IMG/VR virus record: IMGVR_UViG_3300031521_001337
Location: 1 to 64,000 of that record
Reading direction: 5' to 3' (one strand)
Length of the DNA stretch: 64,000 bases
The notes beneath the pieces are model-generated. The model worked only from the letters and a program-made list of their open reading frames with translations, was not told the origin of the DNA and did no database searches. Position numbers and translations under genes: made by a program. Each line of letters begins with the position of its first letter. Positions within the stretch are counted from its first letter, which is position 1. This document shows, one piece after another, positions 1-64,000 of this stretch.

Positions 1-1082
1 TCATCGAGCCACCGGTAACTTTTCAGGTAGACCGCGTGGATCAGATTGAATACCTGCCTGCCGTATTGCGTAACCTGCACTTTATCCGCAAAAAGCTCGA
101 CTTCGAATGGGCATTGGTTACCAATCAGGACGGTTTGGGAACACCGGTATATCCACAGGAAAACTTCGATCAGGTACAAGCCAGCTTTCTGAAGACACTT
201 GCAAACGAGGATATTCATTTCGATAAGATATTCATCGATATATCTTTCCCCGAAGATAATTTACCAACACGCAAGCCGGGCACTGCCATGCTTACCGAAT
301 ATTTCACCGAAGCCTACGATTTAGAAGGCTCATTTGTTATTGGCGACCGCTATACAGATGTTGAATTAGCCAAAAATATGGGCTGCAAAGCTATTTTCAT
401 CAGCACCGACGAGGAGATATTGAAGGAAAAAGGACTGACAGCCTACTGCGCATTGCAAACTACCGACTGGAACCGCATCACCGAGTTCCTCTTTGCAGGT
501 GAACGCACTGCCACGGTAAAACGTACCACCAAAGAAACCGATATCCTTATCGAACTGAACTTAGACGGTTCCGGAAAATGCAACATCAACACCGGACTGA
601 AATTTTTCGACCACATGTTGGAACAAATAGGTAAACACTCCGGTTCCGATTTGACCATTCAGGTGAAAGGCGATCTTGAAGTAGACGAGCATCACACCAT
701 CGAAGATACTGCTATTGCGTTAGGCGAAGCGTTTGGCAAGGCATTGGGCAATAAACGTGGCGTAGAACGTTACGGGTTCTATTTACCCATGGACGACTGC
801 TTGTGCTCTGTGGCTCTCGACTTTGGTGGACGTGCCTGGTTAGTGTACGATGCTGAATTTAAACGCGAATATGTGGGCGATTTACCTACCGAAATGGTAC
901 TCCATTTCTTCAAATCATTCAGCGACGCTGCAAAAATGAATCTGAACATTAAAGCCGAAGGCGATAACGAACATCACAAAATTGAAGGTATATTTAAAGC
1001 ATTAGCCAAATCAATCAAAATGGCTGTAAAACGGGATATCTACCAATATGAATTGCCTTCTACCAAGGGAACGATCTTTTAG
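1..1082 (+). CDS. hisB: Bifunctional histidinol-phosphatase / imidazoleglycerol-phosphate dehydratase (5'-truncated by window), host gene
   Basis: Frame is open from position 3 ([10 protein letters not shown]...). HAD motifs TNQDG, RKP and GDRYTD; IGPD motifs [14 protein letters not shown] and NEHHKIE; C-terminal LPSTKG. GC is visibly higher than downstream DNA. Confidence 0.97.
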
Positions 1083-1194
1083 TAGTTTGTAATGTCTTAT
1101 AAATAAATGAGTTACACCGAAATGTTTTTTAAACTTTTTTATTAGCTCCTACCCTATTGTAGATATATAATACAAATTCAATACTACCTAAAAC

Positions 1195-1233
1195 AAAAAA
1201 GCCAACTACATTAACCCTGTAATTGGCTTTTTT
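1195..1233. terminator. Bidirectional intrinsic terminator
   Basis: aaaaaagccaa...ttggctttttt hairpin with A/T tails on both sides. Confidence 0.7.
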
Positions 1234-1437
1234 GACTTCAATATGCTGGTTTTGAGGTTTACGATTTTTGAAAAAATACTGTTTGCGTAAAGAAGGGAGG
1301 GGTGAGGTTTACTCCATTAGTTAATAACATTTTGACCCCATACCCCCTACAGATAGGTTTGAGGGTTGACTAGTAAGTCTAACCACCTAATTGTCAATAT
1401 GTTTTACAAGTAAAACAACTGATTGTGATAACAATTT

Positions 1438-1592
1438 CAAATGATACGCAAAAAATCTCAAATGATACGTCGGAATTTTCAAATGATACGCTCGAGTTTG
1501 TATGAAAACAGTTAAGTTATTGTGACACAGCGAATTACAAGGTTTCCATATACTTAATATATACTTAATAATTCTATACTTAATGTGGCTGT
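1438..1592 (+). repeat. 155-bp direct repeat copy 1 (iteron origin-like)
   Basis: Matches 34327-34481 with 2 mismatches. CAAATGATACG x3 at 21-bp spacing (1438, 1459, 1480) and TATACTTAAT x3 (1549, 1560, 1575). Confidence 0.95.
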
Positions 1593-1617
1593 ATTCAACA
1601 CATAACGGACTACAAAC

Positions 1618-1651
1618 AAAAAAGGCTGCTACATAATTGTAACAGCCTTTT
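1618..1651 (-). terminator. Intrinsic terminator after 1673..2296
   Basis: aaaaaggctg...cagcctttt hairpin. Confidence 0.7.
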
Positions 1652-1672
1652 AAATTTGGATTGATTTATTGA

Positions 1673-2296
1673 TTAGTCTTCTAATTCAATATCAATACTT
1701 GTATAATCTTCTGAATCTTCTGGATCAATATCATTACAATCAGTAGAATTACTAACTAAATATTTATTAATTAGATCATATTCTTTACTACCTCTTTCGC
1801 AATCTTGACTGATTGTCAACAATTTCTTTGCATCAAGTTCAGTTATATCTTTACCGATAACCAGTTCTGCTTCACGTCTTACTACTTCTCTAACTACTAT
1901 TTTAATTGTTTTACCTTCCATAATGTTGTTTGTTGTTTGTACTGTTTGGTCGTTTTCTTTACCAAATACTAAATTAATGTCGAAAATATCACCCTCTGCT
2001 AAAGAACTATATAATGCAGGTGGCATTATATTTCTACCAGTAATAGCTTTTAAGGCACTAATAAACTCATCTGACTTTGCTATTTCGTCTAAAATAGGTT
2101 GTAATAACGCTTCTAATTTAGGTGTAAATGTATGAGTACTTGTTAAGTATGTATTACTTATCATACCAGATATCATTGCACTCATTCTAATTTTATCTGA
2201 TTCCTCAGCTAAATTTTTAAAAACCATTTGTTTGATGTTTTTCTTAAAAACATCTTCTTGTCCAATTACAAAAATTTCACCCATAATATTAAGCAT
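1673..2296 (-). CDS. Hypothetical protein
   Basis: 207-aa ORF overlapping the upstream gene and followed by a terminator. Confidence 0.7.
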   Translation of the reverse strand: MLNIMGEIFVIGQEDVFKKNIKQMVFKNLAEESDKIRMSAMISGMISNTYLTSTHTFTPKLEALLQPILDEIAKSDEFISALKAITGRNIMPPALYSSLAEGDIFDINLVFGKENDQTVQTTNNIMEGKTIKIVVREVVRREAELVIGKDITELDAKKLLTISQDCERGSKEYDLINKYLVSNSTDCNDIDPEDSEDYTSIDIELED

Positions 2297-2582
2297 TTAA
2301 AAGGTTAATAATTTCTGCCTTCTCTTCTGCACTCATAGTACTTACAGAAGTCTTTAATGCTTCAATTCTTTGTGCTTTAATTTCGGCTTCTTTTTCAGCT
2401 TTCAATGCTGTTAAATTAGCTGTCCATTTCTCACACTTTTCAAGTTGTTCATCACACCTTTTTAGTAGCTCGTCAGATGTTAATAACTTACCAAATGAAG
2501 TACCATAAGAATCTATTGATTCTTTTCTCTGACCTACTTTTTTTACTTGTGCAGCATCTGCACTTTGAATATTTTTATTCAT
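2289..2582 (-). CDS. Hypothetical coiled-coil protein
   Basis: 97-aa ORF with a Bacteroidetes-type promoter upstream (TTTG-17nt-CACCTTTG, 2625-2653). Confidence 0.7.
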   Translation of the reverse strand: MNKNIQSADAAQVKKVGQRKESIDSYGTSFGKLLTSDELLKRCDEQLEKCEKWTANLTALKAEKEAEIKAQRIEALKTSVSTMSAEEKAEIINLLNA

Positions 2583-2694
2583 TTAAATAAAGCAATCTGT
2601 TTTAGTTTGTTTGTGATTGCGATACAAAGGTGCGACAATATGAAAAGCCCAAAAGTAATGGTTAAAATGGTCTAATTTACCTACCCCGCATTAA

Positions 2695-3564
2695 TTAATG
2701 CCACATAGCAGAATATTTATTAAATCTAAAGTCTTGTGTTTTGGTTTTAAACTCTCTATAACAGGACTTTAAATGTTCATCGCCATATAACCAATCTTCA
2801 TTATTATATATACCTGTAAGATATATTAATTTTGAAATAAAAGTAAATTTATTCAAAGATGCTATTTTATCTCCATTTTTAACAGGTTTATCTACAACAT
2901 ATTGTTTAAAGAAGTCAATCATTATTTTAGTGAATAGACAAATACGTGCATAATTTGGTGCATCTTTAGAATTACTTTCTTCAAGCTTAGCAGAATTTAA
3001 AACACTACCAGTTTTTAAACCGTTCAATTCCTCATCACATAACGAAGCCATTAAATAAATCGCTGTATTATTATCTATGACAATACTTTTTTTACCAATT
3101 TTCAACGTAATAGTAGCTTTCTGTTTAAATTCAATATCATTACCATTAATTTTACCTGTTGAATTATCATCTATAGCTTTTACAAATTTTTTCATTTGAC
3201 CAGCTGGACTTTCTTTTGCAACCAAACCACCTACACAATTAGTATATGCAAAATCAAATGCAAATAACAGAAAATACCAAAACTTTTTAGAATCTATATT
3301 AAACGCTTTTAATATGAGTTGTATATTTTTATCTTCTTCATCACCATTCATATAATCATTATAAGTAAAATTGGTTTTTATTGTACCTTGATTATAATTT
3401 TGCACAAAAGTATATAATCCATTCAATGAACACATTAACATACCATTTCCTTCAGCATCAAAATCTGCATCTGGAAGGTGCGTATAAACCATATTACATA
3501 CATATTCTAATAATGGTTCTTCTTCTATACAATCGTCTATATCAAACTGATCTACTACACTCAT
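2695..3564 (-). CDS. Hypothetical protein (standard code, TGG Trp only)
   Basis: Likely start MSVVDQF; TACTTTTG -7 element at 3583-3590. Confidence 0.7.
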   Translation of the reverse strand: MSVVDQFDIDDCIEEEPLLEYVCNMVYTHLPDADFDAEGNGMLMCSLNGLYTFVQNYNQGTIKTNFTYNDYMNGDEEDKNIQLILKAFNIDSKKFWYFLLFAFDFAYTNCVGGLVAKESPAGQMKKFVKAIDDNSTGKINGNDIEFKQKATITLKIGKKSIVIDNNTAIYLMASLCDEELNGLKTGSVLNSAKLEESNSKDAPNYARICLFTKIMIDFFKQYVVDKPVKNGDKIASLNKFTFISKLIYLTGIYNNEDWLYGDEHLKSCYREFKTKTQDFRFNKYSAMWH

Positions 3565-3590
3565 AATATTGTTATTTTTTGACAAAAGTA

Positions 3591-3625
3591 AAAAAAAGTC
3601 TGTAATCAACAAAGACTACAGACTT
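3591..3625 (-). terminator. Terminator closing the lysis cassette
   Basis: Minus strand aagtctgtagtc...gattacagacttttttt. Confidence 0.7.
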
Positions 3626-3630
3626 CAATA

Positions 3631-3837
3631 TTATTTACCAATCTTTTTATATTGGTAATCTACCCCAAACAAAGCACCTGCAAAGGTGCATATTTCCCCA
3701 AAGGCTACTAAAATACTGTTATGTATAACTCCAATGGGTACTACTCAAAAACCCATAAATAAAAGGCATATCCCAGCCAACACCAATACACAAGCTACTG
3801 CTAATTGTACGTTCAATTTTGTTTCTTTCAAATTCAT
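3631..3837 (-). CDS. Small two-TM holin-like protein (1 in-frame TGA=Trp); absent from ORF track
   Basis: MNLKETKLNVQLAVACVLVLAGICLLFMGF[W]VVPIGVIHNSILVAFGEICTFAGALFGVDYQYKKIGK; resembles Bacteroidetes phage lysis-cassette membrane proteins. Confidence 0.8.
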
Positions 3838-3858
3838 TACTTACTTTTTTATTTGTTT

Positions 3859-4452
3859 CTATTTTAACACCTTTATAAATCGAAAGTCTTTTACCTCTGA
3901 ATGAGGATTTAGTTCTTTCACTTCTATAACCTGTATTGTTTGTTTTTTCTGGAACAACCTTCACAAAAAGAATTTCTTTGGTGGTTTTATTGTTTCACGC
4001 TTATCATAAGTAATTGCTATTACTTCATTTCTTACTTTCAAATCTACATTAAGCGTATCTGGTGCTTTAAATTTCAAATCTAGGCTGTACCATTCATCAC
4101 CAGTTTTAGCTTCATAATCACGAATAAACACACTGTCTTTTAATGTTACAGTATCTTTTATTTGTGTTTGGGAATTTATAAAAACCGTTTCAGTTACCTT
4201 TTTAGGTTTAAGTTTTAATTCACCTATCAACGTTTTTACTTTTAAATCAGATGAATCTTTACTATCCTTCAAATCAGCTAAAGTAAATTGATAAACTACG
4301 TTCTTTCTAACTGATGCTTTATAGTTATTGGTAGCCGTTTTTAGCTCCTCATTCAGTTGTTTTGTGTGGTTATATGAAAACCACAATAAAACCCCACAAA
4401 TCAAAGCTATTGAAGCCAGCAGTATAATTAAATATTTCTTTATTGCTATCAT
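3859..4452 (-). CDS. DUF6549-like, spanin-like lysis protein (1 TGA=Trp)
   Basis: N-terminal TM plus coiled coil; read-through gives PPKKFFL[W]RLFQKKQTIQVIEVKELNPH, ending TAG at 3859. Confidence 0.75.
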
Positions 4453-4838
4453 TACGTTTTTATTAGTTGTTTCTTATTATCACCTTCTCTATATTCTATG
4501 TGAACTCAGGCAAAATTATGTTCATCTATCAACTGTCTAAACTCAAAATGTTCTTTTATTAGCTTATAAAGTAAAGCATTATCATCACAATCTAAATCAG
4601 CACAAGTACCTAATAAATGACCAGAAGTACTTACACCACCAACCGCTTTATTTACATCTGGACTTCTAAAACCGCTGTTAATTTTAATTGGTTTACCATA
4701 CAATTCCCTCAAAGGATCTAACACATTTGTAACTAATCTTTGCAGATTAGCTACTTGTGTTTCATTAGGAATATTTACTATCTTTTTATCTGTATGAACT
4801 AGTTCTTCATACGTGAATCATTTTGATACTATTTTCAT
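4452..4838 (-). CDS. Endolysin, peptidase M15A (2 TGA=Trp)
   Basis: LDPLRELYGKPIKINSGFRS, SGHLLGTCAD; read-through restores the catalytic [W]VHIEY motif. Confidence 0.9.
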
Positions 4839-4855
4839 ATTACATTTATTTGATA

Positions 4856-5890
4856 TTATTGTAATGGTGGTTGATTTGAAACGATAGCTGAGTAAGTTTG
4901 TGACCATCCATCATTATTAAAATTCACTCTATAATAGATTGTTGAACCTACAGAAAATTTTGATATTGCACTTGATAAATCAAAATATGCTGAGCCACTT
5001 TGTACTGATGTTCCTGGACTTGTAGTATTAGCATTACAAGTAGCTGATGTGTTAGTTAGGAACTCATTAGTAGTAAAATTAGAATCTGATGCAATTTCAA
5101 ATTTGATATTTACATTATTGTTTTGAACCCTCAAATCACCTAAAATATTTAATGATGCAATTATACCCGAATTACCTGTTTTTCTATATGCAAAGAAAGT
5201 CAAATCTGTATATCTCATTGAATTTGTCCAAGGGTCTGATGGTATTACTACAGAAAAAATATAACATTCACCATCTCCATTATTAGAGATTGCATCAATA
5301 CCACTTATCCATCTTCTATCGGGTGAACTCTTATGTACAACTTTAAACCAAGCTGTTGAACCAACAGTTAAAGCACTACCACCATCGGGTGGGCTTTGTG
5401 GGTTAATTTGAAATTGAAAATATGGGTAATATCCTGTTTGGTCACTTATCATTTTTACAAAGTTTGTATGTACAAAATCATTACCATATCTATTAAAATA
5501 TACATCAAAAGTATGAGCAATTGTAACAGGTGTTTTTGTGCTCATATCTTCTTTTGCATATACTATAGGTAATCTCATATATATAGGTGAATAATAATTT
5601 ATTGAATCGCTAGTTTTATACCCATTGTTTCCAGTGAACGTTATCCAGTTGTGGTCATAATTTCTAAAAACCCCAAGCGGATAACCTTGTTTTGGGAAAA
5701 CTGTTTGATTTTCATTTTGTCTTTGATATGGTGTTTTTCCAAAGTATGCAGATTGTTCTTTATAATCGGGACTATTAAAACCATATTCATTAACTAATGA
5801 ACTCAAACACAATGTTGATACATTATGAGTATTTAAACCTAGTTCTTGCCCTACTAATGTAGTAGTAATATTTGTTGATGGTAATGCCAT
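4856..5890 (-). CDS. Tail-associated protein
   Basis: MALPSTNITTTLVGQELG N-terminus typical of genes following Bacteroidetes phage fibres. Confidence 0.6.
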   Translation of the reverse strand: MALPSTNITTTLVGQELGLNTHNVSTLCLSSLVNEYGFNSPDYKEQSAYFGKTPYQRQNENQTVFPKQGYPLGVFRNYDHNWITFTGNNGYKTSDSINYYSPIYMRLPIVYAKEDMSTKTPVTIAHTFDVYFNRYGNDFVHTNFVKMISDQTGYYPYFQFQINPQSPPDGGSALTVGSTAWFKVVHKSSPDRRWISGIDAISNNGDGECYIFSVVIPSDPWTNSMRYTDLTFFAYRKTGNSGIIASLNILGDLRVQNNNVNIKFEIASDSNFTTNEFLTNTSATCNANTTSPGTSVQSGSAYFDLSSAISKFSVGSTIYYRVNFNNDGWSQTYSAIVSNQPPLQ

Positions 5891-5891
5891 A

Positions 5892-8800
5892 TTATTTATT
5901 TTTTAAAGTATTTATTTCTTGTGTTAGTTCTTGAATTGCTCCGATTAAATATGGTATTAACTTGATATAATCAACTGATAAAAATTCATCGTTATAAATG
6001 TTATGTACTAGGTTTGGAAGTACTTCTTTTAATTGCTGAGCAATAACACCAACATCTGTTTTTTCATCCTTATTTGGGTTTAATTCTTTAGCTTTTTCAT
6101 TCCAATTATATTGCACTGGATTTAATTTATTGATTACGTCCAAAGAATTATTTAATGGTTGAATGTTTTCTTTTAACCGTTCATCAGATGCACTATAAGC
6201 TACTATTTCACCCGCTGCTATTACATTTCCATTTGAAATAAAATTACTAGCAGTAACATTACCATTGAAATGAGAATTATCACTTCCATCAATATAAAAT
6301 GGAGTTGTACCATCGGAAGCATTTCTAATTGAAAATCCAGTGTTTGAAATTCCTTGTATTGAATTTTTAATATAGTATTGCTTAACTCCTGCTTGTGAAC
6401 CTTGTAATTGTATTCTTGCCTCACCTCCAACATCATTTCTAATTAGCACAGCACTTTTGTTAATTAGAGCAATATCACCTGTTCCACTTTCAGCACTAAT
6501 ATATACTGCATTGCCAGTAAACTGTAAGTAACCTTGTCTAACTGTATTTGCTGAATTATAACCACTCAAATAAGCGGCATCAGCAATCATTTTTATTCCC
6601 TCACCTGCATAAGTATTAACAGTTCCAGTTGCCATTAAAGTACCATTCACTGCCAACTTATACCCTTGGTCAGAAATATATCCAATCCCAGTATTACCAT
6701 TAGGGCTAATATAAAACCTCCCAATATCGGGTACTGTATTAGCACTTTGGGTTGATTGAGTAGTAATTGCAAAATCTCCATAAGACTGATAATCTGTATG
6801 TATGAACCATTTCCTAGAACTACCATTAGATACATTATGGTCAAATGATAACATTCCTACCCAACCTGAACCGCTAGGCAATGATAATCTTCCGTTAATT
6901 CCCATCCCACCATTAAGAACTAATGCTCCTGTTGATGGTGATAGTGATTGAGTTGTGTTTGGTATACTTACTACTCCATTACTTTCAATAGTCAATAAGG
7001 GAGTAGTTGCATAATTAAAAGTAAAGGCTTTGTTTCCCCACTGTCCAACAGAATTAAAAATCATTGACCCATAATTATCTCCACTACTAATAAAATAGTC
7101 AAAAGAAGAACCTGAACCAAATTTTAATTTACCTGAATAATTATTAGATGGTATATTAATAGCAAAATAATCACCTCTAGCTGATGCATTTGTCCCATCA
7201 TCACTTATCAAACTATTTACAAAATTACTCCCATTCCATTTAGGAATGTAGTTTGTTGATAAACTTGATAAATCTTGTGTAGCAATATTATTTACGCCAA
7301 TAAAATTTCTAATTTGAGTACTAGTAGCAGGACTCATTCTAGCATTAGGGGCATCGTATACCATTACATAACTTACCGTAGACGCAAAATCAGCGCCATA
7401 GTATTTTAAACCATTTACCATTTCAGCATTCAAATTCCCCACCATAGTAGTAGAATTTACAGTTAATGGTGCTGTTCCAGTTGCTACTGTTGATTGTAGT
7501 TGAGTTGCATTTACTGTAGAAGTAAAAGTTACTGCTCCTGTTTTACTTAACCTAAATCTTTCTGTATAAGTATGTGCAATAGCTTCTGTATTGTATGCTC
7601 TAGCATCAGAATAATCAATTACTAAATCAGTACCACTTCCACTGTATTTGTTGGCAATTCTATAAACTCTTTGGTCAGTTCCACCATCGGCATATAAGTA
7701 CATAGCACTACCATAATCAGAATCCAATGCTCTTAATTCAACACTATGATATGTTACACCAAATTTGCCTTTTCCATACGCTGTAACATCCCCACTAATC
7801 CACATATTTGCAGATTGTGCAGAGCTATTTTGGTTTAATATGTGGTCGTTATTGTTGGTATAAGCCGATGAACCTAGACCTAACCAAGATTGTATTTGAT
7901 TTTGTGTAAAATTATAAACATATCCGTTAGAGTAACCTCCTAGTAAATTAGTAGGTACGGATTGATTAGCAGTTCCATTATATACTGTTCCTAGTGTTAT
8001 ACTAGAGCCTAAAGTCCCACTAGAAGATACAAAGTCTCCAGTGTTACTACTGGCTGCTGAACCGAATGTTCTAGTAGGTAGTGGAGTATAACCTAAAGCA
8101 GTAGTAACCATTCCTGAGTTGATACCAGTTATCCATCCACCGTAGTTACCAAGATTATTATTAAATTGACTGAGATTAGTTGGAAAATCACTAACCTGCG
8201 ACTTAGTAATGCTTATGCCAGTAGATTTATTCCATGCAATAAATATAGGGTCAGTTTCAGTAAAACTAGATAAATAGTTATGTGTATGAGTAGTTATTAG
8301 TCCAGTAAGAACTCCTTCAACTTGGGATTTAGTTATACTAGAAATATAACCACTAGGATTTGTAGAATTATAGGGAGTGTATCCTAATGCTGTAGTAACT
8401 TGAGTTCCAGTTATACCAGTAAGATATCCATATCCAGTCCAAGGAGTACCAGTAACAAATGAACCATAATTACCTAAATCATTAGTAAATTGAGATAATA
8501 ATGTAGGTTTAGAAGTTATTTCTGAATAAGCGTAGCTTGGTTTTGTAGAAGCTTTAGCTCATGAATAAACATCACTAGCTGGTAAAGTTGTAGGATAATC
8601 TGGTAAACCATATCCACTAGTTGTGGTAGGATGGCTACCTGAGTATCAATATCCAACTGATGTTCATGGAGTTCCAGAAACATATGATGTATTATCATAA
8701 GTAATAGAAGTTCCAGACATTCTAACTAGACCAGTACCATTTAATTGAGCTTGAGCTCCAATATCTAATAAAGTTAATCCATGTGGATTACCGCTATTTA

Positions 8801-10631
8801 TTTGTGAATGATCATAAGCAATTTTTCCACGATCTCCTCTATATGCTGTTGCTGAAGTTTCTCCTAAAGCTAAAGATGAGCTGATAATAGCATAAGTAGT
8901 TCCACCTCATCTATAAGTTAAATTAGTGGTTGTGTCTATGTATATCTTACCAGATTCTCCAACTGTAGGAAATAAACTTATAGAAGTATATTCTAATACA
9001 TCATCTACATAAGATGGTAATTGTGAATTTTTTACAAAGCCATTTGAATCAAGTTCTGCCAATCCATTATTAGCTCCTTTTAATGATACATCTAATTTTA
9101 AATCTAATGCACTTTGTGTAGCAGTAGATATTGGTTTCAATAAATCTGATGTATTATCTACATTATCTAAACCTACAGCAGCCTTATTTAAAGGTTGGAA
9201 TGTTTTATCACCTCTTCAGTAATCAGTAATTAATCCTGATGTTATATTAGGTTCTTTAGTATTTAAAGCTAATTGAGTTAAGATTGATATAGGTTTGTCT
9301 ATATCTCTAGTATTATCTACTTGACTTAATCCAATTTGTGCTTTAGTTGTAAAGTGAGGATTATTTGTATTAGTAATGTGAGCTTGTATATTAGCATTAG
9401 CTGGTTCTTTAGTAGCTAATTTAATATTGTTATTAGCAATAGTTTCATAAGGTGTTAAATCTTGATCATCACTATGAGCTACGTGTATTTTAGCAATATC
9501 TACATTTAATACTAAAGAATATCCAGGAATTTTTACAACTAATCCAGATAGATCTTGATCATCACTATGTGGTGCATGTAAATTTGTCTTTTCTGAATCA
9601 GTTACATAATTATCATCAGTTCCTTTTTTAGGTTCTGCATAATTTTGAACATAAGTTTCAGTTGCTAATCCTGTTATACTTGGAATATTAGGTTTATTTA
9701 ATATTAAAGTATCTCCACTAGTTGCATTTCAATCAGCATTTACATTTGCTTCTGCTCCAGTTTGAATTCCATCTAATTTATTTTTATATGTATTAGTAAA
9801 ATCATTAGTAGATAATCCTTTTCCAGTTTCTTTTGGTTGTAATACTGATAAATCTTGATCTCCAGTATTCTTACCACTTACTAAATCTAATGCTGCTTTA
9901 TTACTATGTAAATGTGTTTCTAAGAACGCGGAATCATAAGCAGCTTTTAATTCATCTGTTAAATCATTAGTACTTAATCCTTTTCCGAGAATTTTATCAA
10001 CTTTAGTTCCTAATGCTGCATATAATCCTTCTACTTCTCCAGTAGATAATGGAGCATTTAAATATAAATGAATCAAAGCATTAGTAATCGTTTTAACTAA
10101 TATTGCAAAATCATCTTGCATATAATAATTTGGGTCACTATTAAATCTCATCATTACTTCTGATAAGTATTGTAATAATTCAAACAAACTATTAATTTGA
10201 GGAAGTAATGTTGGATCGGATGGAAATAAACTTCCAGATCCTGGTGTGATACTTGGGATTGCATTTACAGATTCATATGATCCTAATACATCATTATTAC
10301 TTGGTGAATTAGTATTCAATGATAAATCTGTAGGAACTGCATTATCGTATACCGGAATATCAGTATTTAATAACATCCCATTATTTTGTATAGTAGGTGT
10401 TACTACTATTTCATTTGAAAGATTATTGAATTCTGTTGTATTCAAATCTAATAATGATGGATTATTCTGAGATTCATGTTGAATGAATTCAGAATTTAAT
10501 AAAGTAACAGTTAAAGTAGTTGATATAATATCGCTATCTTTAACTGTTACTTCATCTGGTACATCAGTTACTATTAAATTATCTACTGTAGGAATTACAA
10601 TATCTGTTAATAGTATATTGCTTTGTATCAT
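5892..10631 (-). CDS. Long tail fibre (about 1579 aa) with C-terminal peptidase S74 chaperone domain; 6 TGA=Trp
   Basis: Track ORFs 9729..10631, 8907..9140 and 5892..8111 are one frame joined only by TGA: NVNAD[W]NATSG, DY[W]RGDKT, TYR[W]GG, PASDVYS[W]AK. Ends with SDERLKENI...GVIAQ. Confidence 0.9.
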
Positions 10632-10653
10632 TTATTTATTTTAAAATATATAA

Positions 10654-12111
10654 TTATTTTGGAATATATCTACAAGTTATATGTGACCCTGGGGTATCAA
10701 TTAAATATATTGTATTTGCATCAAAATAAGAAACAACGTATGATACACCCGAATCTTCGTAAACCTGTAAGTTAAATATATCTTTTGGTTCTTTAGATAA
10801 AACGAATTCAGTATTAACAGAATCTGTAGCACCAGTTGGAGTTTCTTGTATTATATTTTTAGGTGGAATATATTCACTTATAATATCCCATTTATTACTA
10901 ATTCTATTAGTTATTAATGTTATAGAACTATTAGGTGGAATTTGATAAGGTACTCCATGTCCTAAATTTTCAATTTGCGCATCAAGATCTAAAACCAGTA
11001 TATTACTAACATTTGTAGAATTTTCATTCTTAAATATTAATTGTTTTCCGTCAACAACATCATTTATTACTGGTAATCATAAGTTAATATTTGTACCATT
11101 TGTTATTATTATGTCATAAGTATTTAAAACATCAAAAACACCAGCTTCAGTAAAGTTAATAATTACAGGATTTTTTATTGGCAACCCATCTATAATATCT
11201 GCATTAATTCTTTTATTATCTTTTGGTTTAATATGAATAGGATCTTCTCCATTTATAAGATTATAAACAGTATTTTCATCATTATTGTACGCAGCTACAG
11301 CCCCTTCTGTACCACTAAAATCAGAACCAATTAAATCACCATTTTGATAATGGGTTGTAGCTAAATTCTGTTGTAATCAAACTTGATTACCAATAGTTAC
11401 TGAATGATAAGTAATTCCATCAATTACAATACTACCTTCATTAATTGAATTATCTTTAATAAGTCTAATTGATCTTCCAGTTTCTTTTATACTTGGAACA
11501 CTTAATAAAACATATGCATTATCATTACTAATATCAATTAGTTTACCTTCTGAATTACTATATTCATCATAAGCTCAAAAACCCAAATGTCTATTTATTA
11601 AATAAAATGAACCATCTGTATCTCTTACTCCTGAACCTCTAGCATTAAAATTAACACTATTAGAAGCATCTACATTTGGACTTTCTCAATAAGTATTTCC
11701 TGTTTCTTTTAATTTTCCACCTGAAACATCATCTCCACCTAAAAAATTACTTAATGTTTGAAAATCAGATAAAGTTGGAATATGTCAACCACTAGGTGCT
11801 ATACTTCTAGAATCTATTACAATATATCAATTATAAAGTCTTCCATATTTAACATCTTGGACTAACATTGTAGATTGTTCTCATTTACTTGTATCTCCAC
11901 CACTACCATATTCTTTAACTATTAAATCAACATCTTCTAACCCGTTTCTAAATCAATATTCAACTCCGTTAATATTTAAAGTTAATTTATCATGTCTATA
12001 TGGACGAGGTACATTAATTAACCCCTCTTCAATTGTTTCTCAAGGACCGTATCTATCATCAATAGATTTTGGTGCTCGTATTTGTAAGTTATCATTAAAA
12101 TCTATTGCCAT
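10654..12111 (-). CDS. Virion protein with Fib_succ_major (FISUMP) domain, 485 aa, 9 TGA=Trp; absent from ORF track
   Basis: YGRLYN[W]Y, APSG[W]HIPT, GGKLKETGNTY[W]ESPN, IGNQV[W]LQQNL. Confidence 0.88.
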
Positions 12112-12112
12112 A

Positions 12113-12841
12113 TTATGCAGGTATTTGTCCAAGTGATTCTGCTACATATAATGAAGCTACTTGTGTTGAATAATTAGTCATATATATTTTATAACTTTTA
12201 TCTAATAGTGTTTCTGGAATTCTAATTGTCATTATAGTTTCAGTATCAAATAGATTTCTTGTTCCACCTATATCTCCACTATTTTGATTATCAACATATC
12301 ATATTGCTTTAGATTGAATATCTGATGGAATTGCAAACCATAAATAATCTGTATTATTAGAGTTGTAAGGAATGTTTAATGCTTCACTTGGATCTCCATA
12401 AACCATAGTTCCAGAATTAATCAATGATTGATTTTTACTTGGTTTAGTATTACTTACAACTTTACCTCAGAAATATGGAGGTGTATAAGGTTCTGGAATA
12501 ATACCACTAGGATCATCAACTGTAATTACATCTACATTATCGTATACACGTTGTCATGTATAAATAGTTTGTGGTGTATTTACATTTTTATAGAATTCAT
12601 TAGTTCTTTGCATTTCTTCTATAATCTTAGGATTGTTTCTAATTATATCTTTTCTAAATTTCTTTAGTTTTACTTGTACTGTTGAAGGTTCTCCTGATCA
12701 ACTTGCTCAATCAAATACTTCATCGACTACAATTAAAGCCATTATGTCATTTGATAATTTTTTATCATCTATAGCTAAATATTCAAGATTTCTCAAATAT
12801 TTAACTGTAGTTGATACTATTGATTGTTTAACTTCTTCCAT
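12113..12841 (-). CDS. Putative structural/tail protein, 242 aa, 5 TGA=Trp
   Basis: Open from MEEVKQSIV to TAA at 12113 under code 4; abuts both neighbours. Confidence 0.8.
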
Positions 12842-12842
12842 T

Positions 12843-13454
12843 TTATTTACAATTACAATCATTCAATACTCTTGAATTATCACTTCTTAGTCAAGGTGAT
12901 CAAGAGATAAATTGTTTCTTTATAATATCATAAAACATTTCAGCATCATCAAATCGTTCAAGTCTCATGGCTTCTAAATGAGCATATAAGAACATATAAT
13001 TTCTGATTAATGTTTGATAATCATTTGTTGTAATACATCTTGCATCTAAATTAAGTAAGTAATCTTTTAAAAGAATATATACTTTATTTACATCTGATGT
13101 TACTCCAATAACATCTGGTATAAGTGGTACTGGTAATGTTGGATTACCTGGTGTAGGTTCAATTCACTCTACTCCAAATTGCACATAAAATAATGTACTT
13201 GCCAAATTACCATCAACACCAGGTTCAATTTGAAATCCACTTAAAGCCTCAGTAGATATTCTCATAATTTCTTTTGTAGAAGTTCTTTGTAATAGATGTG
13301 ATACATCTCTTCAAAGATCATCTGTACTATTTATTGGTATAGCATCATATTTCTTAATAAATAGTTTATTAAATAAATAATTTGTTGGACACTCTACACT
13401 AAATTCTAGATATTTACTATCTGGTGAAATTCTTAGTAAGTTTATTTGAATCAT
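12843..13454 (-). CDS. crAss-type tail hub/fibre-attachment-like protein, 203 aa, 4 TGA=Trp
   Basis: MIQINLLRISPDSKYLEF... ending DCNCK; C-terminal CxC as in crAss-like tail proteins. Confidence 0.75.
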
Positions 13455-13459
13455 GATTA

Positions 13460-13690
13460 TTAGTCTTGTTTAGTTATTTTAGAAGTTAATCCCATTGCAC
13501 CACATGCTACTAACACGTATCCACAAACCTTAAAAATAATTGGAGCAACTCCATATTGTTGTAAATCTATAACTCCATTCATAACTAATATACCGAAGGC
13601 TGCACCTCCGAGTATAATAGATATATTAGTTATTTTTTTAAATATTGCTGGACTTTCTGTGGTCCATCTTTGTTTTAGTTCTTTAAACAT
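13460..13690 (-). CDS. Holin-like two-TM protein
   Basis: MFKELKQRWTTESPAIFKKI followed by two hydrophobic helices. Confidence 0.7.
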   Translation of the reverse strand: MFKELKQRWTTESPAIFKKITNISIILGGAAFGILVMNGVIDLQQYGVAPIIFKVCGYVLVACGAMGLTSKITKQD

Positions 13691-13700
13691 ATAAATAAGT

Positions 13701-15896
13701 TTAGCTGTTTCTAACTTCATCATTACGATGATTAGCATCTAATAATTGTGCTCCTTCAAGTTTGATTCTTGTTTTATCGTCTTCCAATTTAGCAGCATTA
13801 TATTCTGATAAATTTTTAGCTTCATACCATCCAAGTTCTTTATCGAATGATAATCTTTCTCTATCCATCTCCATTTTCTCTTGATTGTTTTTACCAACCT
13901 GAGCTTGTAGTTTTGAATTTTCTTGTTGAAGTTGTTTTAATTGTTGTTGTAATTGTTCGGATTGTTGTTGTAATTGTCCAAGTTGATCATTTTCTTTTTT
14001 CTTCTTAGCTAATGATAACTTAACATCTTCTTTCATTTTAGTTAAACCTTTCGATGTAATAATTTCAATTAATGTTTCTGGATCAACCAATCCTCCTTTT
14101 ACTAATTCCATTCCTAATTGTTTGATAGTTTCTTGTTCTTTCATAATTTCAGAACTATCACCAATATGAATATCATAATCAGTTGTTGTATAATGTTCAG
14201 GTAATGCTGTAAATATTTTATTTAATCTATCACCTAATATAAGTGACCCACTCATTCCTTTCTTATAAACAATTTTAGCAAGATTAAGAATATCAATTAA
14301 GATTTCTCTTGTTATTAAGTCCATAATTTGATAGTATTGTTTAGTAATATAAGAAGAATTTCTTACACCTACTGCAACATTTGTTACAGCATCTCGTTGT
14401 TCTATTCCACCTAATTTTTCTTTAAATACACCTGTAATCATTGAACAAGTATCTTCAATTCTTTGAATCGCTAAATCAAAAGCTTGTATAGTATTAAATT
14501 TTAATGTATCATCAAATCCATTCATAGCAGTATTAAGCATTTGACCTTCTTGTGAAGAATCGTATAATTTCATACCAGCTTTACCATAAGCTTTAAATTT
14601 CATTAATCTTTCAGCTAAATCTGCACCTAATACTTTAGGTAAGTGAGCTATATCAATTAAATCTCCCGCAGTACCTGATTCAGATATTACGTTATCTCTC
14701 ATAAAATTAATCAAGTCATATTTGTCTTGCAAATTCGCTGTCTTTAATACTAGAGAGAAAGGATCGCCATTTCTATCAGAATAGAACATACCATTTACTG
14801 TTAATGTACAATGTGTTTTATCATCTACACTTCTAACTACATCCTCACATTTACCTGTAGTAATATAAATATTAGTAGCTATACGTACACCTTCATAACG
14901 ATTAGTAATATATTTGTCATCTTCTTTTTCAGTCTTTAATCATTCAACTTCATATACTGGAAAAGTTCTAAAATATTTAGAAGTACTTCTTTCATAAGGT
15001 AATAGAGGAGTTATTTCAAATCCCCCAAGTATACCATCTGACATTGTATTTCCTGTAACTGAATCATAACTTCTAAGATAAGTTGTTGCTGATCCATCAT
15101 TAGCAAAATCTTGTAATGTATCTAATGATTCTAAATCATCAGGTTTTAATGAATCTCCATACTTTGCAAGTATTTGATCCTTAGTTAAATAATCTCTAAT
15201 TACAGAACGTGCCGAATCTTTAAGATAAGGTGATTCTGGATTTCTATCAATGAATGTATTTATTGGATTTAATACTCTAAGTTTTACATTTGATTTACTA
15301 ACTGATGGACATACTTTATAATAAGCTGTCGCACTAACTAATAAATCTGTTAGTAATATTTTTCTTTGATTTTCAAAATCAATTATTCGAGATTGCATTG
15401 TTCAATCAACTATATTTTGTCCTGCTATTTCATAGTTAGACATAAAATTTCTATCGAGTGATTCATGTAATTCTTGAAGTTCTAATTCAATTTGTTTATC
15501 AGGAGCATCTGATCCTATTGTAGAACTATATACAGCATTCTTTAAATGCTTATTTAATTCTTTAGCAATGTTATCATGTATGTGTAATTGTTTATCTCTA
15601 TCAATATTTGATAATGTTGTATGGTCTTTACAAGAAATTTTAGGAAGAACTGGCGTTGATAAGTATTCACCAATTAAAACATCTACGTGTTTTCTAACTA
15701 ATGGTACAAATTCAATTGATGTAGGAGTACCTATCCCATAATTTTCTTCTAAATGTCTGAATTGTTCAGGGTCTCTTTTACCATGATAATAGTTATAGGC
15801 TTTAATGATTTGGGTTTTTTCATAAACCAATTCATTAATAGCTCTATCTATATTATCCATTATATCTTTTTCTTTATCGTCAATTTGTTTATCCAT
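13701..15896 (-). CDS. Portal protein (crAss-like), 731 aa, 2 TGA=Trp
   Basis: Three in-frame track ORFs joined by TGA at 15402 and 14940; KAYNYYHGKRDPEQFRHLEENYGIGTPT, PVYEVE[W]LKT, GGIEQRDAVTNV. Confidence 0.93.
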
Positions 15897-15898
15897 TT

Positions 15899-16171
15899 TT
15901 ATTCTTCTCTTGTTTCAGAGTTTCTATATACTTTATATACTTCTTGTCTAACATAATTTCTAACTCTTAATTCTGTGTATACATAATTTAAGAATTCTTC
16001 GTCAGTTTCACAGTCTATAGCAAATGAGGTTTGCACCATGTAACTTGGAATACCTAAAACACACTTATAACCAGGATTGAGTTTATCAACTCTTATTAAT
16101 CCTGTATAGTCAGCTTTATATCAGCTCTTTATATAATCACGAATCGCTTGCGCTAATTCTAGCTCGTCCAT
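15899..16171 (-). CDS. Conserved crAss-like protein between terminase and portal, 90 aa, 1 TGA
   Basis: MDELELAQAIRDYIKS[W]YKADYTGLIRV...EEFLNYVYTELRVR. Confidence 0.8.
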
Positions 16172-18224
16172 CTCTATTGTCTTTTGCTGGTATTATACCA
16201 TGATGTTTATAACCTTTATTATCTGTTCACCAACCTATGTTTTGGAATCCTTTACCTTCTACTTCTTTTGCTTCAGGACGTTTAACTGACATTTCTTCAT
16301 CACCAAGTTCACACATTCCCATTGCAGCTACGATATCAAAGTCTTTCTTTCCTTCATCCGTATAATCTAATAATTGATCAACCATATCTTTAAACGCCAT
16401 TGTACGGGAGTAATCCAAAATGTAATCATATATTAATTCACGATAATGTAGAATAACTTTAACTGTTGCAGGAGTTCCATACATTTGACTATTACCTTTA
16501 GATACATCAGGCATTGTAGACCTTGGTCTTTTCATTAATAGATGTAAATATTTTTTATCTCTAAAATAAGTAATAATAGCTGTTCTTGTTGATTCTAATA
16601 CAGCTTGACATCCATAATAAGTTAATAGTTTTGCTGCTGCATCGTAAGCTTCTCTAGGATCTTTAGGTCTGTCTTTATACATTGCTACATAAACAGGATC
16701 AGATTGTCCGAACACTCTTTTCTTTATAACAATACAAAATTCAGATCCTTTACCATCAGCACTTGCTGAATCAGCAGTACCAATATCAATAGAGTCAATT
16801 CCACCTACGTATAAGTTTTTATAATCTGTCCCTAATTCGGACATTAAAGGATGTTCTATAATTTGGATTTTTCCATCTTGTGCATCCTCTCTTCATTTAA
16901 CCCCATCTGCTCTATCATCTCCATCTCGTTTTCATACAAGATGTCCTGAATGTATTGTAGGAGTTGATTTGTAAATTTCTATTTGTGCAAGTTGTTCTGC
17001 AAGTTCTTCTCTAGGAAATAAATTATCAGCATGTTGTATAAGAGCTTCTTCAATAGTAAAACAATACTCTGACTTAAATTCTAGTAAATCCTTTGGACTA
17101 TTAACTAATTTAATTCTTTCTTGTTCATACCAATCTTTAGCTTTTTCTAAATTACATCATCCTCGTTTATCAACTAAATCATAAACAACTCTATAAGCTG
17201 GAATAAATAATCCACTTAATATGTATCTACCATCTCTAGTATAATTATGTTTAACAGGTAAAATATTATATGCAGTTGGATCATTTGTCATTCTTTTAAG
17301 TCCTTCCATAGAACTAGCTTTAGATGATCCACCTGTACCAAATGCAATCTTTCTACCAACGCGTTTACCTCCAAGTACTGTTATTAATGCAGTACCTTTA
17401 ACTCATTTTTTCATCAAAACAGGATCTGCTCCTGCTTCTTCGTAAATTAGAATTTGTGTTCTATCACCCCTTAACTTATCGGGTTCATCACATACTAATC
17501 CTTCTACTTCTGACTTATGACTGTCTGGCGCTTCACCACCATCTTTATCTTTCTTAGATGCTCTTTTATGAGTCTTAGAATTTGCTACCATTCTAACCCT
17601 TTTGAAAGCTCCTTCTGTATTTTCATTTAATCAATCCATTTGAATCCATATCTTATCAAGTGTTGGTTTCAAATGCTTTTCTGAAAACGTAGAAACTACT
17701 GAACGAAAGTTAGGAATTGTTGTATATGGTCTAGTTATAAAACTAGAAGCCATTTCCGAGAATCCGATACCACGACTTTTAAGTACTGAAGTATCTTTCT
17801 TTAATTTTTCACACATTTCCAAGTAATGGAAATATTCGTATTGAAAAACAAGAAACTCAGGAAATCCATAAGATTGATTAATTGTTTCTGAATCAGAAGA
17901 TTTAAGGTTATAAAAATTAATGAAGAAATAATTATCTCCAGTTATACGATAACCATTGACTTCATATCCTTCATTACATCTACGTATTCTTTCTTTCCAT
18001 CAATCTCTATGAGTTTTAGAACCCATAGGTATAGATGATGGACTATATCTACCTGTTTTTAATTTGTTAATTGCATCTTCTCTAAATCAATCAGGATTAA
18101 AGTCTAATGCATCAACATCATTAATAGGGCGATATTTAGTCATAAAGAAAGATTTATAACTATCGAAATATTCAATTTTATCATCTGGACCAAAATCTCA
18201 TGTTATTCCATCAAGTATTTTCAT
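16116..18224 (-). CDS. terL: Terminase large subunit, 702 aa, about 10 TGA=Trp
   Basis: One frame: YRITGDNYFFINFY, LKSRGIGFSE (Walker A region), RGDRTQILIYEEAG (Walker B), YVGGIDSID nuclease motif, FDIVAAMGM. Confidence 0.95.
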
Positions 18225-19036
18225 ATAAAACCTCCCGCTGTTTTTCTTTTACCTTTAGCACATGCTGAAATATTAGCATGATTTATATTTAATTCTTTTT
18301 CTGCATCAGTTATACTAACAAATTCCTTAATAAAAATATTATCTTTTGAATATTGTATTATAGAAATAGTATGAATTCCTTTAGTTGATTGTTTTCCTCT
18401 TTTGCTTTTTTCTGGAATTATATTATCTTTAGAATCAATATAAAATTTTCAAATAAACCCACATGTTGTTAAATTCTTTCCTAAACAAACACTACCTATA
18501 TTTTTAGCACTATAACCTAGTTCTCTTTCAATAATTGCAGCACTTTCTCAAGTTTTTATATATTTTCCAGTTTTATCATATTGATTAACTTTTTTTGAAT
18601 AAGTTTTTTCAGAACTTCCAAATCTTGGATTTAATTCTCCTTTAAATTTTTCAGATTGATTCTTTTTCATATCATCAGTTCAACGATCTTTTTTCTTTTG
18701 AATTTGTTCTTCAGTTTCTTTTACTCCTAATCTATGTTGATTTCCACCACTACATATATTATATCCAGTTTTTACACAATCATATTTTGAAATATATTCA
18801 ATTTCTAATTCATTCAATCTATCTTGTAATTCTGATTTTAATTCGAAATCTATTACTTCTAATATACTATGTTCAAAATTATTAAAACCATATTTCTTAA
18901 TAGCATTAAATAGTTTTTTCTGATTTTTACAATTATGAAATGTTTTATATTCACTCAATCTTTTTTTCATGTTGACTGTTTGTCCAACATAACATTTACC
19001 ACTTGGTGATATTAATTTATATATAAATCCTTTCAT
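18203..19036 (-). CDS. GIY-YIG homing endonuclease with NUMOD1 repeats, 4 TGA=Trp
   Basis: GFIYKL...CYVGQT; read-through gives TTCGFI[W]KF and TAGGFI[W]KY. Confidence 0.88.
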
Positions 19037-19038
19037 AA

Positions 19039-19614
19039 TTAATCGAATAATCCAATTTCAGTATTACCTCTTACGTTACTTTCAATTTCTAATCCTTTCT
19101 TAACTTGAACTTGTAATTCACGTAAAGTAGATATTAAATCTTTACAGCCTTTAATCTCAGCAATTAAGTCTTTACTTTTAAAGATTGGTTTTCCCGTAAT
19201 AGGATCTCTTTCTTGTAAATCTACATTACTTAAATAAAATATTTGATTATCAACAGCATTCATTGCCGCCTTTAATAATTTTATGTCTAATGATGAATTT
19301 TGGATTTCATCATATTTTTGACACGCCATTCTAAATTTAGGATCGTCAAACTCTTCGTCTGACAATCCTGAATCTTTCATAGCCTCTGCATGTTTATCTT
19401 GTTCTGTATATTGAAAATAAGGACTTTCTCAATCAAAGAACAGATATATAAATTTAAATTCTTTAAATGCTCTCAACCGTTTTTTACCCGTTTTGTCGGC
19501 ACTACTTTTATTTCTATTATCTTCTAACAAAGCTTCAAATTCCTTTATTAAAAGTATACTTGTGTCTTCGAGAGATACATTTCCATTTACATTATCATAT
19601 ACAAAAAATTTCAT
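19039..19614 (-). CDS. Conserved crAss-like protein upstream of terL (possible small terminase), 1 TGA
   Basis: Two track ORFs fused: YLFFD[W]ESPYFQYTEQDKHAEAMKDSGL. Confidence 0.8.
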
Positions 19615-19619
19615 AATTT

Positions 19620-20807
19620 TTATTTTTTAGGAGAAAAAGATTTTTTTACCTTTTCAGATTTATTTGCTGGACCTTGTACAGAGTAGTCAGCTCCATCATC
19701 AGGAACTTTTTTACCATTTACAATTGGCAATTTATTTTTTTTGGGTGCTGGTGCTGTAATTCCAGTTTGTCCTTTTTTAATTCTTGCTGGAGCTTTTGCA
19801 GATCCATCAGGATTTGTTGGCACAGTACTTGAATTAGCTCCACTTTGAGAATTCATTTTTGGTAATTTACTAGTTGCAGAAGCAGCAGTATTAATAGATG
19901 CTTTAACTTTACCACCAACTTGTTTCTTAGCTAATTTTTTTCCACATTTAGCGGTTTCTATTTCAACAGATTTATTTTCTGTTGTAATTCTTTTAGGAGC
20001 TTTAGAACCATTCTTAGCAACTATTGCTGATTTAGGACTTAGATCTCCACCATTTTGGCATTTCATTTTACCACCTTTTTTAAATGAATCTAATATACTT
20101 TGAATAGATCCTAAATTTTCTTTCATGTTGTTTGATTTTTTATTGTTTATTATTCCACCATTTTGTTTTTTAGGAAATCCATTAGCATCAAAGCCAGATT
20201 TTCCTTTATTTTTTTGACGAGTTAAAGCAGAAGCAGTTGCATCAAATTTTTTATCATATTGATTTTTTAAATCTCCAGAACTTGTATAACTATCCATTGA
20301 TAAATGTGCTAAATTTTCAGATAATTCATCTGTACTATCTTTAGTTGCAATAGCAGGACGTGATTTAATTCTTTCTTTATTTTTTGCTATAGTTGTTGCA
20401 TCATTTTTTAATGGTATAACATTTCCACCTTTTTGATGTTTAATTTTACCTCCACATTTACAAGCACATTTAGATGACATTTTACCACCTTCTTCTTTAA
20501 CAGTAACCATATTACAACCACATCCACATTTCATAGATTTTAGTTTTTTAATTTTGGCTCCTTTTGCAGCATATTGCGCTTGATTTTCTTGAGGTTGTTC
20601 TTGAGAGTATTGTTGATCGAGTGCATCTCAATCTTCATCTGCAAGTTGTCCAGCAGCCTGGCTAATCTGATCTATATCTTCTGGACTATCCTGTATTACA
20701 GTTTGTCATTCATCAGAAGATAAATTTCCGTATTTCTCTGGATTTATTTGTTTAGAATAAGTGTAAGCGAAATACGGAAATAATTCTTGTTTCTTTTCGT
20801 CGGTCAT
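19620..20807 (-). CDS. Basic low-complexity crAss-like virion/cargo protein, 2 TGA
   Basis: Extends upstream to MTDEKKQELF; AAKGAKI and K-x-Q-x-GG repeats. Confidence 0.7.
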
Positions 20808-20823
20808 TTTAATTGTTTAGTGA

Positions 20824-21420
20824 TTATAATTTAATGTAATTTAGAAAATTAGGATTAACTAATCTTCTTTGAAGAGTGTTATATTTTATTCCTAATAACT
20901 CTGATGCTTCTTTTAAAGAATCATAGTTAATTCCATCTATATTTATTTTAGTAGTATGTCCTTGTTTAGTTCTATTTTTTGCAGATTCTGATAATTTTTG
21001 TTTATGTTCATCTGTTAAAGTTTTACCTTTTTGAGAATTTTTTATATTTTCACAATGTTCTTTAGATTTTTTAATACCTATTGTAGAATTACTAATTTTA
21101 AGTTTAGTTTCAATAGAATGATTAAAACCTAATGTACTTCCTGCAATTTTTAAAATATTATATTCAGGATTCATTGTATTAATATAATATTGTTCTCTAT
21201 CTAATAGAATTTCTTTCATACATTCACATTCTTCAATAATAGTAAATATAAAAGATTCTTTTCCATATTTATTATATGAATTTTGAAGATGTTGATTTAT
21301 ATGTTTATTATGTTTTAATTTAGAAAAATGCATACATTTTCTATACTCTAAATTATTAGAACTTCCAATATAACATTTATTGTTATTTATATTTCTAATT
21401 AAATATATTCCAGATCTCAT
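20824..21420 (-). CDS. GIY-YIG homing endonuclease (NUMOD3)
   Basis: SGIYLIRN...CYIGSS; HSIETKLKIS repeats. Confidence 0.9.
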   Translation of the reverse strand: MRSGIYLIRNINNNKCYIGSSNNLEYRKCMHFSKLKHNKHINQHLQNSYNKYGKESFIFTIIEECECMKEILLDREQYYINTMNPEYNILKIAGSTLGFNHSIETKLKISNSTIGIKKSKEHCENIKNSQKGKTLTDEHKQKLSESAKNRTKQGHTTKINIDGINYDSLKEASELLGIKYNTLQRRLVNPNFLNYIKL

Positions 21421-21659
21421 TATTGTATTTTCAAAAGATCTTTAGTATTAAAAGTATCTTTTACAATCTCCCCAGTTGTTGTGAATCACATACATTGAAT
21501 TCCTTGGAAGAAATCATTCTTTACATCAGAAGTTCTAATAGTTTTAGTAACTTTTTTTACCACAATCATAGTGGGTTTATTTGGTACATCTTGTCTAAGA
21601 CTTACTACATCTCCAGGTAGGAAAAACTGCTTATCGTTGTTTCGTTGTTCATTAATCAT
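21420..21659 (-). CDS. DUF2158/YodC-like small protein, 1 TGA
   Basis: FLPGDVVSL...PTMIV...GIQCM[W]FTTTGEIVKDTFNTKDL. Confidence 0.75.
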
Positions 21660-21720
21660 AGTGTTTCTTTTTGCATTATTACAAATTGTAATCATTCATT
21701 ATTATACATAATTGTATAGT

Positions 21721-22077
21721 TTAATTGTTTTTAAATCTTTCTTTTAACCCTTCATTTATAATACACATAACACCAGGTTCGTGTGTTAGTATAAAACCCC
21801 TTCCCATAAAAGGAATTGGTGTAGTTGTATGCGCATTATAAAATACATCATCTCCAACTTTTACTTGTTTACAATCTTTTCCAACTTCTAAAACTATTCC
21901 ACATTTAATATGTGATGTTAGTTGTTCAACTTCTCCACTATCAGGATTTTGAAACTCTCCATTAGTTAATTGTAGTCCACCAGCAGATACTACTTGCAAA
22001 TAAGGATTAACAGCATAAGGCTGTACAAATATATTTAATCCAAGGGGCATAATTTCTTTTTCCATAATCATTGTCAT
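21721..22077 (-). CDS. groES: GroES-like co-chaperonin
   Basis: PLGLNIFVQP, GIVLEVG, VKVGDDVFY; adjacent to groEL. Confidence 0.75.
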   Translation of the reverse strand: MTMIMEKEIMPLGLNIFVQPYAVNPYLQVVSAGGLQLTNGEFQNPDSGEVEQLTSHIKCGIVLEVGKDCKQVKVGDDVFYNAHTTTPIPFMGRGFILTHEPGVMCIINEGLKERFKNN

Positions 22078-22080
22078 TTT

Positions 22081-23529
22081 TTAATTTATATTTAATATTG
22101 TGCATCCATTAGTTAAGATCAGTGATGCTACTGATACTGCATTTTCTAAAGCTATCTTTGTTACTAGGAAAGGATCTACGATTCCCATTTCATACATGTC
22201 TCCAATTTGTCTAGTCTTATAGTCTTTACCTTCCCAGAAATTGAAAATATCTATACCATCTGCTTTATTCTCAGATAGTATTAAATTAGGCATTACCAAT
22301 ACTTTACTTAAATATTTTAAGTCTAAAAGTTTAGCAGCTCTAAGTAATGAGAAACCTCCACCAGGTAATATACCATCTGTCATAGCAGCTCTAACCGCAC
22401 AAATAGCATCTTCTAATCTATCTTTCTTTTCTTGTATTTCAACTTGAGAATATCCACCAACAAATATAGTAGCTATACCACCAATATAATTAGCTAATCT
22501 CTTTCTTTGAAACGTCATTTCAAACTCAGTTGTACTACAACTAAGTGTATTTTTTACTTCTAATATTTTAGCATCAATAACCGATTGGTTAGATTCACAT
22601 CCTATTAGATATGTAGTATCTTTTGATACTATAATTTTTTCACAAACTGAAGTAGAAGCAATACATTCGATATCATCAAGTAAAGTTTCTCTATAGATAC
22701 CATGTCCGGGTGAACTAATAAAACAAGACTTTAGATTTCCTGTATTATTATTATGTACTAGAGTTCTTAGTATTGTGGATTCCATTTTTGGAGCAATAAT
22801 AAGAAGTGCTTTCTTTTCTCTCATAGCTCTACTACATACTTCGTCAATATCTTTAATCTCAGTTAAAGGTATTCTAAAAACTGCAATTAATACATTTTCT
22901 AGTTCACATGTACTCTTAGTTGTATTAACAAAGTATGGTGAGTTATATCCTGATTCAATTTTAACTCCTTGTGAAAACACAACTGAATTATGTGTATCTT
23001 GTGAATCTTCTATAGTTACTACTCCATCTTTTGTAACTTTAAAATAAGTTTCAGCTACAAGTTTACCAAGTTCAATATCATTATTTGTAGATACTGTGGC
23101 AACTTTAATTAAGTCTTCTACACTTGTGATTGTTCTTTTATTCTTTTCCAAATATTCTATAACTTGTTTGAGTTCTTTATCTAACTCTCTACTTATAGCA
23201 ATTGGATTTTCAGTCTTATCTTTTAAAGTATTAACTAAAGTTTGAGCAAGAATAGTTGCAGTGGTTGTACCATCTCCAACATCAGTTGCTGTTTTAGTTG
23301 CAATACCTTTTATAAGTTCAATACCTGTACTAATAAATGGATCATCATCGTTTACATATTTTGCAACGGTTGCTCCATCCTTTGTTATATACACTCCTGA
23401 GAGTCCTTTGATTATAACATTTTTTCCATTAGGTCCGAATGTTGTTGACACAGCATCGCCTATTAAATTCACTCCTTCAATTAAGATGTCTTTTGCATCT
23501 CCATTAAATAAAACATTTTTCATTATCAT
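22081..23529 (-). CDS. groEL: GroEL-like chaperonin (short, 482 aa)
   Basis: TFGPNGKNV, ITKDGATVA, GDGTTTAT, EKKDRLEDA, GILPGGG, GIVDP. Confidence 0.93.
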   Translation of the reverse strand: MIMKNVLFNGDAKDILIEGVNLIGDAVSTTFGPNGKNVIIKGLSGVYITKDGATVAKYVNDDDPFISTGIELIKGIATKTATDVGDGTTTATILAQTLVNTLKDKTENPIAISRELDKELKQVIEYLEKNKRTITSVEDLIKVATVSTNNDIELGKLVAETYFKVTKDGVVTIEDSQDTHNSVVFSQGVKIESGYNSPYFVNTTKSTCELENVLIAVFRIPLTEIKDIDEVCSRAMREKKALLIIAPKMESTILRTLVHNNNTGNLKSCFISSPGHGIYRETLLDDIECIASTSVCEKIIVSKDTTYLIGCESNQSVIDAKILEVKNTLSCSTTEFEMTFQRKRLANYIGGIATIFVGGYSQVEIQEKKDRLEDAICAVRAAMTDGILPGGGFSLLRAAKLLDLKYLSKVLVMPNLILSENKADGIDIFNFWEGKDYKTRQIGDMYEMGIVDPFLVTKIALENAVSVASLILTNGCTILNIN

Positions 23530-23542
23530 TACATTTTCATTG

Positions 23543-23818
23543 TTATCATTTGCCTAAAGGGCAGTGTGCATCTGGTACTCGTGTCTTGGATCTAAGGATA
23601 CATCCGCATCCATTCTTAAATCCTGGTTTATCTGTTGTAGAAACTTCATTTGTTTCCGGATTTACATATAATTCAGAATTACATGTTTCTCCAAACAAAC
23701 TATCATTATATAACAATTTACATTGTTTACAATGAATCATTCGTTTGGTGTGTGTTTCTGCTTCTTTATTCATTAGTTCATTGAAGAACCCTTGTGCTAC
23801 TTTATTGATAATAGACAT
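23543..23818 (-). CDS. Cys-rich small protein; terminal TGA=Trp then TAA
   Basis: CxxC, GCGC, CPLGK[W]; TGA-TAA tandem restores the family CPxGKW ending. Confidence 0.8.
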
Positions 23819-24249
23819 AATATAAATCCTATTGCACTACTAATACCCATAAATAATGGAGTTCTTGCAGCTTGTTTTTTATATTTAGTTTTTAAGACTT
23901 CTTGAGATTTTCCCCATTTGTCTGCTTTATTAAACTCTGTAACAGTATAACCTATAATAGAATCTTTTTCTATTACTATATTTTTAAAGTTATCTAATTT
24001 TTTATTTTTTTCAATAATTATAGAATCCTTTATTTTAGATTGTTGTATTTCGATGTTATATAACTCTCGAGTTTCTTCCAATCCAGTAACATATAATCTA
24101 ACGTTAGTCAAATCAGTTTTTGTGTAATTGTAAGTAATAATAGTATCAGGATTACTTTTTCATACTGTTCACTTTGGTGACGATTGAGTCCATCCAACGA
24201 GCGTGCTCATAAGCAGAAGCACTGTTAATACTTTTAATTTTCTTATCAT
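23797..24249 (-). CDS. Secreted/membrane protein, spanin-like, 2 TGA
   Basis: Read-through adds signal peptide MIRKLKVLTVLLLMSTLVGW; C-terminal TM; overlaps upstream gene. Confidence 0.6.
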
Positions 24250-24523
24250 AGTACATTAATATTATTGGTTTTATATCTCCAAGAGAATCATTCTTTTTCT
24301 CTAGTACTCATATAGTGCTATCTGCTTTTCTGTTCAATAATTCATATGCTTTTATTTTCTTATTACAACTGTCAACCTTTAATTGTTCAATCTTATAATT
24401 ATTATCTAAGACTTTGTATTTGTCGTTCTGTATTGAGAATGCTATACACACCAATAGGAATACAAAAATTCCGACGGCTATTTTAAAATACAATTTTTTC
24501 TCTGGATTTTTTAAATTCTTCAT
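24152..24523 (-). CDS. TM plus coiled-coil protein, i-spanin-like, 1 TGA
   Basis: N-terminal TM; KADSTI[W]VLEKKND continues to TAA at 24152. Confidence 0.6.
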
Positions 24524-25409
24524 TTTTAATTTGGGTTTTATAATATCCAAGCATTCTTTCCACATCTGCTTTTAAATAATCGCACTCATAGTTTTTTACA
24601 TTACCGTCGTGATCAATGTGAATAAGTAAGAGCATCTTTATATTAAAAAGAGGATTAGCTTTTTGAATCATCCAAGCATATAAACTTAATTGCATAGAAT
24701 AATGCATGAAGTTACAATCATCAAGGTTGTTTAAAGGATATTTCATTTTAGATGATCTCTTTAATTTACGGTCGAAATAAGATTTAGTATCCATCTTCTT
24801 TCCAGTCTTATAATCTAAAATGTAGACATCATATCCGTCTACTATTATTAAATCTGCTTGACCTGCAATTCTAAGTTCCCCATCATCGGATACTCTACTT
24901 AAAAGTAATTCTGGATAAACACCTTGTTCTCCAGGTTTTAGATTGTTAGTAATGTCTGTTTTAAACGAACCTCCCAAATTTAAATATTGTAACTCAGCAG
25001 TCTTTCCATCTAAGTGTCCATCTTCCATTTGCTTATGGATTGCTGTACCTCTTATACAAGACTCATCTCGTTTTCTATCCCATTCTTTTAGAATTTCGGC
25101 TTTTCTTTCTTCAAACGTTTCCTTAGTTATACCAAAGGATTCGTAGTGTTCATCTTTAAAATTTTTTCTATCTAAAAGAGTTGGTTTAATTGTTTTAAAT
25201 TCATCTTCTGTTATGAGTGATTCTAATGTTTTATAAGCACTCCAGAAGATTGGATCGAATGTTCCAAATTTATGGATTAGTGTAGTTGCTGATATACACG
25301 CTTGATTGGTTTTCTTTGTCCAATATTTGTGGAGCTCGTCATTATACATTACGCAGCTATCTTCCTTATCTACTTTCAATTCATTAAATTTTACATTCGC
25401 ATTATCCAT
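24483..25409 (-). CDS. PD-(D/E)xK nuclease (crAss conserved)
   Basis: RGTAIHK, IAGQADL, ILDYKT, YSMQLSLY. Confidence 0.9.
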   Translation of the reverse strand: MDNANVKFNELKVDKEDSCVMYNDELHKYWTKKTNQACISATTLIHKFGTFDPIFWSAYKTLESLITEDEFKTIKPTLLDRKNFKDEHYESFGITKETFEERKAEILKEWDRKRDESCIRGTAIHKQMEDGHLDGKTAELQYLNLGGSFKTDITNNLKPGEQGVYPELLLSRVSDDGELRIAGQADLIIVDGYDVYILDYKTGKKMDTKSYFDRKLKRSSKMKYPLNNLDDCNFMHYSMQLSLYAWMIQKANPLFNIKMLLLIHIDHDGNVKNYECDYLKADVERMLGYYKTQIKNEEFKKSREKIVF

Positions 25410-25413
25410 ATTC

Positions 25414-25872
25414 TTATTCCTGTTTTGTACCGCTTTGATTAAATTTTTTCATAGCGGAGTTTCTTTTTCTCTCTAATCTTTTTGCTAGGATCTTATTATA
25501 TTCTATTTTAGTAGGACATAAATCACCTAAACATTTATCTCTATCTTGATTCTTTACAATTTCTTCAAGTTCACAAATACGTTTTTCAGTTTGAGTTTTA
25601 TAAACTTCATATTGGCTTACAATAGTCATTCACTTTTTTTCCATTTCGGCGTAACGTTCAGTCCATCTCTTATCATTTTTTTCGTATTGATCTGATAAGT
25701 TTTGATTAATTTCTTTAAGTAATTTAACCTCATCGAACTTAGTCTCGATTTCTATTTTCTCTGTTTCTTTTTCAAGCTTTTCTGTTTCAGCTTGATTTTT
25801 ACCCTTTCCTAAAAGGAAAGTAAATGCTGATACTGCAATTGTTACTGCACCGCCTACTAGTAATTCTGTCAT
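25414..25872 (-). CDS. TM plus coiled-coil protein, 1 TGA
   Basis: Track ORFs 25630..25872 and 25414..25629 are in frame across a single TGA. Confidence 0.65.
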
Positions 25873-26056
25873 TTTTAATCTTTATTTATGTAATAAATTG
25901 TTTGTCTTTAACTTTAATTTTTCATTTATACATATTCATATCTCCATTATATTTGTACAAAGGTATTAATAATTTTTGTCATAAAAATAATAACCATGTA
26001 TAAATTTAAAATAAAATTGTAAGATATATCTCACAAATCACATTTTAGTATATACA

Positions 26057-26086
26057 GAAAAAAGGGAGCATTTACATGCTCCCTTA
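26057..26086 (-). terminator. Terminator after phoH
   Basis: Minus strand aagggagcat gtaa atgctccctt tttt. Confidence 0.75.
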
Positions 26087-26090
26087 TAAC

Positions 26091-26801
26091 TTAGATTCCG
26101 TTCTCTCTTAGTTTAGATAAAATTATAGGAATGATTGGATTTCTCACACAATCCTCATCTTTAAATTCTATTGATCCAATAATATCTGAATCAGTAAATA
26201 TCTCAATAACTTTCGCTAAACACGATTCGCTTTTCTTACGTCTATCTATTTGTTCACTATCTCCAAGAAGAATGTATTTTGAGTTTTCTCCAATTCTAGT
26301 CATCATTGTTTTAAAAGTATGATTATCTATGTTTTGTGCTTCATCGATTATTACAATAGCATTATCAATTGATAAACCTCTAATAAAAGCTAGTGGTAAT
26401 ACTTCAATTATTTTTTTATCAAGTAAGTTCTGTGCAGATTTATCTCCGCAGATCTTATCAATATTTCACATATAAGACATTATAAATGGTTCCATTTTCT
26501 GTTCCATTCCACCTTTAAGGAATCCTATTTCTTCTCCGGGAATAGTAGTTACTGACTTTACAAGAATAACCTTTTTATAGATTGAACCTAATAATGATAA
26601 AGCTGTTGCTAATGTTACATATGTCTTACCTGTTCCAGCAGGACCTGTAGCAATGATAATCTCTCTATCATTTATAAGGTTAATAAACTCTTGTTGTTTC
26701 TCATTCTTTGGTTTGAAATCATTTACTAAGTTAGATTGTTTTTCGGGTAATCTGTTTTTCTCGCGTTTCTCAGTACGCTTTTCTCGTGTGCCTTTTCCCA
26801 T
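26091..26801 (-). CDS. phoH: PhoH-family ATPase, 1 TGA=Trp
   Basis: GPAGTGKT, IGFLKG, SYM[W]NID, PLAFIRG, IIDEAQN, TRIGENSK, GDSEQID all in one frame. Confidence 0.93.
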
Positions 26802-26817
26802 AAATTGTTTGTTAAGT

Positions 26818-29082
26818 TTATAATCTAGTGATCTCACATGAACCTCCGCTACAAGCTTGGGCCGCTGTGTCACTAATGTCTTTATATGTTGGCTTGTTTA
26901 GAATCTCTCCAAAGTCAACTGGTTTAAATTGTCTATTAATTACTTCCCATTTATGAAATAGATGTACATCTTTTAAACAATATACAGTCTTTTGTAAATC
27001 TCCTCCAAAGAAGTTGTTAGCAAATTTCTTTGCTCTAGCCAACCAATATTTCTTAAGCATTACTTGTTCTCTTGTTCCAGTAATAGGAACTGATTTATCT
27101 TTAATCATATCACAAGCAATCCAAAGATTGTCGTTAAAATAATGTAGTCCATCAACAATTAATCCAGATGCGAATAATGCACCTTTTCCATAGTCACTCA
27201 TTAGTTGATCTAATGAAGATACAGATGTGAATGGAGCTTGTGTAAAATCTTTATCTCCGTAATCAGATATAAAGGATACTGCTGTAAAGTCATGTTTGTT
27301 ATTCCAAATATAATCTATAACAGCTTTTTGATCATCAACAATAACAGTATTAGATGTATTATGATTCACATCAGGATATGCACATAGATCGCGATTAGTT
27401 CCCTCATTTACCCAATTTAATTGTACTAGTTTTATTAGTTCAAGATGTTTAACACCTTTTACGTCTTTCTTATATAATCCCTCAATAGGATTCTCAATAG
27501 GAACAAATACAACATAATCAGATCCAGTACTTGACCAAACACTTTCTTCTAAAAGATAAGACATATGTTTGTTCAACCATTTGGCTGTATCGTTTTCTTT
27601 GTTTAGTTGCATGATTCTAAAATACTTTTGAGAATGTTCAGGATGAATACCTGACGCAGTTCCCAATACTACAGATGCATTACCCGATGGTTTAACACAT
27701 GTCGTTCTAGCAGCTTGATTAATTCCAATCTTTTCAGCTATTGTCTTGTTTGTTTCTTTAACTAAAGATGCACCATGTTTTAAAATGTCGGTGTTAAACA
27801 ACATTGGGTTATTCATCCATCCTGTAACAGATACTCCTAATAGAGCTTCTTGTCTTACAATCTTTTCAGTGGTTTCTCCAAGATAAGGAAATGATGTATA
27901 ACCTGCTTGTAGTGTTCCAATGATTGCACCAGCAATACACGCAGAATAAAAATTCTCAACTATATCACATTGTTCTGCATTAATCTCACAAAGATTACAG
28001 AATGCTACACCTAGTTTGTCTTCATTATCTCTAATAAATTCTTCTATCTTATCATAAGATACATCATTTATTTTTGTACTAATTTTTGAATGAAGAATTG
28101 GGTGTTTAAGAATTTCGAAACAAGGATTGAACATATCAAACCATGAGTTAGCAAATGCAAAACCAATGTCAGAATATCCATCATTCATTTTAACAAGCTT
28201 TTCAAATTCTTCTTTTCCGGTTAAACTTCTAAGAAGTAACACCGAATTATTTGTTCTTCCACGTTGTGGGTTATTAGTTCTCCAGTTACCAACTTTAGCA
28301 TTAATCATTTCATCATCATTTGGATCAACAATCATGTTAAGAGCAGAACGTCTAACTCCACCTGATAATACTGCGTCTGAGATGTGACATAGAATATCAC
28401 ATACAGCGATTGGTCTTAGTTTAGTGCCTTCTGATGTAATCCATTTATTTAAGAACTCTTCGATCTTTTCAAATGATTGTTTTAAACCATCAGGTCCTGG
28501 AGCTTTGAATCCTCCACTAATGAATGCACCTTTTTCTCTTACTTCTGAATAGTCAAATTTAATTTCGTATCCTGCATACTCTGGAAAAGGTTGTTTATCA
28601 ATGAAGAATGATGACATCAATACACCAAATGCATCAGACCATCCTTCAATTGAATCGGGAACAATAAATGTTTTAGTCCCTTTAGTTCTTTTATTTACTT
28701 GTGAAATGTTATTCACAAAAGGAATAAGTAATCCTAATCCTACACCACAACCACTTAATGCTAAGTAAAATACTTCTTGGAATATTTTATTTCTAGCAGC
28801 ATACATAGATGAACAATTATAAAGTCTTGCATTGTTACGTTCGATCTGCTCATTTCTATACTGTAGATTTCGTTGTGAAGCTAGTACCGTTTTAGATTGC
28901 ATATATTTCAATGCGTATTCTAATTCTTTACTTAGGTCTACATCTGCATAATGATCTTTATGACCATTGATTATAGACTCACATGCTTCATTCCATGTTT
29001 CGTATCGACCTTCTTCTGGTCTCCACTTTAAGTAGTCAGAGTGAAGTTTTAAGTCACTCAAAAATTTCTTTCCTGCGTTCAT
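26818..29082 (-). CDS. nrdJ: Class II (adenosylcobalamin-dependent) ribonucleotide reductase
   Basis: YNCS, GCGVG, GGVRRSA, NPCFEI, FCNLCE, TCVKPSGN, C-terminal ACSGGSC. Confidence 0.88.
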   Translation of the reverse strand: MNAGKKFLSDLKLHSDYLKWRPEEGRYETWNEACESIINGHKDHYADVDLSKELEYALKYMQSKTVLASQRNLQYRNEQIERNNARLYNCSSMYAARNKIFQEVFYLALSGCGVGLGLLIPFVNNISQVNKRTKGTKTFIVPDSIEGWSDAFGVLMSSFFIDKQPFPEYAGYEIKFDYSEVREKGAFISGGFKAPGPDGLKQSFEKIEEFLNKWITSEGTKLRPIAVCDILCHISDAVLSGGVRRSALNMIVDPNDDEMINAKVGNWRTNNPQRGRTNNSVLLLRSLTGKEEFEKLVKMNDGYSDIGFAFANSWFDMFNPCFEILKHPILHSKISTKINDVSYDKIEEFIRDNEDKLGVAFCNLCEINAEQCDIVENFYSACIAGAIIGTLQAGYTSFPYLGETTEKIVRQEALLGVSVTGWMNNPMLFNTDILKHGASLVKETNKTIAEKIGINQAARTTCVKPSGNASVVLGTASGIHPEHSQKYFRIMQLNKENDTAKWLNKHMSYLLEESVWSSTGSDYVVFVPIENPIEGLYKKDVKGVKHLELIKLVQLNWVNEGTNRDLCAYPDVNHNTSNTVIVDDQKAVIDYIWNNKHDFTAVSFISDYGDKDFTQAPFTSVSSLDQLMSDYGKGALFASGLIVDGLHYFNDNLWIACDMIKDKSVPITGTREQVMLKKYWLARAKKFANNFFGGDLQKTVYCLKDVHLFHKWEVINRQFKPVDFGEILNKPTYKDISDTAAQACSGGSCEITRL

Positions 29083-29143
29083 TCTTTGTTTAATTTTAAT
29101 TAAGAGTTTCTGTTTGTTTCCTCTAATTGTTTATTTAATTATT

Positions 29144-29174
29144 AAAAAAGCCCACTACTTTTGATAATGGGCTT
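29144..29174 (-). terminator. Terminator upstream of nrdJ
   Basis: Minus strand aagccc...gggctttttt. Confidence 0.65.
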
Positions 29175-29250
29175 GGTGCTTGGTTGATATGAGATTATCA
29201 TTTAATGGATATAGAATCCCTGTTGTCATATACCTTACACTATTTCTTAG

Positions 29251-29430
29251 TTACCATTTAGGTTCTAGTTTATTATAATTTTTTACTATATCTCCAACTA
29301 AATCCGGAGTGTATTGTAAAAGTGTTTCTCTTATAAATTTTTTAGAAGGATTACCTAATTTTATTTGAATATTTCTATAACTTAATCCTTCTTTTCTTAA
29401 TTCTATTATTTTTTGTTCTAGTTCGGTCAT
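29251..29430 (-). CDS. Small HTH protein
   Basis: IIELRKEGLSYRNIQIKLG. Confidence 0.7.
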   Translation of the reverse strand: MTELEQKIIELRKEGLSYRNIQIKLGNPSKKFIRETLLQYTPDLVGDIVKNYNKLEPKW

Positions 29431-29996
29431 TATACACATTCCTCCACCTTTAAAGTTTGTCTGTATTTTGCTCTAGCACTATTTTTATTTTTAGATTTAA
29501 ATGTATCAAGTTGACTATCGCAATTAGGACATATACACCTTAAATTGCTACGTTCATTATTATCAGCATTACCATCAATGTGATCTAAAACAAATACCAA
29601 TTCTTTATCATTCCAAGTATTCGGATTTCCACAAATTGTACATTTATAATCTTGTTCTTTTAAAAAATGTTTTTTATAATTTGACATATTAGATTGTCCA
29701 TAAAGTATGGAATTATCTAATTTATATTTTTCATAATTTAAAATTATTTTATGTTCATTTGAACATTGTTGACTACAATATTTATTTGTAGTTCCAGATG
29801 GTTTAAATTCATTATTACAATTTAAACATATCTTATTTTCCAATATTTTTTTTCGGCTAGGAATATTTATCCCTAGTTTAATTGCCCAGGTTCTAATAGT
29901 AACATCAGATACACCAAATGTTCTTGCTATTTCAGCATATGATAACTTATCTATTAATATTAGTTTTTCTAATTCTTCTTTACTTGTTCTATTCAT
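29430..29996 (-). CDS. HNH homing endonuclease with HTH and Zn ribbon
   Basis: LDHIDGNADNNERSNLRCICPNCD; ATG at 29996 (track start lies inside the tRNA). Confidence 0.88.
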   Translation of the reverse strand: MNRTSKEELEKLILIDKLSYAEIARTFGVSDVTIRTWAIKLGINIPSRKKILENKICLNCNNEFKPSGTTNKYCSQQCSNEHKIILNYEKYKLDNSILYGQSNMSNYKKHFLKEQDYKCTICGNPNTWNDKELVFVLDHIDGNADNNERSNLRCICPNCDSQLDTFKSKNKNSARAKYRQTLKVEECV

Positions 29997-30014
29997 ATTT
30001 ATTCTATCATTTTG

Positions 30015-30087
30015 CACCCTTGGTAAGACTCGAACTCACACTTACAAATTTTGAAGATTTGTGTGCTAACCATTACACTACAAAGGT
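30015..30087 (-). tRNA. Opal suppressor tRNA, anticodon UCA (predicted Trp-charged)
   Basis: ACCTTTG TA GTGT AATGGTTA GCAC A CAAAT CT-TCA-AA ATTTG TAAGT GTGAG TTCGAGT CTTAC CAAGGGT G; full cloverleaf with A1-U72 and G73, short variable loop. Confidence 0.93.
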
Positions 30088-30116
30088 ATGATGAGGTTTT
30101 AAAGAACCTCTAACTT

Positions 30117-30545
30117 TTATATTAGTTTTGTAATATCTATTACTTTACTTAGTGTTGAATCAACAACAAAGATATTGTTACCTGTAATAGAATAACTTCC
30201 ATTTTCTTCTTGACCCCATAACCTTAACCAATCTTTTAACCATACTCTATGAGGAGTAAACATTATATAAGTATTTCCAGTTGCATTTTCTGATTCTGCA
30301 TTTACATCGGTAATCATATCAGTAACCATAGTAACGATTGGTCAGCGATTTTTCCTATCAACTTCCATTAATATTAATTCTAAATCTACTGTTGCAATTG
30401 GTGAACTATAATATTCGCCTGCACTTTTATTAGGATCGTTAAAAACTTCGACGAGTTCATCATCAAATCTAACAGTCCATTCACCTTTAACCCAAGTATT
30501 TTCTTCTGTGGGTTTGTAATTAAATTTCTTTAGTATTTCTTCCAT
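30117..30545 (-). CDS. Hypothetical protein, 1 TGA joining two track ORFs
   Basis: DRKNR[W]PIVTMVTDM in frame. Confidence 0.6.
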
Positions 30546-30569
30546 ATATCATTCTCATTTTCTATACTA

Positions 30570-30577
30570 CAAAGATA
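30570..30577 (-). promoter_or_regulatory. Bacteroidetes sigma70 -7 element upstream of the suppressor tRNA unit
   Basis: TATCTTTG matches TAnnTTTG in an AT-rich intergenic gap. Confidence 0.55.
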
Positions 30578-30650
30578 CTGCTAAAAATTCAATAAAAATC
30601 TATAATATAAATATTATTGAAAATTAGCAGTATATGTAATTTTATGTTTA

Positions 30651-31112
30651 TTATTTTACTATCTCGAAGTCCATTAAGATTTCTAGATCTTTTAACTCAT
30701 CTGGAATATTATCAATATTGATTTCAAATAAATTAAAATCAAATTCAGCATCTTCTTTTAAAAGTTTTTCATACTCTTCTCGTTTAAGTCTATAAAGATC
30801 TAGAGAAGTTTCATGAGTTTTAACTAGATCTTTAATTTTCTTATTAACTAGTTCAAAGTTCTCGTCACCTGGTTTAACTACGTGTATACCTTTTTCATCT
30901 GGAGTTCCGTGTTCCATAATGATAATATTTTTAGCTTCATTGAAATCTTTAATAATTTCTTCAATATCTTTCTCAATTGTTTTAAGTGATTCGATTTCAC
31001 TATCAATACTTTTTAAATTCTTAAGAACTGCATATCTGAATTTTGCTCCTCCAATTTTAGAAGCTTCTTTAAGTACTGCGTATAATGTAATTAGTTTAAG
31101 TTTAGTTTGCAT
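30651..31112 (-). CDS. Hypothetical phage protein
   Basis: 153-aa ORF in a tightly packed operon. Confidence 0.7.
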   Translation of the reverse strand: MQTKLKLITLYAVLKEASKIGGAKFRYAVLKNLKSIDSEIESLKTIEKDIEEIIKDFNEAKNIIIMEHGTPDEKGIHVVKPGDENFELVNKKIKDLVKTHETSLDLYRLKREEYEKLLKEDAEFDFNLFEINIDNIPDELKDLEILMDFEIVK

Positions 31113-31467
31113 TAAAGTTTTCGTTTGTAATGTTAATGTCTGTTATAGTTACTATACCATTTATTGCTTTTTGTAGAGTTAGTAAACTAGTAAGTGATGG
31201 TTTAATAGATCTAAGTAAGTCGGATAAATCTTTGTTTATAGACCCTATTATTTGTGAAACGGTTAAACTATTTTGTTTATAATCTAACTTAATCTCAATA
31301 GAATAAGGAGCTTTGTTTGTGATTAATGATGGGATTGTAATTTTTACACCAAGTTCGTTTAGTGTTTCAATAGGTTCTAGTAAGAATCTATCATTAATAC
31401 CAACTTCTTTTAGTATCGAATTTAATCGTGCAACTGTTGTGTAGTTTTGATAAGAAATTATTTCCAT
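31102..31467 (-). CDS. Hypothetical protein
   Basis: 121-aa ORF overlapping next gene. Confidence 0.6.
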   Translation of the reverse strand: MEIISYQNYTTVARLNSILKEVGINDRFLLEPIETLNELGVKITIPSLITNKAPYSIEIKLDYKQNSLTVSQIIGSINKDLSDLLRSIKPSLTSLLTLQKAINGIVTITDINITNENFNAN

Positions 31468-31572
31468 AGTTTATTTATATATAATTGTGTGTGCACCAGG
31501 GTAGTGCGGTTTATCTTTATATTCTTGGTAGAAGTACCAGTTGTCGTAAAAGTTTTTAAGATCGTTTTGCAT

Positions 31573-32010
31573 TTAAGAAATATTTAATTGTTTAAGTAAT
31601 ACTTTTAGTTCCGATTTATTTTTAATTAGTCCATTAAATAAACATTCATCTTGTGATGCATCTATTATATGTTTAGATGAATATATACTTAATCCAAATC
31701 CTCTATCATGTAATTTTATATCTTTATAAAAATATTGAGATGCTCCGTATAAATGTTCATGAAATTTAAACCCTAAATCTTCTATATCTTCTTTATCTAA
31801 GTATTTAACTCTTATACAATCTCTCATTATTTTAAATGGAATCTCCATAAATTCAAAAGTCATATTTACATCAAGATGTGTTTTAATCCATATAATATCA
31901 TCTTCATGATCTATTGATCTAATAAGTAACATATCAAAATTTATAAATTCTTCGTATTCAAATCCTACATGAAATTCTTCTACTTTTGGTGTATAATATT
32001 TATTATTCAT
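31573..32010 (-). CDS. Hypothetical phage protein
   Basis: KYYTPKVEEFHVGFEYE...IRVKYLDKEDIEDLGF. Confidence 0.7.
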   Translation of the reverse strand: MNNKYYTPKVEEFHVGFEYEEFINFDMLLIRSIDHEDDIIWIKTHLDVNMTFEFMEIPFKIMRDCIRVKYLDKEDIEDLGFKFHEHLYGASQYFYKDIKLHDRGFGLSIYSSKHIIDASQDECLFNGLIKNKSELKVLLKQLNIS

Positions 32011-32266
32011 TATTAAATTCTTCTATTTCTCCTCGAAGTTCTTGGAGTGCTGCATATAAACTATCTGTTACTTGTTTAAATTTATATAGTTTGTTTACAT
32101 CTTTTGTAGATAAGTCTAAATCAATAAGACTTGCTTCTGATAGTCTTGTCATTTCTGATCTAACTTTAGAAAGTATACAATCAATATTATATATTTTATC
32201 TAGTATATCATCTGTTAGTTCATATAGTCTAACCTCTGCTGTTAGATCTTCTTTTATAAGTGCCAT
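32003..32266 (-). CDS. Hypothetical protein
   Basis: 87-aa ORF overlapping neighbours. Confidence 0.55.
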   Translation of the reverse strand: MALIKEDLTAEVRLYELTDDILDKIYNIDCILSKVRSEMTRLSEASLIDLDLSTKDVNKLYKFKQVTDSLYAALQELRGEIEEFNNE

Positions 32267-32475
32267 TGTTTTATGTGGTCTGTTAGTGATTTATTAAATT
32301 CTTCCATTCCTCTTTGTCCTGTGAAACATCCTTTGGATATTTCATAGATTCCTTCTCCCAAATACTTAGGATAGTCGAATGGATTATCTGGCATAGAAGC
32401 TAGAACTTTTTCTACATCTTCTACTGTTAGTTTATTATAGTGTTGTACTGTTGCTTTGTCTAAGTTATTCTCCAT
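32254..32475 (-). CDS. Hypothetical protein
   Basis: 73-aa ORF overlapping neighbour. Confidence 0.55.
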   Translation of the reverse strand: MENNLDKATVQHYNKLTVEDVEKVLASMPDNPFDYPKYLGEGIYEISKGCFTGQRGMEEFNKSLTDHIKQWHL

Positions 32476-32730
32476 TTAATTTATTTATTAGTTTGTCTAC
32501 TTTATTTAGTTTACGTAATGCATCGTTAACATTAAGATCTGGATCACATTCTAATTCGATAAGTAATCTAATCTTATAATTGTTAAGCTTCTTGAGAGTT
32601 CTCTTTAATTGTTTGTCCATATTCTTTGTAAAAATTAGTCCATTTATTTATATAATATTCATCATTCTCTGGAGTTGATCTTGTAATTATTATTTCTTGA
32701 TAATTAGATAGAAATAATGTTATTGTAGAT

Positions 32731-33102
32731 TTAGTCTTCTTTGTATTTAGTATTGTTATCATTTAACATTTTAATCATTCATATCATACTATCATCATCT
32801 GTGTAATCTGAGAAATCGTTATAACCTCTTCGGGTATATCATTCATACATTCAACTATCCCGTTTAACTCATAAAAAGGATTGTGTAGCTCCGAGTTCTA
32901 TTCCTATTTTCTCTCTTAGTTCCTGCATTTTAGTTCCAAGTCCTTGTTCTCTTTCGTTATTCTCAACACTTAAAGAGTTTAAGTAAACTGATTTTGGATC
33001 ATCATGGAATCAATACATCCTAGCATAAGCTTTCCCTTCAATTTCCATAATGTATAATTCATCATGGTCGTCATTACGAACGAAGTGTTGTATTACTTCC
33101 AT
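32731..33102 (-). CDS. GNAT-family acetyltransferase, 123 aa, 5 TGA=Trp; absent from ORF track
   Basis: VYLNSLSVENNEREQGLGTKM (motif A), FL[W]V, [W]YTRRGY (motif B). Confidence 0.8.
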
Positions 33103-33414
33103 TTATTTTAATAAATCTATAGTTGCTATAGTATTTTTAAATATATTTGTAAATAATAATTTATTAAATAAACTTGAATTTAATTCCTCATATAAAAGTT
33201 TATGTACAGTATCATCATACTCTTTATAATATATTAATGCATTTACAACAATGATTTCTTCATCGTGATTATAATGAACTATTTTTGCATATATTTGCTT
33301 TTTATCTGTATCATTATATTCTTTCAATTCAAATTTATAATTAGTTGGATTATATTTAGTTTGAATATTATTTAATTTATTTATTATTTCTATTGTTAAT
33401 TCTTTTCCAGACAT
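33103..33414 (-). CDS. Hypothetical protein
   Basis: 103-aa ORF coupled to the rep stop. Confidence 0.55.
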   Translation of the reverse strand: MSGKELTIEIINKLNNIQTKYNPTNYKFELKEYNDTDKKQIYAKIVHYNHDEEIIVVNALIYYKEYDDTVHKLLYEELNSSLFNKLLFTNIFKNTIATIDLLK

Positions 33415-34187
33415 TATAATGTTATTTCGTTATTAGTGTTTTCTTCGTAAGGAGTATATTCTCCTTTAAGTTTCATTTGTTTTCTTAGATGATTTAGTTC
33501 TTGTTCTAATTGATTTACTTTTATATTTAAATCAGTTATTGCAACATCGTGTTCTTTAATTTTACACATAACAAATTGTCCAAACTTAGGAAGATTAAAT
33601 TCAAGTGCTTCACAAGAGTTACCTTCCATATCTGTAGTTGTTCTTCTGTTTATAAAACCAAGTGATTCTAATTCTCGTCTACGTTCTTGTGCTACTGTTT
33701 TAGATATACCTGTTATTTCTGAAATTTCAATATCACTATAAGTAGTTTTACCTATTCCAGTTTCTTTATCAATATATAAATAAGGTTGCATAATCATATA
33801 ATATGATTTCTGTAAACTATTAAGTTCTTTATTTTCGAGGAAACTTAAATCATACATTTCAAACTTGTCGGAATGTGGATTAAATTTATATCCATTTTGA
33901 TTTCGTCCACCTTCCATTTTAATTTTTGTTACATCTCCTGCTTCTTCTAATCTTTTAATTGCAGCTGATACACCACCGACCGACATGTCAATCGAGTCTG
34001 CTATAATTTTTAAGGATATAAATGCCACCATTGTTTTTCCGTCCATATTTTTTCGAAGAAAACCATAAACTAAGACATCAGTATAGTGCTTTTTGTATTT
34101 AGATTTCTTATCACTGTCTACATTGTTAGCGACAGAGTTTGGCACTTGGACGTGTCTATTTGTTTTCTTTTCTTTTTCTTCACTCAT
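33414..34187 (-). CDS. Replication initiator-like protein (two winged HTH plus coiled coil)
   Basis: HVQVPN, SLKIIADSIDMSVGGVSAAIKRLEEAG, SDIEISEITGISKTVAQERRRELESLGFI; adjacent to iterons. Confidence 0.7.
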   Translation of the reverse strand: MSEEKEKKTNRHVQVPNSVANNVDSDKKSKYKKHYTDVLVYGFLRKNMDGKTMVAFISLKIIADSIDMSVGGVSAAIKRLEEAGDVTKIKMEGGRNQNGYKFNPHSDKFEMYDLSFLENKELNSLQKSYYMIMQPYLYIDKETGIGKTTYSDIEISEITGISKTVAQERRRELESLGFINRRTTTDMEGNSCEALEFNLPKFGQFVMCKIKEHDVAITDLNIKVNQLEQELNHLRKQMKLKGEYTPYEENTNNEITL

Positions 34188-34326
34188 CGTATTAAATTTG
34201 ATACACAAAGATAAGAAATTTGTGTGACAAAAATACTATACACATAGTTAAAAAATGTTAAGTCACTGATATACAATTACTTCGAGCATATCATTTGTAA
34301 TCGGTTAATAGTCAATAAGATAACTC

Positions 34327-34481
34327 CAAATGATACGCAAAAAATCTCAAATGATACGTCGGAATTTTCAAATGATACGCTCGAGTTTGTATGAAAACGG
34401 TTAAGTTATTGTGACACAGTGAATTACAAGGTTTCCATATACTTAATATATACTTAATAATTCTATACTTAATGTGGCTGT
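34327..34481 (+). repeat. 155-bp direct repeat copy 2; putative phage replication origin
   Basis: Three 21-bp-spaced CAAATGATACG iterons plus AT-rich TATACTTAAT x3; inverted iteron at 34287-34297; lies at the strand switch beside rep. Confidence 0.9.
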
Positions 34482-34748
34482 CCGTAAAACTTTACATATT
34501 GATACGCAAAATTTGTTGTATCAAACGCAAAAGTTTACTATATATACGAACGCGCGCGTAGTAAAATTAATTTTATTAAAAGGTAGAAGATATAAAAAGT
34601 ATTGAAAATAATTTTTAGGAAGTTCTGAATAATTTTTTTTGAAAAAATTTTTTTATTTTTATGAATCGAGTGGGTGGACAGTCATCTCTTCTACCCCCAG
34701 CAGGTCTTGAATGGAAAGTAAACTACTAACAAACAAAACTCTATCATT

Positions 34749-35246
34749 ATGAATATTGAAAAAAGACAAATTCCAGGTTGTAAACGTATTTTAACAACCT
34801 CAGAAATTCCTGCTCGTTTTGCCTCAATTGGTGGCGATACTTATGCGAAAGATACTGTAATTGAATTGGACGCCGTTGTTGAAATGGAAGCTATTTCACA
34901 GGGTGGAAAACCGTGGCTCGGTATCTCTGCACTTGTTAACGGTTCAGTTGCCGTGGTTGGTGCTAATACGTTAATGGGAATTTATTTCACAAGTGGCGAA
35001 CAATCAAAACGTGCCGTGATTGACAACGGTTTAAATTTGAGTGTTAAGGACTTGTTAGGTAAAACTATCAAAGTTGTAGACCACGAAACTGTAACTGTTA
35101 ATGCTTTCCGTACTGCTGACGAAATCGCCGAGGGTAAAGAAATCAAAGAGGTTGCAAAAAATATGCCTATCTTTGAACTTGTTAACGAATCAGTTGATAC
35201 TGAGGATGTTACAGTTGATACGGCTAAACCAGCCAAAAAGAAATAA
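34749..35246 (+). CDS. First early-arm protein, hypothetical
   Basis: 165-aa ORF followed by a strong terminator. Confidence 0.75.
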   Translation: MNIEKRQIPGCKRILTTSEIPARFASIGGDTYAKDTVIELDAVVEMEAISQGGKPWLGISALVNGSVAVVGANTLMGIYFTSGEQSKRAVIDNGLNLSVKDLLGKTIKVVDHETVTVNAFRTADEIAEGKEIKEVAKNMPIFELVNESVDTEDVTVDTAKPAKKK

Positions 35247-35262
35247 CATTTTAACAATGTTA

Positions 35263-35298
35263 TAAGAGAAGTACATTTTTGTACTTCTCTTTTTTTTA
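35263..35298 (+). terminator. Intrinsic terminator
   Basis: aagagaagtaca tttt tgtacttctctt followed by a T run. Confidence 0.8.
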
Positions 35299-35715
35299 CT
35301 ACGTAATTATATATTATAGTATTCAACTTAGTATAATTATGTATTACCAAATATTGAGTATAATTGTGAGCACATGGAAATGTATGAAAGGCACTTGGAT
35401 ATCATGCAATAAGTTCGAAGATGTCTTTGGACATGAACATAAAGTATATCCATACAAGATGAGATTAGAAGAATATGAGCCATTTTTCCCCATAGAATGC
35501 TATATCCAAACACGAAATGATATCATAACTAATGTGGTATTAAGATAGAGATGATTATTTAAAAAAATATTTGGGTTGATTGAGAGTAAACGAGCACTGA
35601 CAACGACTCTCAACCACTCCAAAAATAATCCCAATAATCATTCCAACCAAATTTTACATTGAAAACCCTACATATGACAAAACATATTTGGATTGATTAT
35701 GTAATATTATTAACA

Positions 35716-35794
35716 GAGTGCATATTGTAACAATTCAGTTACAATAGATTTATACAATTGGTATAAGTTTAGGTCCTACGCGATGCTCAAACTC
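35716..35794 (+). ncRNA. Candidate twister-sister-like self-cleaving RNA
   Basis: P1 GAGU/ACUC, internal loop GCAU / GCUCAA, two internal hairpins; a C^A cut at 35788 gives the same AAACUCAAAAAC leader as the hammerheads. Confidence 0.4.
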
Positions 35795-35806
35795 AAAAAC
35801 ATCATA

Positions 35807-36100
35807 ATGAAAACATCTGAAGAAAATGCTAAATTAGTTATATCATGTGTTAATAATATCATATCAAAAGAAATTGATTCTTTTAGTAAAATTGAATTAA
35901 CAAAAATTTTAAAAGAAACTAAATGTCCTTATTCGTCAAGTATATTTAATCTTCTCAAATCTTGTGAATTAATCACAAATATATCACGAGGTAAATATAT
36001 ATTTACTACAACTCAACCAATATATTATGGAATTATTCAAAAAGAACTTGATAAAGCTATGAAAATGCAACAAGTTTATAATCATAATTCTAAAAAATAA
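35807..36100 (+). CDS. Hypothetical protein (winged-HTH-like)
   Basis: Start MKTSEEN after an A-rich leader. Confidence 0.6.
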   Translation: MKTSEENAKLVISCVNNIISKEIDSFSKIELTKILKETKCPYSSSIFNLLKSCELITNISRGKYIFTTTQPIYYGIIQKELDKAMKMQQVYNHNSKK

Positions 36101-36169
36101 AACAATATATATTATTCATTTAAGTAATTTTGAACGTTGGTATTAGTCATTGTAAAATGATAACATACA

Positions 36170-36259
36170 ACTCAGCTAGAGAGAGTATAACATTGGTTTC
36201 CGATGAGATCTAGACGAAACGAGAGAATAAGAGGAAACTCTAAAACTCTCGTAAAACTC
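36170..36259 (+). ncRNA. Hammerhead ribozyme, pseudoknot type (U4C core variant)
   Basis: ACUC/GAGU hairpin; loop CUAGA pairs with loop II UCUAG; core CCGAUGA...GAAA; stem III CGAGAG/CUCUCG; GUA^ at 36253; stem I GUUU/AAAC. Confidence 0.7.
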
Positions 36260-36359
36260 AAAACACATATCACAATGAATAAAACTGTATATTTAGCATC
36301 ATCTAGTGATGCACGTCACACATTACACAAAGTTTATAAATCTTATAAACCAGGTAATA

Positions 36360-36635
36360 ATGGAAAAAATTAAGGTTGATTTCAAATCACAAACTTTAGA
36401 GATTATATCTAATATAACTGTAAAAGAGTTATTAGCTATTACAAATGCTGTTGATCTTTCAAGTTTTACAATAATTAGTTCAATAAATAAGCTTGAAATT
36501 ACAGGTGTTAGAACTGAATCTGAGAATATTATAATTCTTAAGAGTCTAGGTTATTATACAAATAAAGTAATTGCTGAAAAACTTGGATTAAGTGAACGAA
36601 CAGTTTATCGTAAACTAAAAGAATTAGGTATTTAA
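36360..36635 (+). CDS. HTH DNA-binding protein
   Basis: NKVIAEKLGLSERTVYRKLKELG. Confidence 0.7.
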   Translation: MEKIKVDFKSQTLEIISNITVKELLAITNAVDLSSFTIISSINKLEITGVRTESENIIILKSLGYYTNKVIAEKLGLSERTVYRKLKELGI

Positions 36636-36699
36636 TCACACACTTTTGAGTCTCCGAAAGCCGTAAGGTGATTAGGAGATTTATTAAACTTATTAAATT

Positions 36700-36927
36700 A
36701 TGATAATAACAATTTATCTCATTGGAATTCCGTTATTCCCATTCATTATTATGCTTTTCACAAAGTTCTTTCCAAATGTTTTAGAATGTGATGATCCTGC
36801 TGATTATGCATTGGGTTATGGAATGATGTCATTATTTTGGCCATTTGTATTATTTGTTGCATCAATAGGTATAATCTATTATAAGTTTTATCAAATGATA
36901 AATACTATAGATAAACATAAAAAGTAG
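36700..36927 (+). CDS. Small membrane protein
   Basis: Two TM segments, SLFWP motif. Confidence 0.6.
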   Translation: MIITIYLIGIPLFPFIIMLFTKFFPNVLECDDPADYALGYGMMSLFWPFVLFVASIGIIYYKFYQMINTIDKHKK

Positions 36928-37201
36928 CAATACTCTCTCATAAACATAATTGAAAAAATCATTAGATCTGATGGTTTTTAGTACGGTACAGATATCCCGG
37001 GTTCAATTATGTTTACTTTCATAAAAGACTTATGATTTGATTAACCGTCGTCCGACGGTGTTGCATACGGTGCATAATAGTCCGGAGCCTATCATGAGTC
37101 TTTTTTACAATATACATTCCTCATCAGTCTGTATTTCTTTCTAATTATCATTATTTCTATCCCAACTATATTTAGTATTACAGTGATGTAAGAACAATAT
37201 G

Positions 37202-37279
37202 ACTCAGCCTAGGAGAGTATAACATCAGTTTCTGAAGAGACTAGGACGAAACGGGGAGCTCATCACTCCCGTCAAACTC
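37202..37279 (+). ncRNA. Hammerhead ribozyme, pseudoknot type
   Basis: CUGAAGA-G...C-GAAA core; pseudoknot CCUAG/CUAGG; stem III CGGGG/UCCCG; GUC^ at 37273; stem I GUUU/AAAC. Confidence 0.88.
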
Positions 37280-37294
37280 AAAAACTTATTTATT

Positions 37295-39135
37295 ATGATA
37301 ACATTAATCATTATTTATATTATTGGATTAATATTATGTCCAATATTATTACTTGTATTAGAATATAATTTTCCTGGTAGTATGTATTTAAATAACGGTC
37401 AAAATATCGGAGCATTTTTACAACATCATTAATTTGACCAATAGGTTTAATAATAATGGCAATATTTTTATTTGATCATATTGCATCTAATATTCATAAA
37501 AATTAATCAAATGCTAAACATAATATTAATTACAATCGTTATCATTTTAATAGTGGTAATGGTTGCAATTTTAGTAGCTCTTATAGTTGATGTATTTACA
37601 TACTTTAAATTACCAAAGATATGTATATTATATGGTATTATAATACTATTATTAATTGTTAACATTGCTATTCATTTAGAAAAATCAGTTTAAAATGAAA
37701 TTAAAAATCTTTATTATTAATATTGTTGTAGCAATAGTATTAATTGTTTCTTTTACTGCATGTAATTCTCAATCAAGAAGACATGCTCCAGTATTATCAA
37801 AAACTTACACAATAACTTACAAAGGATATCTTTCTGGTAAGTTTCTAAAACGTTCTACATTCATTAGTGCTCGTACTCCAATTGAAGCTGTACAAATACT
37901 TAAAGAACAAACGTTTGTTGGATTCGATAGTATTAGTGTTAACTCAATTAGACCTAAAGAATAATGATTAAAATTATTGTTAATATTATTGTAATAGTTT
38001 TGGTTATTATTCTTTTACGAGTATTAACATCTTGTGAAGCAAGAAGTGGGCATATGCATCAAGCTACAAAACCCACAATTGCTACACAAGTTGAATCAAT
38101 AACTAAACCAAAACATAAATTGGTTTACACATATTACATCACACACATTAAATCTCGGGATAAAATCAAGGTTTATGTGTATGATGATGATATAACATCG
38201 TACGAGTATCCAATTGATAAATTTAAAATCAAATAATCATGATAATATTATTATTACTTTTATTATGTTTCGATATATTTCTAACAAGAAAATATTATAT
38301 TGAAAAAGATCTTACAGGTGTATTACTTGGAGGTTTTGCGTGTGGATTTATAATGTGTGGGATTGTACTTATGTTGTGTATTAAGTTTCACATTCCATTA
38401 CAATAATCATGGTACTATTCTTATTAATTGTTGGATATTTATTATCCATTGTTCTGTGTAGTGTCTTATATAGAATTGCATCTCCGAAGTATTTAGATAT
38501 ATTTAGTAAATATGAAGCTGAATGTGATTTTATGTGGTTTATTCCTGGAATAAATACATTAATAGTGATATTTATGATTGGATTATTATTAATTGTTTTT
38601 ATCTGTATGTTATGCGATAAACTCATAAAAAGAGTTCGCTTTAATATCCGATTTAAATGGTTAGATAATTTCATCACCAAATTTAAAAATGAAGATCTAT
38701 AATGTTAACTAAAACTCAAGCAATAGTAATTTGTTTATCACCGTTCTTAATCTTCTATTTATTTGTAGAATTGTGTGCAATGTTTATATCAATAGAATGT
38801 AAAATCAAAAAACATGACTAAAACTGAAAAAACTCTATTATACATTGCACCATGGATTATCTTTTACTTGTTAGGTTCATTTATTGGACTACAATTCAAT
38901 ATTATCAAATGGCAAGAAGAATCACGAATGGGATATGTAATGCTTTCTTTACTTATTGATTGTGGAATATTAATGTTTAAATACATAAGCTAATGGTAAT
39001 TATACTCAGTCTATGTTTAGCATTTGATATATTTATGGGATTAATATGTTTTGATAAAGAAAATCATATTATGTCGCATTTATATGCTGCCGCAGCTGGA
39101 TTTTTATTAGCTGCAATTATTGTAAATATACTTTA
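37295..39135 (+). other. Cluster of small membrane and lipoprotein genes (e.g. 37695..37964, 37964..38236, 38409..38702)
   Basis: Tightly coupled short hydrophobic ORFs; lipobox-like FTAC and LTSC. Confidence 0.6.
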
Positions 39136-39139
39136 AACT

Positions 39140-39689
39140 CTTAGCATCAAGCAACTTTCATCAGATAAACGGTTGGATATGTATATTCTCTATATAATAA
39201 CGTTATAAATAATATAATCTCTTATATAAGAAGCATATCTGAATAACTAATCAAGAAGAGATTCAGTATGGTGGTTTGATGCCTTTAAACAGTATAATAC
39301 TAACTGCAAATAAGTATAATGAAAACCTGTGCGCAATCCTCCGATGAAAGTGTGGAACTTCCGAGTGTAAGGTATAACGGCTATATGTACAAATAGCATC
39401 CATTCTGTCAATCCTTGAAGACAAATTAATAAAAGATAGGTATACTAAAACCGATGCCGTGCTAATTGCTGGTGTCAAAAACAAGCCAACGTAATATCGT
39501 CCTGAAACTGGCTATGGGAGCAAAAGGGTGAAGCTCTTTATTACGAAAGAATGCTTCCCGGTTAGATTCACCGATTTTATCGGTGATGTACCGCGAAGTA
39601 AACAATGGTTATCATATTAATTTTGATAACAAACACTAAGGGAGTACACATCGTCGCATTTGGACATATAGTGTGTACTCTCTTTTTTA
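39140..39689 (+). ncRNA. Candidate large structured ncRNA (about 550 nt)
   Basis: No credible ORF; crossing 9-bp helices 39144-52/39274-82 and 39154-62/39343-51; several hairpins; ends in a terminator. Confidence 0.55.
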
Positions 39690-39692
39690 TTA

Positions 39693-39761
39693 ACTCAACC
39701 AGTAGAGTATAAAATAGTTTCTGATGAGACTGGACGAAATATGTTTAAACATATCAAACTC
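39693..39761 (+). ncRNA. Hammerhead ribozyme, pseudoknot type
   Basis: CUGAUGA-G...C-GAAA; pseudoknot CCAGU/ACUGG; stem III hairpin UAUGUUU-AAACAUA; AUC^ at 39755. Confidence 0.9.
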
Positions 39762-39777
39762 AAAAACAAATAAGATT

Positions 39778-39954
39778 ATGTCAAAAACTAAATCAATCAT
39801 CGCCATAACAGGTAACAATGTAAAAGTAGAAATAATATCAGGTTTAACTCCAAGACAAGCAGCTTATCAAAGAAGAGAGCTTGCTACATCCGAAGAAAAC
39901 TTTGATATGTTAGGTAAAACATGTGCAATTTATCGTACTAAAACTTGTAAGTAA
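39778..39954 (+). CDS. Small hypothetical protein downstream of ribozyme
   Basis: Start MSKTKSII; the track start at 39724 falls inside the ribozyme core. Confidence 0.6.
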   Translation: MSKTKSIIAITGNNVKVEIISGLTPRQAAYQRRELATSEENFDMLGKTCAIYRTKTCK

Positions 39955-40374
39955 TGAAACTATTTAAAGCTATTGCTATTGTAATAATGTGTGTGTCAGT
40001 TGGATTATTTATCTTAACACTATTTAAATAATGCATATCACATTCGAACCCGCATTTGGAGTATTGTTGATTGTTATCGCTCATACAATAATAACCCATT
40101 TATTTAATTGGTTACATCGTGTCGTACTTAAAGAATTCGAGATTTTCGTAATATTTATAGGATTATTTCATTTTTGTGAAGTAATGTTTGTATTTGCTAT
40201 GTTAACCGGTCTTTATTTAAAGTAAACTCTTTCGAGTTTCCAAACCATAGAAATATGGGGAGGAAACTCTTTTAATCTAATTAGTGTGTAAGATAGGTAC
40301 ATTAGGTGTACGCGCTACAGTTGGTAATTCTTATAAAAGGTGCAACCTTTCACACTTATTTCAAAACTTAAAAT

Positions 40375-40683
40375 ATGAATAAAATTACATTAAATAAAAG
40401 TTATGAATGTGATATATTAATTAGAGTATATGAATCACAAAATCCAAATGTACCTGAAAGTGATCAAATTGTAGGTGAAGTTTTATTTAAAGATAAACCT
40501 CATATTAGAGCATCTGCTTGGCTTCCAAAAGGTATTGCTGAATTTATAAATTCTGAACTATTAAAAATAGAAGATAAAAATTATAATATTCATATTTCTA
40601 ATGAATTACCATATCAAGTTGGAGTTCTCACTTCATGTAAAGAAAATTTTGATTTATATATGAATAAATTATTAAATAAATAA
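40375..40683 (+). CDS. Hypothetical protein
   Basis: 102-aa ORF with A-rich leader. Confidence 0.6.
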   Translation: MNKITLNKSYECDILIRVYESQNPNVPESDQIVGEVLFKDKPHIRASAWLPKGIAEFINSELLKIEDKNYNIHISNELPYQVGVLTSCKENFDLYMNKLLNK

Positions 40684-40690
40684 AAACAAA

Positions 40691-41179
40691 ATGGATTATA
40701 TTAAACTCTTTTATTGGCTCACAGTAGTCGATGGTTTCAAACATGTACTTTTAGGAGTATTAATTATCTTCGGAATTCTTTTAGCACTCAATGTTATATT
40801 GAAGCTGGTTTCATTTATCGAAAGTGATGAAGATTTAAATGATCGTTGTAGTAAACCTTTACGTTGGATAATTCCAATATTCTCAATTTGTTTACTTGCT
40901 CATGCATTCATACCAAGTAAAAAAGATACGTTGTTAATCATTGGTGGTGGAACTGCTATGAATTATGTTACAACTGATTCAACATGTAAACAAATTCCTA
41001 AAGAACTAAGTACATTTGTTATATCCGAATTAAAAGCAATGTCTGCGGATGCTAAAACAAGCTTAGGTGTTGTCGATCAACAAAATAAATTACTTGATGA
41101 AGCCAAGAAAATGTCTTCTAAAGAACTCATTGAGAAAATGAAGAATGATACATCATTTGCTAAAATTCTCTTAAAATAA
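40691..41179 (+). CDS. Membrane protein
   Basis: LFYWLTVVD, TM helices, FIPSKKD. Confidence 0.7.
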   Translation: MDYIKLFYWLTVVDGFKHVLLGVLIIFGILLALNVILKLVSFIESDEDLNDRCSKPLRWIIPIFSICLLAHAFIPSKKDTLLIIGGGTAMNYVTTDSTCKQIPKELSTFVISELKAMSADAKTSLGVVDQQNKLLDEAKKMSSKELIEKMKNDTSFAKILLK

Positions 41180-41267
41180 TTAAGCCATAGTTAGTATTTG
41201 TAAATTTTTATTGGATTTATACAGAACATTGTGAAATGTGAAGTATATTAGTATTATTATTTGATTT

Positions 41268-41303
41268 AAACGCAGCGGTTATAACGTCCGCTGCGTTTTT
41301 ATT
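41268..41303 (+). terminator. Terminator-like hairpin directly before hammerhead
   Basis: aaacgcagcgg...ccgctgcgttttt. Confidence 0.75.
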
Positions 41304-41305
41304 CA

Positions 41306-41370
41306 CCTCATCCAGAAGAGGCTAAAAAGTTTACTGAAGAGGCTGGACGAAACACATTATGTATAAACTC
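41306..41370 (+). ncRNA. Hammerhead ribozyme, pseudoknot type
   Basis: CCUC/GAGG hairpin; pseudoknot UCCAG/CUGGA; CUGAAGA...GAAA; short stem III; GUA^ at 41363; stem I GUUUA/UAAAC. Confidence 0.82.
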
Positions 41371-41532
41371 AAAACAAATTAAAAATGGAAAAAACTATTG
41401 TATTATCCGAAGTGGTTACTAAACACAAAAAGGTTAAAGCAGGTAAAATATTAACCTCATCTCAAAATGAAAAGCAAATTATGCGTAAAGCATGGAATGC
41501 AAAGTCTGATACTTTAATATCTTACAAGTAAA

Positions 41533-41853
41533 ATGATTGAACCAATTAGACCAAATCAGGTTAAACGTATTTTACCTGATTATATCATTGATTCAGTGAA
41601 TCAATTGATTGAAGAAAGATATAATGGTGGGTCTTTTACAATTACAAAGAAAGAAATCATTACTAAAGCTTTTAATCATCCGGATCAAACTGAATATGAA
41701 AATCGTTCATCATTTGAAAGACATTTATATGATAAAAAATATTTAGATTTCGAATCTCTTTATCACAAAGCTGGTTGGGAATGTGAATATATGTCTCCTG
41801 ATCGAGGTAATTCTAATTTTGATTCTTATTACAAATTCATTAATAAATTGTAA
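41533..41853 (+). CDS. Conserved phage hypothetical protein
   Basis: PIRP...LPDYIIDSVNQLI...LDFESLYHKAGWECEY. Confidence 0.7.
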   Translation: MIEPIRPNQVKRILPDYIIDSVNQLIEERYNGGSFTITKKEIITKAFNHPDQTEYENRSSFERHLYDKKYLDFESLYHKAGWECEYMSPDRGNSNFDSYYKFINKL

Positions 41854-41933
41854 CATGCAATTATCCTTAGGAATCATCATCATTGTAGCGATAGCTGCAG
41901 TGATGATAACTAACATCATTAAATCTAGATAGT

Positions 41934-42350
41934 ATGATAATTAAAATATTAGATTACGTAAGACAAGGAATATTTATTGCAATATTCTTTTTTATGTGTT
42001 TTTCATTTGGATATTTTTGTTATAATCCAAGTTGTCAAGGTACGATTATTCATCAAAAAGGTACTGTTACTGGAATGTGGGATCTTGGTGACAATGATTT
42101 ACAAATTTTTGTTACATATAAAGATGATTTTGGTGAATTTATTGATGTTCCTCGTAAAGAATTTAATAAAATAAAACTTAAAGATTCATATATTGGTAAT
42201 AAAACCAAAGAGATAGAACTTCCAATTATTTTTAAATGTTCTTATATATGTGGTATTATATCATCTATACTTTTATTTGGAATAACTTTATTGTGGTTAA
42301 TTTGTGGTAGTCATGTGTTCACCAAAAAATGGTGGTACGATAATTTTTAA
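41934..42350 (+). CDS. Membrane protein
   Basis: N- and C-terminal TM segments. Confidence 0.6.
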   Translation: MIIKILDYVRQGIFIAIFFFMCFSFGYFCYNPSCQGTIIHQKGTVTGMWDLGDNDLQIFVTYKDDFGEFIDVPRKEFNKIKLKDSYIGNKTKEIELPIIFKCSYICGIISSILLFGITLLWLICGSHVFTKKWWYDNF

Positions 42351-42591
42351 ATATGATAAAACTCATAACATTTAATGACACTAATGCTATTTGGACTGAC
42401 GAAGCTGTTGCTCCGTTATCCCAAATAGTGTGTCGTCAGTTACAGAACTTAGAACTTTTGCCTGATTATGTTATGTTGCAATTTAATTGTAATGAAGCTG
42501 ATCTTGCTCGAGTATCTAATAGTAGAAATCAATTTCATGCGTGTATTCAACGGTATTATGTACCAGAGTTATTAATTAAATCTAAAAAGAC

Positions 42592-45249
42592 ATGTTAAAG
42601 AATAAATATTTAAAATATAATCCGTCTATTACTTTTGAAATATTTGAAAAAGTATATGATAAATTAATAGGTCAAGGATGGAATACTTCTGTTCCTAAAG
42701 ATACTTTATATCGTCAATTTAGTGGAGGAACATGGCCTTATATAGTTAATACTAGAGAAAAAGAATTTTATTCAAGACATAATAGTAATAATAAAACAGA
42801 AATAACTATTCAAGAACTTTTAGGTTATGATCCATTTGTTTCTGATGATTTATTAGAAAGGTGGCTTAAAGAAACCAAAGAAAGATCATTTTCTTTATAC
42901 GGATTAGAAAATCATATTTCATTAGGTGCAACTTGTCCATATGAAGAAGTTTATTTAAAATTAAAAGGAAGTAATCCTAAAGAAAGAGCTCAAATTCTTT
43001 ATGATTTATGGAATTCTGAATTAACTTCATTACCTAAAAAATGGTGTATTGCTGTTAATAAACTTATGCCTGATTTTGAATTGATTAGTGAATGGCGAAA
43101 AAAAACATCTCGTTATGATGATGAATATAGAGGAACTGCCGGTTATTTATTTGAAGATGGTGCTTGGAATAATATAAATCATTTAGAAGTTCCTGAACTC
43201 ACAATGGATCAGTTTAAAAAATGGGTATTTAAACCTAAAGAATTCACATTACCATTAAAATGGCGTGTTATAGCTACTTCTGAAGCTGAAGGTAAACTTC
43301 TTATTCCTTATGCTAATGAATTATTTAAATCAAAAGGGTGGACTAACAGTAATGTACAAAATTATTGGTTATGTATAAGTCCTGGTAAGTTTAATAGTTT
43401 GTCAAAAAATACTGATAAGCTTAGTGAATATGAAGAAATAACTTTTACTCAATTCAAACAATATGTTTTGAAAGAAACTTCAACTAATACAGAAAAGGAT
43501 TGGACTAAAGTTTCTAAAGAAGAACTTCTTGCTGAAGCTAATAAAAGGTATCCTATTGGAACTAAATACAGAAATAAACCAACTGGATCAATATATACAT
43601 TAGGATCTAAATTAACAATTGATCCAAGAAATAATGTATGTGATGAAGCTAGACAATGTCATGTATTTCTTTGTGGTAAATGGGCTGAAATAGTTGAATT
43701 AGCGAAAAAAGATTGGAATGAACGTGATACTCAAGAAGTTTTAGACGAAGCAATTCGTCGTTATCCTATTGGTACTATTGTTATGTCTCCTGTGGTTTCA
43801 AATGATAAATATACTGTTTTAAAAACTCCTGCATTTTTTAAAGAAAATAAAAGAGTTATAACAGATGGTGACAAAAAAGTTACATTATTTGACTTTGATA
43901 AAAATACTTGGGCAGAAATTGTTAAAGAAACTCAACCTGAAAAATGGTCTGTTGGCACTTATGTTGTGCTTTTAAAAGATTATGGTGGACATCCTAAAGG
44001 AACTATTGATAAAATAATAAGAGATAATGGTCCAGTAACTGTTAAAGTATCACTTCCTTATAATGGAACTGATTATTGTAATTTATCTAAAGCTAGTGAA
44101 GCTAAATGGTTTGCTACTAAATCTGAAGCTGAAGCATTTGCAAAAACTCAATTTGAAGAACCTATGTCAACAGAAGACGATTTAACCGGTCGATATTTAA
44201 GAGCAACTGTGGATCATCCACAAAGTACATCATTAAAAAAAGGTGATATTATTAAAATTCTTGATCAATTTTCACTTGTTTCTTATCAAATTGAAAAAGG
44301 TTGGACTTATACAACAAACAATTCTACTTCATCTGATTTTGAAGTGTTACCAAAGGATTATAAACCAGAAAGTACATCACCTAATTTGAATTTTCAACAT
44401 AATGAATTTTATAGGGTAACTTTATCAAAGTATAGTTATATCTTTCTATTTACTGATGCAAAATTAGAAAAAGAAAGAATAGATACAATAATTTATTATG
44501 ATTGTTGTAATAAAAAATGTCTTGAGAACGGTGGATTTATTTATTTAAAAGATATAACTGTATGTGAACGAGTTCCATTTGAAACAGTAAAACGTGATTA
44601 TTCTGAATTGTATTGTAAGATATATACTCAACCAAAATCTGAAACACCATCAAAATTCGAAGTAAGTAAATGGTATTCGCAAGATGCTAGTGGAAATGCT
44701 AAGAATTTTCGTAAATGTTTTAAGGTTCATACAGATCATTTTGAATATGATGAATGTATTAATCGTGGAGTATGGAAAAAAGATTCAGCACATACTTATT
44801 GGGATACTCCGCATTTAGCTGATATGGAAGTTGTTAATAAGATTATTAATGATCATATTTCACGAACTGAACCTAAATCAAAATTATATGAAGGTTATAC
44901 TGTTGGTGATTATATTACAATTACTAGAGAACCTAAATTGTGGTCAAGTCGTTGTAATCGTAAAAATCTACTTACTAAAGTATCATATCCATTTACAGCA
45001 AAAATTACTAGAATTAAAATAGACGGTTTCGATTGTCATATTGAAGCTGGTGATGGTGGTTGGTCTTTAGATCACATGCTTAAAAATAGTTGCGTTCGTA
45101 AAGCTACATCTGAAGAGATTGGTAATTTAATCCACAATGAAATGAATAAATTATTGAATATTCCTTATAAATTTGCATCAGAACATTCTGTTATAGCATC
45201 AAAGAATTTTGATGATGAAATCGATTTTATTTATCTTTCAGAAGATTAA
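42592..45249 (+). CDS. Large mosaic repeat protein
   Basis: Repeats LxEAxxRYPIGT...WAEIV and ITFxQFKxxV; all Trp are TGG. Confidence 0.75.
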   Translation: MLKNKYLKYNPSITFEIFEKVYDKLIGQGWNTSVPKDTLYRQFSGGTWPYIVNTREKEFYSRHNSNNKTEITIQELLGYDPFVSDDLLERWLKETKERSFSLYGLENHISLGATCPYEEVYLKLKGSNPKERAQILYDLWNSELTSLPKKWCIAVNKLMPDFELISEWRKKTSRYDDEYRGTAGYLFEDGAWNNINHLEVPELTMDQFKKWVFKPKEFTLPLKWRVIATSEAEGKLLIPYANELFKSKGWTNSNVQNYWLCISPGKFNSLSKNTDKLSEYEEITFTQFKQYVLKETSTNTEKDWTKVSKEELLAEANKRYPIGTKYRNKPTGSIYTLGSKLTIDPRNNVCDEARQCHVFLCGKWAEIVELAKKDWNERDTQEVLDEAIRRYPIGTIVMSPVVSNDKYTVLKTPAFFKENKRVITDGDKKVTLFDFDKNTWAEIVKETQPEKWSVGTYVVLLKDYGGHPKGTIDKIIRDNGPVTVKVSLPYNGTDYCNLSKASEAKWFATKSEAEAFAKTQFEEPMSTEDDLTGRYLRATVDHPQSTSLKKGDIIKILDQFSLVSYQIEKGWTYTTNNSTSSDFEVLPKDYKPESTSPNLNFQHNEFYRVTLSKYSYIFLFTDAKLEKERIDTIIYYDCCNKKCLENGGFIYLKDITVCERVPFETVKRDYSELYCKIYTQPKSETPSKFEVSKWYSQDASGNAKNFRKCFKVHTDHFEYDECINRGVWKKDSAHTYWDTPHLADMEVVNKIINDHISRTEPKSKLYEGYTVGDYITITREPKLWSSRCNRKNLLTKVSYPFTAKITRIKIDGFDCHIEAGDGGWSLDHMLKNSCVRKATSEEIGNLIHNEMNKLLNIPYKFASEHSVIASKNFDDEIDFIYLSED

Positions 45250-45299
45250 CAAATAAAAATAATTAAAATAAATCAATTAAATTTTTAAAAATTAAAGTT

Positions 45300-45758
45300 A
45301 TGAGTGAACAACAAGAATCAGCTCCAGTATTGAAAAAAGTAGTAGCCAAAGTAATGGCATTTTTGAAGTTAGACGACAGTGGTCGTGTTGACAAGTTCTT
45401 TGATAAACAAATCAAAATGTTCCGCGACAAAATCAAAGCAGTTGAACAAAACATGTCATCTGCCAAAACTCAATTCGCGCTAATTACCGACAAACATGCC
45501 GATGCTTTAGAAGATGCTGAAGAAGCATTGGAAGAAGCTTATCTTGCTATTAAGCCGGATGAAATCAGTTCGAATGATGCGATCAAAGCATTTTCCGATA
45601 TTTATTGGAATAATATCAAATCGAAAGAAGATGATATTACAGCTTTGAAAGAAACCATGAAAGCTAAACAAGAAGCTTATGACGAAGAATTGAAAAATCG
45701 TCAAGAAAAAATCGCTAAGTATGAAGCCCGGATCGCTAAAATTAGCGAATTAGTTTAA
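45300..45758 (+). CDS. Coiled-coil protein
   Basis: 152 aa, helical heptads. Confidence 0.7.
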   Translation: MSEQQESAPVLKKVVAKVMAFLKLDDSGRVDKFFDKQIKMFRDKIKAVEQNMSSAKTQFALITDKHADALEDAEEALEEAYLAIKPDEISSNDAIKAFSDIYWNNIKSKEDDITALKETMKAKQEAYDEELKNRQEKIAKYEARIAKISELV

Positions 45759-45965
45759 AAATACAACAAAAAATCCTGATAAATACTCGTTCATACAGTG
45801 TATAAATAGGTAGTATAGCGTATGAAGCTATATGAGATAGTATATTCGATTCCGCCATAAGGCATGTCGTTAATATATTCTCGATGTATATCACCAGCCC
45901 TTTGCACAAGGATACTGCTTATACATTTAAATAAAACATACAGGATACCTCCTGAAATAATAATT

Positions 45966-46376
45966 ATGCAAGAAATAGAAGAAATCTGAAAAGACATTCC
46001 TGAATATGAAGAAATATATCAAGTTTCTAATTTAGGAAGAATAAGAAGTTTAAATAGAATATCTAAAATTGGAAGAAAATTAAAAGGGAAAATATTAAAA
46101 TTATCTCCTAATAAATTTGGATATTTAAGATTTACTGCTGAAAATAGAAATGGAATAAAAACATTACATGTTCATAGAATAGTAATGTTAACATTTAGAC
46201 CAATCTTTGAAAATTTACAAGTAAATCATATAGATGGAAATAAATTAAATAATTCATTAGTAAATCTTGAATGGTGTACTGATTCTGAAAATAAAATTCA
46301 TGCTTACAAAAATGGATTAATGATTGGAGGAAATGAATATAGTAAAATTAAACAAGATTTACCTCGATATAAATAA
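45966..46376 (+). CDS. NUMOD4-HNH homing endonuclease, 1 TGA=Trp
   Basis: EEI[W]KDIPEYEEIYQVSNLGRIRS; VHRIV; VNHIDGNKLNNSLVNLEW. Confidence 0.88.
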
Positions 46377-46876
46377 CTAAATCCTGATTAGAAACTTTAT
46401 AGTAATATAAAGAATAGATGTTGCTGTATGAGATATGCAACTATTAAACTATTGGAAGTTCTCAGCAAGACCCTAACTTCATAAGCAGTACACTGATAAA
46501 GTATGTAGCTAATGAAAAGGGTGCTAAAAAGTTCAGAAATTGGTCTTTAAGAGTAAAGACATTATTTGAATATAAAAAAGTTGGTAGCTTTGAAGTTCAC
46601 TCAACCTAAGCGTAGGTTGTTTATTAAACTATTGAGGGGTGAAGATATAAGTCCATGCATTGAATGAATTAAATAACAATGGCAATAAAATCTTCACCCC
46701 GTTTTACTTTTAAAACTAATTAATCATGACAAAATTTAAAAAGAAATCTGTTTACTCTTTTCTGTTTATAGTATTAGTAGCACTTGGTGCACTTGTATTT
46801 GGCTTTGCTGCGGTTAAAATCTTTAGTGGACCATCAACTCCAGACAAAGTTTATTACGAACCTGATACAAAATAAT

Positions 46877-47566
46877 ATGAAAAAACTCTTAACTATTTTA
46901 GGTATTTTATTAAGTATTATTTTACTTGTAATATTATACTCACCAATTGGTAGTCCTTCGAATTACCAATCGGATTCTCATACGATTACTTATCATACTC
47001 CAAAGTATGAAGCATTGCCCTCAAGTGCTGGTTTAAATTATAAAGCTAGTACTACTGTAGAATATCAAGCTGAACCTATTCAAACATCTAATGTGAATGT
47101 ATCTAATATAACTTCACATATGAATTCTACTTCATCACAAGTTTCAACACAACAACAAAGTGTTTCAAACTATAGTCATGAAAATACTTCTGTAACATCT
47201 CCAAATTATCCAAATATTCCCTTATTAACTAATACTTCACATAGTCAATCTATGTCACAATCTACTCCTACTGAATCAGCTGTATCTTTATCAGAAACTA
47301 AATCTGAAGATAAAGTAGAAGCATTGAACATAGCTCAAAGATGTAACGATCATTCACAAGATTGTGGTCGTTGGGTTTGGCATGAAGGTTATTGGAGTTA
47401 TTGGTGGGGATGTCAAGGTAAACATTGGGTTGATGGATATTGGGAATATGTTTATGAAGATTGTCCTCCAGGTGTACCTGTTGGTGATGGTATTTTCATA
47501 CTAGTAGCTTTAGCTATGATATATGTTTTATTCAAAAATTTTAAATTATGTCCAAAGATGAAGTAA
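46877..47566 (+). CDS. Surface protein with WxxGYW repeats and PVGDG-type C-terminal sorting signal
   Basis: N-terminal TM, S/T-rich linker, WVWHEGYW and HWVDGYW, VPVGDG plus TM plus basic tail. Confidence 0.65.
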   Translation: MKKLLTILGILLSIILLVILYSPIGSPSNYQSDSHTITYHTPKYEALPSSAGLNYKASTTVEYQAEPIQTSNVNVSNITSHMNSTSSQVSTQQQSVSNYSHENTSVTSPNYPNIPLLTNTSHSQSMSQSTPTESAVSLSETKSEDKVEALNIAQRCNDHSQDCGRWVWHEGYWSYWWGCQGKHWVDGYWEYVYEDCPPGVPVGDGIFILVALAMIYVLFKNFKLCPKMK

Positions 47567-47774
47567 TACTTGCTTTAAAAGAAATTGAAGCAATTGAAAC
47601 AGGAATTGTTGAACAAACTTATGTTCAATATAAATGGATTAATGGAATTCTTTGGTTAGGAAATTATTATATTGAAGATGAAAGACAAGGTTTAGCATTT
47701 CCTTATAAAGATAATAATATTTCTTTAAATGATTTAAATAATTTTCTTAATAAACAATATAAATTTTCTTAATA

Positions 47775-48053
47775 ATGACTAAAGACGAAGCAATAGCTTT
47801 AGGATTTAATCCACTCCCACATTTTACAATAACAGGTGCTTTAATCTATGACTTAGGTCGTGATAGGCATCTGTCATTAGGATGTGTTGGTGAAGCAAAT
47901 GAAATGATATGGATTTGTTCTTCTGATCATAAAGATCCTAAAAAGATTACAGATTTAATTTGTATTCATAATTTTGATCATGATGGTTTATTAACCGAAG
48001 AAAAATTAAAAGCAATTCTAACAGCCTTAACTTGGCCTAAAAATACAAAATAA
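47775..48053 (+). CDS. Hypothetical protein
   Basis: 92-aa ORF coupled to neighbours. Confidence 0.6.
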   Translation: MTKDEAIALGFNPLPHFTITGALIYDLGRDRHLSLGCVGEANEMIWICSSDHKDPKKITDLICIHNFDHDGLLTEEKLKAILTALTWPKNTK

Positions 48054-49190
48054 ATGAAAAAAGTTTTAATCATTGTATTACTCTCATTAAGTATGAGTAT
48101 GTTCGCTTTTAAACCAATGTATTCCAAATGGACTGCAACAGTAGAAGCTGGTGTTAATCGTTTTGATGGTGACATCAATCAAGCTCTTGTAAACACATTT
48201 CCAACCTCAAATTGGAATCCTACAATTGGTGGTAATATTGAATATAAACTAACTCCAGTATATGGTTTAAGTTTAAATGGATATTATGTACCTATTAATG
48301 CTAATACTCAATATTATATTATACCATTAGCTCAAAGTTCTTTGATTAATGTTACAACTAAAATATCTACAATAGCTATTAATGGTACTGTTGATTTTAC
48401 ACATTTAATGTTTCCATATACTAAAACTAAATGGACTGTTAATGGGTCTATAGGAATTGGTTATGCATATTATAAATATGGATTTCATTCATTACCTGAT
48501 TCATACGGCAATGCCGTTACCATGCCAACATCAATTTCTCTGAAGTATAATGCTTCAGATCGGATTGATGTTGGCGCTAAGGTATCTTATATATGTTTTA
48601 ATAAAGATAACTTAGAAGGATTACATGGATGGAAAGGTGTTACTAATGACCGAGTAGGTTTAGGAACTATATTTATTTCATATAAATTTAACCCTAAACG
48701 TTATCCTGTTAAAGATAATACATTACAATTAGAATTATCAAAAGTATCTGCACGTGTTTATGATCTTAATAAAAAGGTTAAAAAACAATCGGATAAATTG
48801 GATACTTTAACTTCTTATGTGTTAAACCGGACAGAAAATACTTGTATCAAAGATACTAATATTCTTGTTGAAGACATTCCCGCAGTATATTTTGATTTTG
48901 ATAAAGCTGATCTTGATGATTGGGCTCTTATTACTATATCTAAATTTGCAGAAATTCTACAAGATAATCCTAAATTTAAAGTTGATATTTTAGGTTATTG
49001 TGATTATATTGGTAACGAACCTTACAATTTTAAACTAAGTGACAAACGTGTTGCTCGTGTTAAAAAAGAGTTGGTTGAAATCTGGAGAATAGATCCTAAA
49101 AGGATTTGTACTGATGGACGTGGTAAACTTAATGATCCAAAAATGAAATATCGTCCTAATAGACGATGTGATCTTTTCATTATTAAATAA
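48054..49190 (+). CDS. OmpA-family outer membrane protein
   Basis: Signal peptide, beta-barrel, VYFDFDKA, GYCDYIG, YNFKLSDKR, NRRCD. Confidence 0.88.
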   Translation: MKKVLIIVLLSLSMSMFAFKPMYSKWTATVEAGVNRFDGDINQALVNTFPTSNWNPTIGGNIEYKLTPVYGLSLNGYYVPINANTQYYIIPLAQSSLINVTTKISTIAINGTVDFTHLMFPYTKTKWTVNGSIGIGYAYYKYGFHSLPDSYGNAVTMPTSISLKYNASDRIDVGAKVSYICFNKDNLEGLHGWKGVTNDRVGLGTIFISYKFNPKRYPVKDNTLQLELSKVSARVYDLNKKVKKQSDKLDTLTSYVLNRTENTCIKDTNILVEDIPAVYFDFDKADLDDWALITISKFAEILQDNPKFKVDILGYCDYIGNEPYNFKLSDKRVARVKKELVEIWRIDPKRICTDGRGKLNDPKMKYRPNRRCDLFIIK

Positions 49191-49221
49191 AAAATTCTAA
49201 GTTTAATTAAATAAAGTTTTT

Positions 49222-49632
49222 ATGAAAAAAACGCATGCAATTTTTGCCGCTTTAGTAGCTTTAGCGGTAGCAGGAAGCGCAACTTCTTGTAGAAGAAATT
49301 CAGGGTATCCTATGTCACCAACAGCGGGGCAAGAATACTATGATGAAAGTGGTAATCGCTCTGTATGGAATAGCGCTGGTTATTGGATGATTTATTCATC
49401 TATGAACGGTCGTCCTTCAGGTGTAACCCATTATTATCCTTCTTCTGGAACTTATCGTAATTCTGCAAATCATGTAATTACTCGTCCGTCATCTGTACCG
49501 GCTTTCCGTACTGCAGCACCAACTCGTTCATCAATGTTCAGTGGTTCACATAGTACTGGTTCATCATCTCGCTCAGGTGGATTTGGATCATCAGGTCATA
49601 GCTTCGGTGGTGGTCACGGTTTCGGTGGTTGA
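49222..49632 (+). CDS. YgiB/DUF1190-like lipoprotein
   Basis: Lipobox ATSC and Gly/Ser tail SRSGGFGSSG, directly upstream of GSP synthase. Confidence 0.65.
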   Translation: MKKTHAIFAALVALAVAGSATSCRRNSGYPMSPTAGQEYYDESGNRSVWNSAGYWMIYSSMNGRPSGVTHYYPSSGTYRNSANHVITRPSSVPAFRTAAPTRSSMFSGSHSTGSSSRSGGFGSSGHSFGGGHGFGG

Positions 49633-49708
49633 TTTTCGATAAAGAAAATGAGGGATTTACATTGTTAAATCCCTCAATTATTTAACAAAAACATTTACAA
49701 AACATAAA

Positions 49709-50815
49709 ATGATTAGACTTAAAATAAATCCTAGATCAGATTATAAACAAAAATTATCTGATTTAGGTTTCGAATTCAATGAAAACTATTGGCTCGAAAA
49801 TGCCGTGTATTCTTTTTCATCAAAAGAAATTGAAGAAATTGAAAAAGCAACTGTTGAATGTTATCAAATGTATTGTGCTGCCGTACAACATGTTATTGAT
49901 AATAATCTTTGGGACAAATTACATATCCCCGCTGAAATGATTCCAGTAATCGTTGACTCGTGGAATAGTGATGAATTGTCACTGTATGGTCGCTTTGATT
50001 TTGCATTTATCAATGGTGTTCCAAAATGTCTTGAATTTAATGCTGATACCCCGACATCTCTATTTGAAGCAGCCATTGTACAATGGATGTGGAAAGAAGA
50101 AGTATATCCTGGTAATGATCAGTTCAATTCAATTCATGAAGCCCTTATTCAAAGTTGGAAAGACATTCATACACAATATCAATCGGATATGTATTATTTT
50201 GCATGTGGTAAAGAAAATCTTGAAGATCATACTACCACTGCATACATACTATCAACTGCTGCTGAAGCTGGATTGAATGTAACGTTGATGGATGTTGAAG
50301 AAATTCATTCGAATGATGAATTGTTTACTGACGCTGATGGTAATAACCTTGATGTTCTTTTTAAATTGTATCCATATGAATGGATGTTCAACGAAGAGTT
50401 TGGAAAAACTATTCCTGTATGTGCAACAACATTCATCGAACCTCTTTGGAAAGCCGTTATGAGCAACAAGTATTTACTTACTATTGTAGCCAAATTGTTT
50501 CCTAATTCTCCATACGTATTAAAAGCTTCTGATCAACCGCTTCCTGGTAACTATTGTAAAAAACCAATATTCTCAAGAGAAGGTGCTAACGTAACCCTTG
50601 TAAAAAATGGTGAAGTTCTTGAAGAAACTGAAGGTGAATATGGAGAAGAAGGATTTATCTTCCAAGAACTTGTTGATATACCGTCTTTTGATGGAATGTA
50701 TCCGATCTTAGGATCGTGGGTTATTGGTGGAGAGTCTTGTGGTTTTGGTATCCGTGAAACATCGTCAAGAATTACTGACAACATGTCGTATTTTGTACCT
50801 CATATCATTCAGTAA
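49709..50815 (+). CDS. Glutathionylspermidine synthase-like ATP-grasp ligase (YgiC family)
   Basis: LYGRFDF, LEFNADTPTSL, FKLYPYEW, KPIFSREGANV, FVPH. Confidence 0.92.
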   Translation: MIRLKINPRSDYKQKLSDLGFEFNENYWLENAVYSFSSKEIEEIEKATVECYQMYCAAVQHVIDNNLWDKLHIPAEMIPVIVDSWNSDELSLYGRFDFAFINGVPKCLEFNADTPTSLFEAAIVQWMWKEEVYPGNDQFNSIHEALIQSWKDIHTQYQSDMYYFACGKENLEDHTTTAYILSTAAEAGLNVTLMDVEEIHSNDELFTDADGNNLDVLFKLYPYEWMFNEEFGKTIPVCATTFIEPLWKAVMSNKYLLTIVAKLFPNSPYVLKASDQPLPGNYCKKPIFSREGANVTLVKNGEVLEETEGEYGEEGFIFQELVDIPSFDGMYPILGSWVIGGESCGFGIRETSSRITDNMSYFVPHIIQ

Positions 50816-51020
50816 ACAAATAAGAGAATTGCTAATTAGTTGATCGTGAATAAATATTGTGAGAAACCAAAGTCCTCACCTTAGCATTATACTTGAAATG
50901 GTATGAGTTCATTAATTCCATAGATCAAATATTAGAGTTATAGATATATTATTTTTATGGTTAATATAATTTCAATCTCTTTGGAAAGGATTGACAATTC
51001 TTTTTTTAAACTTATTAGTT

Positions 51021-51109
51021 GGGCATGTGGTTAAGTAAATGGAGTAGCTGTAGAGTCGCTACAATAGCATACATGAAAGTGAGATATAGGTTCGAGTCCT
51101 AGCCTGTCT
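51021..51109 (+). ncRNA. Degenerate tRNA-like element
   Basis: T arm TAGG-TTCGAGT-CCTA and weak acceptor; anticodon region replaced by a long irregular hairpin. Confidence 0.4.
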
Positions 51110-51408
51110 TTGAAGTCAGAGATACCGAAAGGACTTTGTGCTAATAGGTTTTTTCAAAACAAATCAATATTATTAATAAATTAACAAAGAAGTTCTTATG
51201 AAGAAGAAGAATGGAGTTAACCACTCAATGGAGTTGAAAGTAATTATACGTCGCAAATCAGTAATCGAAAGATTGGAAACACAGTTAAAAGCTGGTACTA
51301 AGCAAACTAAAACTGCTGGTATTGTACCACTTACTGATGCTGATCGTGCACGTATTCAAAAAGAACTTGAAACGTTAAAAAATCGATTAACTCGTAACAA
51401 GTAAAATC

Positions 51409-53565
51409 ATGTTAAATTTTAACAAACAACTTCAAGCCCAACTTGCACTAATGTGTGAAGTGGGTAAACTTTTCAGGTCTGAAATGACGGGTGATCAAGT
51501 GTGGGATTTATATCTCAAATCATTTGAAGATGATCCTATGTTTAGAGATCCGGAAAGTTCTGAACACAATTGTAATTTGTGTAAGAATTTCCTTCGTCGT
51601 TACGGTAATATCGTAGCAATCACACCAGCTAATGGAATTCTTTCATTATTTGATTTTGAAGGCCCTGGTGAATTCTTACCTGTAACAATCGCGTTGTCTG
51701 CTGCTTTAAGTAAAGCTCCAATAGCAAACATTTTCACGGAAACGTATGATGAATTGAATTCATTACCTTATGAACAATGTAAGAAAACTCTTACTAAGTT
51801 TCGTTTAGGTATTGACAAAAACGATAAACGTTATACCAGAGAAGAAGCTGAAAAATTCGGTGTTGTTAAACCTAACGAAGTAGTTACATTCAATCATATG
51901 CACCTGGATATTCCAGCTATGTATGTTGATAAGACTGGTAAGTCAAGTGCAACAATTATGGCTGATTTCAGATCTTCGAAAGAAGTATTTGAACGCGCCA
52001 TGCAAGAAATTCACATTGATACATTGAATCTTGTAAAAGATTTGATTATTCAAGGTTCATTACTTGATGGTCAAACACATTTGTATAAAGTTGAGCAATT
52101 CATACCTTTGAAAAAAGAATATGATGCTCTTGCTGCTAACAAACGTGCTGCATGGTGTTGGATAAAATCTTACAATTTACCTATTGCAAAATTCAGAAAT
52201 GAGTTACTTGGAGTGTTATGCTCGGAGTTATCAGAAGGTAAAGAGTTAAATGCTGCTGTCCAATCTTGGAACAAACGTGTTGATCCGGCTAACTATATGA
52301 AAGCTGTCGCACCTATTACTAAGAAACAAATTGAGGAAGCTCAAAAGTTTGTGGAAAATAACGGATACACTGAATCGTTTAATCGACGTTTTGCAATTCT
52401 CGACGACATCAAAGTTGCTGAAATTCTCCATAGTAATGTAGGTGATGGTAGTATTCCATCTGTATCAATTTTTGATTCTGTTAAACCGGCTGTGTCAACT
52501 CGTCACAAACGTAGCGAGTTTGATGATGTTAAAGAAGTATCTATTGAATCATTTATGAAGGATATCCTTCCTGCTTGTATATCAGTTGAAGCTTTCTTAG
52601 CAAACAATCACGGTGGTAATATGGTGTCATTAACTACTGCTAATAATCCGGATTCTAAGTCAATATTTAAATGGGATAACAACTATAGTTGGACGTTCAA
52701 TGGTAATTTAGCTGGTAAATCTCAGTTACGTGAAGCAGTTTCTGCATCAGGTGGTCGTGTTGATGGTGTATTTCGTTTTAGTCATTCTTGGAATGAACTA
52801 GAACCTAATCAATCATTAATGGATTTACATGTATTCATGCCTGGTAATTCTCATCGTGCCGATGATATTGTTCATAATACATATGGTTCTGGACGACGTG
52901 TTGGTTGGAATAATCGTACTGATAGTCAATCTGGTGGCGTTCAAGATGTTGATTATACTTCAGCAGCCCCAGCAGGATATATTCCTGTTGAGAATATTAC
53001 TTTTCCTGACATTAACAAAATGCCAGAAGGTAAGTATATTTGTAAAATTCATAATTGGAATTTTAGAACAACAGGTGGTCGTGGTAAAGCAGAAATTGAA
53101 TTTGATGGAGAAATCTTTCAATATGAATATCCTGCAACTAAATGTCATCAATGGGTTACTATTGCTGAAGTTACATTGAAAAATGGTAAATTTACTATTG
53201 ATCATAAAATTGAACCAGTTAATGGTTCAAGAGAACTTTACAATATACAAACCAATGAATTTCATAAAGTAAACTTAGTTTGCTTGAGTCCGAATCATTG
53301 GGGAGATAATAATGTTGGAAACAAACATTACTTCTTCATGTTAGACAAATGTAAATCTCCATCTTCTATTCGTAGTTTCCACGCAGAGAACTTAATACCT
53401 GAATTAGCAGAACATCGTAAAGTACTTGAAGTATTGGGTAACACCACTATGATAGCACCGGCAGATAAGCAGTTATCTGGTTTAGGTTTCAATGCAACTG
53501 TTCGTGATGAACTTATTGTCAAAGTACAAGGTTCATTTAAACGTATGCTTAAAATTAAGTTTTAA
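51409..53565 (+). CDS. Conserved large-phage protein with YfaP-like domain
   Basis: HNCNLCKNF, KRVDPANY, FKWDNNYSW, MDLHV...DVDY...PVENITF. Confidence 0.7.
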   Translation: MLNFNKQLQAQLALMCEVGKLFRSEMTGDQVWDLYLKSFEDDPMFRDPESSEHNCNLCKNFLRRYGNIVAITPANGILSLFDFEGPGEFLPVTIALSAALSKAPIANIFTETYDELNSLPYEQCKKTLTKFRLGIDKNDKRYTREEAEKFGVVKPNEVVTFNHMHLDIPAMYVDKTGKSSATIMADFRSSKEVFERAMQEIHIDTLNLVKDLIIQGSLLDGQTHLYKVEQFIPLKKEYDALAANKRAAWCWIKSYNLPIAKFRNELLGVLCSELSEGKELNAAVQSWNKRVDPANYMKAVAPITKKQIEEAQKFVENNGYTESFNRRFAILDDIKVAEILHSNVGDGSIPSVSIFDSVKPAVSTRHKRSEFDDVKEVSIESFMKDILPACISVEAFLANNHGGNMVSLTTANNPDSKSIFKWDNNYSWTFNGNLAGKSQLREAVSASGGRVDGVFRFSHSWNELEPNQSLMDLHVFMPGNSHRADDIVHNTYGSGRRVGWNNRTDSQSGGVQDVDYTSAAPAGYIPVENITFPDINKMPEGKYICKIHNWNFRTTGGRGKAEIEFDGEIFQYEYPATKCHQWVTIAEVTLKNGKFTIDHKIEPVNGSRELYNIQTNEFHKVNLVCLSPNHWGDNNVGNKHYFFMLDKCKSPSSIRSFHAENLIPELAEHRKVLEVLGNTTMIAPADKQLSGLGFNATVRDELIVKVQGSFKRMLKIKF

Positions 53566-53951
53566 GATGGGAAAAATCACAAAAATAACAGTAAAAGTTC
53601 CACAGGAAGTAACACTTCCTGATGGAATTTATAGTGGAACTTGGGGTGGTTATGTTATTGATATTAAATTCAATGGCAAAAATTACGAACTTACTACTGA
53701 AGAAGGAGTAAGAGGAATTGATATTAAAGTTGTAGTAACCATTAAAGATGGAGTTGCAACATATAGTGAACTTAAAAATTAAATTCTAAAATAATTCAAA
53801 CAAATGAAAAAACAATTAGTTGATTTTTACAATGCATATGTTGCATCAGGATCTAATGTATCCGCTCACGCGATTGCTAATGGAGTAACTAATACCGATT
53901 GCGTACTTATGGTACAAATGGGTAAGAAGTACTCTGAAGCATAAAAACCCT

Positions 53952-54037
53952 TTGGATATAGCTCAGCCTGGTTAGAGCGTCGGCAGCAAGACAAAAACAT
54001 TAGCCGGAGGTCGGAGGTTCAAATCCTTTTATCCATA
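53952..54037 (+). ncRNA. tRNA-like RNA with an 18-nt anticodon loop
   Basis: Canonical D arm, T arm and acceptor; stem TCGGC/GCCGG encloses AGCAAGACAAAAACATTA. Confidence 0.75.
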
Positions 54038-54226
54038 CAAAATAAAATGGTAAAAACGCGTATGTGTATAAAACGGGAAGACGTCGCTGCTGGATTCAGC
54101 CAATTGGAAACAATTGATCGATACTCACACATTAACTTAGTAATCTTCTTAGGGTTATATTAGATGTGAGTGAAAATACACACCATTTTTTAAAATACAC
54201 AATTATTAATTAAAACAAAAAAGCTT

Positions 54227-54601
54227 ATGTACAAACAAGCGAGTAAAGCAAAATTACGTATCGCCGTTATTGGCGTAGGTTTATTATCAGTTGAGCAGTT
54301 ATGGTCTGCTAATGTTAATGACCTTATTAACACAGAAGAATTACTTCAAGAAGAAGTATCAAAACTTGAAAAGACCTCTCGTAGAGCTACTCAAGTTAAA
54401 TCAAAAGATACTGAAATTTTAAAATTGAAATTAGCTATTGTAAGCGATGTTCTTGATACCCTTGTTGCAGAACAAGAAGCACGTAAAACTGCTGCTGATG
54501 TCAAAAAACATAATGCTGAAATCGATGCCCTTATTGCTAAGAAACAAGGTGAAGCTCGTGAAGGTCTTTCAATTGAAGAATTGGAAAAATTACGTAAGTA
54601 A
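54227..54601 (+). CDS. Conserved phage coiled-coil protein
   Basis: ASKAKLRI...GLLSVEQLW...SIEELEK. Confidence 0.7.
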   Translation: MYKQASKAKLRIAVIGVGLLSVEQLWSANVNDLINTEELLQEEVSKLEKTSRRATQVKSKDTEILKLKLAIVSDVLDTLVAEQEARKTAADVKKHNAEIDALIAKKQGEAREGLSIEELEKLRK

Positions 54602-55343
54602 TGGTTGACAAAACAGCATTAGGTCAAGCTCGTAACATTGAATGCGAGCTTGATCAACCATTAAAAATGCATATAAGTACAATGGAATTAAGATCATTGT
54701 CTTTAATGTGTGGTGAAAATGGTTCAGGTAAAACAATGATTAATAAAATTGTATATTTTTCTTCAATGTTTACATTTATTGATTTAGGTAAGTATTCAGG
54801 AATGTTTGCTGACTTAGGTTATATTGGTGAAACTGGTGAAGATTTGTGTCAATTTATATTCAATCATACGTTTATTAATCCTGAAGAAATATCAGGTAAA
54901 ATGACTGTGTTTTTGAAAATGGAACATTTAGTTGTCGTATTGTAGAAGGCAAAGTTAAAGAACTTCTTGTAACATATAATGCTGATGTTAAAGAGGGCAC
55001 CTATCCAAAATACATGTCAACCACAACTCGATTATTTACTGCAATGGAATCAATTCTTACATTATTTAAAGTATTACCAAAAGGTGAAATTCTTAAACAT
55101 TGTATGTTATTTGATTTACTTCATTGTCTTACTATTCAGAATTTTGCAATGACTGTTAAAGATCTTTCAGCAGGATTAACTGAAAAACTTAAAGAAGATG
55201 GATTAAACATTGTATCATTATTATATGATGAAACATCCGGTAAATTCTCGTATATTGATTTACAAAATAATACACGACCAGTTGGATCATTAGGTAATGG
55301 ACATCAATCCTTACTTAATATGTATTTAGCTGTCGAAATTTAA
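54601..55343 (+). pseudogene. ABC/AAA-type ATPase split by a frameshift near 54910
   Basis: Walker A GENGSGKT in the first ORF and signature-like SLGNGHQ in the second; one extra base in the T-run joins them. Confidence 0.55.
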
Positions 55344-55494
55344 TTGAAAGGAAGCGCGTAACTCTCGGTTAGCATATAGGAACCCTCTGAATAGTGGATG
55401 GTTTGGTATATAGGTGAAACTCTTTATACTGCCACTATGTAAGGCTATGGAATGCATTTCAATTTTTAAATCAAAACAAAACAAAACAAAAACA

Positions 55495-56346
55495 ATGAAA
55501 ACAAAATTTACAAAAGGTCAATTTGCCTTATTAGGTGGATTGATATGTTCAGTGATTCTTTTTATTTCGTGTTTAACTTATTACATGGAATTCCCTCATG
55601 ATTTAAATGGTTCCTTTGGGGCATTTCATATCATGTTTAACATCGTTTGGTACATCTTCTCAGGTGTTGCTTGTATGTTGTATGTAATTCAACTGATCTG
55701 TAATGGAACAGGTGAAGATGGACCGTTTACAGATAATATAATTGAAGATGATGATGATGATGTTCCCGATAAAAAGTTTTCAGTTAAGAAATACTTTATT
55801 GGTTTAGTGATTATATTTGGTCTATATTGGATTGGTACTATCGCTTATGGTCACTTTGAAAAAGCATCCGTTGTTTATAATCAAAATGTAACTTATACAC
55901 ACGCTCTTGACCAAAAGGTTAAAGAAAAGAAAGGTTTTTTTGATAAAATGTGGAAAACTTATTCAACTAAAGAAAAGATTACCGGTATGGACAAAGATAT
56001 GTTCATTCAAGTAACTAAAATCATTATGGAAAATCGTAAAGATGGTCAAAATGTAACCTGGAAATGGATGCAAGAAAATCAACAAATTCCTTATGATCAA
56101 TTTACTCGATTCTATGTAGACCTAAGTAACTTTATTGAATCTCAACGTGAAGGCTATTTTAATCTTGAAAAAGAATGTCAAACTATTGCCGCAGCTAACA
56201 ATATTATGTTAGATACATTTCCTAACAATTTGTATAATAAGGTTATGAAATGTCCTCACTTAGTTGCTGAATACGGATTTACATCTGATCACACAGAACA
56301 AGTGTTTAAATCGAAAAAAGAAAACATTATTAATTCTCTTAAATAA
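55495..56346 (+). CDS. Membrane protein with LemA-like C-terminal domain
   Basis: Three TM segments; FDKMWK, WMQENQ, LDTFPNN. Confidence 0.6.
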   Translation: MKTKFTKGQFALLGGLICSVILFISCLTYYMEFPHDLNGSFGAFHIMFNIVWYIFSGVACMLYVIQLICNGTGEDGPFTDNIIEDDDDDVPDKKFSVKKYFIGLVIIFGLYWIGTIAYGHFEKASVVYNQNVTYTHALDQKVKEKKGFFDKMWKTYSTKEKITGMDKDMFIQVTKIIMENRKDGQNVTWKWMQENQQIPYDQFTRFYVDLSNFIESQREGYFNLEKECQTIAAANNIMLDTFPNNLYNKVMKCPHLVAEYGFTSDHTEQVFKSKKENIINSLK

Positions 56347-56355
56347 TTAAAAACA

Positions 56356-56703
56356 ATGAATAAATTTGAAGCAATGTTGGCTGGTAAGCCAGAAGCAATT
56401 CAAGCTCAAAGAGCCAAAGACGTAGCAGAAGATTGTAAAATCGCTACTGAAGAAATCGTACGTGCCAACGAAAAGAAAGTTCGTGACATCAAACGTCAAA
56501 TTACTCAATTATCTGATTTATCACCGGAAACAACTTTATCTCTACAAGTTGTAAAACCAGGTTTCAACGCAGAAAAATGGGCTGCTGAACTTCACGATCT
56601 TGAAGTGGAATTACTTGCCGCTGAAGTTGACTTGAAAGTCGCTAAGAAAACTTATACAAATTGGTTTTCAGAAGGTAAAGAAAAAGCACCTAAAGCTGAG
56701 TAG
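56356..56703 (+). CDS. Coiled-coil protein
   Basis: 115 aa. Confidence 0.65.
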   Translation: MNKFEAMLAGKPEAIQAQRAKDVAEDCKIATEEIVRANEKKVRDIKRQITQLSDLSPETTLSLQVVKPGFNAEKWAAELHDLEVELLAAEVDLKVAKKTYTNWFSEGKEKAPKAE

Positions 56704-56705
56704 TT

Positions 56706-58859
56706 ATGGGACAGTTGAAAGTATTTCTTTCAGCATCCAAATCTGCTAATCCGATTAATGTTCAAATTATACGAGACATTCTTAAAAAAAGAGGATGTCT
56801 CGTATTTGAATATGATCCTGCTGATCCTAATGAGCAGATGTTGGGCTGTGATCTGCTATATATTATTCCACCAGAAGGTTGTGATGTTATTCCAAGAATA
56901 ACTGTTGGACGTGGACAATACAAAGCAATCAAAAAATGGGAAAAAGAAAAAAGCAAAAAAACAATTGTTATTATCAATTATCTTAAAAGAGAGTTTGTTT
57001 TTATAAAAATGGAACAAATTAATGTTCGTATTTGTAATAAAACAAGAATTGGTGCAGTTTGTGTCAACACGTTTGAATTTGATATGAATTATGAACAAAT
57101 GTGTAAACTTACTGAATTTATTGATAAACCTAAAGGTGTTCACTGTGCTAATCAACAACAATGGGATTTTGCTGCTTCAAAGCTCAAAAGAATTGATAAA
57201 GTTGGTTATAGAGAGTGTGGTGATATTATTGATATTAATTCTCCTAATAATTCATTTTTTAGTACTTCTAATAAAGCTAGTTCTTATGAAATTTTATCAT
57301 TTGAAGTTTGGTGTAAAGAGAATAATTATTCAGTCAATAAACCTAAATGGTATGAAACTCTTAAAATTGGTGATAAAGTAAAATGTATTGGTAATGTAAA
57401 TGGATATGTTTCTCGTAAAATTGGAGAAATTCTTACAATTGATATTGATTTTTCAAAATGTAAAAAAATTAGTTTTGCTGGTGATTCATCTACATTTTTT
57501 GAGGAATTTGAATTAGTTTCTCGTTTAACTGATGAAAAACCTATAGATCCAAAAATTGCATTATTAGAACGTGCCATTAAAGAATATCCTATTGGTACTA
57601 AATTTAATTCTGCAACTTCAGGTTTAGTTTCAATTACAGGTATATGTGTTAAAGATATTCCTAAATTTAATAGTAGTGGAAATATCGGTACTAAAGATAA
57701 TGGCACTAATGGTATTATTTATAATGCTTATACTGGTAAATGGGCTGAAAAAATTCCTGAAGATACTACTCCATTTGTTGAACCTATTAAAAAAGATTTA
57801 CCTTGGGGGCAATGGTATAAAAAGAAAGATTACATCGTTCATTTGTATCATAGAAACTCTGTTTGGGGATTTCATAAAGGACAATGGTTTGAATCTGAAG
57901 GATTTTCTGAAGAAGGTTTAATTCCAACTTCTGAATATGATTCTCATGAGTTATTTAAAACAGAAATACTAAAGAGATATCCTCTTAAAAGATTTACTGA
58001 TTTACGTAATACTTTAGATTTTGATATTAAGAATTATAATCTTAGTTTCAATAATAAAAGTACTCAAATTTATATTCCTGTTGATCCAAATCCTGTACGT
58101 GCTAATGCTAGTGCAAGGATATTTAATAACGGTGTTTGGGCTAAAGAAGTATCTAGATTTGAAGTTGGTAAATGGTATAAATTAGGTGTTTGGATTAGTA
58201 AATTTTCACATTTAGAAAATTCTTATCAGTTTTGGGGTGAAAATATAAATACAGATTCTAAATTTCATGATAAAAAAGGATATTTAAGTTTAAAAGATTA
58301 TACTCCAGTTTTAATTACTGATTTATCTGAAATTCAACAATATCTTCCTAAAGAACATCCTGATAAAATCATTATTGAAAAACTTAGTGAATTTGGTTAT
58401 TTTGTTGCAATTGATAATGATCCTGTAGGTGTATCTATTATGAAAAAAGGTGATATTGGAATTGGTATTAGTGAATCATGTTTTAAATTTGATTCTCCTA
58501 AAGCAATTCATCTTAAAGGTGTGAATTGGTCTGGAAATAAAGATTCTATTGGATTAAAATGGTTTAAAACTTTAGGAGAAGCAGAAGCTTTTGCTAGAAC
58601 TTTAGATTCTATTCCAGTATCTGTTGGAAATCAAACTTTCTTTATTAATAAAGATGAGTATGAAAAACAAGAAGTTAAGCACATTAAACCTTTTTTTGAG
58701 CCAACCACAGTTTTATCTACTGAAGAATTAAAAGTTCAATTAGAGAAATTACGTAAAGTAGGTGGTTTATATAGAACAACTTGTGAAATGTTATCACCTA
58801 ATGCTTTTAAAAGTATTGATAAGAAGAAAAAGTTGTTGAAAATCTCAACAATTATCTAA
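56706..58859 (+). CDS. Mosaic repeat protein, paralogous to 42592..45249, with N-terminal TIR/NDT-like domain
   Basis: KVFLSAS...CDLLYIIP; LLERAIKEYPIGTKF...GKWAE; FEVGKWY. Confidence 0.65.
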   Translation: MGQLKVFLSASKSANPINVQIIRDILKKRGCLVFEYDPADPNEQMLGCDLLYIIPPEGCDVIPRITVGRGQYKAIKKWEKEKSKKTIVIINYLKREFVFIKMEQINVRICNKTRIGAVCVNTFEFDMNYEQMCKLTEFIDKPKGVHCANQQQWDFAASKLKRIDKVGYRECGDIIDINSPNNSFFSTSNKASSYEILSFEVWCKENNYSVNKPKWYETLKIGDKVKCIGNVNGYVSRKIGEILTIDIDFSKCKKISFAGDSSTFFEEFELVSRLTDEKPIDPKIALLERAIKEYPIGTKFNSATSGLVSITGICVKDIPKFNSSGNIGTKDNGTNGIIYNAYTGKWAEKIPEDTTPFVEPIKKDLPWGQWYKKKDYIVHLYHRNSVWGFHKGQWFESEGFSEEGLIPTSEYDSHELFKTEILKRYPLKRFTDLRNTLDFDIKNYNLSFNNKSTQIYIPVDPNPVRANASARIFNNGVWAKEVSRFEVGKWYKLGVWISKFSHLENSYQFWGENINTDSKFHDKKGYLSLKDYTPVLITDLSEIQQYLPKEHPDKIIIEKLSEFGYFVAIDNDPVGVSIMKKGDIGIGISESCFKFDSPKAIHLKGVNWSGNKDSIGLKWFKTLGEAEAFARTLDSIPVSVGNQTFFINKDEYEKQEVKHIKPFFEPTTVLSTEELKVQLEKLRKVGGLYRTTCEMLSPNAFKSIDKKKKLLKISTII

Positions 58860-58866
58860 ATAGAAT

Positions 58867-58907
58867 AGGGATGCTATGGGATCACGATTCTATAGCATCC
58901 TCGTTTT
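58867..58907 (+). terminator. Terminator-like hairpin directly before pistol ribozyme
   Basis: ggatgctat...atagcatcc then gtttt. Confidence 0.65.
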
Positions 58908-58908
58908 A

Positions 58909-58971
58909 ACTCCACTAAGGGAGTATAAAGTTATTAAGCTTAGTGCGTTACACAATTCGTGTAGGTTAAAC
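58909..58971 (+). ncRNA. Pistol ribozyme
   Basis: P1 ACUCC/GGAGU; loop ACUAAG pairs with CUUAGU; AUAAA; UUAAG; GCG; P3 UUACAC/GUGUAG; G^U site at 58965/58966. Confidence 0.88.
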
Positions 58972-58989
58972 ACAAAATGATAAAAAGAA

Positions 58990-59352
58990 ATGTATGATGT
59001 AACAAATTTAGTAGAGGTTATTAAATTAGCCCATGAATGTGAAACCCCAATTGATGAATTCACATTATTAGTTGAAAAAGAATTAACAAAACTTCACCCA
59101 ATTAAACATGAAGAACGAAAATCAGAAGAAGCATTAGGTATTCGTGATTTACGTAATGTTTTACCACAAGGTGAATTTGCCGGTAAACTTTCAGTTGCCG
59201 TTGAACAAATTGAAAAAACAATGACCAAACGTGAAACTGCGTATGCATTAGTTTGTTCAATTGCACAAATAACAAAAATATCACAACATCCACTTGTTAA
59301 AATGATTATGAAATCACAACAAGAAGATGGTGAAGATTTTAGAGATGAATAG
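58990..59352 (+). CDS. Hypothetical protein, paralog of 59779..60246
   Basis: Shared EQIEKTMTKRE / EEIEKTLTKRE motif. Confidence 0.7.
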   Translation: MYDVTNLVEVIKLAHECETPIDEFTLLVEKELTKLHPIKHEERKSEEALGIRDLRNVLPQGEFAGKLSVAVEQIEKTMTKRETAYALVCSIAQITKISQHPLVKMIMKSQQEDGEDFRDE

Positions 59353-59778
59353 TATTTAACTTTTTAAATATAAAACAAATGTCAACAACAAAAATTAAAA
59401 TTATCGAAGTATTTTGGTCATTATTAATGGGCTTAATTACTGTATTTGCAGCATGTCATCCAGAAAAATATCCAATCTTATTGGTTGCTTTCTTTGGTGC
59501 TGTTTTTGTTTTACAAGTGTCCAAAACTGTTGTTCGTTTTATATCATAATGGGAAGTTTATATTTCTGTGGATATACTAAGAAAAACAATATGATTGCTA
59601 AGTATGTTCATAGTCAACAATTAAAAATAAAACTGCATATTATGTTTGATACTGCAGAAGCAGGTATTGTAGAAGTTATTGGTTCTGAACCTTTAACTTC
59701 TGAAATACTTAAAGATATGATTGTTGAATTAGACAAATATGATTTCACACCAAATAATAAACTTAAAACATTATTATA

Positions 59779-60246
59779 ATGTCAAAAGAAAAACAAAAAA
59801 TTATCGAACTATGTAATTCAAGTTTAGAAGGTAAAGATCTAGTTGTGGCTATTGAAGCTGAATTAGCTAAAGTTAGACCTTTTGATCACAATAGTGATAA
59901 ACCTGGATTTGAGTCATGTGGATTACACGAACCTATTATTCTTAAATTAGAAACAAGAGGTTCTATTACACATGCAATTGAAGAAATTGAAAAAACTCTT
60001 ACCAAACGTGAACTTGCACTTTGTATCGCAAAAGAACACTGTAAAGTTGTAGTTGACGAAGATGATATGCCTGAAGAACTAAAACAACTTTTATCTGAAA
60101 TCATGAATTCAAGAGAAGGTAAAGATAAAATGTTTGGAACACCGCGTAATTCTTCATCTGACTGTAAAGAAGAAGATGATTCTGAATGCTGGAAATGCAG
60201 AAAGAAACCAACTTGTACAAAATTTAAAGGTTTCAATTTGAATTAA
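59779..60246 (+). CDS. Hypothetical protein with C-terminal Cys cluster
   Basis: Paralog of 58990..59352. Confidence 0.7.
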   Translation: MSKEKQKIIELCNSSLEGKDLVVAIEAELAKVRPFDHNSDKPGFESCGLHEPIILKLETRGSITHAIEEIEKTLTKRELALCIAKEHCKVVVDEDDMPEELKQLLSEIMNSREGKDKMFGTPRNSSSDCKEEDDSECWKCRKKPTCTKFKGFNLN

Positions 60247-60247
60247 A

Positions 60248-60484
60248 ATGAGTATAATAAGAATTAAAACTAAAGAGGAATTCATACGAGATTGTTTATG
60301 GAACTATGAATATGAAACTCCCTTACACTGGAACATTAGAAAACTTATGAATCCATTAATAGGACAACTTATTGATGATACTATTGAGTATGATATACGT
60401 TTCGGAGGATTTAGGTATAAAGGGTGGTTTATGCCCCCATCAAATATTACATGTGACTGATTATCACATGAACAGAAAAAATAA
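60248..60484 (+). CDS. Stand-alone copy of the AAA+ N-terminal domain (TGA at 60458 possibly read through)
   Basis: RIKTKEEF...TPLHWN...MNPLIG versus RFKTEEEF...TPVGWN...MNYLLG. Confidence 0.6.
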
Positions 60485-60511
60485 TGATTATAAATAAAAG
60501 AAAGAAGATTA

Positions 60512-61768
60512 ATGAAAAAGTGGAGATTTAAAACAGAGGAAGAATTTACGAGAGAAGGATTGTGGGCAACAACAACTGGTACTCCCGTGGGATGGAATGG
60601 ACAAAAGAAAATGAACTATTTATTGGGTAAAACCATTGATGGTGCGTTTATTACGTCTTGTGAACAAGGACAATCTTTTAGATTTGACTCTTGGACCATC
60701 ACACCTAAGTATTATGTTGGTGAAGAAGTTTCATCAAGACCACCTGCACGGCAGAATATACCTGTGAGAGGTCCTATTGAATCTATCCCTGTTCCTGAAT
60801 TTGATTTACAACGCTTGTCTAAAGAGATTGATGAAATGTTTGCGGAACGTTTGGATGAAACGGACCAAAAATATGTTGAGTTAACAACTAACTTAAACAC
60901 AGTCACTGAACAACGAGTAAAGGAATATAAGAATCAAGTAGATCTTATTTTCCGTGATATCAGAACAAGTTTACTTGCTGAAGTAAGACGTGGTCACACC
61001 ACTATTACTATGCCTGGTATGGTTGATGTTAGTATCCAGCATTCAGATCACCCTGTATTAGCTGATGTAGTTAAGTCACTTAACCTACACCACAAAGCTA
61101 TGTTAGTTGGTCCTGCAGGTACTGGTAAAACTTATATGATTGCATCTTTATCCGATAGAATGGGCTTAGATTTTTACAAGTATTCTTGTTCGAGAGATTC
61201 ATCTGTGCATGATTTGATTGGTTATAAACAACCAAGATCTGAAACATATTTGGAAACTACGTTCTTGAAAGCTTATGAAAATGGAGGTATTTTCTTGGTG
61301 GATGAGTATGATGCAATGTCAGGTGATATGGCCTTATTCTTTAATGGTATCGCAGATTCATCAAAGTTTATTTCTATTCCTCACCGCGATGACAAACCTA
61401 TTGCACAGAAACACAAAGACTTCCATCTTGTAATGTGTGGTAATACCTGGGGTAAAGGGTCTATCGAGTATTCTGGTCGTGACTTTCAAGATTTAGCATT
61501 AATGGACAGGTTCCGTTTTTGTCGTCATCATGTTGGGTATCACTTAAGTCTTGAAAAAGAATTAATGGGACCTCATCATAATTTCGCAACTAAATTGAGA
61601 GCATCATTAGAAAAGACCGGTAGTTATTTATCTACCAGAAATATTGAAGATATGTCTAACTTAATTAGAGCGGGTGTAACAACTCAAACTATTTTGAAGA
61701 TGGTATTGGAAGATATGGATGAAGAAGGTGCAAAAGCTGTTAACCGTGAAATGCAAGTTGTAGCATAA
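60512..61768 (+). CDS. MoxR/CbbQ-like AAA+ ATPase
   Basis: GPAGTGKT, GGIFLVDEYD, GNTWG, DLALMDRF. Confidence 0.88.
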   Translation: MKKWRFKTEEEFTREGLWATTTGTPVGWNGQKKMNYLLGKTIDGAFITSCEQGQSFRFDSWTITPKYYVGEEVSSRPPARQNIPVRGPIESIPVPEFDLQRLSKEIDEMFAERLDETDQKYVELTTNLNTVTEQRVKEYKNQVDLIFRDIRTSLLAEVRRGHTTITMPGMVDVSIQHSDHPVLADVVKSLNLHHKAMLVGPAGTGKTYMIASLSDRMGLDFYKYSCSRDSSVHDLIGYKQPRSETYLETTFLKAYENGGIFLVDEYDAMSGDMALFFNGIADSSKFISIPHRDDKPIAQKHKDFHLVMCGNTWGKGSIEYSGRDFQDLALMDRFRFCRHHVGYHLSLEKELMGPHHNFATKLRASLEKTGSYLSTRNIEDMSNLIRAGVTTQTILKMVLEDMDEEGAKAVNREMQVVA

Positions 61769-62592
61769 TGAGTACGCCAAAGTTTGTATCAAAAGTACTT
61801 CCATCTGGAGCTAACTTTGTAAGATTTGAATCTTTACAAGCTATCTTTGAATTTGACGATATTACTACAAACCCTAGAGGTTTAGGTATGAGTACAGTCA
61901 GAGAAGAACCAGAATCGGCAAGGAGATATTTTGAAGAACGTGCGACATTTACTAAAAGTAAAATAGCTCTTGTAAATAAGGCTCAGAAAGAATTGTCTAT
62001 TGACAAGGAATTTCTTGAACTTGTTTATAAAGGTAAGAGTCAGAAACGTAAGTTCGACTTAAATAAATTTAGTGGTAATTTGTCAATGTCTCATTATGCT
62101 TCTAATTGTGATAAGATTTTTAAGAAATCTATGCCTGGAGCTAAAAAACAAACTCTTAATATGGCATTCCAAGTAGGTACCTTCGTTGGAGGTAACTATA
62201 GTGGTTCGTTTACTAAGATTTTGAAAACCATTCTTATGTGTCAAGCAATGAACATAAGTGTTAACATTGATATGTTTGATTCAGATACACAAGCAATTGG
62301 TAACAAAGCTTCTTACGTTATGGTAAATGTTGCTAAATCTTCTGAAAAATTAAACTTTCGGGAGATCTTAGCAGCATCTCATAGAGAATTCTTCAGAATG
62401 ACATTATTCAATGGATATTCGGCATCTGGAGATCAAAGACGTATTGGAACATTCCTAGATCAAAGTAGAATTATCAGAGATTTAGGTACTATGTATGATG
62501 TTATTGGTGGAAATATCTTGTTAGATCAAGCTGGACATCAAGAAGGATCACCTTTAGTAAGTAAAATATTAAAAATCGGCATGCTCCGTTAA
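61768..62592 (+). CDS. vWA-like partner of the AAA+ ATPase
   Basis: Translationally coupled to the ATPase; SHREFFR motif; assignment mainly from context. Confidence 0.55.
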   Translation: MSTPKFVSKVLPSGANFVRFESLQAIFEFDDITTNPRGLGMSTVREEPESARRYFEERATFTKSKIALVNKAQKELSIDKEFLELVYKGKSQKRKFDLNKFSGNLSMSHYASNCDKIFKKSMPGAKKQTLNMAFQVGTFVGGNYSGSFTKILKTILMCQAMNISVNIDMFDSDTQAIGNKASYVMVNVAKSSEKLNFREILAASHREFFRMTLFNGYSASGDQRRIGTFLDQSRIIRDLGTMYDVIGGNILLDQAGHQEGSPLVSKILKIGMLR

Positions 62593-62604
62593 CAAGTAAA
62601 AATT

Positions 62605-63030
62605 ATGGAAGAAGAAGTTGTATATGACGCAGTTGAAACGTTTGATACGTTTCCTGCTGTCATAGTTCAAGATGATGGAATTGCTTTATCTGAAAGTGAA
62701 GATGTTGTTGAAGAACAAGTAGAAGAAGTTATTGCTATTATCCCCCGTAAAATTACAATTACAAGAGACTATATTCATTTACCTGAGGAAGGAGACGGAC
62801 AAGGTGATGGAGAAGGTGAAGGTACAGGTAAAGGTGGAGTTGGCGATATGTCAGAATTCTTGAGGAAAATTCAAGAAGCGCGTGAACAATTAGAAGGTCT
62901 GAATGGGGGAGATCCTTATGACGACAGTAGTGAAGGTGATGCATCAGATAACACTGCTGCAGAAGCTCAACACACGTTAGCGTCTACTGATGGTGAACGT
63001 TTTAATGTGCGTAAAAAAGAACGTTTTTAA
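62605..63030 (+). CDS. Acidic low-complexity protein
   Basis: E/G-rich, GDGQGDGEGEG. Confidence 0.65.
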   Translation: MEEEVVYDAVETFDTFPAVIVQDDGIALSESEDVVEEQVEEVIAIIPRKITITRDYIHLPEEGDGQGDGEGEGTGKGGVGDMSEFLRKIQEAREQLEGLNGGDPYDDSSEGDASDNTAAEAQHTLASTDGERFNVRKKERF

Positions 63031-63043
63031 AATTTAAAAAGTT

Positions 63044-63391
63044 ATGGGAGTATTTATGTTATTTGGATTTCCGTTTATCGCACTTATTTATTTTATTTGG
63101 TACGTAAGAGTACCCAAAGTTGCAGATGATTTTGATTATTATAGTCCAGATGAATTTAAACCTATAGGTTTAAAAGTTTGGACATTAATGTTAATTGTAA
63201 GCATATCAATTATACCTTTTGCCAATGTTGCTTGTATATTCGTTTCATTAATTTGGTTGGCTGTACAAATATCATTAGAAGGTTGGAGTGAAGTATTTGG
63301 TAAATTTGATAAACCGACTATATTTACTCCTATTGGTAAGTTTTTAAACAAAGAACTCGTTAAACCAAAAAAGAATGATTCCCGTAAATGA
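63044..63391 (+). CDS. Membrane protein
   Basis: TM helices with IIPFAN. Confidence 0.6.
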   Translation: MGVFMLFGFPFIALIYFIWYVRVPKVADDFDYYSPDEFKPIGLKVWTLMLIVSISIIPFANVACIFVSLIWLAVQISLEGWSEVFGKFDKPTIFTPIGKFLNKELVKPKKNDSRK

Positions 63392-63701
63392 TCAAATAGC
63401 AATATTTGAAGAAGCTAAAGCTAGGTATTTAATCTATCAGAATGCTTTGAATTTCTGTAGTATGTGTTGGAGTTTGAATATCACTCTTAAAGATAAGGGT
63501 TATAAATCCTCAATTTTTGAGATAGATGATTTTCTTCCAACATTTACTTATGAAAACGTGTGTAAATTAGCATCACAGTATAATTTCGAAGAACCTAAGT
63601 GTCAGTTAATAACTATCACTTATTGGTGGGATGTACATAATGCTAAACCACGTATTAGTGCTTTTGATGCATTAGTGAATCAATTAAAAAGAGGGATATA
63701 G
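63375..63701 (+). CDS. Hypothetical protein
   Basis: 108 aa; stop codon overlaps the tRNA-like element. Confidence 0.55.
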   Translation: MIPVNDQIAIFEEAKARYLIYQNALNFCSMCWSLNITLKDKGYKSSIFEIDDFLPTFTYENVCKLASQYNFEEPKCQLITITYWWDVHNAKPRISAFDALVNQLKRGI

Positions 63702-63752
63702 CTCAGCCGAAAAGAGCCTAGGGTCGGGAGTTTGAATCTCTCTATCCCTCCA
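63692..63752 (+). ncRNA. tRNA-like RNA lacking the anticodon arm
   Basis: AGGGATA/TATCCCT acceptor plus CCA; D arm GCTC/GAGC; 8-nt linker; T arm GGGAG-TTTGAAT-CTCTC. Confidence 0.75.
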
Positions 63753-64000
63753 TTTCATTTTGTTTTTGATTCCAATCCGTAGAAATACGGTGCGGAACAA
63801 AAATAATTAAAAAACACATAGATAAAGATGAAAAAAATATTAAAGAGCGTAATACGTGTTAAACAGAATTAAATTAATTGATGTAATTTTAGATAATCAA
63901 TCAGCAACTGATAATGATTTAATTACAGCATTAGAAAATTTTATTGCAAACAGCAAGCCTTATAATCATGAAGAAGATAGTTCATTGAGAGGGTGTGGAG

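What the first reader, a model, noticed from the sequence alone, without database searches (positions are those of the whole stretch)
32731..33102. Hidden GNAT acetyltransferase whose five Trp codons are all TGA
It is invisible under code 11 and has a very high TGA density (5 in 123 codons), yet it lies two genes after rep rather than among structural genes. Its output should depend steeply on suppressor level. Speculation: it modifies a host translation or defence component once the code switch is thrown.
Basis: partly seen in the sequence, partly recalled or inferred. Interest (0 to 1): 0.6.

Follow-up and report, generated by a model that had tools for sequence, protein, structure and literature searches.

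The report
Suppressor-tRNA-gated phage mini-GNAT acetyltransferase
A peat jumbo phage that reads the stop codon TGA as tryptophan late in infection carries an intact small acetyltransferase gene, all five of whose tryptophans are TGA, so it can only be made once the phage's own suppressor tRNA is working; this is a clear but not unprecedented case of a known phage trick.

Summary
On the minus strand, 32731-33102 is a 123-codon frame with five in-frame TGA, no TGG and a TAA stop, and it cannot be seen under code 11. It is a real, intact GNAT-fold gene. The AlphaFold model has pLDDT 94 and matches solved GNATs at Z 12-14. The acetyl-CoA motif R51-x-x-G54-x-G56 is present, and dN/dS among relatives is 0.16-0.40. 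TGA means Trp here: the five sites are Trp in 57-99% of 150 family representatives, and four of them are TGG in the cultured standard-code Tenacibaculum phage PTm1. The genome (about 205 kb, from peat) is a typical TGA-recoded phage. Coding density rises from 0.80 to 0.92 under code 4. TGA makes up about 60% of Trp codons in structural genes and about 9% in the replication block. A lone tRNA(UCA) lies 2.6 kb downstream of the GNAT in the same tightly packed leftward gene string, which starts with a rep-like gene. The GNAT is the only all-TGA gene among 40 Trp-rich genes of the early block. Its translation must therefore wait for the suppressor tRNA. I could not show that this gating is selected rather than tolerated drift. 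The family is common in standard-code phages, so a role specific to the code switch is unlikely, and the substrate is unknown. Recoding in phages and a TGA-biased gene inside an early region have both been published, so this is a new member of a known kind.

The parts
32731..33102 (-). CDS of a 123-aa mini-GNAT acetyltransferase (P0001), readable only with TGA=Trp; TAA stop
33010..33012 (-). TGA codon 31 (Trp in 57% of family representatives; Thr in PTm1)
32869..32871 (-). TGA codon 78 (Trp in 59% of family; TGG in PTm1)
32851..32853 (-). TGA codon 84 (Trp in 95% of family; TGG in PTm1)
32839..32841 (-). TGA codon 88 (Trp in 99% of family; TGG in PTm1; aligns with Trp of PDB 1vkc)
32779..32781 (-). 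TGA codon 108 (Trp in 93% of family; TGG in PTm1)
32935..32952 (-). codons 51-56, R-E-Q-G-L-G: GNAT motif A (R/Q-x-x-G-x-G/A), the acetyl-CoA pyrophosphate-binding loop
   Evidence: R51, G54 in at least 90% of family; G56 in 136 of 151
30014..30087 (-). tRNA with anticodon UCA (TGA suppressor), 74 nt, ordinary cloverleaf, A1:U72, G73; same strand as the GNAT and 2.6 kb downstream of it; apart from the phage's tRNA cluster
33414..34208 (-). 264-aa winged-helix replication-initiator-like protein ('rep'), first gene of the leftward string; no Trp codon
33103..33414 (-). 103-aa ORF of unknown function; its stop abuts the GNAT start; no Trp codon; no family hit
32583..32762 (-). 59-aa ORF overlapping the GNAT 3' end by 32 nt; absent from a wastewater relative
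30117..30545 (-). 142-aa Trp-rich ORF just upstream of the suppressor tRNA; 1 TGA + 5 TGG here, 3 + 3 in relative L004 (TGG/TGA swaps at codons 102 and 110)
34209..34748 (.). divergent intergenic region with AAATGATACG-type iterons next to rep (origin-like); likely start of the leftward and rightward units
29148..29174 (-). predicted intrinsic terminator (11-bp stem plus T run); likely end of the rep-GNAT-tRNA unit

Best explanation
The locus encodes an intact acetyl-CoA-dependent N-acetyltransferase of a phage-borne 'mini-GNAT' family of about 110-140 aa that lacks the usual alpha1-alpha2 arm. In this phage lineage all five of its Trp codons, four of them highly conserved, have become TGA. 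The phage infects a host that reads TGA as stop and carries a single tRNA(UCA). Before that tRNA is made, processed and charged, ribosomes stop at codon 31 and no enzyme is produced. Afterwards the full-length protein is made, with yield roughly proportional to the fifth power of per-codon suppression. So the gene lies in the rep-proximal leftward gene string, probably on the same transcript as the suppressor tRNA, but its product belongs to the post-switch (middle or late) phase. Shown: the gene is intact, has a GNAT fold and CoA motif, TGA stands for Trp, the genome is recoded, the tRNA exists, the arrangement is as described, and the gene is under purifying selection. Inferred: co-transcription, the timing, and that the acceptor is a macromolecule (host or phage protein) rather than a small molecule.
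For: The frame and its five TGA are. Pfam Acetyltransf_1 scores 22.3 bits against a cut-off of 20.7, and 91 of 99 family members hit Acetyltransf_7. With a 99-sequence alignment the AF2 model reaches pLDDT 94.3 and pTM 0.85. It matches solved GNATs at Z 12-14, rmsd 1.8-2.7 A over 100-116 residues, and Foldseek returns 81 PDB hits at E<=1e-3, every one of those listed being a GNAT. The family profile hits 114 PDB sequences at E<=0.01, and the 60 best that are listed are all GNAT-type acetyltransferases. The five TGA sites are Trp in 57, 59, 95, 99 and 93% of 150 representatives, and four are TGG in PTm1 ORF-154 (39% identity, E 4e-20). The orthologue of a neighbouring gene swaps TGG and TGA. 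dN/dS is 0.16-0.40 with dS up to 0.66. Coding density is 0.80 under code 11 and 0.92 under code 4. The TGA share of Trp codons is 0.59-0.61 in the blocks holding portal, terminase and tail fibre, against 0.09 in the replication block. tRNA(UCA) scores 62.9 bits in Rfam. The gene string is tightly packed, with one predicted terminator at 29.15 kb. The sequence is identical in independent peat runs.
Against: There are no expression or proteomic data. Co-transcription with the tRNA is inferred only from gene packing and one consensus terminator, and an internal late promoter cannot be excluded. The suppressor tRNA is not a close copy of the phage tRNA-Trp (68% identity), so Trp charging is inferred from protein alignments rather than from the tRNA itself. 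The host and its genetic code are not identified. Two low-coverage relatives carry substitutions in the CoA loop (G56R in P0003, G54N in P0004). The substrate is unknown.
Confidence: 0.7

Rival explanations
1. The gate is adaptive. Premature acetyltransferase activity would harm the infection, for example by modifying host transcription or translation machinery that is still needed. Selection therefore keeps all Trp codons as TGA, which gives a leak-proof off state and a steep on switch.
For: It is the only all-TGA gene among 40 early-block genes with at least 4 Trp codons. The five TGA are retained in four lineages with dS up to 0.66. There are precedents: a TGA-biased homing endonuclease inside an early gene of Agate phages (Borges et al. 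preprint), and the phage GNAT Rac, which inhibits host growth and acts at the early-to-late shift (PMC7552054).
Against: Retention is not significant against neutral expectation (P about 0.13 from Lys/Glu/Gln A/G turnover; P = 0.078 from the late-gene TGA share). Three late genes are also all-TGA. Toxicity has not been tested.
Confidence: 0.3
2. The pattern is passive drift. The enzyme is simply not needed before the switch, so AT-biased mutation in a 29.6% GC genome turned TGG into TGA without any regulatory meaning.
For: Late genes show about 60% TGA, and 10 of 25 are at least 80% TGA. The high TGA density comes from the family's naturally high Trp content of 5-7 Trp per protein. The statistical tests for selection on TGA are not significant.
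Against: This does not explain why this gene alone, in an otherwise TGG-using block, escaped selection against TGA. 5 of 5 lies at the upper end even for late genes.
Confidence: 0.4
3. The GNAT is part of the code-switch machinery. It would acetylate RF2, a ribosomal protein or a tRNA to raise UGA read-through, forming a positive feedback loop with the suppressor tRNA.
For: It lies on the same strand and in the same gene string as the only tRNA(UCA). The phage encodes no RF1 or TrpRS that could otherwise help the switch. RimI and N-terminal acetyltransferases are among the structural neighbours.
Against: The family is common in standard-code phages, including cultured PTm1, which has no tRNA genes. 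It has no conserved neighbours. The structural matches are generic GNATs.
Confidence: 0.05
4. The gene is a decayed pseudogene and the TGA are nonsense mutations.
For: In another phage lineage with the standard code (L041, L047, L053; GC 50%; TGA the commonest stop) the same family carries a TGA at the invariant Trp88, probably a true nonsense mutation.
Against: Here all five TGA fall exactly on family Trp positions, with no other stop or frameshift. dN/dS is 0.16-0.40 across four lineages. The genome is recoded throughout and has a suppressor tRNA.
Confidence: 0.02
5. The TGA codons are a legacy of horizontal transfer from a donor that uses code 4, such as another recoded phage, rather than conversion in place.
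For: The gene is an accessory gene shared between otherwise unrelated jumbo phages: only 3 proteins are shared with PTm1.
Against: Synteny rep, about 105-aa ORF, GNAT is kept down to 60% identity. The gene's GC (32%) matches the genome. No other TGA-coded member turned up in IMG/VR or JGI metagenomes.
Confidence: 0.1

Closest known systems
TGA-to-Trp (code 4) recoded phages with a suppressor tRNA, e.g. the Agate and Jade clades (Borges et al., bioRxiv 10.1101/2021.08.26.457843)
   Same: Low GC. TGA is enriched in structural genes and avoided in replication genes. A phage tRNA(UCA) is present. Coding density is restored under code 4. The early region is compatible with a standard-code host.
   Different: This phage is from peat and is about 205 kb, not from a gut. 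It encodes no RF1 or TrpRS. The most TGA-dense gene is an accessory enzyme in the rep-proximal string, not a lysis or tail gene.
TGA-biased group I intron homing endonuclease inside an early gene of Agate phages (same paper, section 8)
   Same: It is a non-structural gene embedded in a standard-code early region that prefers TGA over TGG, so its product should appear only after the code switch.
   Different: That gene is a selfish endonuclease and its bias was shown statistically across many genomes. Here the gene is a GNAT enzyme, only four lineages are available, and the bias is not statistically separable from drift.
Tenacibaculum phage PTm1 ORF-154 (BBI90546.1), annotated hypothetical protein
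   Same: It is the closest homologue in a cultured phage: 39% identity over 120 residues, the same length class, and the same motifs (R-x-x-G-x-G, W-x-x-x-W-Y-x-R-R-G-Y, I-W-M-x-K).
   Different: It uses the standard code with every Trp as TGG. PTm1 has no tRNA genes, the genomic context differs, and the two phages are otherwise unrelated (3 shared proteins).
Rac (LUZ19 gp28), the GNAT of phiKMV-like phages (PMC7552054)
   Same: It is a small phage GNAT outside the structural module. Its acetyl-CoA site is needed for host take-over at the early-to-late shift, and it inhibits host growth.
   Different: I detected no sequence relationship: tblastn of P0001 against phage genomes found only PTm1 and PTm5. 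Rac is not gated by recoding, and its effect (RNAP alpha cleavage) cannot be transferred by analogy.
AcrVA5, the anti-CRISPR GNAT that acetylates Cas12a
   Same: It is a very small phage or mobile-element GNAT acting on a host defence protein.
   Different: No similarity beyond the superfamily was seen here: it is absent from the 60 best PDB profile hits and the 50 best structural hits that are listed. No link to Cas12a is known for this phage.
GNAT toxins of type II toxin-antitoxin pairs (TacT, AtaT, KacT)
   Same: GNAT fold, and a small ORF directly upstream with abutting stop and start.
   Different: The upstream ORF is not conserved with the family. The protein is about 40-50 residues shorter and lacks alpha1-alpha2. 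No RHH or other antitoxin family hit was found.

Membership tests
GNAT (Gcn5-related N-acetyltransferase) superfamily | Sequence match to GNAT profiles above curated thresholds | tested here: met
   Acetyltransf_1 scores 22.3 bits against a cut-off of 20.7 for P0001. Of 99 family members, 86 hit Acetyltransf_1 and 91 hit Acetyltransf_7. The profile hits 114 PDB sequences at E<=0.01, and the 60 best that are listed are all GNAT-type acetyltransferases.
GNAT (Gcn5-related N-acetyltransferase) superfamily | Mixed alpha/beta GNAT core fold (beta2-4, alpha3, beta5, alpha4, beta6) | tested here: met
   The model has pLDDT 94.3. It matches GNAT structures at Z 12-14 with 100-116 residues aligned.
GNAT (Gcn5-related N-acetyltransferase) superfamily | Motif A, R/Q-x-x-G-x-G/A, acetyl-CoA pyrophosphate loop between beta4 and alpha3 | tested here: met
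   R51-E-Q-G54-L-G56. Across 151 aligned family sequences R51 occurs in 137, G54 in 134 and G56 in 136. The motif aligns to the same loop of 1vkc.
GNAT (Gcn5-related N-acetyltransferase) superfamily | N-terminal beta1-alpha1-alpha2 arm that shapes the acceptor site | tested here: not met
   The model has four beta strands (residues 3-46) before alpha3 and no alpha1/alpha2. This is a truncated 'mini' variant. The arm is typical of the family but is not required for CoA binding.
GNAT (Gcn5-related N-acetyltransferase) superfamily | Acetyl transfer from acetyl-CoA to an amine acceptor | not testable with these tools
   This needs an enzyme assay on a TGG-recoded protein.
Stop-codon-recoded (TGA=Trp) phage infecting a standard-code host | Coding density and gene length are restored when TGA is read as sense | tested here: met
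   Coding density 0.80 becomes 0.92, and median ORF length 121 becomes 141 aa.
Stop-codon-recoded (TGA=Trp) phage infecting a standard-code host | In-frame TGA aligns with Trp in homologues | tested here: met
   Four of 5 sites are TGG-Trp in PTm1. The family alignment shows Trp in 57-99% of sequences at the five sites. TGG/TGA swaps occur between orthologues. This was tested on this gene and one neighbour only.
Stop-codon-recoded (TGA=Trp) phage infecting a standard-code host | Phage-encoded suppressor tRNA with anticodon UCA | tested here: met
   Found at 30014-30087(-), scoring 62.9 bits in Rfam, 74 nt, with no long variable arm, so it is not a Sec tRNA.
Stop-codon-recoded (TGA=Trp) phage infecting a standard-code host | Recoded codons concentrated in late or structural genes and avoided in early or replication genes | tested here: met
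   The TGA share is 0.59-0.61 against 0.09. Portal, terminase and tail fibre are recoded.
Stop-codon-recoded (TGA=Trp) phage infecting a standard-code host | The host uses the standard code | not tested
   The host is unknown (peat metagenomes). A standard-code host is inferred only from TGA avoidance in more than 100 early genes.
GNAT/RHH type II toxin-antitoxin toxin (TacT/AtaT-like) | Conserved cognate antitoxin gene directly upstream | tested here: not met
   No protein within 3.5 kb either side of the GNAT is shared with 47 other family loci. The upstream ORF has no Pfam or PHROG hit.

The most novel reading that the evidence does not exclude
The TGA-studded GNAT frame and the suppressor tRNA downstream on the same transcript form a self-reinforcing switch. 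This could work in either of two ways. Read-through of the five TGA might relieve polarity on the tRNA gene. Or the enzyme itself might acetylate a termination or translation component so that UGA decoding locks in. In either case the gene would be the trigger of the code change, not merely a passenger of it.
Probability: 0.05. Interest if true: 0.85.

Novelty: new member of a known kind. Interest (0 to 1): 0.4.

Why it matters
It is a clean, testable example of stop-codon recoding acting on an accessory enzyme rather than on virion or lysis genes, inside the gene string that also carries the suppressor tRNA. The gene is short, has five gates, and has a TGG-coded homologue in a cultured phage. 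That makes it a convenient natural reporter for how sharply and how late a phage code switch turns on. It also flags a large, uncharacterised phage mini-GNAT family (373 clusters at E<=1e-10) whose target is unknown. In addition, it shows TGA recoding in a peat jumbo phage, outside the gut systems where recoding has mostly been described. Standard-code gene callers will miss such genes.

Tried and rejected
1. Pseudogene: rejected, because the TGA fall only at family Trp sites, dN/dS is 0.16-0.40, and the genome is recoded.
2. Selenocysteine: ARAGORN labels the tRNA 'SeC' only because of its anticodon. It is a 74-nt ordinary cloverleaf.
3. Close kinship with Tenacibaculum phage PTm1: rejected. 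Only 3 proteins hit at 1e-8, and PTm1 has no tRNA genes.
4. Toxin-antitoxin or other conserved partner: none was found.
5. Phage-encoded RF1/RF2 or TrpRS: none was found.
6. Ribozyme or other RNA element beside the tRNA: Rfam at E<=0.1 found only the tRNA in 28-36 kb.
7. Rho-polarity idea: the mRNA after the first TGA is G-rich rather than C-rich (C 12%, G 19%), so it does not look like a rut site.
8. Test for selection on TGA: not significant.
9. Search for other TGA-coded members: the IMG/VR motif scan and the JGI metagenome scan found only this same phage. Three standard-code contigs carry a probable nonsense TGA at Trp88. The scans required an exact 11-codon motif, so diverged members can be missed.
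10. megablast of the region against phage genomes: no match.
11. The search for related loci with the 99-sequence alignment failed for lack of a conserved stretch. A smaller alignment found one locus.
13. One search failed because of a mistyped reference of mine and was corrected.
14. Read laying used contigs only, so it says nothing about expression. The two runs labelled RNA are probably DNA and hold a relative of about 93% identity.

Full report
**What is there.** The finding's coordinates are exact, but the gene is on the minus strand. window:32731-33102:- starts with ATG and ends with TAA. It has 123 sense codons, of which codons 31, 78, 84, 88 and 108 are TGA, and none is TGG. Under code 11 the frame breaks after 30 codons and no ORF of 40 aa or more is listed for it. 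Under code 4 it is a single ORF. It abuts the stop of the upstream 103-aa ORF (33103-33414) and overlaps the next small ORF by 32 nt.

**The genome.** The window is the first 64 kb of a 213,486-bp IMG/VR virus record with 29.6% GC.
- Reading TGA as sense raises coding density from 0.80 to 0.92. Reading TAG or TAA as sense helps much less.
- The minus-strand blocks at 1.7-26.9 kb and 130-198 kb hold the tail fibre, portal and large terminase. They use TGA for 59-61% of Trp codons.
- The plus-strand block at 34.7-130.4 kb (helicases, polymerase-type genes, tRNA cluster) uses TGA for 9%.
- The phage has about 24 tRNA genes in a plus-strand cluster, including tRNA-Trp(CCA), and a tmRNA.
- The only tRNA with anticodon UCA stands alone at 30014-30087 on the minus strand. 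It is an ordinary 74-nt cloverleaf with A1:U72 and G73 (read), not a selenocysteine tRNA.
- No release factor or TrpRS gene was found.
- The phage occurs in 22 peat metagenome runs.

This is the published pattern of TGA-recoded phages that infect standard-code hosts (Borges et al. preprint). Jumbo phages with recoding and suppressor tRNAs have also been surveyed (PMC13037316).

**TGA is Trp in this gene.** Four lines of evidence agree.
- Four database relatives (60-89% identity) have Trp at all five sites. The three whose DNA could be fetched have TGA at the same five codons and no TGG.
- The cultured, standard-code Tenacibaculum phage PTm1 has a homologue, ORF-154 (39% identity, E 4e-20). There, four of the five sites are TGG-coded Trp and the fifth is Thr.
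- A profile search of 1.84 billion cluster representatives found 373 relatives at E<=1e-10. In an alignment of 151 sequences the five sites are Trp in 57, 59, 95, 99 and 93%.
- In the neighbouring 142-aa gene, orthologues exchange TGG and TGA at two Trp codons.

**It is an intact GNAT.**
- Pfam Acetyltransf_1 passes its gathering score narrowly for this protein and clearly for the family.
- With a 99-sequence alignment AlphaFold2 gives pLDDT 94.3 and pTM 0.85.
- The model aligns to solved GNATs at Z 12-14, including the Elp3 acetyltransferase domain, PaiA, Ard1/Naa10, RimI and GCN5. A first, shallower model already gave only GNATs.
- The acetyl-CoA loop R51-x-x-G54-x-G56 and the alpha4 motif W88-Y89-x-R-x-G93-Y94 are nearly invariant in the family.
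- The protein lacks the alpha1-alpha2 arm of canonical GNATs, which leaves an open acceptor side. This is why I lean, weakly, toward a macromolecular acceptor.
- dN/dS among the four lineages is 0.16-0.40 with dS up to 0.66, so the gene is under purifying selection.
- The sequence is identical in independent peat assemblies. A wastewater relative of about 93% identity shows no listed change at a TGA codon, though not all of its differences were listed.

**Context.**
- The first gene of the leftward string (33414-34208) is a winged-helix protein that hits replication-initiator PHROGs. It sits next to an intergenic region with AAATGATACG iterons.
- From there to about 29.15 kb the genes overlap or are at most 105 nt apart. 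One strong intrinsic-terminator-like hairpin follows at 29174-29148.
- The order is therefore rep, a 103-aa ORF, the GNAT, seven small ORFs, a 142-aa Trp-rich ORF (one conserved TGA), tRNA(UCA), and two more ORFs. That these form one transcript is an inference.
- The class-II-type ribonucleotide reductase just beyond has 14 TGG and no TGA.
- The same rep, roughly 105-aa ORF, GNAT order is kept in the 60%-identity relative.

**How unusual the gene is.**
- Among 40 early-block genes with at least four Trp codons it is the only one that is all TGA. Three others reach 50% or more: an AAA ATPase, a 152-aa ORF and a doubtful ORF in the tRNA cluster.
- Given early-block usage, P(5 of 5 TGA) = 6.5e-6. 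Given late-block usage it is 0.078. The gene therefore looks like a strongly recoded late gene placed in an early neighbourhood.
- Its extreme TGA density is partly a family trait, since members carry 5-7 Trp in about 120 residues.
- Rep and the 103-aa ORF have no Trp codon at all, so they say nothing about TGA avoidance.

**Mechanism.**
- What is shown: in a cell that terminates at UGA, the ribosome stops at codon 31. Full-length enzyme needs five successive suppression events by the phage tRNA(UCA).
- What follows from established knowledge: spontaneous UGA read-through is of the order of 1e-3 to 1e-2 per codon, so five sites give an essentially leak-free off state. Yield then rises as the fifth power of suppression efficiency: 0.1 gives 1e-5, 0.5 gives 0.03, and 0.9 gives 0.59.
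- What is not shown: whether this gating is selected. The five Trp columns show no TGA/TGG variation, while 5 of 15 conserved Lys/Glu/Gln columns show A/G synonymous variation (P about 0.13). Three late genes are also all-TGA.
- My reading: a functional enzyme whose production is confined to the post-switch phase (0.7). Adaptive gating (0.3) and tolerated drift (0.4) remain open sub-readings of that.

**Function.**
- Nothing ties the enzyme to the code switch itself. Of 48 family loci found in IMG/VR by a motif that accepts either Trp codon, 43 have TGG at both scanned sites, and only this phage has TGA at both.
- Three standard-code contigs have a probable nonsense TGA at Trp88.
- A JGI metagenome scan for the TGA-TGA form returned only this same phage, on a 205,452-bp contig.
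- Family members sit in varied places, for example beside radical-SAM and acyl-carrier genes, or between portal and a large head-module gene. No neighbour recurs.
- Known phage GNATs with worked-out roles are Rac, which shuts down host transcription at the early-to-late shift and inhibits growth, and AcrVA5, which acetylates Cas12a. They show what such an enzyme can do, but I detected no specific relationship to either.

**Verdict.** The regulatory consequence (no product until the suppressor acts) follows from the sequence. The steep-switch and host-modification ideas remain untested, and a role specific to the code switch is unlikely. Borges et al. already described recoded phages and a TGA-biased non-structural gene inside an early region, so this is a new member of a known kind. 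Its value is mainly as a compact experimental handle and as a pointer to an uncharacterised phage mini-GNAT family.

Noticed in passing
window 30014-30087 (-): The only tRNA(UCA) of the genome lies apart from the cluster of about 24 tRNAs at 76.5-88.8 kb. It is not a close copy of the phage tRNA-Trp(CCA): 68% identity, with its best match, 70%, to tRNA-Gln. It has A1:U72 and G73.
   Followed up: partly
window 34328-34520 and 1438-1592: The divergent intergenic region beside rep holds at least three AAATGATACG iteron-like repeats. A 155-bp stretch (34327-34481) recurs at 1438-1592 with 98.7% identity, which may mark a second origin-like element or an assembly joint.
   Followed up: partly
window 1592-8180; G000 206898-213486 and 182881-184828: The last 6.6 kb of the record repeats 1592-8180 at 99.9% identity (offset 205,306 bp). 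A 1.95-kb piece of the tail-fibre gene has a third copy inside another large gene. A JGI contig of the same phage is 205,452 bp (L075). The unit genome is therefore probably about 205 kb, and the record's first 1.6 kb may be a joint artefact.
   Followed up: partly
G000 68160-68568 (outside the window; L076 261-669): The phage encodes a full-length tmRNA (Rfam RF00023, 107 bits).
   Followed up: partly
window 30117-30545 (-): A 142-aa ORF of unknown function, among the most Trp-rich in the genome, lies directly upstream of the suppressor tRNA. It has one conserved TGA (codon 68) and 5 TGG. Relative L004 has 3 TGA and 3 TGG.
   Followed up: partly
window 33103-34208 (-): Rep (264 aa) and the following 103-aa ORF together have 367 codons and not a single Trp codon of either kind. 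About 4 would be expected from the genome average.
   Followed up: no
window 22081-23529 (-): A GroEL-like chaperonin (phrog_5725, E 4.6e-107) sits inside the TGA-rich late block but has no TGA. Three Trp-containing late genes in all are TGA-free.
   Followed up: no
G000 65753-66949, 89481-89939, 129708-130415 (L067-L069): These are further TGA-bearing genes in the mainly TGG-using plus-strand block: an AAA ATPase (3 TGA/1 TGG), a 152-aa unknown (3/1), and a lysozyme or tail-associated hydrolase-like protein at the end of the block (2/0).
   Followed up: partly
L041, L047, L053 (IMG/VR contigs, GC about 50%): These standard-code phages, in which TGA is the commonest stop, carry the same GNAT family with TGA in place of the invariant Trp88, while near-identical relatives have TGG. 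This is probably a genuine nonsense mutation.
   Followed up: partly
window 32621-32769: A relative of about 93% identity in two wastewater runs replaces these 149 nt with 10 nt. That removes most of the 59-aa ORF 32583-32762 and also the last dozen or so codons of the GNAT (its poorly conserved tail), whose end the 10 inserted letters replace.
   Followed up: no
G000 72247-73677 and 124633-124887: A nicotinamide phosphoribosyltransferase and a thioredoxin are the only other proteins shared with Tenacibaculum phage PTm1 at E<1e-8.
   Followed up: no
G000 82862-83123: ARAGORN reports odd tRNA-like genes with long variable arms in a row: 'Tyr(ata)', one with an undetermined anticodon, and an 82-nt tRNA-Trp(cca). 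Rfam confirms the last two as tRNA at 52 and 43 bits.
   Followed up: no

What the first reader, a model, noticed from the sequence alone, without database searches (positions are those of the whole stretch)
35716..58990. Self-cleaving ribozyme array that appears to set uniform 5' ends on early mRNAs
Seen: four hammerheads (36170, 37202, 39693, 41306) and one pistol (58909), all on the sense strand of the early arm. Predicted cuts leave 21, 21, 22, 21 and 24 nt before the next ATG (36275, 37295, 39778, 41385, 58990). The hammerhead leaders all begin (U/A)AAACUCAAAA. Three ribozymes sit within a few nt of a terminator-like hairpin (39689, 41303, 58907). Established: hammerhead and pistol chemistry gives 5'-OH products, and Bacteroidetes use A-rich, SD-less leaders. 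Inference: a protein-free processing system cuts the long early transcript into stabilised units with a fixed leader, using different ribozyme classes interchangeably.
Basis: partly seen in the sequence, partly recalled or inferred. Interest (0 to 1): 0.9.

Follow-up and report, generated by a model that had tools for sequence, protein, structure and literature searches.

The report
Ribozyme array before phage gene starts
Four hammerhead ribozymes and one pistol ribozyme really do sit in a large phage's probable early gene arm, each placed to cut 21-24 bases before a start codon; this is a clean example of a known but functionally unexplained kind of phage ribozyme array, and an unclassified RNA element sits in the same position before a sixth gene.

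Summary
Rfam finds four RAGATH-1-type hammerheads and one pistol, all on the + strand. Two hammerheads and the pistol score above the curated cut-off. Two hammerheads score below it, and one of those carries the U4C core variant. The predicted cuts fall after 36253, 37273, 39755, 41363 and 58965. They leave 21, 21, 22, 21 and 24 nt of unstructured, A-rich, SD-less leader starting AAAC(U/A)CAAAA. Strong hairpins with U-runs directly precede three of the ribozymes.

The spacing is general. In about 95 other phage ribozymes of these two classes, 62-63% cut 15-50 nt before an ORF, far more than uniform placement would give.

The interpretation, protein-free processing of polycistronic RNA into units with a fixed leader, is plausible but untested. 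It is also not new in principle: Perreault et al. 2011 described multi-hammerhead phage operons and a halovirus hammerhead 13 nt before an early gene.

The new result is a ~75-nt conserved structured RNA at 35715-35794 with no Rfam match. It occupies the same position before the same leader. I found 10 copies in 7 phage contigs, with covarying helices, sometimes in arrays with pistol, twister and hammerhead ribozymes. It may be a new self-cleaving class.

Verdict: a real feature and a new member of a known kind, of moderate to good interest.

The parts
36169..36258 (+). HH1. A RAGATH-1-type type I hammerhead with the U4C core variant and a long two-part stem III. Cut after 36253.
   Evidence: 5-bp loop-loop pseudoknot CUAGA/UCUAG. 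It scores 36.2 bits, below the cut-off.
37201..37278 (+). HH2. A RAGATH-1 hammerhead. Cut after 37273.
   Evidence: 59.4 bits, above the cut-off; pseudoknot CCUAG/CUAGG.
39692..39760 (+). HH3. A RAGATH-1 hammerhead. Cut after 39755.
   Evidence: 67.6 bits. (pseudoknot CCAGU/ACUGG). An ortholog is present in L012.
41305..41368 (+). HH4. A RAGATH-1 hammerhead with a 3-bp stem III. Cut after 41363.
   Evidence: 50.0 bits, below the cut-off; pseudoknot UCCAG/CUGGA.
58909..58970 (+). Pistol ribozyme. Cut between G58965 and U58966.
   Evidence: (41.6 bits, cut-off 34.5).
36254..36274 (+). 21-nt leader after HH1, before ORF 36275-36373. That ORF overlaps the HTH gene at 36360-36635.
   Evidence: leader unstructured.
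37274..37294 (+). 21-nt leader after HH2, before ORF 37295-37432.
39756..39777 (+). 22-nt leader after HH3, before ORF 39778-39954.
41364..41384 (+). 21-nt leader after HH4, before ORF 41385-41531.
58966..58989 (+). 24-nt leader after the pistol, before ORF 58990-59352. It contains an out-of-frame AUG at 58977.
39638..39691 (+). Strong hairpin plus U-run directly 5' of HH3.
   Evidence: -20.5 kcal/mol, z -4.7.
41270..41303 (+). Hairpin plus U-run directly 5' of HH4.
   Evidence: -16.1 kcal/mol, z -5.1.
58861..58908 (+). Hairpin plus U-run directly 5' of the pistol.
   Evidence: -24.4 kcal/mol, z -7.4.
35715..35794 (+). Unclassified conserved structured RNA with helices P1, P1.1, H1 and H2 and a conserved junction. 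Its P1 pairs with leader positions +3 to +6. The leader is 35789-35806 and the ATG is at 35807.
   Evidence: No Rfam match.

Best explanation
The window is the first 64 kb of a ~213-kb low-GC phage contig with two divergent arms. On the arm that uses the standard genetic code, probably the early one, five small self-cleaving ribozymes lie in the sense strand at the head of gene blocks. Four are pseudoknotted type I hammerheads of the RAGATH-1 kind and one is a pistol. When RNA polymerase transcribes through them, each folds and cuts itself. The upstream RNA ends in the ribozyme body with a 2',3'-cyclic phosphate, and in three cases that body sits just after a strong hairpin. The downstream RNA starts with a 5'-hydroxyl and a short unstructured A-rich leader of 21-24 nt beginning AAAC(U/A)CAAAA, which runs straight into the start codon. 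The weak AU-rich closing helix of 3-6 bp lets the product leave. The ribozymes therefore act as protein-independent intercistronic processing sites, or insulators. They uncouple each gene block from whatever RNA lies upstream and give it a defined, minimal, SD-less translation initiation region. What is shown: the ribozyme folds, the core motifs, the cut positions, the spacing, the shared leader, and the generality of the spacing. What is inferred: co-transcription with upstream genes, cleavage in vivo, and any effect on stability or translation.
For: The ribozymes are identified by Rfam. All four hammerheads have a 5-bp loop-loop pseudoknot with compensatory changes. The cut-to-ATG distances are 21-24 nt although the upstream noncoding gaps are 49-552 nt. 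Outside this phage, 41 RAGATH-1-type hammerheads and 54 pistols from viral contigs cut 15-50 nt before an ORF of at least 30 codons in 62% and 63% of cases. Where the intergenic slack is at least 60 nt, this holds for 22 of 34 against 3.8 expected, and for 18 of 38 against 6.7 expected. Short pistol leaders lack SD motifs (1 of 17) and long ones carry them (10 of 17). This fits a cut placed just upstream of a complete ribosome binding region. The leaders fold with about 0 to -3 kcal/mol. None of 50 + arm starts has an SD-like motif. Related phages keep the same leader behind different elements: a RAGATH-1 hammerhead, a plain hammerhead, or the unclassified element. Literature precedent comes from PMC3088659. 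Multi-hammerhead prophage operons cleave in vitro and in E. coli. A halovirus hammerhead lies 13 nt before an early helicase gene, and the mapped 5' end of that transcript falls within 3 nt of the cut.
Against: There is no expression or end-mapping data for this phage. HH1 carries U4C, which lowers activity in vitro (PMC3088659), and HH4 has a 3-bp stem III. Both score below the Rfam cut-off. If the hairpins with U-runs are efficient terminators, little RNA would reach three of the ribozymes. In relative L012 the same leader also occurs with no ribozyme (leader starts at 6983 and 8218), so the leader can work without a cut. The four hammerheads may be paralogs, so part of the uniform leader could be inherited rather than selected. 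About a third of ribozymes elsewhere are not close to an ORF start.
Confidence: 0.55

Rival explanations
1. Cleavage is needed for translation itself. In an SD-less host of the Bacteroidota type, a free 5' end about 20 nt from the AUG lets the ribosome load at internal cistrons. The ribozymes would then be translation activators rather than mere RNA separators.
For: Short leaders never fall below 13 nt for hammerheads or 23 nt for pistols, and they peak at 25-29 nt. The + arm has no SD motifs at all. In fungal and plant RNA viruses, 5'-UTR hammerhead cleavage is required for cap-independent translation (PMC13725137).
Against: Only the first 5-6 nt of the leader are paired before cleavage, so the initiation region is already open. 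About 45 other + arm genes start without any ribozyme. L012 uses the same leader with no ribozyme.
Confidence: 0.25
2. The ribozymes serve the upstream RNA. They would back up or replace termination by cutting read-through transcripts just past the hairpin. That would give upstream mRNAs a protected 3' end made of the hairpin, the folded ribozyme and a cyclic phosphate.
For: Hairpins with U-runs end 1-5 nt before HH3, HH4 and the pistol. The same arrangement appears in L012, in L177 (a sub-threshold pistol-like match and a twister) and before the L185 element.
Against: This adjacency is rare in general: 3 of 55 hammerheads and 2 of 66 pistols, against 1.5% of random positions. HH1 and HH2 lack it. 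It also does not explain the tight spacing to the downstream ATG.
Confidence: 0.15
3. The array is a set of duplicated or mobile cassettes made of ribozyme, leader and a small accessory ORF. On this view the uniform leader and spacing reflect common descent or the insertion mechanism, not selection on 5' ends.
For: The four hammerheads share stem I (AGUUU/AAACU) and the first 10-12 leader bases. The motif AACUCA recurs at the start of the 5' hairpin and at the start of the leader. The downstream ORFs are small and unrelated to each other.
Against: The leaders diverge after position 12, yet the distance is kept. A different ribozyme class (pistol) and an unrelated element keep the same leader and distance. 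The spacing holds across about 95 unrelated phage ribozymes.
Confidence: 0.1
4. Cleavage is conditional and acts as a timing switch between early and later expression. The trigger could be ionic conditions, a phage or host protein, or alternative pairing of GAGU with the leader's ACUC.
For: The weakened copies (U4C in HH1, the short stem III in HH4) could depend on a factor. The 3' strand of the 5' hairpin could alternatively pair with the leader.
Against: No ligand-binding or alternative structure is supported by covariation. HH2, HH3 and the pistol look like standard fast cleavers.
Confidence: 0.08

Closest known systems
Multi-hammerhead arrangements in prophage operons (Perreault et al. 2011, PMC3088659)
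   Same: Several self-cleaving ribozymes lie in one orientation and flank single genes or short gene blocks of phage origin. They cleave polycistronic RNA in vitro and in E. coli.
   Different: Here there are two ribozyme classes plus an unclassified element. All share one leader and sit at a fixed 18-24 nt from the start codon, in a lytic-type jumbo phage arm. That regular spacing was not described there.
Halovirus HF1/HF2 hammerhead (HHphage) upstream of the early helicase gene (PMC3088659)
   Same: The ribozyme is a few nucleotides (13) upstream of the first ORF of an early polycistronic transcript. The mapped 5' end coincides with the cut.
   Different: That case is a single ribozyme with a core insertion in an archaeal virus. 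This one is an array with standard or near-standard cores.
RNase III processing of the phage T7 early polycistronic mRNA (my own knowledge, not checked here)
   Same: A long early transcript is cut between cistrons at structured sites. This leaves hairpin-protected 3' ends and separate messages.
   Different: T7 uses a host protein enzyme. Here the RNA would cut itself and leave 5'-OH and cyclic phosphate ends.
RiboJ-type synthetic ribozyme insulators (my own knowledge, not checked here)
   Same: A hammerhead placed before the ribosome binding region removes variable upstream RNA, so the downstream gene sees a constant 5' end.
   Different: RiboJ is engineered and keeps a hairpin on the product. 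These elements are natural and leave a bare 21-24-nt leader.
5'-UTR ribozymes of fungal and plant RNA viruses that enable translation (PMC13725137)
   Same: Type I hammerheads and other classes lie in 5' UTRs, different classes are used interchangeably, and cleavage is linked to translation initiation.
   Different: Those are eukaryotic hosts with cap-independent initiation and RNA genomes.

Membership tests
Hammerhead ribozyme, RAGATH-1 type (RF03152) | Score at or above the Rfam gathering threshold (56.3 bits) | tested here: inconclusive
   HH3 (67.6) and HH2 (59.4) pass. HH4 (50.0) and HH1 (36.2) do not.
Hammerhead ribozyme, RAGATH-1 type (RF03152) | Three-stem junction with core CUGANGA ... 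GAAA, an A15.1-U16.1 pair, and a non-G base before the cut | tested here: met
   HH2, HH3 and HH4 meet this fully. HH1 has C at position 4 (the U4C variant) and is otherwise complete. The same variant recurs in L054.
Hammerhead ribozyme, RAGATH-1 type (RF03152) | A 5' hairpin whose loop pairs with the loop of the 1-bp stem II (pseudoknot), followed by a UAUAA-type linker | tested here: met
   All four have a 5-bp complement, each with a different sequence. The linker is visible.
Hammerhead ribozyme, RAGATH-1 type (RF03152) | Site-specific self-cleavage | not testable with these tools
   This needs in vitro transcription or end mapping.
Pistol ribozyme (RF02679) | Score at or above the gathering threshold, with P1, P2, P3, the A-rich linker, the loop-junction pseudoknot and a G-U cleavage dinucleotide | tested here: met
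   41.6 bits against a threshold of 34.5. The loop segment CUAAG is complementary to CUUAG. The GU is at 58965/58966. P2 is weak, with 3 A-U pairs.
Pistol ribozyme (RF02679) | Site-specific self-cleavage | not testable with these tools
   This needs a bench assay.
Intercistronic mRNA processing system (T7 RNase III-like or RiboJ-like in function) | The cut site lies just upstream of a complete translation initiation region, more often than chance allows | tested here: met
   The window shows 21-24 nt. In other phages the counts are 22 of 34 against 3.8 expected, and 18 of 38 against 6.7 expected.
Intercistronic mRNA processing system (T7 RNase III-like or RiboJ-like in function) | The ribozymes are co-transcribed with upstream genes, and cleavage changes the fate of the downstream message | not testable with these tools
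   No promoter could be assigned. TAnnTTTG is not enriched in intergenic DNA (4 of 27 hits in 18% of the bases). The sigma-70-type scan is at shuffle level.
Any known self-cleaving or other Rfam family, for the element at 35715-35794 | A match to a curated covariance model | tested here: not met
   No + strand match at E up to 10, even when only 106 nt were searched.
Self-cleaving ribozyme (new class), for the element at 35715-35794 | Conserved secondary structure with covariation and a conserved junction | tested here: met
   10 copies. 91.8% of cells are paired against 80.3% when shuffled. 8 of 17 pairs show changes on both sides. 0 of 500 shuffles reach this, and slid controls reach at most 43.5%.
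Self-cleaving ribozyme (new class), for the element at 35715-35794 | Self-cleavage | not testable with these tools
   The case rests only on positional analogy.

The most novel reading that the evidence does not exclude
The ~75-nt element at 35715-35794 is a new class of self-cleaving ribozyme, or at least a new RNA that sets or marks the mRNA 5' end. It matches no Rfam family. I found 10 copies in 7 phage contigs, as arrays of up to three. Other copies lie on the same strand as twister-P3 and hammerhead ribozymes and a sub-threshold pistol-like match. It occupies the same position as the hammerheads and the pistol: its closing helix pairs with leader bases +3 to +6, and the AAACUCAAAA leader then runs 18-23 nt to the start codon. 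If true, phages of SD-less hosts use at least four or five interchangeable RNA devices to give genes a fixed short leader.
Probability: 0.25. Interest if true: 0.85.

Novelty: new member of a known kind. Interest (0 to 1): 0.55.

Why it matters
What the many small self-cleaving ribozymes in phage genomes actually do has been an open question since at least 2011. This locus gives a sharp, testable form of one answer. The cut is placed to leave a minimal, constant, SD-less leader. The ribozyme class does not matter. The same rule holds statistically across about 95 other phage hammerheads and pistols. The locus also points to an unclassified conserved RNA in the same position, found by the same guilt-by-association reasoning that earlier led to pistol, hatchet and twister-sister. 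If the processing role is confirmed, these elements would be natural counterparts of synthetic ribozyme insulators. They could also serve as parts for gene expression in Bacteroidota, where standard ribosome binding sites do not work.

Tried and rejected
1. DNA similarity of 35700-42600 to deposited phages: none.
2. Promoters. The sigma-70-type scan is at shuffle level (87 found against 83 expected). The Bacteroides-type TAnnTTTG motif is not enriched between genes. Promoters stay unassigned.
3. Hairpin plus U-run next to the ribozyme as a general rule: rejected. It occurs at 3 of 55 hammerheads and 2 of 66 pistols, against 1.5% of random positions. My detector missed HH4, so its sensitivity is imperfect.
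4. The element as a known ribozyme (twister-sister, hatchet, hairpin and others): no Rfam match.
5. The element as a DNA promoter. This is less likely, because its 5' end covaries with leader bases +3 to +6 and both hairpins covary. It is not excluded.
6. More copies of the element. The metagenome scan returned only phages already seen. A genome scan found none. A looser viral scan added L185 and L193.
7. A cultured model phage. The + arm of Cellulophaga phage phi17:2, which shares a 59%-identical protein, has no ribozyme above Rfam cut-offs and no copy of the element.
8. The RAGATH-1 pattern in 185,579 species-representative genomes: no match, so this gave no host clue.
9. Orthologous-position swap test. 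Only distant relatives were reachable (L012/L056, L178). A single-protein search found only identical contigs.
10. Fold-energy z-scores of regions upstream of other + arm starts do not discriminate, because known ribozymes also score weakly. The structure at 40283-40355 is not significant (z -0.69).
11. The downstream small ORFs are not homologous to each other.


Full report
**What the window is.** The window equals the first 64 kb of viral contig IMGVR_UViG_3300031521_001337, which is 213,486 bp long. It is about 30% GC and has two divergent arms that meet near 34.3-34.7 kb. The minus arm carries tail fibre, portal, GroEL-like and ribonucleotide reductase genes. It is recoded: treating TGA as sense raises long-ORF coverage from 0.67 to 0.87, with 6.2 in-frame TGA per 1000 codons. 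The plus arm does not change (0.73 to 0.74, 1.1 per 1000). A suppressor-type tRNA with anticodon UCA lies at 30014-30087 on the minus strand. Recoded late genes opposite standard-code early genes is a published pattern for recoded phages; that statement rests on my own knowledge and was not checked here. None of 50 plus-arm starts has an SD-like 4-mer at -20 to -4. Those 20 bases are 49% A and 7% G, against 36% and 17% for the arm as a whole. A 718-aa protein is 59% identical to proteins of Cellulophaga phages phi17:2 and phi4:1. A host in Bacteroidota is thus plausible but not established.

**The observation.** Rfam finds four RAGATH-1 hammerheads and one pistol, all on the + strand. HH3 (67.6 bits), HH2 (59.4) and the pistol (41.6) pass their curated cut-offs. 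HH4 (50.0) and HH1 (36.2) do not. HH1 scores low for two reasons: it has a long two-part stem III that the model skips, and it has C at core position 4. Perreault et al. note that U4C considerably lowers activity in vitro but still supports viroid infectivity (PMC3088659). The same variant recurs in an unrelated contig, L054. HH4 has only a 3-bp stem III. In all four hammerheads the loop of the 5' hairpin is complementary over 5 bp to the loop of the one-pair stem II. The sequences differ each time: CUAGA/UCUAG, CCUAG/CUAGG, CCAGU/ACUGG and UCCAG/CUGGA. That is compensatory evidence for the pseudoknot, and it shows that the 5' hairpin belongs to the RNA.

The leaders are essentially unstructured. 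Strong hairpins with U-runs end 1-5 nt before HH3, HH4 and the pistol. HH1 and HH2 have no such hairpin directly upstream.

**Is the spacing more than chance?** In the window the noncoding gaps upstream of the ribozymes are 49-552 nt, while the downstream gaps are 21-24 nt. I collected other phage examples by pattern scans of viral contigs and parsed their cut sites. Among 41 distinct RAGATH-1-type hammerheads, the cut lies 15-50 nt before an ORF of at least 30 codons in 62% of cases (median 32.5 nt, mode 25-29). Among 54 pistols the figure is 63%. Where the intergenic slack is at least 60 nt, 22 of 34 hammerheads fall in that range against 3.8 expected under uniform placement, and 18 of 38 pistols against 6.7 expected. 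No pistol cut lies closer than 23 nt to the start, while 41% of pistols begin within 15 nt of the upstream stop codon. Pistol leaders of 31 nt or less almost never contain an SD-like motif (1 of 17). Longer leaders often do (10 of 17). The simplest reading is that these ribozymes are placed so that the cut leaves just a complete ribosome binding region.

**Interchangeable classes and a constant leader.** An alignment of the five units shows a common frame: a 5' hairpin, a UAUAA-type linker, a weak closing helix, and then the leader AAAC(U/A)CAAAA. In other phages the hammerhead stem I has other sequences, so the ribozyme does not require AAACU. Here the closing helix appears adapted to the leader. 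Relatives keep the same leader behind different devices:
- L012 has an HH3 ortholog.
- L179 has a RAGATH-1 hammerhead and a plain type I hammerhead.
- L177 has a pistol-like match (30.7 bits, below the cut-off) and a twister-P3 on the same strand.
- L012 also has the leader with no ribozyme, with leader starts at 6983 and 8218. The leader therefore does not strictly need a cut.

**An unclassified element in the same position.** The exact leader also occurs at 35789, 18 nt before ATG 35807, with no Rfam ribozyme upstream. The 75 nt before it are conserved in distant phages. With a covariance model I found 10 copies in 7 contigs. L178 has three copies within 3 kb and L179 has two.

The fold has these parts:
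- a 4-bp helix P1 between the 5' end and leader bases +3 to +6;
- an inner helix GCAU/AUGC;
- a variable hairpin H1;
- a 9-10-bp hairpin H2;
- a conserved junction, AGGUCC-NNN-GCGAUGCUC.

P1 occurs as GAGU/ACUC, CACU/AGUG, GUUU/AAAC and AAGU/ACUU. On the model alignment, 91.8% of cells pair, against 80.3% in shuffles and at most 43.5% when partners are slid. Eight of 17 pairs show changes on both sides, and 0 of 500 shuffles reach the observed values. That alignment is fitted to the model, and there are only ten sequences. The distance from the end of the conserved core to the start codon is 18-23 nt in 8 of 10 copies. In L185 the element follows a hairpin plus U-run by 8 nt.

Because the 5' end covaries with the leader, the element is most likely RNA and not a promoter. 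Whether it cleaves itself, binds a factor, or acts like an antiterminator RNA cannot be decided here.

**How it most likely works.** The best-supported model is protein-independent intercistronic processing. Established ribozyme chemistry gives the downstream block a 5'-OH end and a fixed minimal leader. The upstream RNA keeps the ribozyme body with a cyclic phosphate, and in three cases a strong hairpin lies just before it. It is known that both end types are poor substrates for the usual end-dependent decay enzymes. That the phage exploits this is inference. A sharper variant holds that the free 5' end is needed for SD-less initiation. It is attractive in view of recent work on RNA viruses (PMC13725137), but it is weakened by the many plus-arm genes that start without a ribozyme. 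The hairpins could be partial terminators or 3' stabilisers. Their adjacency to ribozymes is specific to this phage group.

**Comparison with what is known.** Both ribozyme families are curated in Rfam. Ribozyme clusters near phage genes are well known (PMC4604425, PMC3088659). Perreault et al. showed multi-hammerhead operons that cleave in vitro and in E. coli. They also described a halovirus hammerhead 13 nt before an early gene, with a matching mapped 5' end. A 2019 review states that processing of polycistronic transcripts has been suggested but not established (PMC6765202). The finding is therefore a new member of a known kind. Three things are added here: the quantified spacing rule, the constant leader across classes, and the unclassified element.

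**Limits.** All functional statements are inferred. My ORF calls are simple (ATG starts, at least 30 codons, standard stops). The pattern scans sample only ribozymes that match the chosen core strings. No cultured relative with these elements was found.

Noticed in passing
window 35715-35794 (leader 35789-35806, ATG 35807); also L012 6380-6462, L177 3095-3169, L178 4792-4876, 5522-5610 and 7724-7797, L179 4605-4695 and 11032-11180, L185 7908-7988 (-), L193 7684-7758 (-): A conserved ~75-nt structured RNA with no Rfam match sits directly before the same AAACUCAAAA leader that the ribozymes produce. Its helices covary. Some copies lie in arrays beside twister and hammerhead ribozymes and a sub-threshold pistol-like match.
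   Followed up: yes
window 37023-37106 (conserved core 37054-37090); L012 about 7380-7450: A long closing stem whose sequence differs between the two phages encloses a 37-nt core that is 89% identical between them (GGUGUUGCAU.CGGUG.AUAAUAGUCCG.AGCC). A U-run follows. The element lies upstream of a hammerhead in both phages and has no Rfam match.
   Followed up: partly
window 1-34208 (- strand) and 30014-30087 (-): The structural arm is TGA-recoded (6.2 in-frame TGA per 1000 codons, against 1.1 on the + arm). A tRNA with anticodon UCA lies on that arm.
   Followed up: partly
window 53952-54037 (+): Rfam finds a tRNA-like sequence (47.5 bits) with 18 nt where the 7-nt anticodon loop should be. 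ARAGORN does not call it. It could be an intron-containing or a disrupted tRNA.
   Followed up: no
window 36169-36195, 37201-37227, 39692-39716, 41305-41329 compared with 58909-58929: The 5' domain of the RAGATH-1 hammerheads is a short hairpin whose loop makes the pseudoknot, followed by a UAUAA linker. It closely resembles pistol P1 plus its AUAAA linker, both here and in the two Rfam consensus sequences. This may be a shared tertiary module or a shared origin.
   Followed up: partly
window 36170-36175 and 36255-36260, 39693-39698 and 39757-39762, and the equivalent positions at the other ribozymes: AACUCA, or a one-base variant, occurs both at the start of the 5' hairpin and at the start of the leader. 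Each ribozyme is therefore bracketed by an imperfect direct repeat. The 3' strand of the hairpin (GAGU) could also pair with the leader's ACUC.
   Followed up: no
window 40234-40269 and 40283-40355; L012 8674-8712: A strong hairpin with a U-run follows ORF 40031-40225 and is conserved in L012. In the window, a ~73-nt possible multi-stem structure then ends 19 nt before ATG 40375, but its fold energy is not significant (z -0.69). In L012 the hairpin is followed directly by a 17-nt leader and an ATG, which argues against the hairpin being an efficient terminator.
   Followed up: partly
window 58977-58997: The pistol leader contains an out-of-frame AUG 11 nt after the cut. It opens a 6-codon ORF that ends in TGA and overlaps the main start at 58990.
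   Followed up: no
window 39137-39691: A 555-nt stretch without a convincing + strand ORF lies upstream of HH3. It is locally richer in GC and has only a weak RAGATH-7 match (19.6 bits against a cut-off of 111.8).
   Followed up: no
L012 6983 and 8218: The leader AAACUCAAAA occurs 21 nt before an ATG without any ribozyme. One copy follows a hairpin and a TGTATAAT motif. The other overlaps the stop codon of the preceding ORF.
   Followed up: partly
window 35264-35291: A very strong terminator-like hairpin (12 bp followed by T8) follows the first + arm gene (34749-35246), upstream of the ribozyme cluster.
   Followed up: no

Follow-up and report, generated by a model that had tools for sequence, protein, structure and literature searches.

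Genomic context of the element

As shown in Table 1, the region around the element carries a terminator-like hairpin, a long non-coding spacer, a gene array and four RAGATH-1 hammerhead ribozymes. The window analysed here is the whole stretch of 64,000 nucleotides, which is the first 64 kb of a 213-kb, 29.6% G+C IMG/VR phage record (IMGVR_UViG_3300031521_001337) found in peat metagenomes. The Rfam scan identified two RAGATH-1 hammerheads (RF03152) above threshold and two below it, as well as a pistol ribozyme. In the hammerhead alignments, the cut falls after GUC, AUC or GUA, and the 3' product begins AAACUCAAAA(A)C, 21-23 nt before an ATG. The first hammerhead of the array has CCGAUGA instead of CUGAUGA and a long stem III (CGAGAG...CUCUCG). 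The Rfam alignment therefore stops early (36169-36239), and this hammerhead may be impaired.

The ORF directly downstream of the element had no PHROG match, and only 100%-identical relatives were found in IMG/VR. A BLAST of 35000-38000 against the INPHARED phages gave no match. The ORF listed at 35279-35548 starts inside the terminator-like hairpin and is probably spurious. One tRNA of the window has the anticodon UCA, which reads UGA and is labelled SeC by ARAGORN. In a large phage this suggests suppression or recoding of the UGA stop codon, which would affect ORF calls elsewhere in the genome. A second tRNA, called by Rfam but not by ARAGORN, has 18 nt where the anticodon loop should be, and could be an intron-containing or otherwise unusual tRNA. 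The sequence around 4539 recurs at genome position 209845, which is consistent with a terminal repeat of about 8 kb in a record classed as linear, and a second segment occurs three times, at about 7883, 184528 and 213189.

Table 1. Coordinates of the element and of the surrounding features in the window.
Feature	Coordinates	Strand	Details
tRNA, anticodon UCA	30014-30087	-	
Terminator-like hairpin	35264-35291	+	follows the preceding gene
Non-coding spacer	35292-35715		about 420 nt; imperfect inverted repeat at 35579-35613
P1, 5' strand	35716-35719	+	GAGU; pairs with 35791-35794
First part of the L1-like 5' strand	35720-35722	+	GCA; equivalent to G5 C6 A7
Hairpin PA	35723-35746	+	stem 35723-31 with 35738-46; loop AAUUCA
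Hairpin PB	35747-35769	+	stem 35747-55 with 35761-69; loop AAUUG; base G.U, A-U, U.G (consensus G.U, G.U, U.G)
U linker and second part of the L1-like 5' strand	35770-35772	+	U, then AG, equivalent to A8 G9; A35771 pairs with U35787 and G35772 with C35786
Distal P2 hairpin	35773-35784	+	GUC (35773-75) pairs with GAU (35782-84); loop CUACGC (35776-81)
L1-like 3' strand	35785-35790	+	bulged G35785, C35786, U35787, C35788^A35789, A35790; predicted scissile bond between 35788 and 35789
P1, 3' strand	35791-35794	+	ACUC
Predicted 5' leader of the cleaved mRNA	35789-35806	+	AAACUCAAAAAC plus AUCAUA
Downstream ORF	35807-36100	+	97 aa
RAGATH-1 hammerhead	36169-36258	+	36 bits; cut would be GUA^A at 36253/36254
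RAGATH-1 hammerhead	37201-37278	+	59.4 bits; product starts at 37274
RAGATH-1 hammerhead	39692-39760	+	67.6 bits; product starts at 39756
RAGATH-1 hammerhead	41305-41368	+	50 bits
tRNA (Rfam)	53952-54037		47.5 bits
Pistol ribozyme	58909-58970		

A leader shared with hammerhead products

The 12-mer AAACTCAAAAAC occurred exactly three times in the window, at 35789, 37274 and 39756, while about 0.03 occurrences were expected by chance from base composition. With up to 2 mismatches there was no enrichment, with 25 found against 22.9 expected. The copies at 37274 and 39756 begin at the first base after GUC^ and AUC^ of hammerheads, respectively, and the two further hammerheads leave AAACUCAAAAC. 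The third copy lies 18 nt before the ATG at 35807, and there is no hammerhead core (CUGANGA ... GAAA ... UH^) in 35700-35800. RF03152 hit four other sites but not this one at E<=1. No match to any Rfam family, including pistol, hatchet, twister, HDV-like and hairpin, was found at E<=10 in 35500-35900.

An earlier note on this sequence had proposed a sixth ribozyme, twister-sister-like or of a new type, which would cut C35788^A35789 and lacks the UGCAAG loop. The motifs on which it was based are all present, namely GAGU, GCAU (35720-35723), AUGC (35783-35786), UCAA (35787-35790) and ACUC, together with the hairpins UGUAAC/GUUACA (35727-32 with 35739-44) and AUUUAUAC/GUAUAAGU (35748-55 with 35761-68). 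The single-sequence fold reproduced the pairing given in the note but was not significant on its own, with an MFE of -18.5 kcal/mol, z = -1.53 and 18 of 200 shuffles as good. Significance comes only from the comparative data, which support the proposal with a corrected fold. However, the pairing of GCAU with AUGC is not supported by relatives.

A conserved phage RNA family with four covarying helices

DNA patterns taken from the 3' part of the element recovered many unrelated contigs that carry the same motif just upstream of an ATG, whereas the pattern TAGGTCT...GGTTTAGGTC returned mostly tandem-repeat noise and only two useful members. A covariance model (R1) built from 25 of the sequences found 71 hits, of which 54 were distinct, including extra divergent copies that no pattern had selected. 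With a revised model (R2), 65 distinct sequences from phage and metagenome contigs were obtained, here called family Y. The window copy (35710-35800) scored 62 and 65.4 bits with R1 and R2, respectively, although it was part of the seed. It was the only strong hit in its genome, where the next best scored 21 bits. Other phages of 67-183 kb have one or two copies, and one incomplete 22-kb contig (L072; loci with related motifs are numbered with the prefix L) has three. Three copies lie in genome bins labelled Sphingobacterium, Bacteroidales and Bdellovibrionales. A 100-kb phage that carries a Y element (L087) also has a group I intron (86 bits; 3546-3771, - strand) and three tRNAs. The family is absent from Rfam 15, and no Y site had an Rfam match at gathering score in the 16 Y-bearing loci scanned in this way. 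We found no description of the motif in the searchable literature, although an earlier unnamed description cannot be excluded.

The members share four covarying helices, P1, PA, PB and a local hairpin P2 with a bulged G (35771-35787 in the window). In the 65 sequences, 97.8% of cells were paired and 17 of 23 pairs showed compensatory change. No shuffle of 500 reached the observed values on four of five measures and 1 of 500 did on the fifth, pair types, while slid controls paired only 20-40%. An all-against-all mutual-information scan ranked exactly the modelled pairs on top and showed no pseudoknot beyond the four helices. In P1, all five modelled pairs showed compensatory change and the three inner ones were 97-100% paired. 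The two outer pairs showed GC/UA/AU/CG and AU/GC/UA, and the inner GU/AC pairs were nearly invariant with one compensated exception each. In PA, five of the six modelled pairs showed compensatory changes, including the closing U-A/A-U pair, but the loop was not conserved. In PB, five of seven modelled pairs covaried, and the G-to-A change at 35748 and the C-G to U-A change at 35750/35766 in the window both preserve pairing. A pairing of GUUU with AAAC, as in hammerhead stem I, was rejected because the changes in locus L056 and in the window are compensated within PB instead.

A pairing of GCA with UGC never covaried and had A.C mismatches in the divergent copies. In these same copies, the strand between PB and the 3' end folds on itself, and AGGUC, a loop of 5-8 nt and then GAU-G-CU form a hairpin with a bulged G in which every change is compensated. 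This P2 hairpin was not part of the structure to which an earlier alignment (A3) had been fitted, yet it was 100% paired there. A scan that left this stem free brought in ten more members with the stems GUU/AAU, AUC/GAU, GCU/AGU, GUA/UAC, GUC/GAC, AUG/CAU and GCA/UGC, and the distal stem, with eight types including the GUC/GAU of the window, was 100% paired in 65 sequences. The window loop differs from the usual UAUA(A/C). In the window, the covariation-supported fold is at -16.8 kcal/mol, 1.7 kcal/mol above the MFE.

The twelve unpaired or junction-closing bases of the core were conserved in 64-65 of 65 sequences. The bases of GCA were conserved in 64, 64 and 65, the U linker and AG in 65, and G, C, U, A and A of the 3' strand in 65, while C35788 was C in 64. 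The A-U and G-C pairs that open P2 held in 65 of 65. However, most members were fetched with patterns that fixed parts of the core, which inflates the apparent invariance. Only about ten members were free in P2, about a dozen in part of the L1-like loop (L1b) and six in the whole 3' half, and about eight were found only by the model. These agree with the rest but are few.

Comparison with twister-sister and other ribozymes

In the published four-way twister-sister ribozyme (RF02681), P1 is followed by G5 C6 A7 A8 G9 and a 3-bp P2, and the return strand reads G59 C60 U61 C62^A63 U64 before P1. A8 pairs with U61 and G9 with C60, G59 is extruded, G5 lies opposite U64 and C6 opposite A63, and the cut is between C62 and A63. 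The published construct sequence confirmed GCAAG, GCUCAU and the 3-bp P2. Family Y has GCA and then AG opposite a bulged G and CUC^AA, with the same partners and a 3-bp distal P2, and matches the L1 loop at 10 of 11 positions. The eleventh, A for U64, is the state in the twister-sister-like LINE-1 ribozyme, whose catalytic region is reported as having no mismatch to the natural twister-sister sequence env-33 (eLife 2024, PMC11620745). The one variant with A at the C62 position (L072:5517) fits the reported tolerance of C62A.

The wiring, however, differs from that of twister-sister. PA and PB are inserted inside the L1 5' strand between the equivalents of A7 and A8, 48 nt with the U linker in the window, instead of branching from the far end of P2 as P4 and P5 do, and A7 is the base that flips out towards SL4 in the crystal structure. 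P2 is capped by a loop. The PA and PB loops vary in sequence and length, and the conserved SL4 loop (G-UGCAAGU-C) is absent, as the earlier note had said, and with it the tertiary contacts T1 and T2, which in twister-sister bring the conserved bases together. New conserved features are the three wobble pairs at the base of PB and the U linker. PA and PB, which are joined without a linker, could stack side by side with P1-L1-P2, as P4-P5 do in twister-sister. The Rfam model (threshold 34 bits) gave no hit even at E<=10 in 35500-35900, in the whole 213-kb genome, in a consensus-like member (L072:7700-7830) or in five other records that carry the motif, which is explained by these differences. 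We therefore treat the element as working like a twister-sister, but not as a member of the family as currently defined.

The 'lantern' ribozymes of human LINE-1 and OR4K15 (PMC11620745) have an identical cleavage strand, GCUC^AA, and show that an L1 loop flanked by two short stems can cleave without SL4, though slowly. They have a contiguous two-strand internal loop (GCUAG), no extra hairpins, and are human repeats, while family Y has a split strand and two conserved accessory hairpins and sits in phage 5' leaders. The RAGATH-1 hammerheads and the pistol ribozyme of the same phage occupy the same genomic slot, cut (or, for Y, would cut) about 14-23 nt before an ATG and leave AAAC... at the 5' end, and the closing helix uses the first leader bases. 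Their catalytic cores are unrelated to that of family Y, which has no CUGANGA/GAAA core, no pistol pseudoknot and no 5' ACUC...GAGUAUAAA hairpin.

Interestingly, a second recurrent motif that is not in Rfam, here called family X, was found at L051:1050-1147, L026, L030, L056 (two copies), L061, L130, L148 and about 20 more loci. It has a 5' pseudoknotted hairpin with an invariant AUGUUCCU loop in place of PA and PB, and the 3' half of this loop pairs with bases after AUAAA, a pairing that covaries by eye. It ends in GAGU-GCAUG-GUA-GCUC^AA-ACUC, followed by the same A-rich leader, and looks like a twister-sister L1 loop with P2 reduced to one G-C pair plus a small loop. Rfam scans of the window, the target region, a consensus member, family X and 25 related loci showed no known family at any Y or X site. 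A third motif, at L011:3260-3333 and L052:7925-7998, lies before the same GCUC^AAACUCAAAAAC leader. It is a hairpin CUCUU...AAAGAG followed by UAUAAAUAA and AUGGUAGCUC, and the hairpin loop UACCA is complementary to UGGUA. It had no Rfam hit at these sites, and hatchet ribozymes lie nearby in both loci.

Predicted cut site and position before start codons

The match to L1 places the predicted scissile bond between C35788 and A35789, and independently the 12-mer shared with hammerhead products starts at A35789. In 46 of 54 distinct members, an ATG-started ORF begins 16-28 nt after this bond on the same strand, and the encoded small phage proteins are unrelated, which argues against a riboswitch or a gene-specific operator. 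A subgroup (L318, L305, L094 and L291) has a longer leader of 35-55 nt with a conserved small hairpin, CUGCUG...CAGCAG, between the predicted cut and the ATG. The elements occur in arrays before small genes, mixed with family X, and an orthologous gene is preceded by Y in one phage and by X in two others. At L363:615-680, upstream of the gene orthologous to these, the sequence folds as a minimal type III hammerhead (UUCUGUC^, a 7-bp hairpin, CUGAUGA, GACC/GGUC and then GAAACAGAA), but Rfam gave no hit at E<=1 and we did not use it as evidence. By direct reading, the leaders lack a Shine-Dalgarno sequence, which together with the Bacteroidota-labelled bins suggests a Bacteroidota-type host.

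Interpretation

It is almost certain that the element belongs to a genuine conserved structured RNA family, and likely that this family self-cleaves. We consider it probable, with slightly less confidence and without RNA or cleavage data, that the window copy rebuilds the twister-sister active-site loop on a differently wired four-helix junction and cuts itself between C35788 and A35789 by attack of the C35788 2'-OH. By analogy, P1-L1-P2 would stack as one helix, G35720 would contact the scissile phosphate, Mg2+ would assist, and PA and PB would buttress the loop in place of SL4. The three-dimensional equivalence of a split L1 strand is a hypothesis. The cut would release the 5' part and leave an mRNA with a 5'-OH and the 18-nt A-rich leader in front of the ATG.

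A conserved but non-catalytic leader element, such as a recognition site for a phage or host endoribonuclease, an RNA-binding protein or a translational regulator, with a coincidental likeness to twister-sister or a shared fold without catalysis, appears unlikely but is not excluded. The structure and its position before start codons do not demonstrate chemistry, the SL4 contacts that organise the twister-sister core are missing, the Rfam model fails, and other conserved, ornate motifs found near ribozyme-associated genes did not self-cleave when tested (Weinberg 2017). However, this reading has to account for the match to L1 with the same pairing partners, bulged G and strand polarity next to P1, for the activity of L1 plus two stems in LINE-1 and OR4K15, and for the position in the same slot, with the same leader, as bona fide hammerheads. 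The downstream genes are also unrelated to one another, which argues against a gene-specific regulator.

It is even less likely that the family is catalytic but the window copy is a weakened or dead relic, with the 5' end of the first gene supplied by a promoter in the spacer. The atypical P2 loop, a score in the lower third of the family (65 bits against 80-92 for typical members), the preceding terminator and long spacer, and the core change in the neighbouring hammerhead are in line with this. However, all twelve L1 and linker bases and all 23 modelled pairs are intact in the window copy, its two deviations in PB are compensated, and the identical sequence is kept in independent assemblies, although these are near-identical genomes. 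Chance hairpins or a decayed hammerhead next to a conserved leader or promoter would agree with the non-significant single-sequence fold and with the AGUUU...AAACU in the region, as in hammerhead stem I. For practical purposes this is refuted by the 65 distinct relatives in unrelated contigs, which keep the fold through compensatory changes, none with the CUGANGA or GAAA core and with no Rfam hit.

It is about as likely as not that family Y is a natural, non-circularly rearranged twister-sister ribozyme, in which the accessory helices have moved from the end of P2 into the active-site strand and the SL4 contact is replaced by PB with its tandem G.U pairs. Together with family X and perhaps a third type, it would then reveal a set of ribozymes with a twister-sister core on interchangeable scaffolds, which large phages of Shine-Dalgarno-less hosts would use side by side with hammerhead and pistol to give each small gene a defined 5'-OH leader of about 20 nt. 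If active, it would also add a compact element of about 80 nt that leaves a defined 3' product, which is useful for RNA engineering. The inferred purpose is to define short unstructured leaders, or separate cistrons, in an operon without Shine-Dalgarno sequences. According to a review, processing of polycistronic transcripts has been suggested for such ribozymes and remains unproven. The rigid spacing between the cut site and the start codon is shared by four unrelated ribozyme types in the same operons, which makes the long-open question of what phage-encoded self-cleaving ribozymes are for, leader definition for translation or stability of individual cistrons, directly testable. If the element is active, one small-ribozyme active site can be held by quite different scaffolds and strand connectivities in nature, which bears on how ribozyme classes arise and on how many are missed by model-based searches.

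What the first reader, a model, noticed from the sequence alone, without database searches (positions are those of the whole stretch)
36170..41370. Hammerheads with a pistol-like pseudoknot scaffold and internal covariation
Each hammerhead has a one-base-pair stem II plus a 5' hairpin followed by UAA. The hairpin loop pairs with loop II. The pairing covaries across copies: CUAGA/UCUAG, CCUAG/CUAGG, CCAGU/ACUGG, UCCAG/CUGGA. The pistol at 58909 opens with the same ACUC...GAGUAUAA scaffold. Pseudoknot hammerheads resembling pistol are known, but both classes sharing one 5' module in one genome suggests core swapping. The 36170 copy has CCGAUGA (U4C) and may be slowed or dead.
Basis: partly seen in the sequence, partly recalled or inferred. 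Interest (0 to 1): 0.7.

Follow-up and report, generated by a model that had tools for sequence, protein, structure and literature searches.

The report
Known pseudoknot hammerheads plus pistol, phage
The window holds four self-cleaving hammerhead ribozymes of the already described pseudoknot type and one pistol ribozyme in a 213-kb peat phage, each placed to cut its transcript about 20 bases before a small gene; this is an ordinary membership, with a modestly interesting shared mRNA leader.

Summary
Four type-I hammerheads at 36169-36258, 37201-37278, 39692-39760 and 41305-41368 match Rfam RF03152 (RAGATH-1, the pseudoknot hammerhead). A pistol (RF02679) lies at 58909-58970. The hairpin-loop/loop-II pseudoknot is 5 bp in each copy. 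It covaries among the paralogs and among orthologs in related phages: all 5 pseudoknot pairs change on both sides and 100% of cells stay paired.

None of this is new. The class, its one-base-pair stem II, its pistol-like architecture (crystal structure 2024) and a still-functional U4C variant are all published.

Core swapping is not supported:
- The pistol stays a pistol in five relatives.
- No slot alternates between the two classes.
- The ACUC...GAGU-AUAAA module is common in both families.
- The shared GUUU/AAAC helix follows from a leader, AAACUCAAAA, that every element precedes.

The U4C copy keeps its change in two diverged lineages, so it is probably slow rather than dead.

Most likely role (inferred): self-cleavage trims read-through or polycistronic RNA, so small-gene mRNAs begin with a 5'-OH at an unstructured A-rich leader, in a phage that lacks Shine-Dalgarno sites.

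Side finding: an undescribed four-helix RNA motif (35714-35790) sits before the same leader.

The parts
36169..36258 (+). Hammerhead 1 (pseudoknot type, type I topology). The core reads CCGAUGA (U4C, 36200-36206). Pseudoknot CUAGA (36176-36180) with UCUAG (36210-36214). Long stem III with an internal loop and a GAAA tetraloop. Predicted cleavage between 36253 and 36254 (GUA|A).
   Evidence: RF03152 36.2 bits, E 0.0025 on the region. Sequence read. Ortholog set.
37201..37278 (+). Hammerhead 2. Core CUGAAGA. Pseudoknot CCUAG/CUAGG. Predicted cleavage between 37273 and 37274 (GUC|A).
   Evidence: RF03152 59.4 bits, above the gathering score. The ortholog in L371 has CCAAG/CUUGG, a compensatory double change.
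39638..39691 (+). Strong hairpin followed by a U tract (terminator-like), directly abutting hammerhead 3.
   Evidence: MFE -20.5 kcal/mol, z -5.6.
39692..39760 (+). Hammerhead 3. Core CUGAUGA. Pseudoknot CCAGU/ACUGG. Predicted cleavage between 39755 and 39756 (AUC|A).
   Evidence: RF03152 67.6 bits. Conserved in L368-L372, L374 and L375.
41268..41304 (+). Strong hairpin followed by a U tract, directly abutting hammerhead 4.
   Evidence: MFE -18.3 kcal/mol, z -4.7.
41305..41368 (+). Hammerhead 4. Hairpin CCUC/GAGG. Core CUGAAGA. Pseudoknot UCCAG/CUGGA. Stem III is only 3-4 bp. Predicted cleavage between 41363 and 41364 (GUA|U).
   Evidence: RF03152 50.0 bits, E 2e-5. Orthologs in L368, L370 and L374 keep the short stem III.
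58861..58908 (+). Strong hairpin followed by a U tract, directly abutting the pistol.
   Evidence: MFE -23.9 kcal/mol, z -7.1.
58909..58970 (+). Pistol ribozyme. P1 is ACUC/GAGU. The pseudoknot is 7 bp, CACUAAG with CUUAGUG. Predicted cleavage at the G-U step between 58965 and 58966.
   Evidence: RF02679 41.6 bits against a gathering score of 34.5. Conserved in L380 and L382-L385, with compensatory changes in P3.
36254..36274 (+). Leader AAACUCAAAAC..., up to the ATG of a 32-codon ORF (36275-36373). The same leader type follows hammerhead 2 (37274-37294, ORF 37295-37432), hammerhead 3 (39756-39777, ORF 39778-39954), hammerhead 4 (41364-41384, ORF 41385-41531) and element X (35789-35806, ORF 35807-36100).
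   Evidence: Motif scan of the whole genome: all five intergenic occurrences lie at these places. ORFs.
35714..35790 (+). Element X, an undescribed conserved RNA motif. It has two covarying hairpins, an invariant UUUAG, a 3-bp hairpin GUC..GAY and then GCUY, and it ends at the same leader. In relatives it occupies hammerhead slots.
   Evidence: Six variants found. Nine pairs show double changes. No Rfam match.

Best explanation
The five elements are ordinary members of two known classes of self-cleaving ribozyme. Four are type-I pseudoknot hammerheads (Rfam RAGATH-1) and one is a pistol. They lie in the small-gene region of a roughly 205-213 kb phage from peat.

How each one works:
- It folds as it is transcribed.
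- The 5' hairpin loop pairs with the loop of the one-base-pair stem II (P1 loop with the internal loop in the pistol), and this locks the active fold.
- The RNA cuts itself at a fixed phosphodiester 21-24 nt upstream of a start codon.
- The upstream fragment keeps the ribozyme and ends in a 2',3'-cyclic phosphate.
- The downstream mRNA starts with a 5'-OH at a conserved, unstructured, A-rich leader (AAACUCAAAA...).

Three of the five sit directly after a strong hairpin plus U tract. I therefore propose that they act on read-through or polycistronic transcripts, detaching each small-gene mRNA from upstream structure and giving it a uniform 5' end. That would favour Shine-Dalgarno-independent translation and may change mRNA stability.

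The module shared by the hammerheads and the pistol reflects the known common architecture of the two classes, plus the need to pair with the common leader. It does not indicate a recent exchange of catalytic cores.

Shown here: class membership, anatomy, pseudoknot covariation, conservation in relatives, position relative to genes, and the shared leader.
Inferred: cleavage in vivo, and the benefit for expression.
For: Class membership:
- Rfam scores and alignments.
- Only these five scaffold elements in the genome.

Pseudoknot:
- Cognate 5-7 bp against mostly 4 bp or fewer for non-cognate loops; chance 0.005-0.02 per copy.
- All 5 pairs covary, 100% paired, 0/500 shuffles reach the score.
- An ortholog compensatory change, CCUAG/CUAGG to CCAAG/CUUGG, and a further variant UUCCG/CGGAA.

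Pistol: P3 compensatory changes across five relatives.

Position:
- ATG 21-24 nt after every predicted cut.
- In samples from other phages, 52% of ribozymes lie within 50 nt of an ORF start, against 18% of random positions.
- Hairpin plus U tract immediately 5' of hammerhead 3, hammerhead 4 and the pistol.

Leader:
- AAACUCAAAA occurs intergenically only at five gene starts in the genome.
- It is kept in relatives whatever precedes it: a hammerhead, element X, a 31-nt filler or other sequence.
- The pistol in L384/L385 releases UAACUCAAAAAAA.

Translation context: no Shine-Dalgarno enrichment (4% against 5.6% background) and A-rich -14 to -9 positions genome-wide.

Literature:
- The pseudoknot hammerhead shares pistol's architecture but keeps the hammerhead mechanism (PMC11300833).
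- Several hammerheads flank genes in prophage polycistronic RNAs and cleave in vitro and in vivo (PMC3088659).
- Different ribozyme classes co-locate, for unknown reasons (PMC10085705).
Against: - There is no transcript evidence. The public runs holding this DNA are metagenomes or RNA-labelled libraries that look like DNA, kept only as contigs, so no ends could be read.
- Before cleavage only 5 nt of the leader are paired, so cleavage is not obviously needed to free the start codon.
- One relative (L373) has lost hammerhead 3 but keeps the gene and the leader, so the ribozyme is dispensable there.
- Promoter-like sites are no more frequent than in shuffles, so transcription units are undefined.
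- The repeated leader could be carried along by duplication rather than selected.
Confidence: 0.6

Rival explanations
1. Core swapping. In this phage lineage a hammerhead and a pistol descend from one scaffold (P1/helix IV, AUAAA linker, stem I/P2, leader), and one catalytic core was replaced by the other through recombination or a few mutations.
For: - Within this clade both classes share ACUC/GAGU, AUAAA, a GUUx/xAAC closing helix and, in L384/L385, the same post-cleavage leader.
- In other phages stem I/P2 sequences are all different.
- Having both classes in one record was not seen in 29 other sampled viral records.
- The RF03152 model weakly hits pistols, which shows how close the scaffolds are.
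- An evolutionary link has been hinted at in the literature (PMC6795133).
Against: - Pseudoknot sequences, linker length, cores and stem III/P3 all differ.
- The pistol is a pistol in all five relatives, and no hammerhead slot holds a pistol.
- ACUC/GAGU is common in both families at large.
- The GUUU/AAAC helix is dictated by the leader, which is also kept behind non-ribozyme elements.
- No intermediate was found by a scaffold scan.
Confidence: 0.1
2. Cassette-boundary hitchhikers. The ribozyme-plus-leader units are repeated junctions of shuffled small-gene cassettes. The repeats drive gain and loss of genes by recombination, and cleavage itself brings little benefit.
For: - Relatives differ by insertions and deletions that start or end at the leader. 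One joint runs from 37284 to 37695.
- L379 joins element X directly to the gene that hammerhead 1 precedes in the window.
- The X27 relative has an X-like sequence before the gene of hammerhead 3.
- L373 lacks hammerhead 3.
Against: - The ribozymes keep intact cores and show compensatory changes in the pseudoknot, stem III and P3 across lineages. That indicates selection on the fold, not only on a repeat.
- The same position just before a start codon is seen for both classes in unrelated phages.
Confidence: 0.2
3. Upstream-directed function. Cleavage mainly matures or stabilises the RNA upstream, for example the 550-nt non-coding stretch before hammerhead 3, by leaving a compact ribozyme with a cyclic-phosphate 3' end.
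For: - Long, moderately structured non-coding stretches precede hammerhead 2 and hammerhead 3 (z -2.2 and -2.8).
- One of them holds a weak match to the 3' domain of RAGATH-7.
Against: - A hairpin plus U tract already lies between those stretches and the ribozymes.
- Hammerhead 1, hammerhead 4 and the pistol follow ordinary coding genes.
- The conserved partner of all the elements is the downstream leader.
Confidence: 0.1
4. Hammerhead 1 is a dead relic because of U4C.
For: - U4 is nearly invariant in the core.
- U4C considerably lowers activity in vitro (PMC3088659).
- Two relatives have no hammerhead in this slot (L368, L379).
- This copy has the lowest Rfam score.
Against: - U4C is kept in two lineages (window/L376 and L375/L377/L378). 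Their stem III differs by a large indel, yet pairing, the pseudoknot and an NUH site are retained.
- A U4C viroid hammerhead still works in vivo (PMC3088659).
- Pseudoknot hammerheads are very fast, which leaves a margin (PMC11300833).
Confidence: 0.25

Closest known systems
RAGATH-1 / pseudoknot (PK) hammerhead ribozyme (Rfam RF03152; crystal structure in PMC11300833)
   Same: Type-I topology, 4-bp 5' hairpin, A-rich linker, CUGANGA...GAAA core, a single G-C pair as stem II, a 5-6 bp loop-loop pseudoknot and an NUH cleavage site. Two copies score above the curated threshold.
   Different: - The hairpin is ACUC/GAGU rather than the commoner AGUC/GACU.
- One copy has U4C.
- One copy has a 3-4 bp stem III.
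- All four share one stem I sequence and one downstream leader.
Pistol ribozyme (Rfam RF02679)
   Same: P1 hairpin whose loop forms the pseudoknot, AUAAA linker, P2, P3 hairpin and a G-U cleavage step. It scores above threshold and P3 covaries in relatives.
   Different: - The linker is shorter than usual, 5 nt against about 8.
- P2 is imperfect in the window copy but perfect in relatives.
- The pseudoknot is 7 bp.
Multiple hammerheads flanking genes in prophage polycistronic transcripts (Perreault et al. 2011, PMC3088659)
   Same: Several ribozymes on one strand between short genes of a phage. [quoted passage not shown]
   Different: Here all copies, and a pistol, stand before one conserved leader, three of them directly after terminator-like hairpins. 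The host system appears to lack Shine-Dalgarno sites.
Synthetic ribozyme insulators such as RiboJ (from my own knowledge, not checked here)
   Same: Self-cleavage just upstream of the translation start removes variable 5' context and standardises the mRNA 5' end.
   Different: Those are engineered. A natural equivalent is only inferred here.

Membership tests
Pseudoknot hammerhead (RF03152) | Conserved catalytic core CUGANGA ... GAAA with an NUH cleavage triplet | tested here: met
   The core and GAAA are present in all four copies. The cleavage triplets are GUA, GUC, AUC and GUA. Copy 1 departs at one core position (U4C).
Pseudoknot hammerhead (RF03152) | Stem II reduced to one G-C pair, whose loop pairs with the loop of an extra 5' hairpin | tested here: met
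   5-bp cognate complementarity in each copy. All five pairs covary and 100% are paired on 13 sequences.
Pseudoknot hammerhead (RF03152) | Score at or above the curated Rfam gathering threshold (56.3 bits) | tested here: inconclusive
   Two copies pass (67.6 and 59.4 bits). Two fall below (50.0 and 36.2 bits) but have E-values of 2e-5 and 0.026 on the window and full-length alignments.
Pseudoknot hammerhead (RF03152) | Site-specific self-cleavage | not testable with these tools
   No usable transcript data. This needs in vitro transcription.
Pistol (RF02679) | P1 hairpin, pseudoknot, P2, P3 and a G-U cleavage step in the consensus arrangement, scoring above the threshold | tested here: met
   41.6 bits against 34.5, with a full-length alignment. 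The pseudoknot is 7 bp, chance 8e-5 to 0.002. P3 shows compensatory changes in relatives.
Pistol (RF02679) | Site-specific self-cleavage | not testable with these tools
   Same limitation as for the hammerheads.
Any Rfam family, for element X (35714-35790) | A match to a curated covariance model, including twister, twister-sister, hatchet and the RAGATH motifs | tested here: not met
   No relevant hit at E up to 10 on the 121-nt stretch, nor on relatives.

The most novel reading that the evidence does not exclude
Element X (35714-35790) is a conserved four-helix RNA with invariant junction nucleotides. In related phages it stands exactly where a hammerhead stands, directly before the same AAACUC leader. 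It could be a new class of self-cleaving or otherwise processed RNA.

More broadly, the constant leader with interchangeable upstream modules would show that phage ribozymes exist to define mRNA 5' ends.
Probability: 0.12. Interest if true: 0.8.

Novelty: new member of a known kind. Interest (0 to 1): 0.33.

Why it matters
The class, its pseudoknot, its likeness to pistol and the U4C variant are all in the literature.

What may be useful is the comparative picture in this phage group:
- Four hammerheads, a pistol and an undescribed structured motif all end at one conserved A-rich leader about 20 nt before a start codon.
- The genome has no Shine-Dalgarno sites.
- Three of the ribozymes sit right after terminator-like hairpins.

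The biological role of bacterial and phage self-cleaving ribozymes is still an open question (PMC10085705). This locus offers a compact, testable case for the idea that they standardise mRNA 5' ends. It also offers a natural pair of U4/C4 hammerheads for rate comparison.

Tried and rejected
- Megablast of the region against GenBank phages found no match.
- A scan of viral contigs for GACGAAA...AAACTCAAAA gave 117 stretches. Among the 80 fetched as loci, none was a pseudoknot hammerhead.
- A generic core-pattern scan gave 120 stretches, of which only about 22 were real pseudoknot hammerheads.
- My strict pistol pattern found 16 clean examples and missed the window's own copy, because its P2 is imperfect.
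- The metagenome scan for element X returned mostly chance or coding matches. Only L421/L464, L477 and L433 were real.
- A viral scan added L551 and L576.
- Sequencing runs: DNA holders are peat metagenomes. RNA-labelled wastewater and freshwater runs hold 85-95% relatives only as contigs and look like DNA, so no cleavage ends could be read.
- The sigma-70 promoter scan was no better than shuffles (61 sites against 60), so I make no promoter claim.
- The idea that element X is a repeated phage promoter is unlikely. There is a single copy in the genome and its hairpins covary.
- A tRNA-like reading of element X was rejected, because there are no T-loop or D-loop signatures.
- MAFFT could not align the short-hairpin X variants structurally, so I built no covariance model.
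- Weinberg et al. 2015 is not in the held library. I cite it only through papers that cite it.
- Pfam and PHROG searches of ten neighbouring ORFs gave only one helix-turn-helix protein (36360-36635) and one family of unknown function.


Full report
**What is there.** The window is the first 64 kb of a 213,486-bp IMG/VR virus record. The record has 29.6% G+C, is rated complete by CheckV, and is held by peat metagenomes.

A scan against Rfam finds four matches to RF03152, the RAGATH-1 or pseudoknot hammerhead:
- 39692-39760: 67.6 bits.
- 37201-37278: 59.4 bits.
- 41305-41368: 50.0 bits.
- 36169-36239: 36.2 bits.

It also finds one match to RF02679 (pistol) at 58909-58970, at 41.6 bits. The weakest hammerhead match is truncated by the model. 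Read directly, its stem III is a 7-bp helix with an internal loop, a 4-bp extension and a GAAA tetraloop, and the element ends at 36258.

No other copy of either class exists in the genome. The rest of the genome holds a tmRNA and about 19 tRNAs but no other ribozyme family. About 2 kb near 203.3-205.3 kb was not scanned against all of Rfam. A scaffold-only scan (hairpin, UAA linker, downstream complement of the loop) returns the same five elements plus six AT-rich matches that I take to be chance.

**Anatomy.** Each hammerhead is type I. From 5' to 3' it has:
- a 4-bp hairpin (ACUC/GAGU in three copies, CCUC/GAGG in the fourth);
- an A/C-UAA-rich linker;
- a 5-bp stem I;
- CUGANGA;
- a single G-C pair enclosing a 6-7 nt loop;
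- GAAA;
- stem III;
- the cleavage nucleotide;
- the 3' strand of stem I.

Predicted cuts fall after 36253, 37273, 39755 and 41363. For the pistol the cut is at the G-U step 58965/58966. Start codons follow 21-24 nt later, at 36275, 37295, 39778, 41385 and 58990.

**Pseudoknot.**
- A 5-bp match between such short loops has a chance probability of about 0.005-0.02 per copy. The pistol's 7-bp match has 8e-5 to 0.002.
- Non-cognate loop combinations mostly reach 4 bp or fewer.
- Relatives were fetched through the proteins encoded next to the ribozymes. They give 13 distinct hammerhead sequences.
- The ortholog of hammerhead 2 in L371 has CCAAG/CUUGG instead of CCUAG/CUAGG.
- The hammerhead in the first slot of L374 has UUCCG/CGGAA.
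- On the alignment all five pseudoknot pairs change on both sides, with 100% of cells paired.
- The covariation score for the whole structure is 0.281, against 0.122 in shuffles (0/500) and at most 0.047 when partners are slid.

**What is already known.**
- The pseudoknot form was found by Breaker's group. Its crystal structure shows an architecture nearly identical to pistol's while it keeps the hammerhead mechanism, and it is faster than other hammerheads (PMC11300833).
[quoted passage not shown] The same paper showed several hammerheads flanking genes in prophage polycistronic RNAs (PMC3088659).
- That paper also notes that a U4C variant is much slower in vitro yet sufficient in vivo.
- Different ribozyme classes are known to co-locate near the same genes, for unknown reasons (PMC10085705).
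- A possible evolutionary link between pistol and hammerhead has been raised (PMC6795133).

**U4C.** CCGAUGA is present at 36200-36206. The same change occurs in L376 (identical to the window) and in L375/L377/L378. In the latter group stem III is rebuilt as a shorter helix with a GCAA loop and the cleavage nucleotide is C rather than A, yet the pseudoknot and the pairing are kept. L374 has a canonical core in this slot. L368 and L379 have no hammerhead there. Persistence through this divergence argues for a working, probably slower, ribozyme. Loss in other lineages shows it is dispensable.

**Context.**
- The ribozymes lie on the plus strand among many small ORFs without known families, apart from one helix-turn-helix protein.
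- Hammerhead 3, hammerhead 4 and the pistol each directly follow a strong hairpin with a U tract (-18 to -24 kcal/mol, z -4.7 to -7.1).
- All four hammerheads are followed by AAACUCAAAA(A)C. In the whole genome this motif is intergenic at only five places: the four hammerheads, and 35789 before the ORF at 35807.
- The genome shows no Shine-Dalgarno enrichment (4% against 5.6% background) and has A-rich, G-poor leaders. From general knowledge this is typical of Bacteroidota-type translation.
- In samples of both classes from other phages, 52% lie within 50 nt of an ORF start, against 18% of random positions.

**Relatives and the slot before the leader.** Hammerheads 2, 3 and 4 are conserved in most relatives. 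The sequence before the leader can differ, however:
- L373 has a 31-nt filler in place of hammerhead 3.
- L368 has unrelated sequence in the first slot.
- L379, and a wastewater relative seen only as a contig end, carry a copy of the element that precedes the leader at 35789 in the window.

That element, which I call X, has six variants: the window, L374, L375, L379, L433/L576 and L551. All share AGUGCA at the 5' end, two hairpins of variable and compensating sequence, an invariant UUUAG, a 3-bp hairpin GUC..GAY, then GCUY and the leader. It matches no Rfam family. It also occurs in a 100-kb phage that has neither ribozyme class. Some of these slot differences can be explained by deletion between repeated leaders. 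I therefore treat interchangeability as suggestive only.

**Core swapping.**
- The pistol locus is a pistol in L380 and L382-L385 (70-87% identity of the neighbouring protein). P1 and the pseudoknot are unchanged, and P3 carries compensatory changes.
- No slot alternates between the classes.
- ACUC/GAGU with AUAAA is found in about 4 of 22 other pseudoknot hammerheads and in 6 of 16 other pistols.
- What is special to this clade is the similar closing helix (GUUU/AAAC against GUUA/UAAC) and, in L384/L385, the same leader after the pistol.
- The leader is kept behind non-ribozyme elements too, and its first bases form the 3' strand of that helix. The similarity therefore follows from the leader.
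- Both classes in one record were not seen in 29 other sampled viral records. The sample is small and many of its contigs are fragments.
- I rate core swapping as not excluded but unsupported.

**Mechanism.**
- Shown: membership, fold, covariation, conservation, and placement before a conserved leader.
- Inferred: co-transcriptional cleavage of read-through or polycistronic RNA, releasing small-gene mRNAs with a 5'-OH at a uniform unstructured leader. This would suit Shine-Dalgarno-independent initiation and may alter decay.
- Rivals: cassette-boundary repeats without benefit, maturation of upstream RNA, and, for copy 1, a dead relic.

**Verdict.** The class is already known, so these are new members of a known kind. 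Interest is low to moderate, and it rests mainly on the shared leader and on element X.

Noticed in passing
window 35714-35790 (+); also L374:8230-8316, L375:133-220, L379:2736-2821, L433:4681-4746, L551:7677-7760 (-): Element X, an undescribed conserved RNA motif. It has two covarying hairpins and invariant junction bases (AGUGCA, UUUAG, GUC..GAY, GCUY), and it ends at the same AAACUC leader as the hammerheads. No Rfam match.
   Followed up: partly
window 40226-40374 (+); similar stem at 36647-36683: An intergenic element that is near-identical in relatives (L368, L369, L370, L373). It starts with an 8-bp stem, GAGUUUCC/GGAAACUC, around a small GNRA-type hairpin and is followed by Us. A second part contains UUAGGUGUACGCG, which resembles element X. 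It ends at a leader-like AAAACUUAAAAU before the ATG at 40375.
   Followed up: partly
window 39244-39319 (+), within the 550-nt non-coding stretch 39137-39690: A weak match to the 3' domain of RAGATH-7 (RF03159): 21.6 bits, E 0.013 on the stretch. It recurs in L374 and L368 at the homologous place. The stretch is moderately structured (z -2.8).
   Followed up: partly
window 37023-37112 (+): A G+C-richer branched structure closed by a 14-bp stem and followed by UUUUUU, about 90 nt upstream of hammerhead 2.
   Followed up: no
window 30014-30087 (-): A tRNA with anticodon UCA, which reads UGA. ARAGORN labels it SeC. It looks like a phage suppressor tRNA, so part of the genome may use UGA as a sense codon.
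   Followed up: no
window 53952-54037 (+): Rfam calls a tRNA (47.5 bits) with 18 nt where the 7-nt anticodon loop should be. ARAGORN does not call it. It may be an intron-containing or degenerate tRNA.
   Followed up: no
window about 1580-8180, and record 206886-213486: A 6.6-kb exact direct repeat between the start region and the end of the record. This is probably terminal redundancy or circular permutation, although the record is classed as linear. The first roughly 1.5 kb is not part of the repeat.
   Followed up: partly
L001:4260-4668 and L001/L002 (record about 68-89 kb): The phage encodes a tmRNA (107 bits) and about 19 tRNAs in two clusters.
   Followed up: no
G024 (record of L270), positions 23-2930: Six weak RF03152 matches (27-36 bits) lie within 3 kb. 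One coincides with a pistol (L270, about 1211), and the others were not checked. The RF03152 hammerhead model cross-hits that pistol, which shows how close the scaffolds are.
   Followed up: no
whole genome (G000): No Shine-Dalgarno enrichment upstream of 163 long ORFs (4% against 5.6% background). A is at least 50% at positions -14 to -9. This suggests a Bacteroidota-like host.
   Followed up: partly

What the first reader, a model, noticed from the sequence alone, without database searches (positions are those of the whole stretch)
39140..39689. Candidate 550-nt pseudoknotted ncRNA
This is a long non-coding gap in a gene-dense arm, and its 3' part is richer in GC than the flanks. Two 9-bp long-range helices cross (GCATCAAGC/GTTTGATGC and ACTTTCATC/GATGAAAGT). 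Further hairpins lie near 39569-39587 and 39608-39630. A terminator and a hammerhead define its 3' end. The size is in the range of large phage ncRNAs such as ROOL or GOLLD, but I cannot assign a class.
Basis: partly seen in the sequence, partly recalled or inferred. Interest (0 to 1): 0.65.

Follow-up and report, generated by a model that had tools for sequence, protein, structure and literature searches.

The report
Structured phage RNA before a hammerhead
A 213-kb phage from peat carries a conserved, intricately folded non-coding RNA (a 370-base core, about 555 bases with its 5' extension) that matches no catalogued RNA family, ends in a terminator and sits just before a self-cleaving hammerhead ribozyme; its function is unknown.

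Summary

Relatives recovered from wastewater and other metagenomes (three to four lineages, 75-80% identical) share a 370-nt core, 39322-39691. It alternates invariant blocks with hairpins whose sequences change while pairing is kept. Of 84 consensus pairs, 96-99% of cells are paired and 23 pairs show compensatory changes. Controls with the 3' partner slid by 1-3 columns ("slid controls") give 25-51% paired and 0-4 such pairs.

The core ends in an intrinsic terminator (39638-39688), 3 nt before a RAGATH-1 hammerhead (39692-39760).

The 5' part (39137-39321) is a separable module. It resembles the 3' half of Rfam RAGATH-7 far below threshold. One lineage lacks most of it, and in another it is split from the core by 325 nt.

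Both 9-bp helices exist. Helix 1 plausibly closes the 5' module. Helix 2, and so the pseudoknot, has no comparative support, and such helices are expected by chance.

No Rfam family, ROOL or GOLLD included, matches the core. Expression and function are untested. It is a new family of the ribozyme-associated phage ncRNA kind, confined to one phage clade.

The parts
39137..39321 (+). 5' module. It has conserved end blocks, a long AT-rich hairpin of variable sequence (about 39173-39241) and a small hairpin at 39246-39267. It is present in the window phage, L088 and group B. Lineage C lacks it apart from the terminal hairpin.
   Evidence: Alignment and RNAalifold of six sequences. Single-sequence MFE folds of the window phage and group B give the same architecture although the central sequence differs. 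Weak colinear match to RAGATH-7: 19.6 bits here and up to 33.1 bits in relatives, against a gathering score of 111.8.
39144..39152 (+). It pairs with 39274-39282.
   Evidence: 9 bp. It closes the 5' module in the RNAalifold consensus of six sequences. The only change is G-U to G-C, so no compensatory change is seen.
39274..39282 (+). 3' arm of helix 1. Alternatively it forms a local hairpin, GGY / UUGAU / GCC.
   Evidence: The cmscan alignment to RAGATH-7 places a hairpin at this spot. The T-to-C change at 39275 in L088 and group B fits both pairings.
39154..39162 (+). It pairs with 39343-39351 in the apical part of H3.
   Evidence: 9 Watson-Crick bp, present in the MFE fold of the 555 nt. The arm is absent in lineage C and lies over 500 nt from its partner in L074. 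No covariation.
39287..39320 (+). RAGATH-7-like terminal hairpin: conserved AAACAGU, a 4-6 bp stem and the loop UAACUGMAAAUAA.
   Evidence: One compensatory pair, AUAC/GUAU against ACAC/GUGU. It matches RAGATH-7 model positions 174-208 in every relative, occurs twice in L074, and is also present in lineage C. The phage genome has a single copy.
39322..39444 (+). Core domain 1. P1 (39325-39330 with 39436-39441) encloses H3 (39337-39341 / 39363-39367), H4 (39380-39384 / 39393-39397) and H5 (39406-39409 / 39420-39423). An extra hairpin, H2, is present in groups B and C and is exactly deleted in this phage.
   Evidence: Model R1 and the count of structure pairs: 98.7% of cells paired, 3 pairs with changes on both sides, slid controls 30-40% paired with none.
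39453..39476 (+). H6, a hairpin with the conserved loop UAAUU and a variable stem.
   Evidence: Seven different hairpin sequences among nine relatives, all of which fold. Four pairs have changes on both sides.
39484..39537 (+). H7 (39484-39488 / 39509-39513, inner 39489-39491 / 39498-39500) and H8 (39517-39521 / 39533-39537), with long invariant unpaired stretches.
   Evidence: H7 has one A-U to U-A swap in lineage C. H8 is invariant and therefore untested.
39554..39598 (+). H10, a three-tier hairpin made of outer CUUC/GAAG, a middle stem and an inner hairpin.
   Evidence: The same three-tier shape forms in all lineages from different sequences. Six of 14 pairs have changes on both sides.
39608..39630 (+). 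H11, a 7-bp hairpin.
   Evidence: U-A to C-G swap and a U-G wobble.
39638..39688 (+). H12, an intrinsic terminator: a long stem followed by the U-run 39683-39688.
   Evidence: Three different stem versions (window phage, L088, groups B/C) all pair. Eight of 15 pairs have changes on both sides. The simple terminator scan missed it because its loop is long.
39692..39760 (+). RAGATH-1 hammerhead ribozyme. Cleavage is predicted after C39755, leaving a 22-nt leader before ATG 39778.
   Evidence: Rfam 67.6 bits against a gathering score of 56.3. It is 99-100% identical in relatives. The cleavage site is inferred from the model alignment.
39778..39954 (+). 58-aa gene that follows the RNA and hammerhead in every relative.
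   Evidence: No Pfam or PHROG match. AlphaFold model has pLDDT 76 and no significant PDB fold match.

Best explanation
The gap encodes a previously uncatalogued structured non-coding RNA, transcribed rightward like the flanking genes.

Its conserved unit is a 370-nt core (39322-39691). The core comprises a multi-helix junction domain (P1, H3-H5), four further hairpin elements (H6, H7/H8, H10, H11) with long invariant loops and joining strands, and a terminal intrinsic terminator that makes its 3' end. In this phage, a separable module resembling RAGATH-7 (39137-39321) precedes the core, giving about 555 nt.

Inferred steps:
- The RNA is made either from its own start near 39320 or as the 3' part of the operon segment released by the upstream hammerhead (37201-37278).
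- Most transcripts stop at the terminator.
- Polymerases that read through are dealt with by the hammerhead 3 nt downstream. It cuts after C39755 and frees the next mRNA with a short A-rich leader.
- The invariant unpaired nucleotides suggest a compact tertiary fold or a bound partner, so the RNA probably acts in trans as a folded RNA or RNP.

Its biochemical role is not known.
For: Non-coding:
- No ORF under three genetic codes.
- 1-2-nt indels among relatives.

Conservation:
- Eight further distinct versions were found in metagenome assemblies: L064, L065, L068, L079, L081 and L074 (group B), L069 (lineage C) and L088.
- Core identity is 75-80%, similar to the neighbouring genes, but it is mosaic: invariant blocks alternate with variable hairpins.

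Structure:
- Model R1: 98.7% of cells paired, 3 pairs with changes on both sides.
- Model R3: 96.1% paired, 5 such pairs against 1.4 in shuffles.
- Model R2: 97.8% paired, 15 of 36 pairs against 3.8 +/- 1.5 in shuffles, reached by 0 of 500 shuffles.
- Slid controls give 25-51% paired and 0-4 such pairs.
- H6, H10 and the terminator fold alike from different sequences.
- Hairpin H2 is cleanly deleted in this phage.

Strand:
- Many conserved G-U pairs, which would be A-C mismatches on the other strand.
- The U-run and the hammerhead also point to the + strand.
- z = -3.53 on the + strand against -2.08 on the - strand.

Modularity:
- L088 has about 130 nt inserted between terminator and hammerhead.
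- L074 has 325 nt between the 5' module and the core.
- A terminator also abuts the hammerhead at 41305-41368, with no structured RNA before it. The terminator-hammerhead pair is therefore a generic unit of this arm.
Against: - No expression data. No listed run holding the stretch is on record as RNA, and the runs guessed to be RNA gave only contigs and are probably DNA.
- No promoter was identified. Sigma-70-like matches are no more frequent than in shuffles.
- Only three to four lineages are available, and the pair counts were made on alignments fitted to the models. The covariation is suggestive, not statistically proven.
- Many core helices (H4, H8, the apical part of H3) never vary and so are untested.
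- The RNA always precedes the same gene in the same orientation, which also fits a cis-acting leader.
- The function is pure inference.
Confidence: 0.6

Rival explanations
1. Cis-acting leader. The RNA is a large 5' regulatory element (riboswitch-like, protein-binding or antitermination type) whose terminator gates transcription into the hammerhead and the 58-aa gene operon. The hammerhead then removes the leader from the mRNA.
For: - The RNA lies upstream of the same gene, in the same orientation, in all lineages.
- The terminator sits 3 nt before a ribozyme that can act only if transcribed, so read-through must occur.
- In nascent-transcript folds of L088, group B and L074, the 5' arm of the terminator pairs with the invariant AAGGGUGAAGCUCUUU block, which would form an antiterminator.
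Against: - That alternative pairing is no stronger than a typical best duplex (about -8 kcal/mol). It sits at a different place in this phage and shows no covariation.
- L088 has about 130 nt inserted between terminator and hammerhead.
- The same terminator-hammerhead arrangement occurs at 41270-41368 without any structured RNA.
- About 300 nt is very large for an aptamer.
Confidence: 0.2
2. This is one 550-nt RNA whose global fold is set by two crossing long-range 9-bp helices (a pseudoknot), comparable to ROOL or GOLLD.
For: - Both helices exist.
- Helix 2 appears in the MFE and centroid folds of the 555 nt.
- Helix 1 closes the 5' module in the RNAalifold consensus and keeps pairing through a G-U to G-C change.
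- The arms are conserved in the window phage, L088 and group B, while the sequence between them diverges.
Against: - Such helices and crossings are expected by chance.
- Lineage C lacks both 5' arms, yet the 3' arm of helix 2 stays invariant there.
- L074 has 325 nt inserted between the modules.
- Neither helix shows a compensatory change.
- The 3' arm of helix 1 has a competing local hairpin.
- ROOL and GOLLD models do not match.
Confidence: 0.12
3. A new ribozyme. The invariant junctions and loops form an active site, for self-cleavage or another reaction, as for the pistol, hatchet and twister-sister ribozymes that were found near hammerheads.
For: - The RNA lies in an arm with four hammerheads, in a phage that also carries a pistol ribozyme.
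- It has long invariant unpaired stretches within a multi-helix fold.
Against: - At 370 nt it is far larger than known self-cleaving classes.
- A terminator directly at the 3' end was judged at odds with self-cleavage for comparable motifs (PMC5737381).
- No activity data exist.
Confidence: 0.06
4. Not an RNA. The region is a DNA-level element (origin, packaging or protein-binding site) or a decayed gene.
For: It is an intergenic, GC-richer island in a 27% GC genome.
Against: - Pairing is kept through strand-specific G-U wobbles and compensatory changes.
- The hairpin plus U-run geometry is oriented as a terminator.
- No frame is conserved.
Confidence: 0.02

Closest known systems
RAGATH-7 RNA (Rfam RF03159)
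   Same: - The 80-100 nt just upstream of the core align colinearly with model positions 115-208 in every relative.
- The shared features are an AACUAA box, a small hairpin, a GGC..GCC hairpin and a terminal hairpin with a nearly identical loop (UAACUGAAMAAUAA) preceded by ACAGU.
- Like RAGATH motifs, it sits next to a hammerhead.
   Different: - Scores are 18-33 bits against a gathering score of 111.8.
- The 5' half of the model is not matched convincingly.
- The 370-nt core has no counterpart in the model.
- The function of RAGATH-7 is itself unknown.
Complex bacterial or phage motifs followed by terminators (DUF3800-I, drum, FuFi-1, skipping-rope; Weinberg et al. 2017, PMC5737381)
   Same: These are multi-helix RNAs with highly conserved unpaired nucleotides, followed by a Rho-independent terminator. 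They were judged unlikely to be riboswitches or self-cleavers and are of unknown biochemical function.
   Different: There is no sequence or model match. This RNA is larger, and it is tied to a hammerhead array in one jumbo-phage clade rather than to a protein domain.
ROOL and GOLLD large phage-associated ncRNAs
   Same: They are phage-borne, hundreds of nucleotides long, built of many helices, and of unknown function.
   Different: No Rfam hit even at E up to 10. The RNA is not next to tRNA genes; the nearest is about 9 kb away. The conserved core is only 370 nt. The typical size and tRNA linkage of ROOL and GOLLD are from my own knowledge.
Transcription-attenuating leaders (riboswitches, T-box)
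   Same: A structured RNA is followed by an intrinsic terminator upstream of a conserved gene.
   Different: No supported antiterminator was found. A ribozyme and, in L088, 130 extra nt lie between terminator and gene. A chance resemblance of GUACCGCG in H10 to the T-box sequence is limited to this phage and L074 and lies in a covarying stem. The T-box consensus is from my own knowledge, and no T-box match appeared in the Rfam scan.

Membership tests
ROOL (RF03087) / GOLLD (RF01998) | Match to the family covariance model at or above its gathering score | tested here: not met
   The cmscan of 36900-40400 at E up to 10 lists only two hammerheads and a weak RAGATH-7 match. The whole-window gathering scan gives the same picture.
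ROOL (RF03087) / GOLLD (RF01998) | Frequent adjacency to tRNA genes in phage or prophage DNA (own knowledge) | tested here: not met
   The nearest tRNAs are at 30015-30087 and 53952-54037. The phage's tRNA cluster lies at about 77-89 kb.
RAGATH-7 (RF03159) | Score at or above the gathering threshold of 111.8 bits over the full 208-position model | tested here: not met
   19.6 bits in the window. 18-29 bits in relatives. 33.1 bits for L079, covering model positions 115-208 only.
RAGATH-7 (RF03159) | Terminal hairpin with the conserved loop UAACUGAACAAUAA, preceded by ACAGU | tested here: met
   Present at 39287-39320 and in all relatives, twice in L074, with one compensatory stem change.
RAGATH-1 hammerhead (RF03152), the flanking element | Covariance-model score at or above 56.3 bits with an intact catalytic core (CUGAUGA ... 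GAAA) | tested here: met
   67.6 bits at 39692-39760, with the core motifs intact in the alignment. Self-cleavage itself was not tested.
Intrinsic (Rho-independent) terminator | Stable GC-containing stem immediately followed by a U-run, on the transcribed strand | tested here: met
   A stem of 11 or more bp within 39638-39684, then six U at 39683-39688. Three sequence versions keep the stem. Termination activity was not tested.
Riboswitch / attenuator leader | Mutually exclusive terminator and antiterminator pairings conserved across homologs | tested here: inconclusive
   A candidate antiterminator appears in L088, group B and L074 but not in this phage, at chance-level energy.
Structured ncRNA (general criterion) | Base pairs maintained by compensatory substitutions across homologs | tested here: met
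   23 of 84 consensus pairs have changes on both sides and 96-99% of cells are paired. Shuffled and slid controls are far lower. Caveats: three to four lineages, and alignments fitted to the models.
Structured ncRNA (general criterion) | A discrete transcript exists | not testable with these tools
   No listed run holding the stretch is on record as RNA. The runs guessed to be RNA were served only as contigs, are probably DNA, and span several genes.

The most novel reading that the evidence does not exclude
The 370-nt core is a new class of large functional RNA, for example a ribozyme or a self-assembling RNP scaffold. In this reading its invariant loops make tertiary contacts. One candidate is a 6-bp kissing interaction between the H5 loop (AUCCUU, 39411-39416) and the H8 loop (AAGGGU, 39524-39529). 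The phage would use the RNA during early infection. The RAGATH-7-like hairpin would be a shared docking or processing signal that links it to other ribozyme-associated RNAs.
Probability: 0.15. Interest if true: 0.8.

Novelty: new member of a known kind. Interest (0 to 1): 0.55.

Why it matters
Large, intricately folded bacterial and phage RNAs of unknown function are rare. Past examples have led to new biochemistry: ribozymes, RNA-guided nucleases derived from RAGATH-18 (PMC11061315), and RNA cages.

This one adds a well-delimited 370-nt fold with a clear 3' end. It has a partial link to RAGATH-7. It also sits in an unusually regular setting, an arm of a jumbo phage cut into segments by four hammerheads. 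Two of these hammerheads sit directly after intrinsic terminators.

That arrangement gives a testable model for what phage hammerheads do. They may resolve terminator read-through into separate RNAs with defined ends.

The family is narrow, confined to one phage clade, and its host is unknown. This limits immediate impact.

Tried and rejected
- **Phage GenBank collection.** blastn in distant mode found no match.
- **IMG/VR.** A protein-anchored search and three pattern scans found only identical copies of the same phage. Two chance coding hits (L072, L073) were discarded.
- **Other hammerhead loci.** I fetched 50 loci with the RAGATH-1 hammerhead core. Neither nhmmer (single sequence or profile) nor covariance model R1 found the core there or elsewhere in the phage genome. 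The best stray hit was 24 bits, E 0.07, at 17672-17795.
- **JGI metagenomes.** The scan found only the same phage and its variant L088.
- **GTDB genomes.** The scan found nothing.
- **Distant relatives.** Relatives of the neighbouring 162-aa gene (L075-L078, 41-49% identity) have neither the RNA nor hammerheads.
- **Promoter idea for the RAGATH-7-like hairpin.** It is single-copy in the genome, so it is not a recurrent phage promoter.
- **Alternative genetic codes.** I checked code 4 and TAG=Q only because the phage has a tRNA with anticodon UCA. Neither opens a frame.
- **Neighbouring proteins.** Pfam and PHROGs gave nothing informative. The only hits were an HTH protein at 36306-36635 and an unknown-function PHROG family for the 162-aa protein.
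- **The 58-aa protein.** The AlphaFold model has pLDDT 76 and no significant PDB fold match.
- **Antiterminator search.** No pairing was conserved across lineages.
- **T-box resemblance.** Rejected (see Closest known systems).
- **Steps not used.** The big representative protein search and complex prediction were not needed.

Full report
**Setting.** The window is the first 64 kb of a 213,486-bp IMG/VR virus record. The phage has about 27% GC, its own tmRNA and about 20 tRNA genes. Near-identical DNA is held by 20 peat-metagenome runs.

The finding lies in a rightward arm of small genes of unknown function. Rfam places RAGATH-1 hammerheads at 37201-37278 and 39692-39760, and a pistol ribozyme at 58909-58970. 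A lower-threshold search adds hammerheads at 36169-36239 (36 bits) and 41305-41368 (50 bits). All four are on the + strand, and each lies about 20 nt before an ORF start.

**Checking the observation.**
- The gap 39137-39691 has no + strand ORF over 35 aa under code 11. The same holds under code 4 and TAG=Q, which I tried because the phage has a tRNA with anticodon UCA.
- GC rises to 0.38-0.41 in the 3' two thirds of the gap.
- The two 9-bp helices are present at 39144-39152 / 39274-39282 and 39154-39162 / 39343-39351, and they cross.
- Dinucleotide shuffles give 2.6 such helices on average, and a crossing pair in 45% of cases. They are not evidence on their own.
- The MFE z-score is -2.78 for the 555 nt. 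For the core alone it is -3.53 on the + strand and -2.08 on the - strand.

**Finding relatives.**
- Public phage genomes and IMG/VR hold only identical copies.
- Laying contigs of four runs showed relatives about 85-90% identical in wastewater runs. These cover 39244-39404 and 39483-39954 but not 38776-39243.
- I reached their DNA through exact look-ups of homologs of the downstream 58-aa and 162-aa proteins. A JGI pattern scan gave the variant L088.
- With the window this gives nine distinct versions of the core, in three to four lineages: the window phage plus L088; group B (L064, L065, L068, L079, L081, and the mosaic L074); and lineage C (L069).

**What is conserved.**
- All lineages share a core from AAAACCU (39322) to the terminator.
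- Invariant blocks of 12-50 nt alternate with short variable segments. There are many 1- and 2-nt indels, which excludes coding.
- Overall core identity is 75-80%, like the neighbouring genes. The hammerhead is 99-100% identical.
- The 5' 185 nt are conserved only in the window phage, L088 and group B.
- Lineage C has a different AT-rich spacer there. L074 has 325 extra nt between the 5' module and the core. L088 has about 130 extra nt between the terminator and the hammerhead.
- The RNA core, the 5' module and the hammerhead-gene unit are therefore separable modules.

**Structure of the core.** RNAalifold and hand inspection give the following elements.
- **Domain 1** is closed by P1 and contains H3, H4 and H5. 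Groups B and C also have H2, which is cleanly deleted in this phage.
- **H6** has the conserved loop UAAUU.
- **H7** has an inner 3-bp stem.
- **H8** is invariant.
- **H10** is a three-tier hairpin.
- **H11** is a 7-bp hairpin.
- **H12** is the terminator.

I built three covariance models without typing any structure, aligned all relatives to them, and counted pairs.

| Model | Region | Cells paired | Pairs changed on both sides | Controls |
|---|---|---|---|---|
| R1 | domain 1 | 98.7% | 3 of 25 | slid: 30-40% paired, 0 pairs |
| R3 | H6-H8 | 96.1% | 5 of 23 | shuffles: 1.4; slid: 0-2 |
| R2 | H10-H12 | 97.8% | 15 of 36 | shuffles: 3.8 +/- 1.5, reached by 0 of 500; slid: 1-4 |

Conserved G-U pairs and the U-run fix the + strand as the folded one.

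Caveats: the lineages are few, the alignments are fitted to the models, and several helices never vary.

- In both this phage and group B, single-sequence MFE folds give the same plan. Helix 1 closes a module that holds a long AT-rich hairpin of unrelated sequence, a small hairpin, and a terminal hairpin. The RNAalifold consensus agrees on helix 1 and the two small hairpins.
- Helix 1 shows only a G-U to G-C change. Its 3' arm can also form the local hairpin that RAGATH-7 has at that place.
- Helix 2 links the module to the apical part of H3. Its 3' arm is invariant even in lineage C, which lacks the 5' arm, and nothing covaries.
- The pseudoknot is therefore unproven.
- Rfam's RAGATH-7 matches the 3' half of the module in every relative at 18-33 bits, against a gathering score of 111.8. 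It matches twice in L074 and once in lineage C. This is a partial resemblance, not membership.

**How it probably works.**
- Shown: a conserved folded RNA, a conserved terminator, and an adjacent hammerhead.
- Inferred: the RNA is a stable product ending at the terminator.
- Inferred: because the hammerhead starts 3 nt after the U-run, it can only be made by read-through. It would then cut after C39755 and release the downstream mRNA with a short A-rich leader.
- The same terminator-hammerhead-ORF unit at 41270-41385 has no structured RNA before it. This argues that the terminator is not a dedicated expression platform of this RNA.
- A cis-regulatory reading remains possible. A candidate antiterminator exists in some lineages but is at chance level.
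- The neighbouring proteins gave no clue.

**Comparison and novelty.**
- No Rfam 15 family matches the core.
- No homolog was found beside 50 other RAGATH-1 hammerheads, elsewhere in the phage, in GTDB genomes, or in more distant relatives of the phage.
- The nearest analogues in kind are the RAGATH motifs and the terminator-ended complex motifs of Weinberg et al. 2017 (PMC5737381). One RAGATH motif later proved to be a guide-RNA scaffold (PMC11061315).
- I file it as a new family of a known kind. Expression and function are untested.

Noticed in passing
window 36169-36239, 37201-37278, 39692-39760, 41305-41368 (all +): An array of four RAGATH-1 hammerheads 1.0-2.5 kb apart. Each lies about 20 nt before an ORF start, and each predicted 3' product begins AAACUCAAAA(A)C. 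Relatives carry three or four such ribozymes per 5-8 kb. Two of the four (39692, 41305) directly follow intrinsic terminators.
   Followed up: partly
window 37020-37112 (+): A branched GC-rich element: a 14-bp outer stem enclosing two small hairpins, then a U-run. It lies about 90 nt upstream of the hammerhead at 37201. Part of it (37053-37093) matches other phage contigs (L026:7393-7433, L059) at a similar distance from their hammerheads (nhmmer E 7.5e-4).
   Followed up: partly
window 58909-58970 (+): Pistol ribozyme (Rfam 41.6 bits against a gathering score of 34.5) in the same phage.
   Followed up: no
window 30014-30087 (-): A tRNA with anticodon UCA, called tRNA-SeC by ARAGORN. It may be a UGA suppressor. 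Standard code 11 still gives long ORFs throughout the window, so recoding is not evident here.
   Followed up: partly
G000 68160-68568 and about 76.9-88.8 kb (L004, L005): A phage-encoded tmRNA (107 bits) and a cluster of about 18 tRNA genes.
   Followed up: no
G000 1592-8180 = 206898-213486; also 182881-184825: A 6.6-kb stretch near the start of the record is repeated at its very end (99.9% identity). A 1.9-kb part of it occurs a third time. The record may carry a terminal redundancy or an assembly overlap, so the unique genome is nearer 205 kb.
   Followed up: partly
L074:2641-2964; L069:1810-1916: A further shared non-coding module, an AT-rich hairpin around GUUCAGCUACAAACGAGUAUUGUUUGGG. 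It follows the RAGATH-7-like hairpin in lineage C and in the L074 insertion. This suggests that these non-coding modules are shuffled by recombination at the shared hairpin.
   Followed up: no
window 37295-39136 (+): Eight or so tiny ORFs (39-97 aa) between the two hammerheads. Those whose translations I read look hydrophobic, like small membrane proteins. Their number and identity differ between lineages.
   Followed up: no
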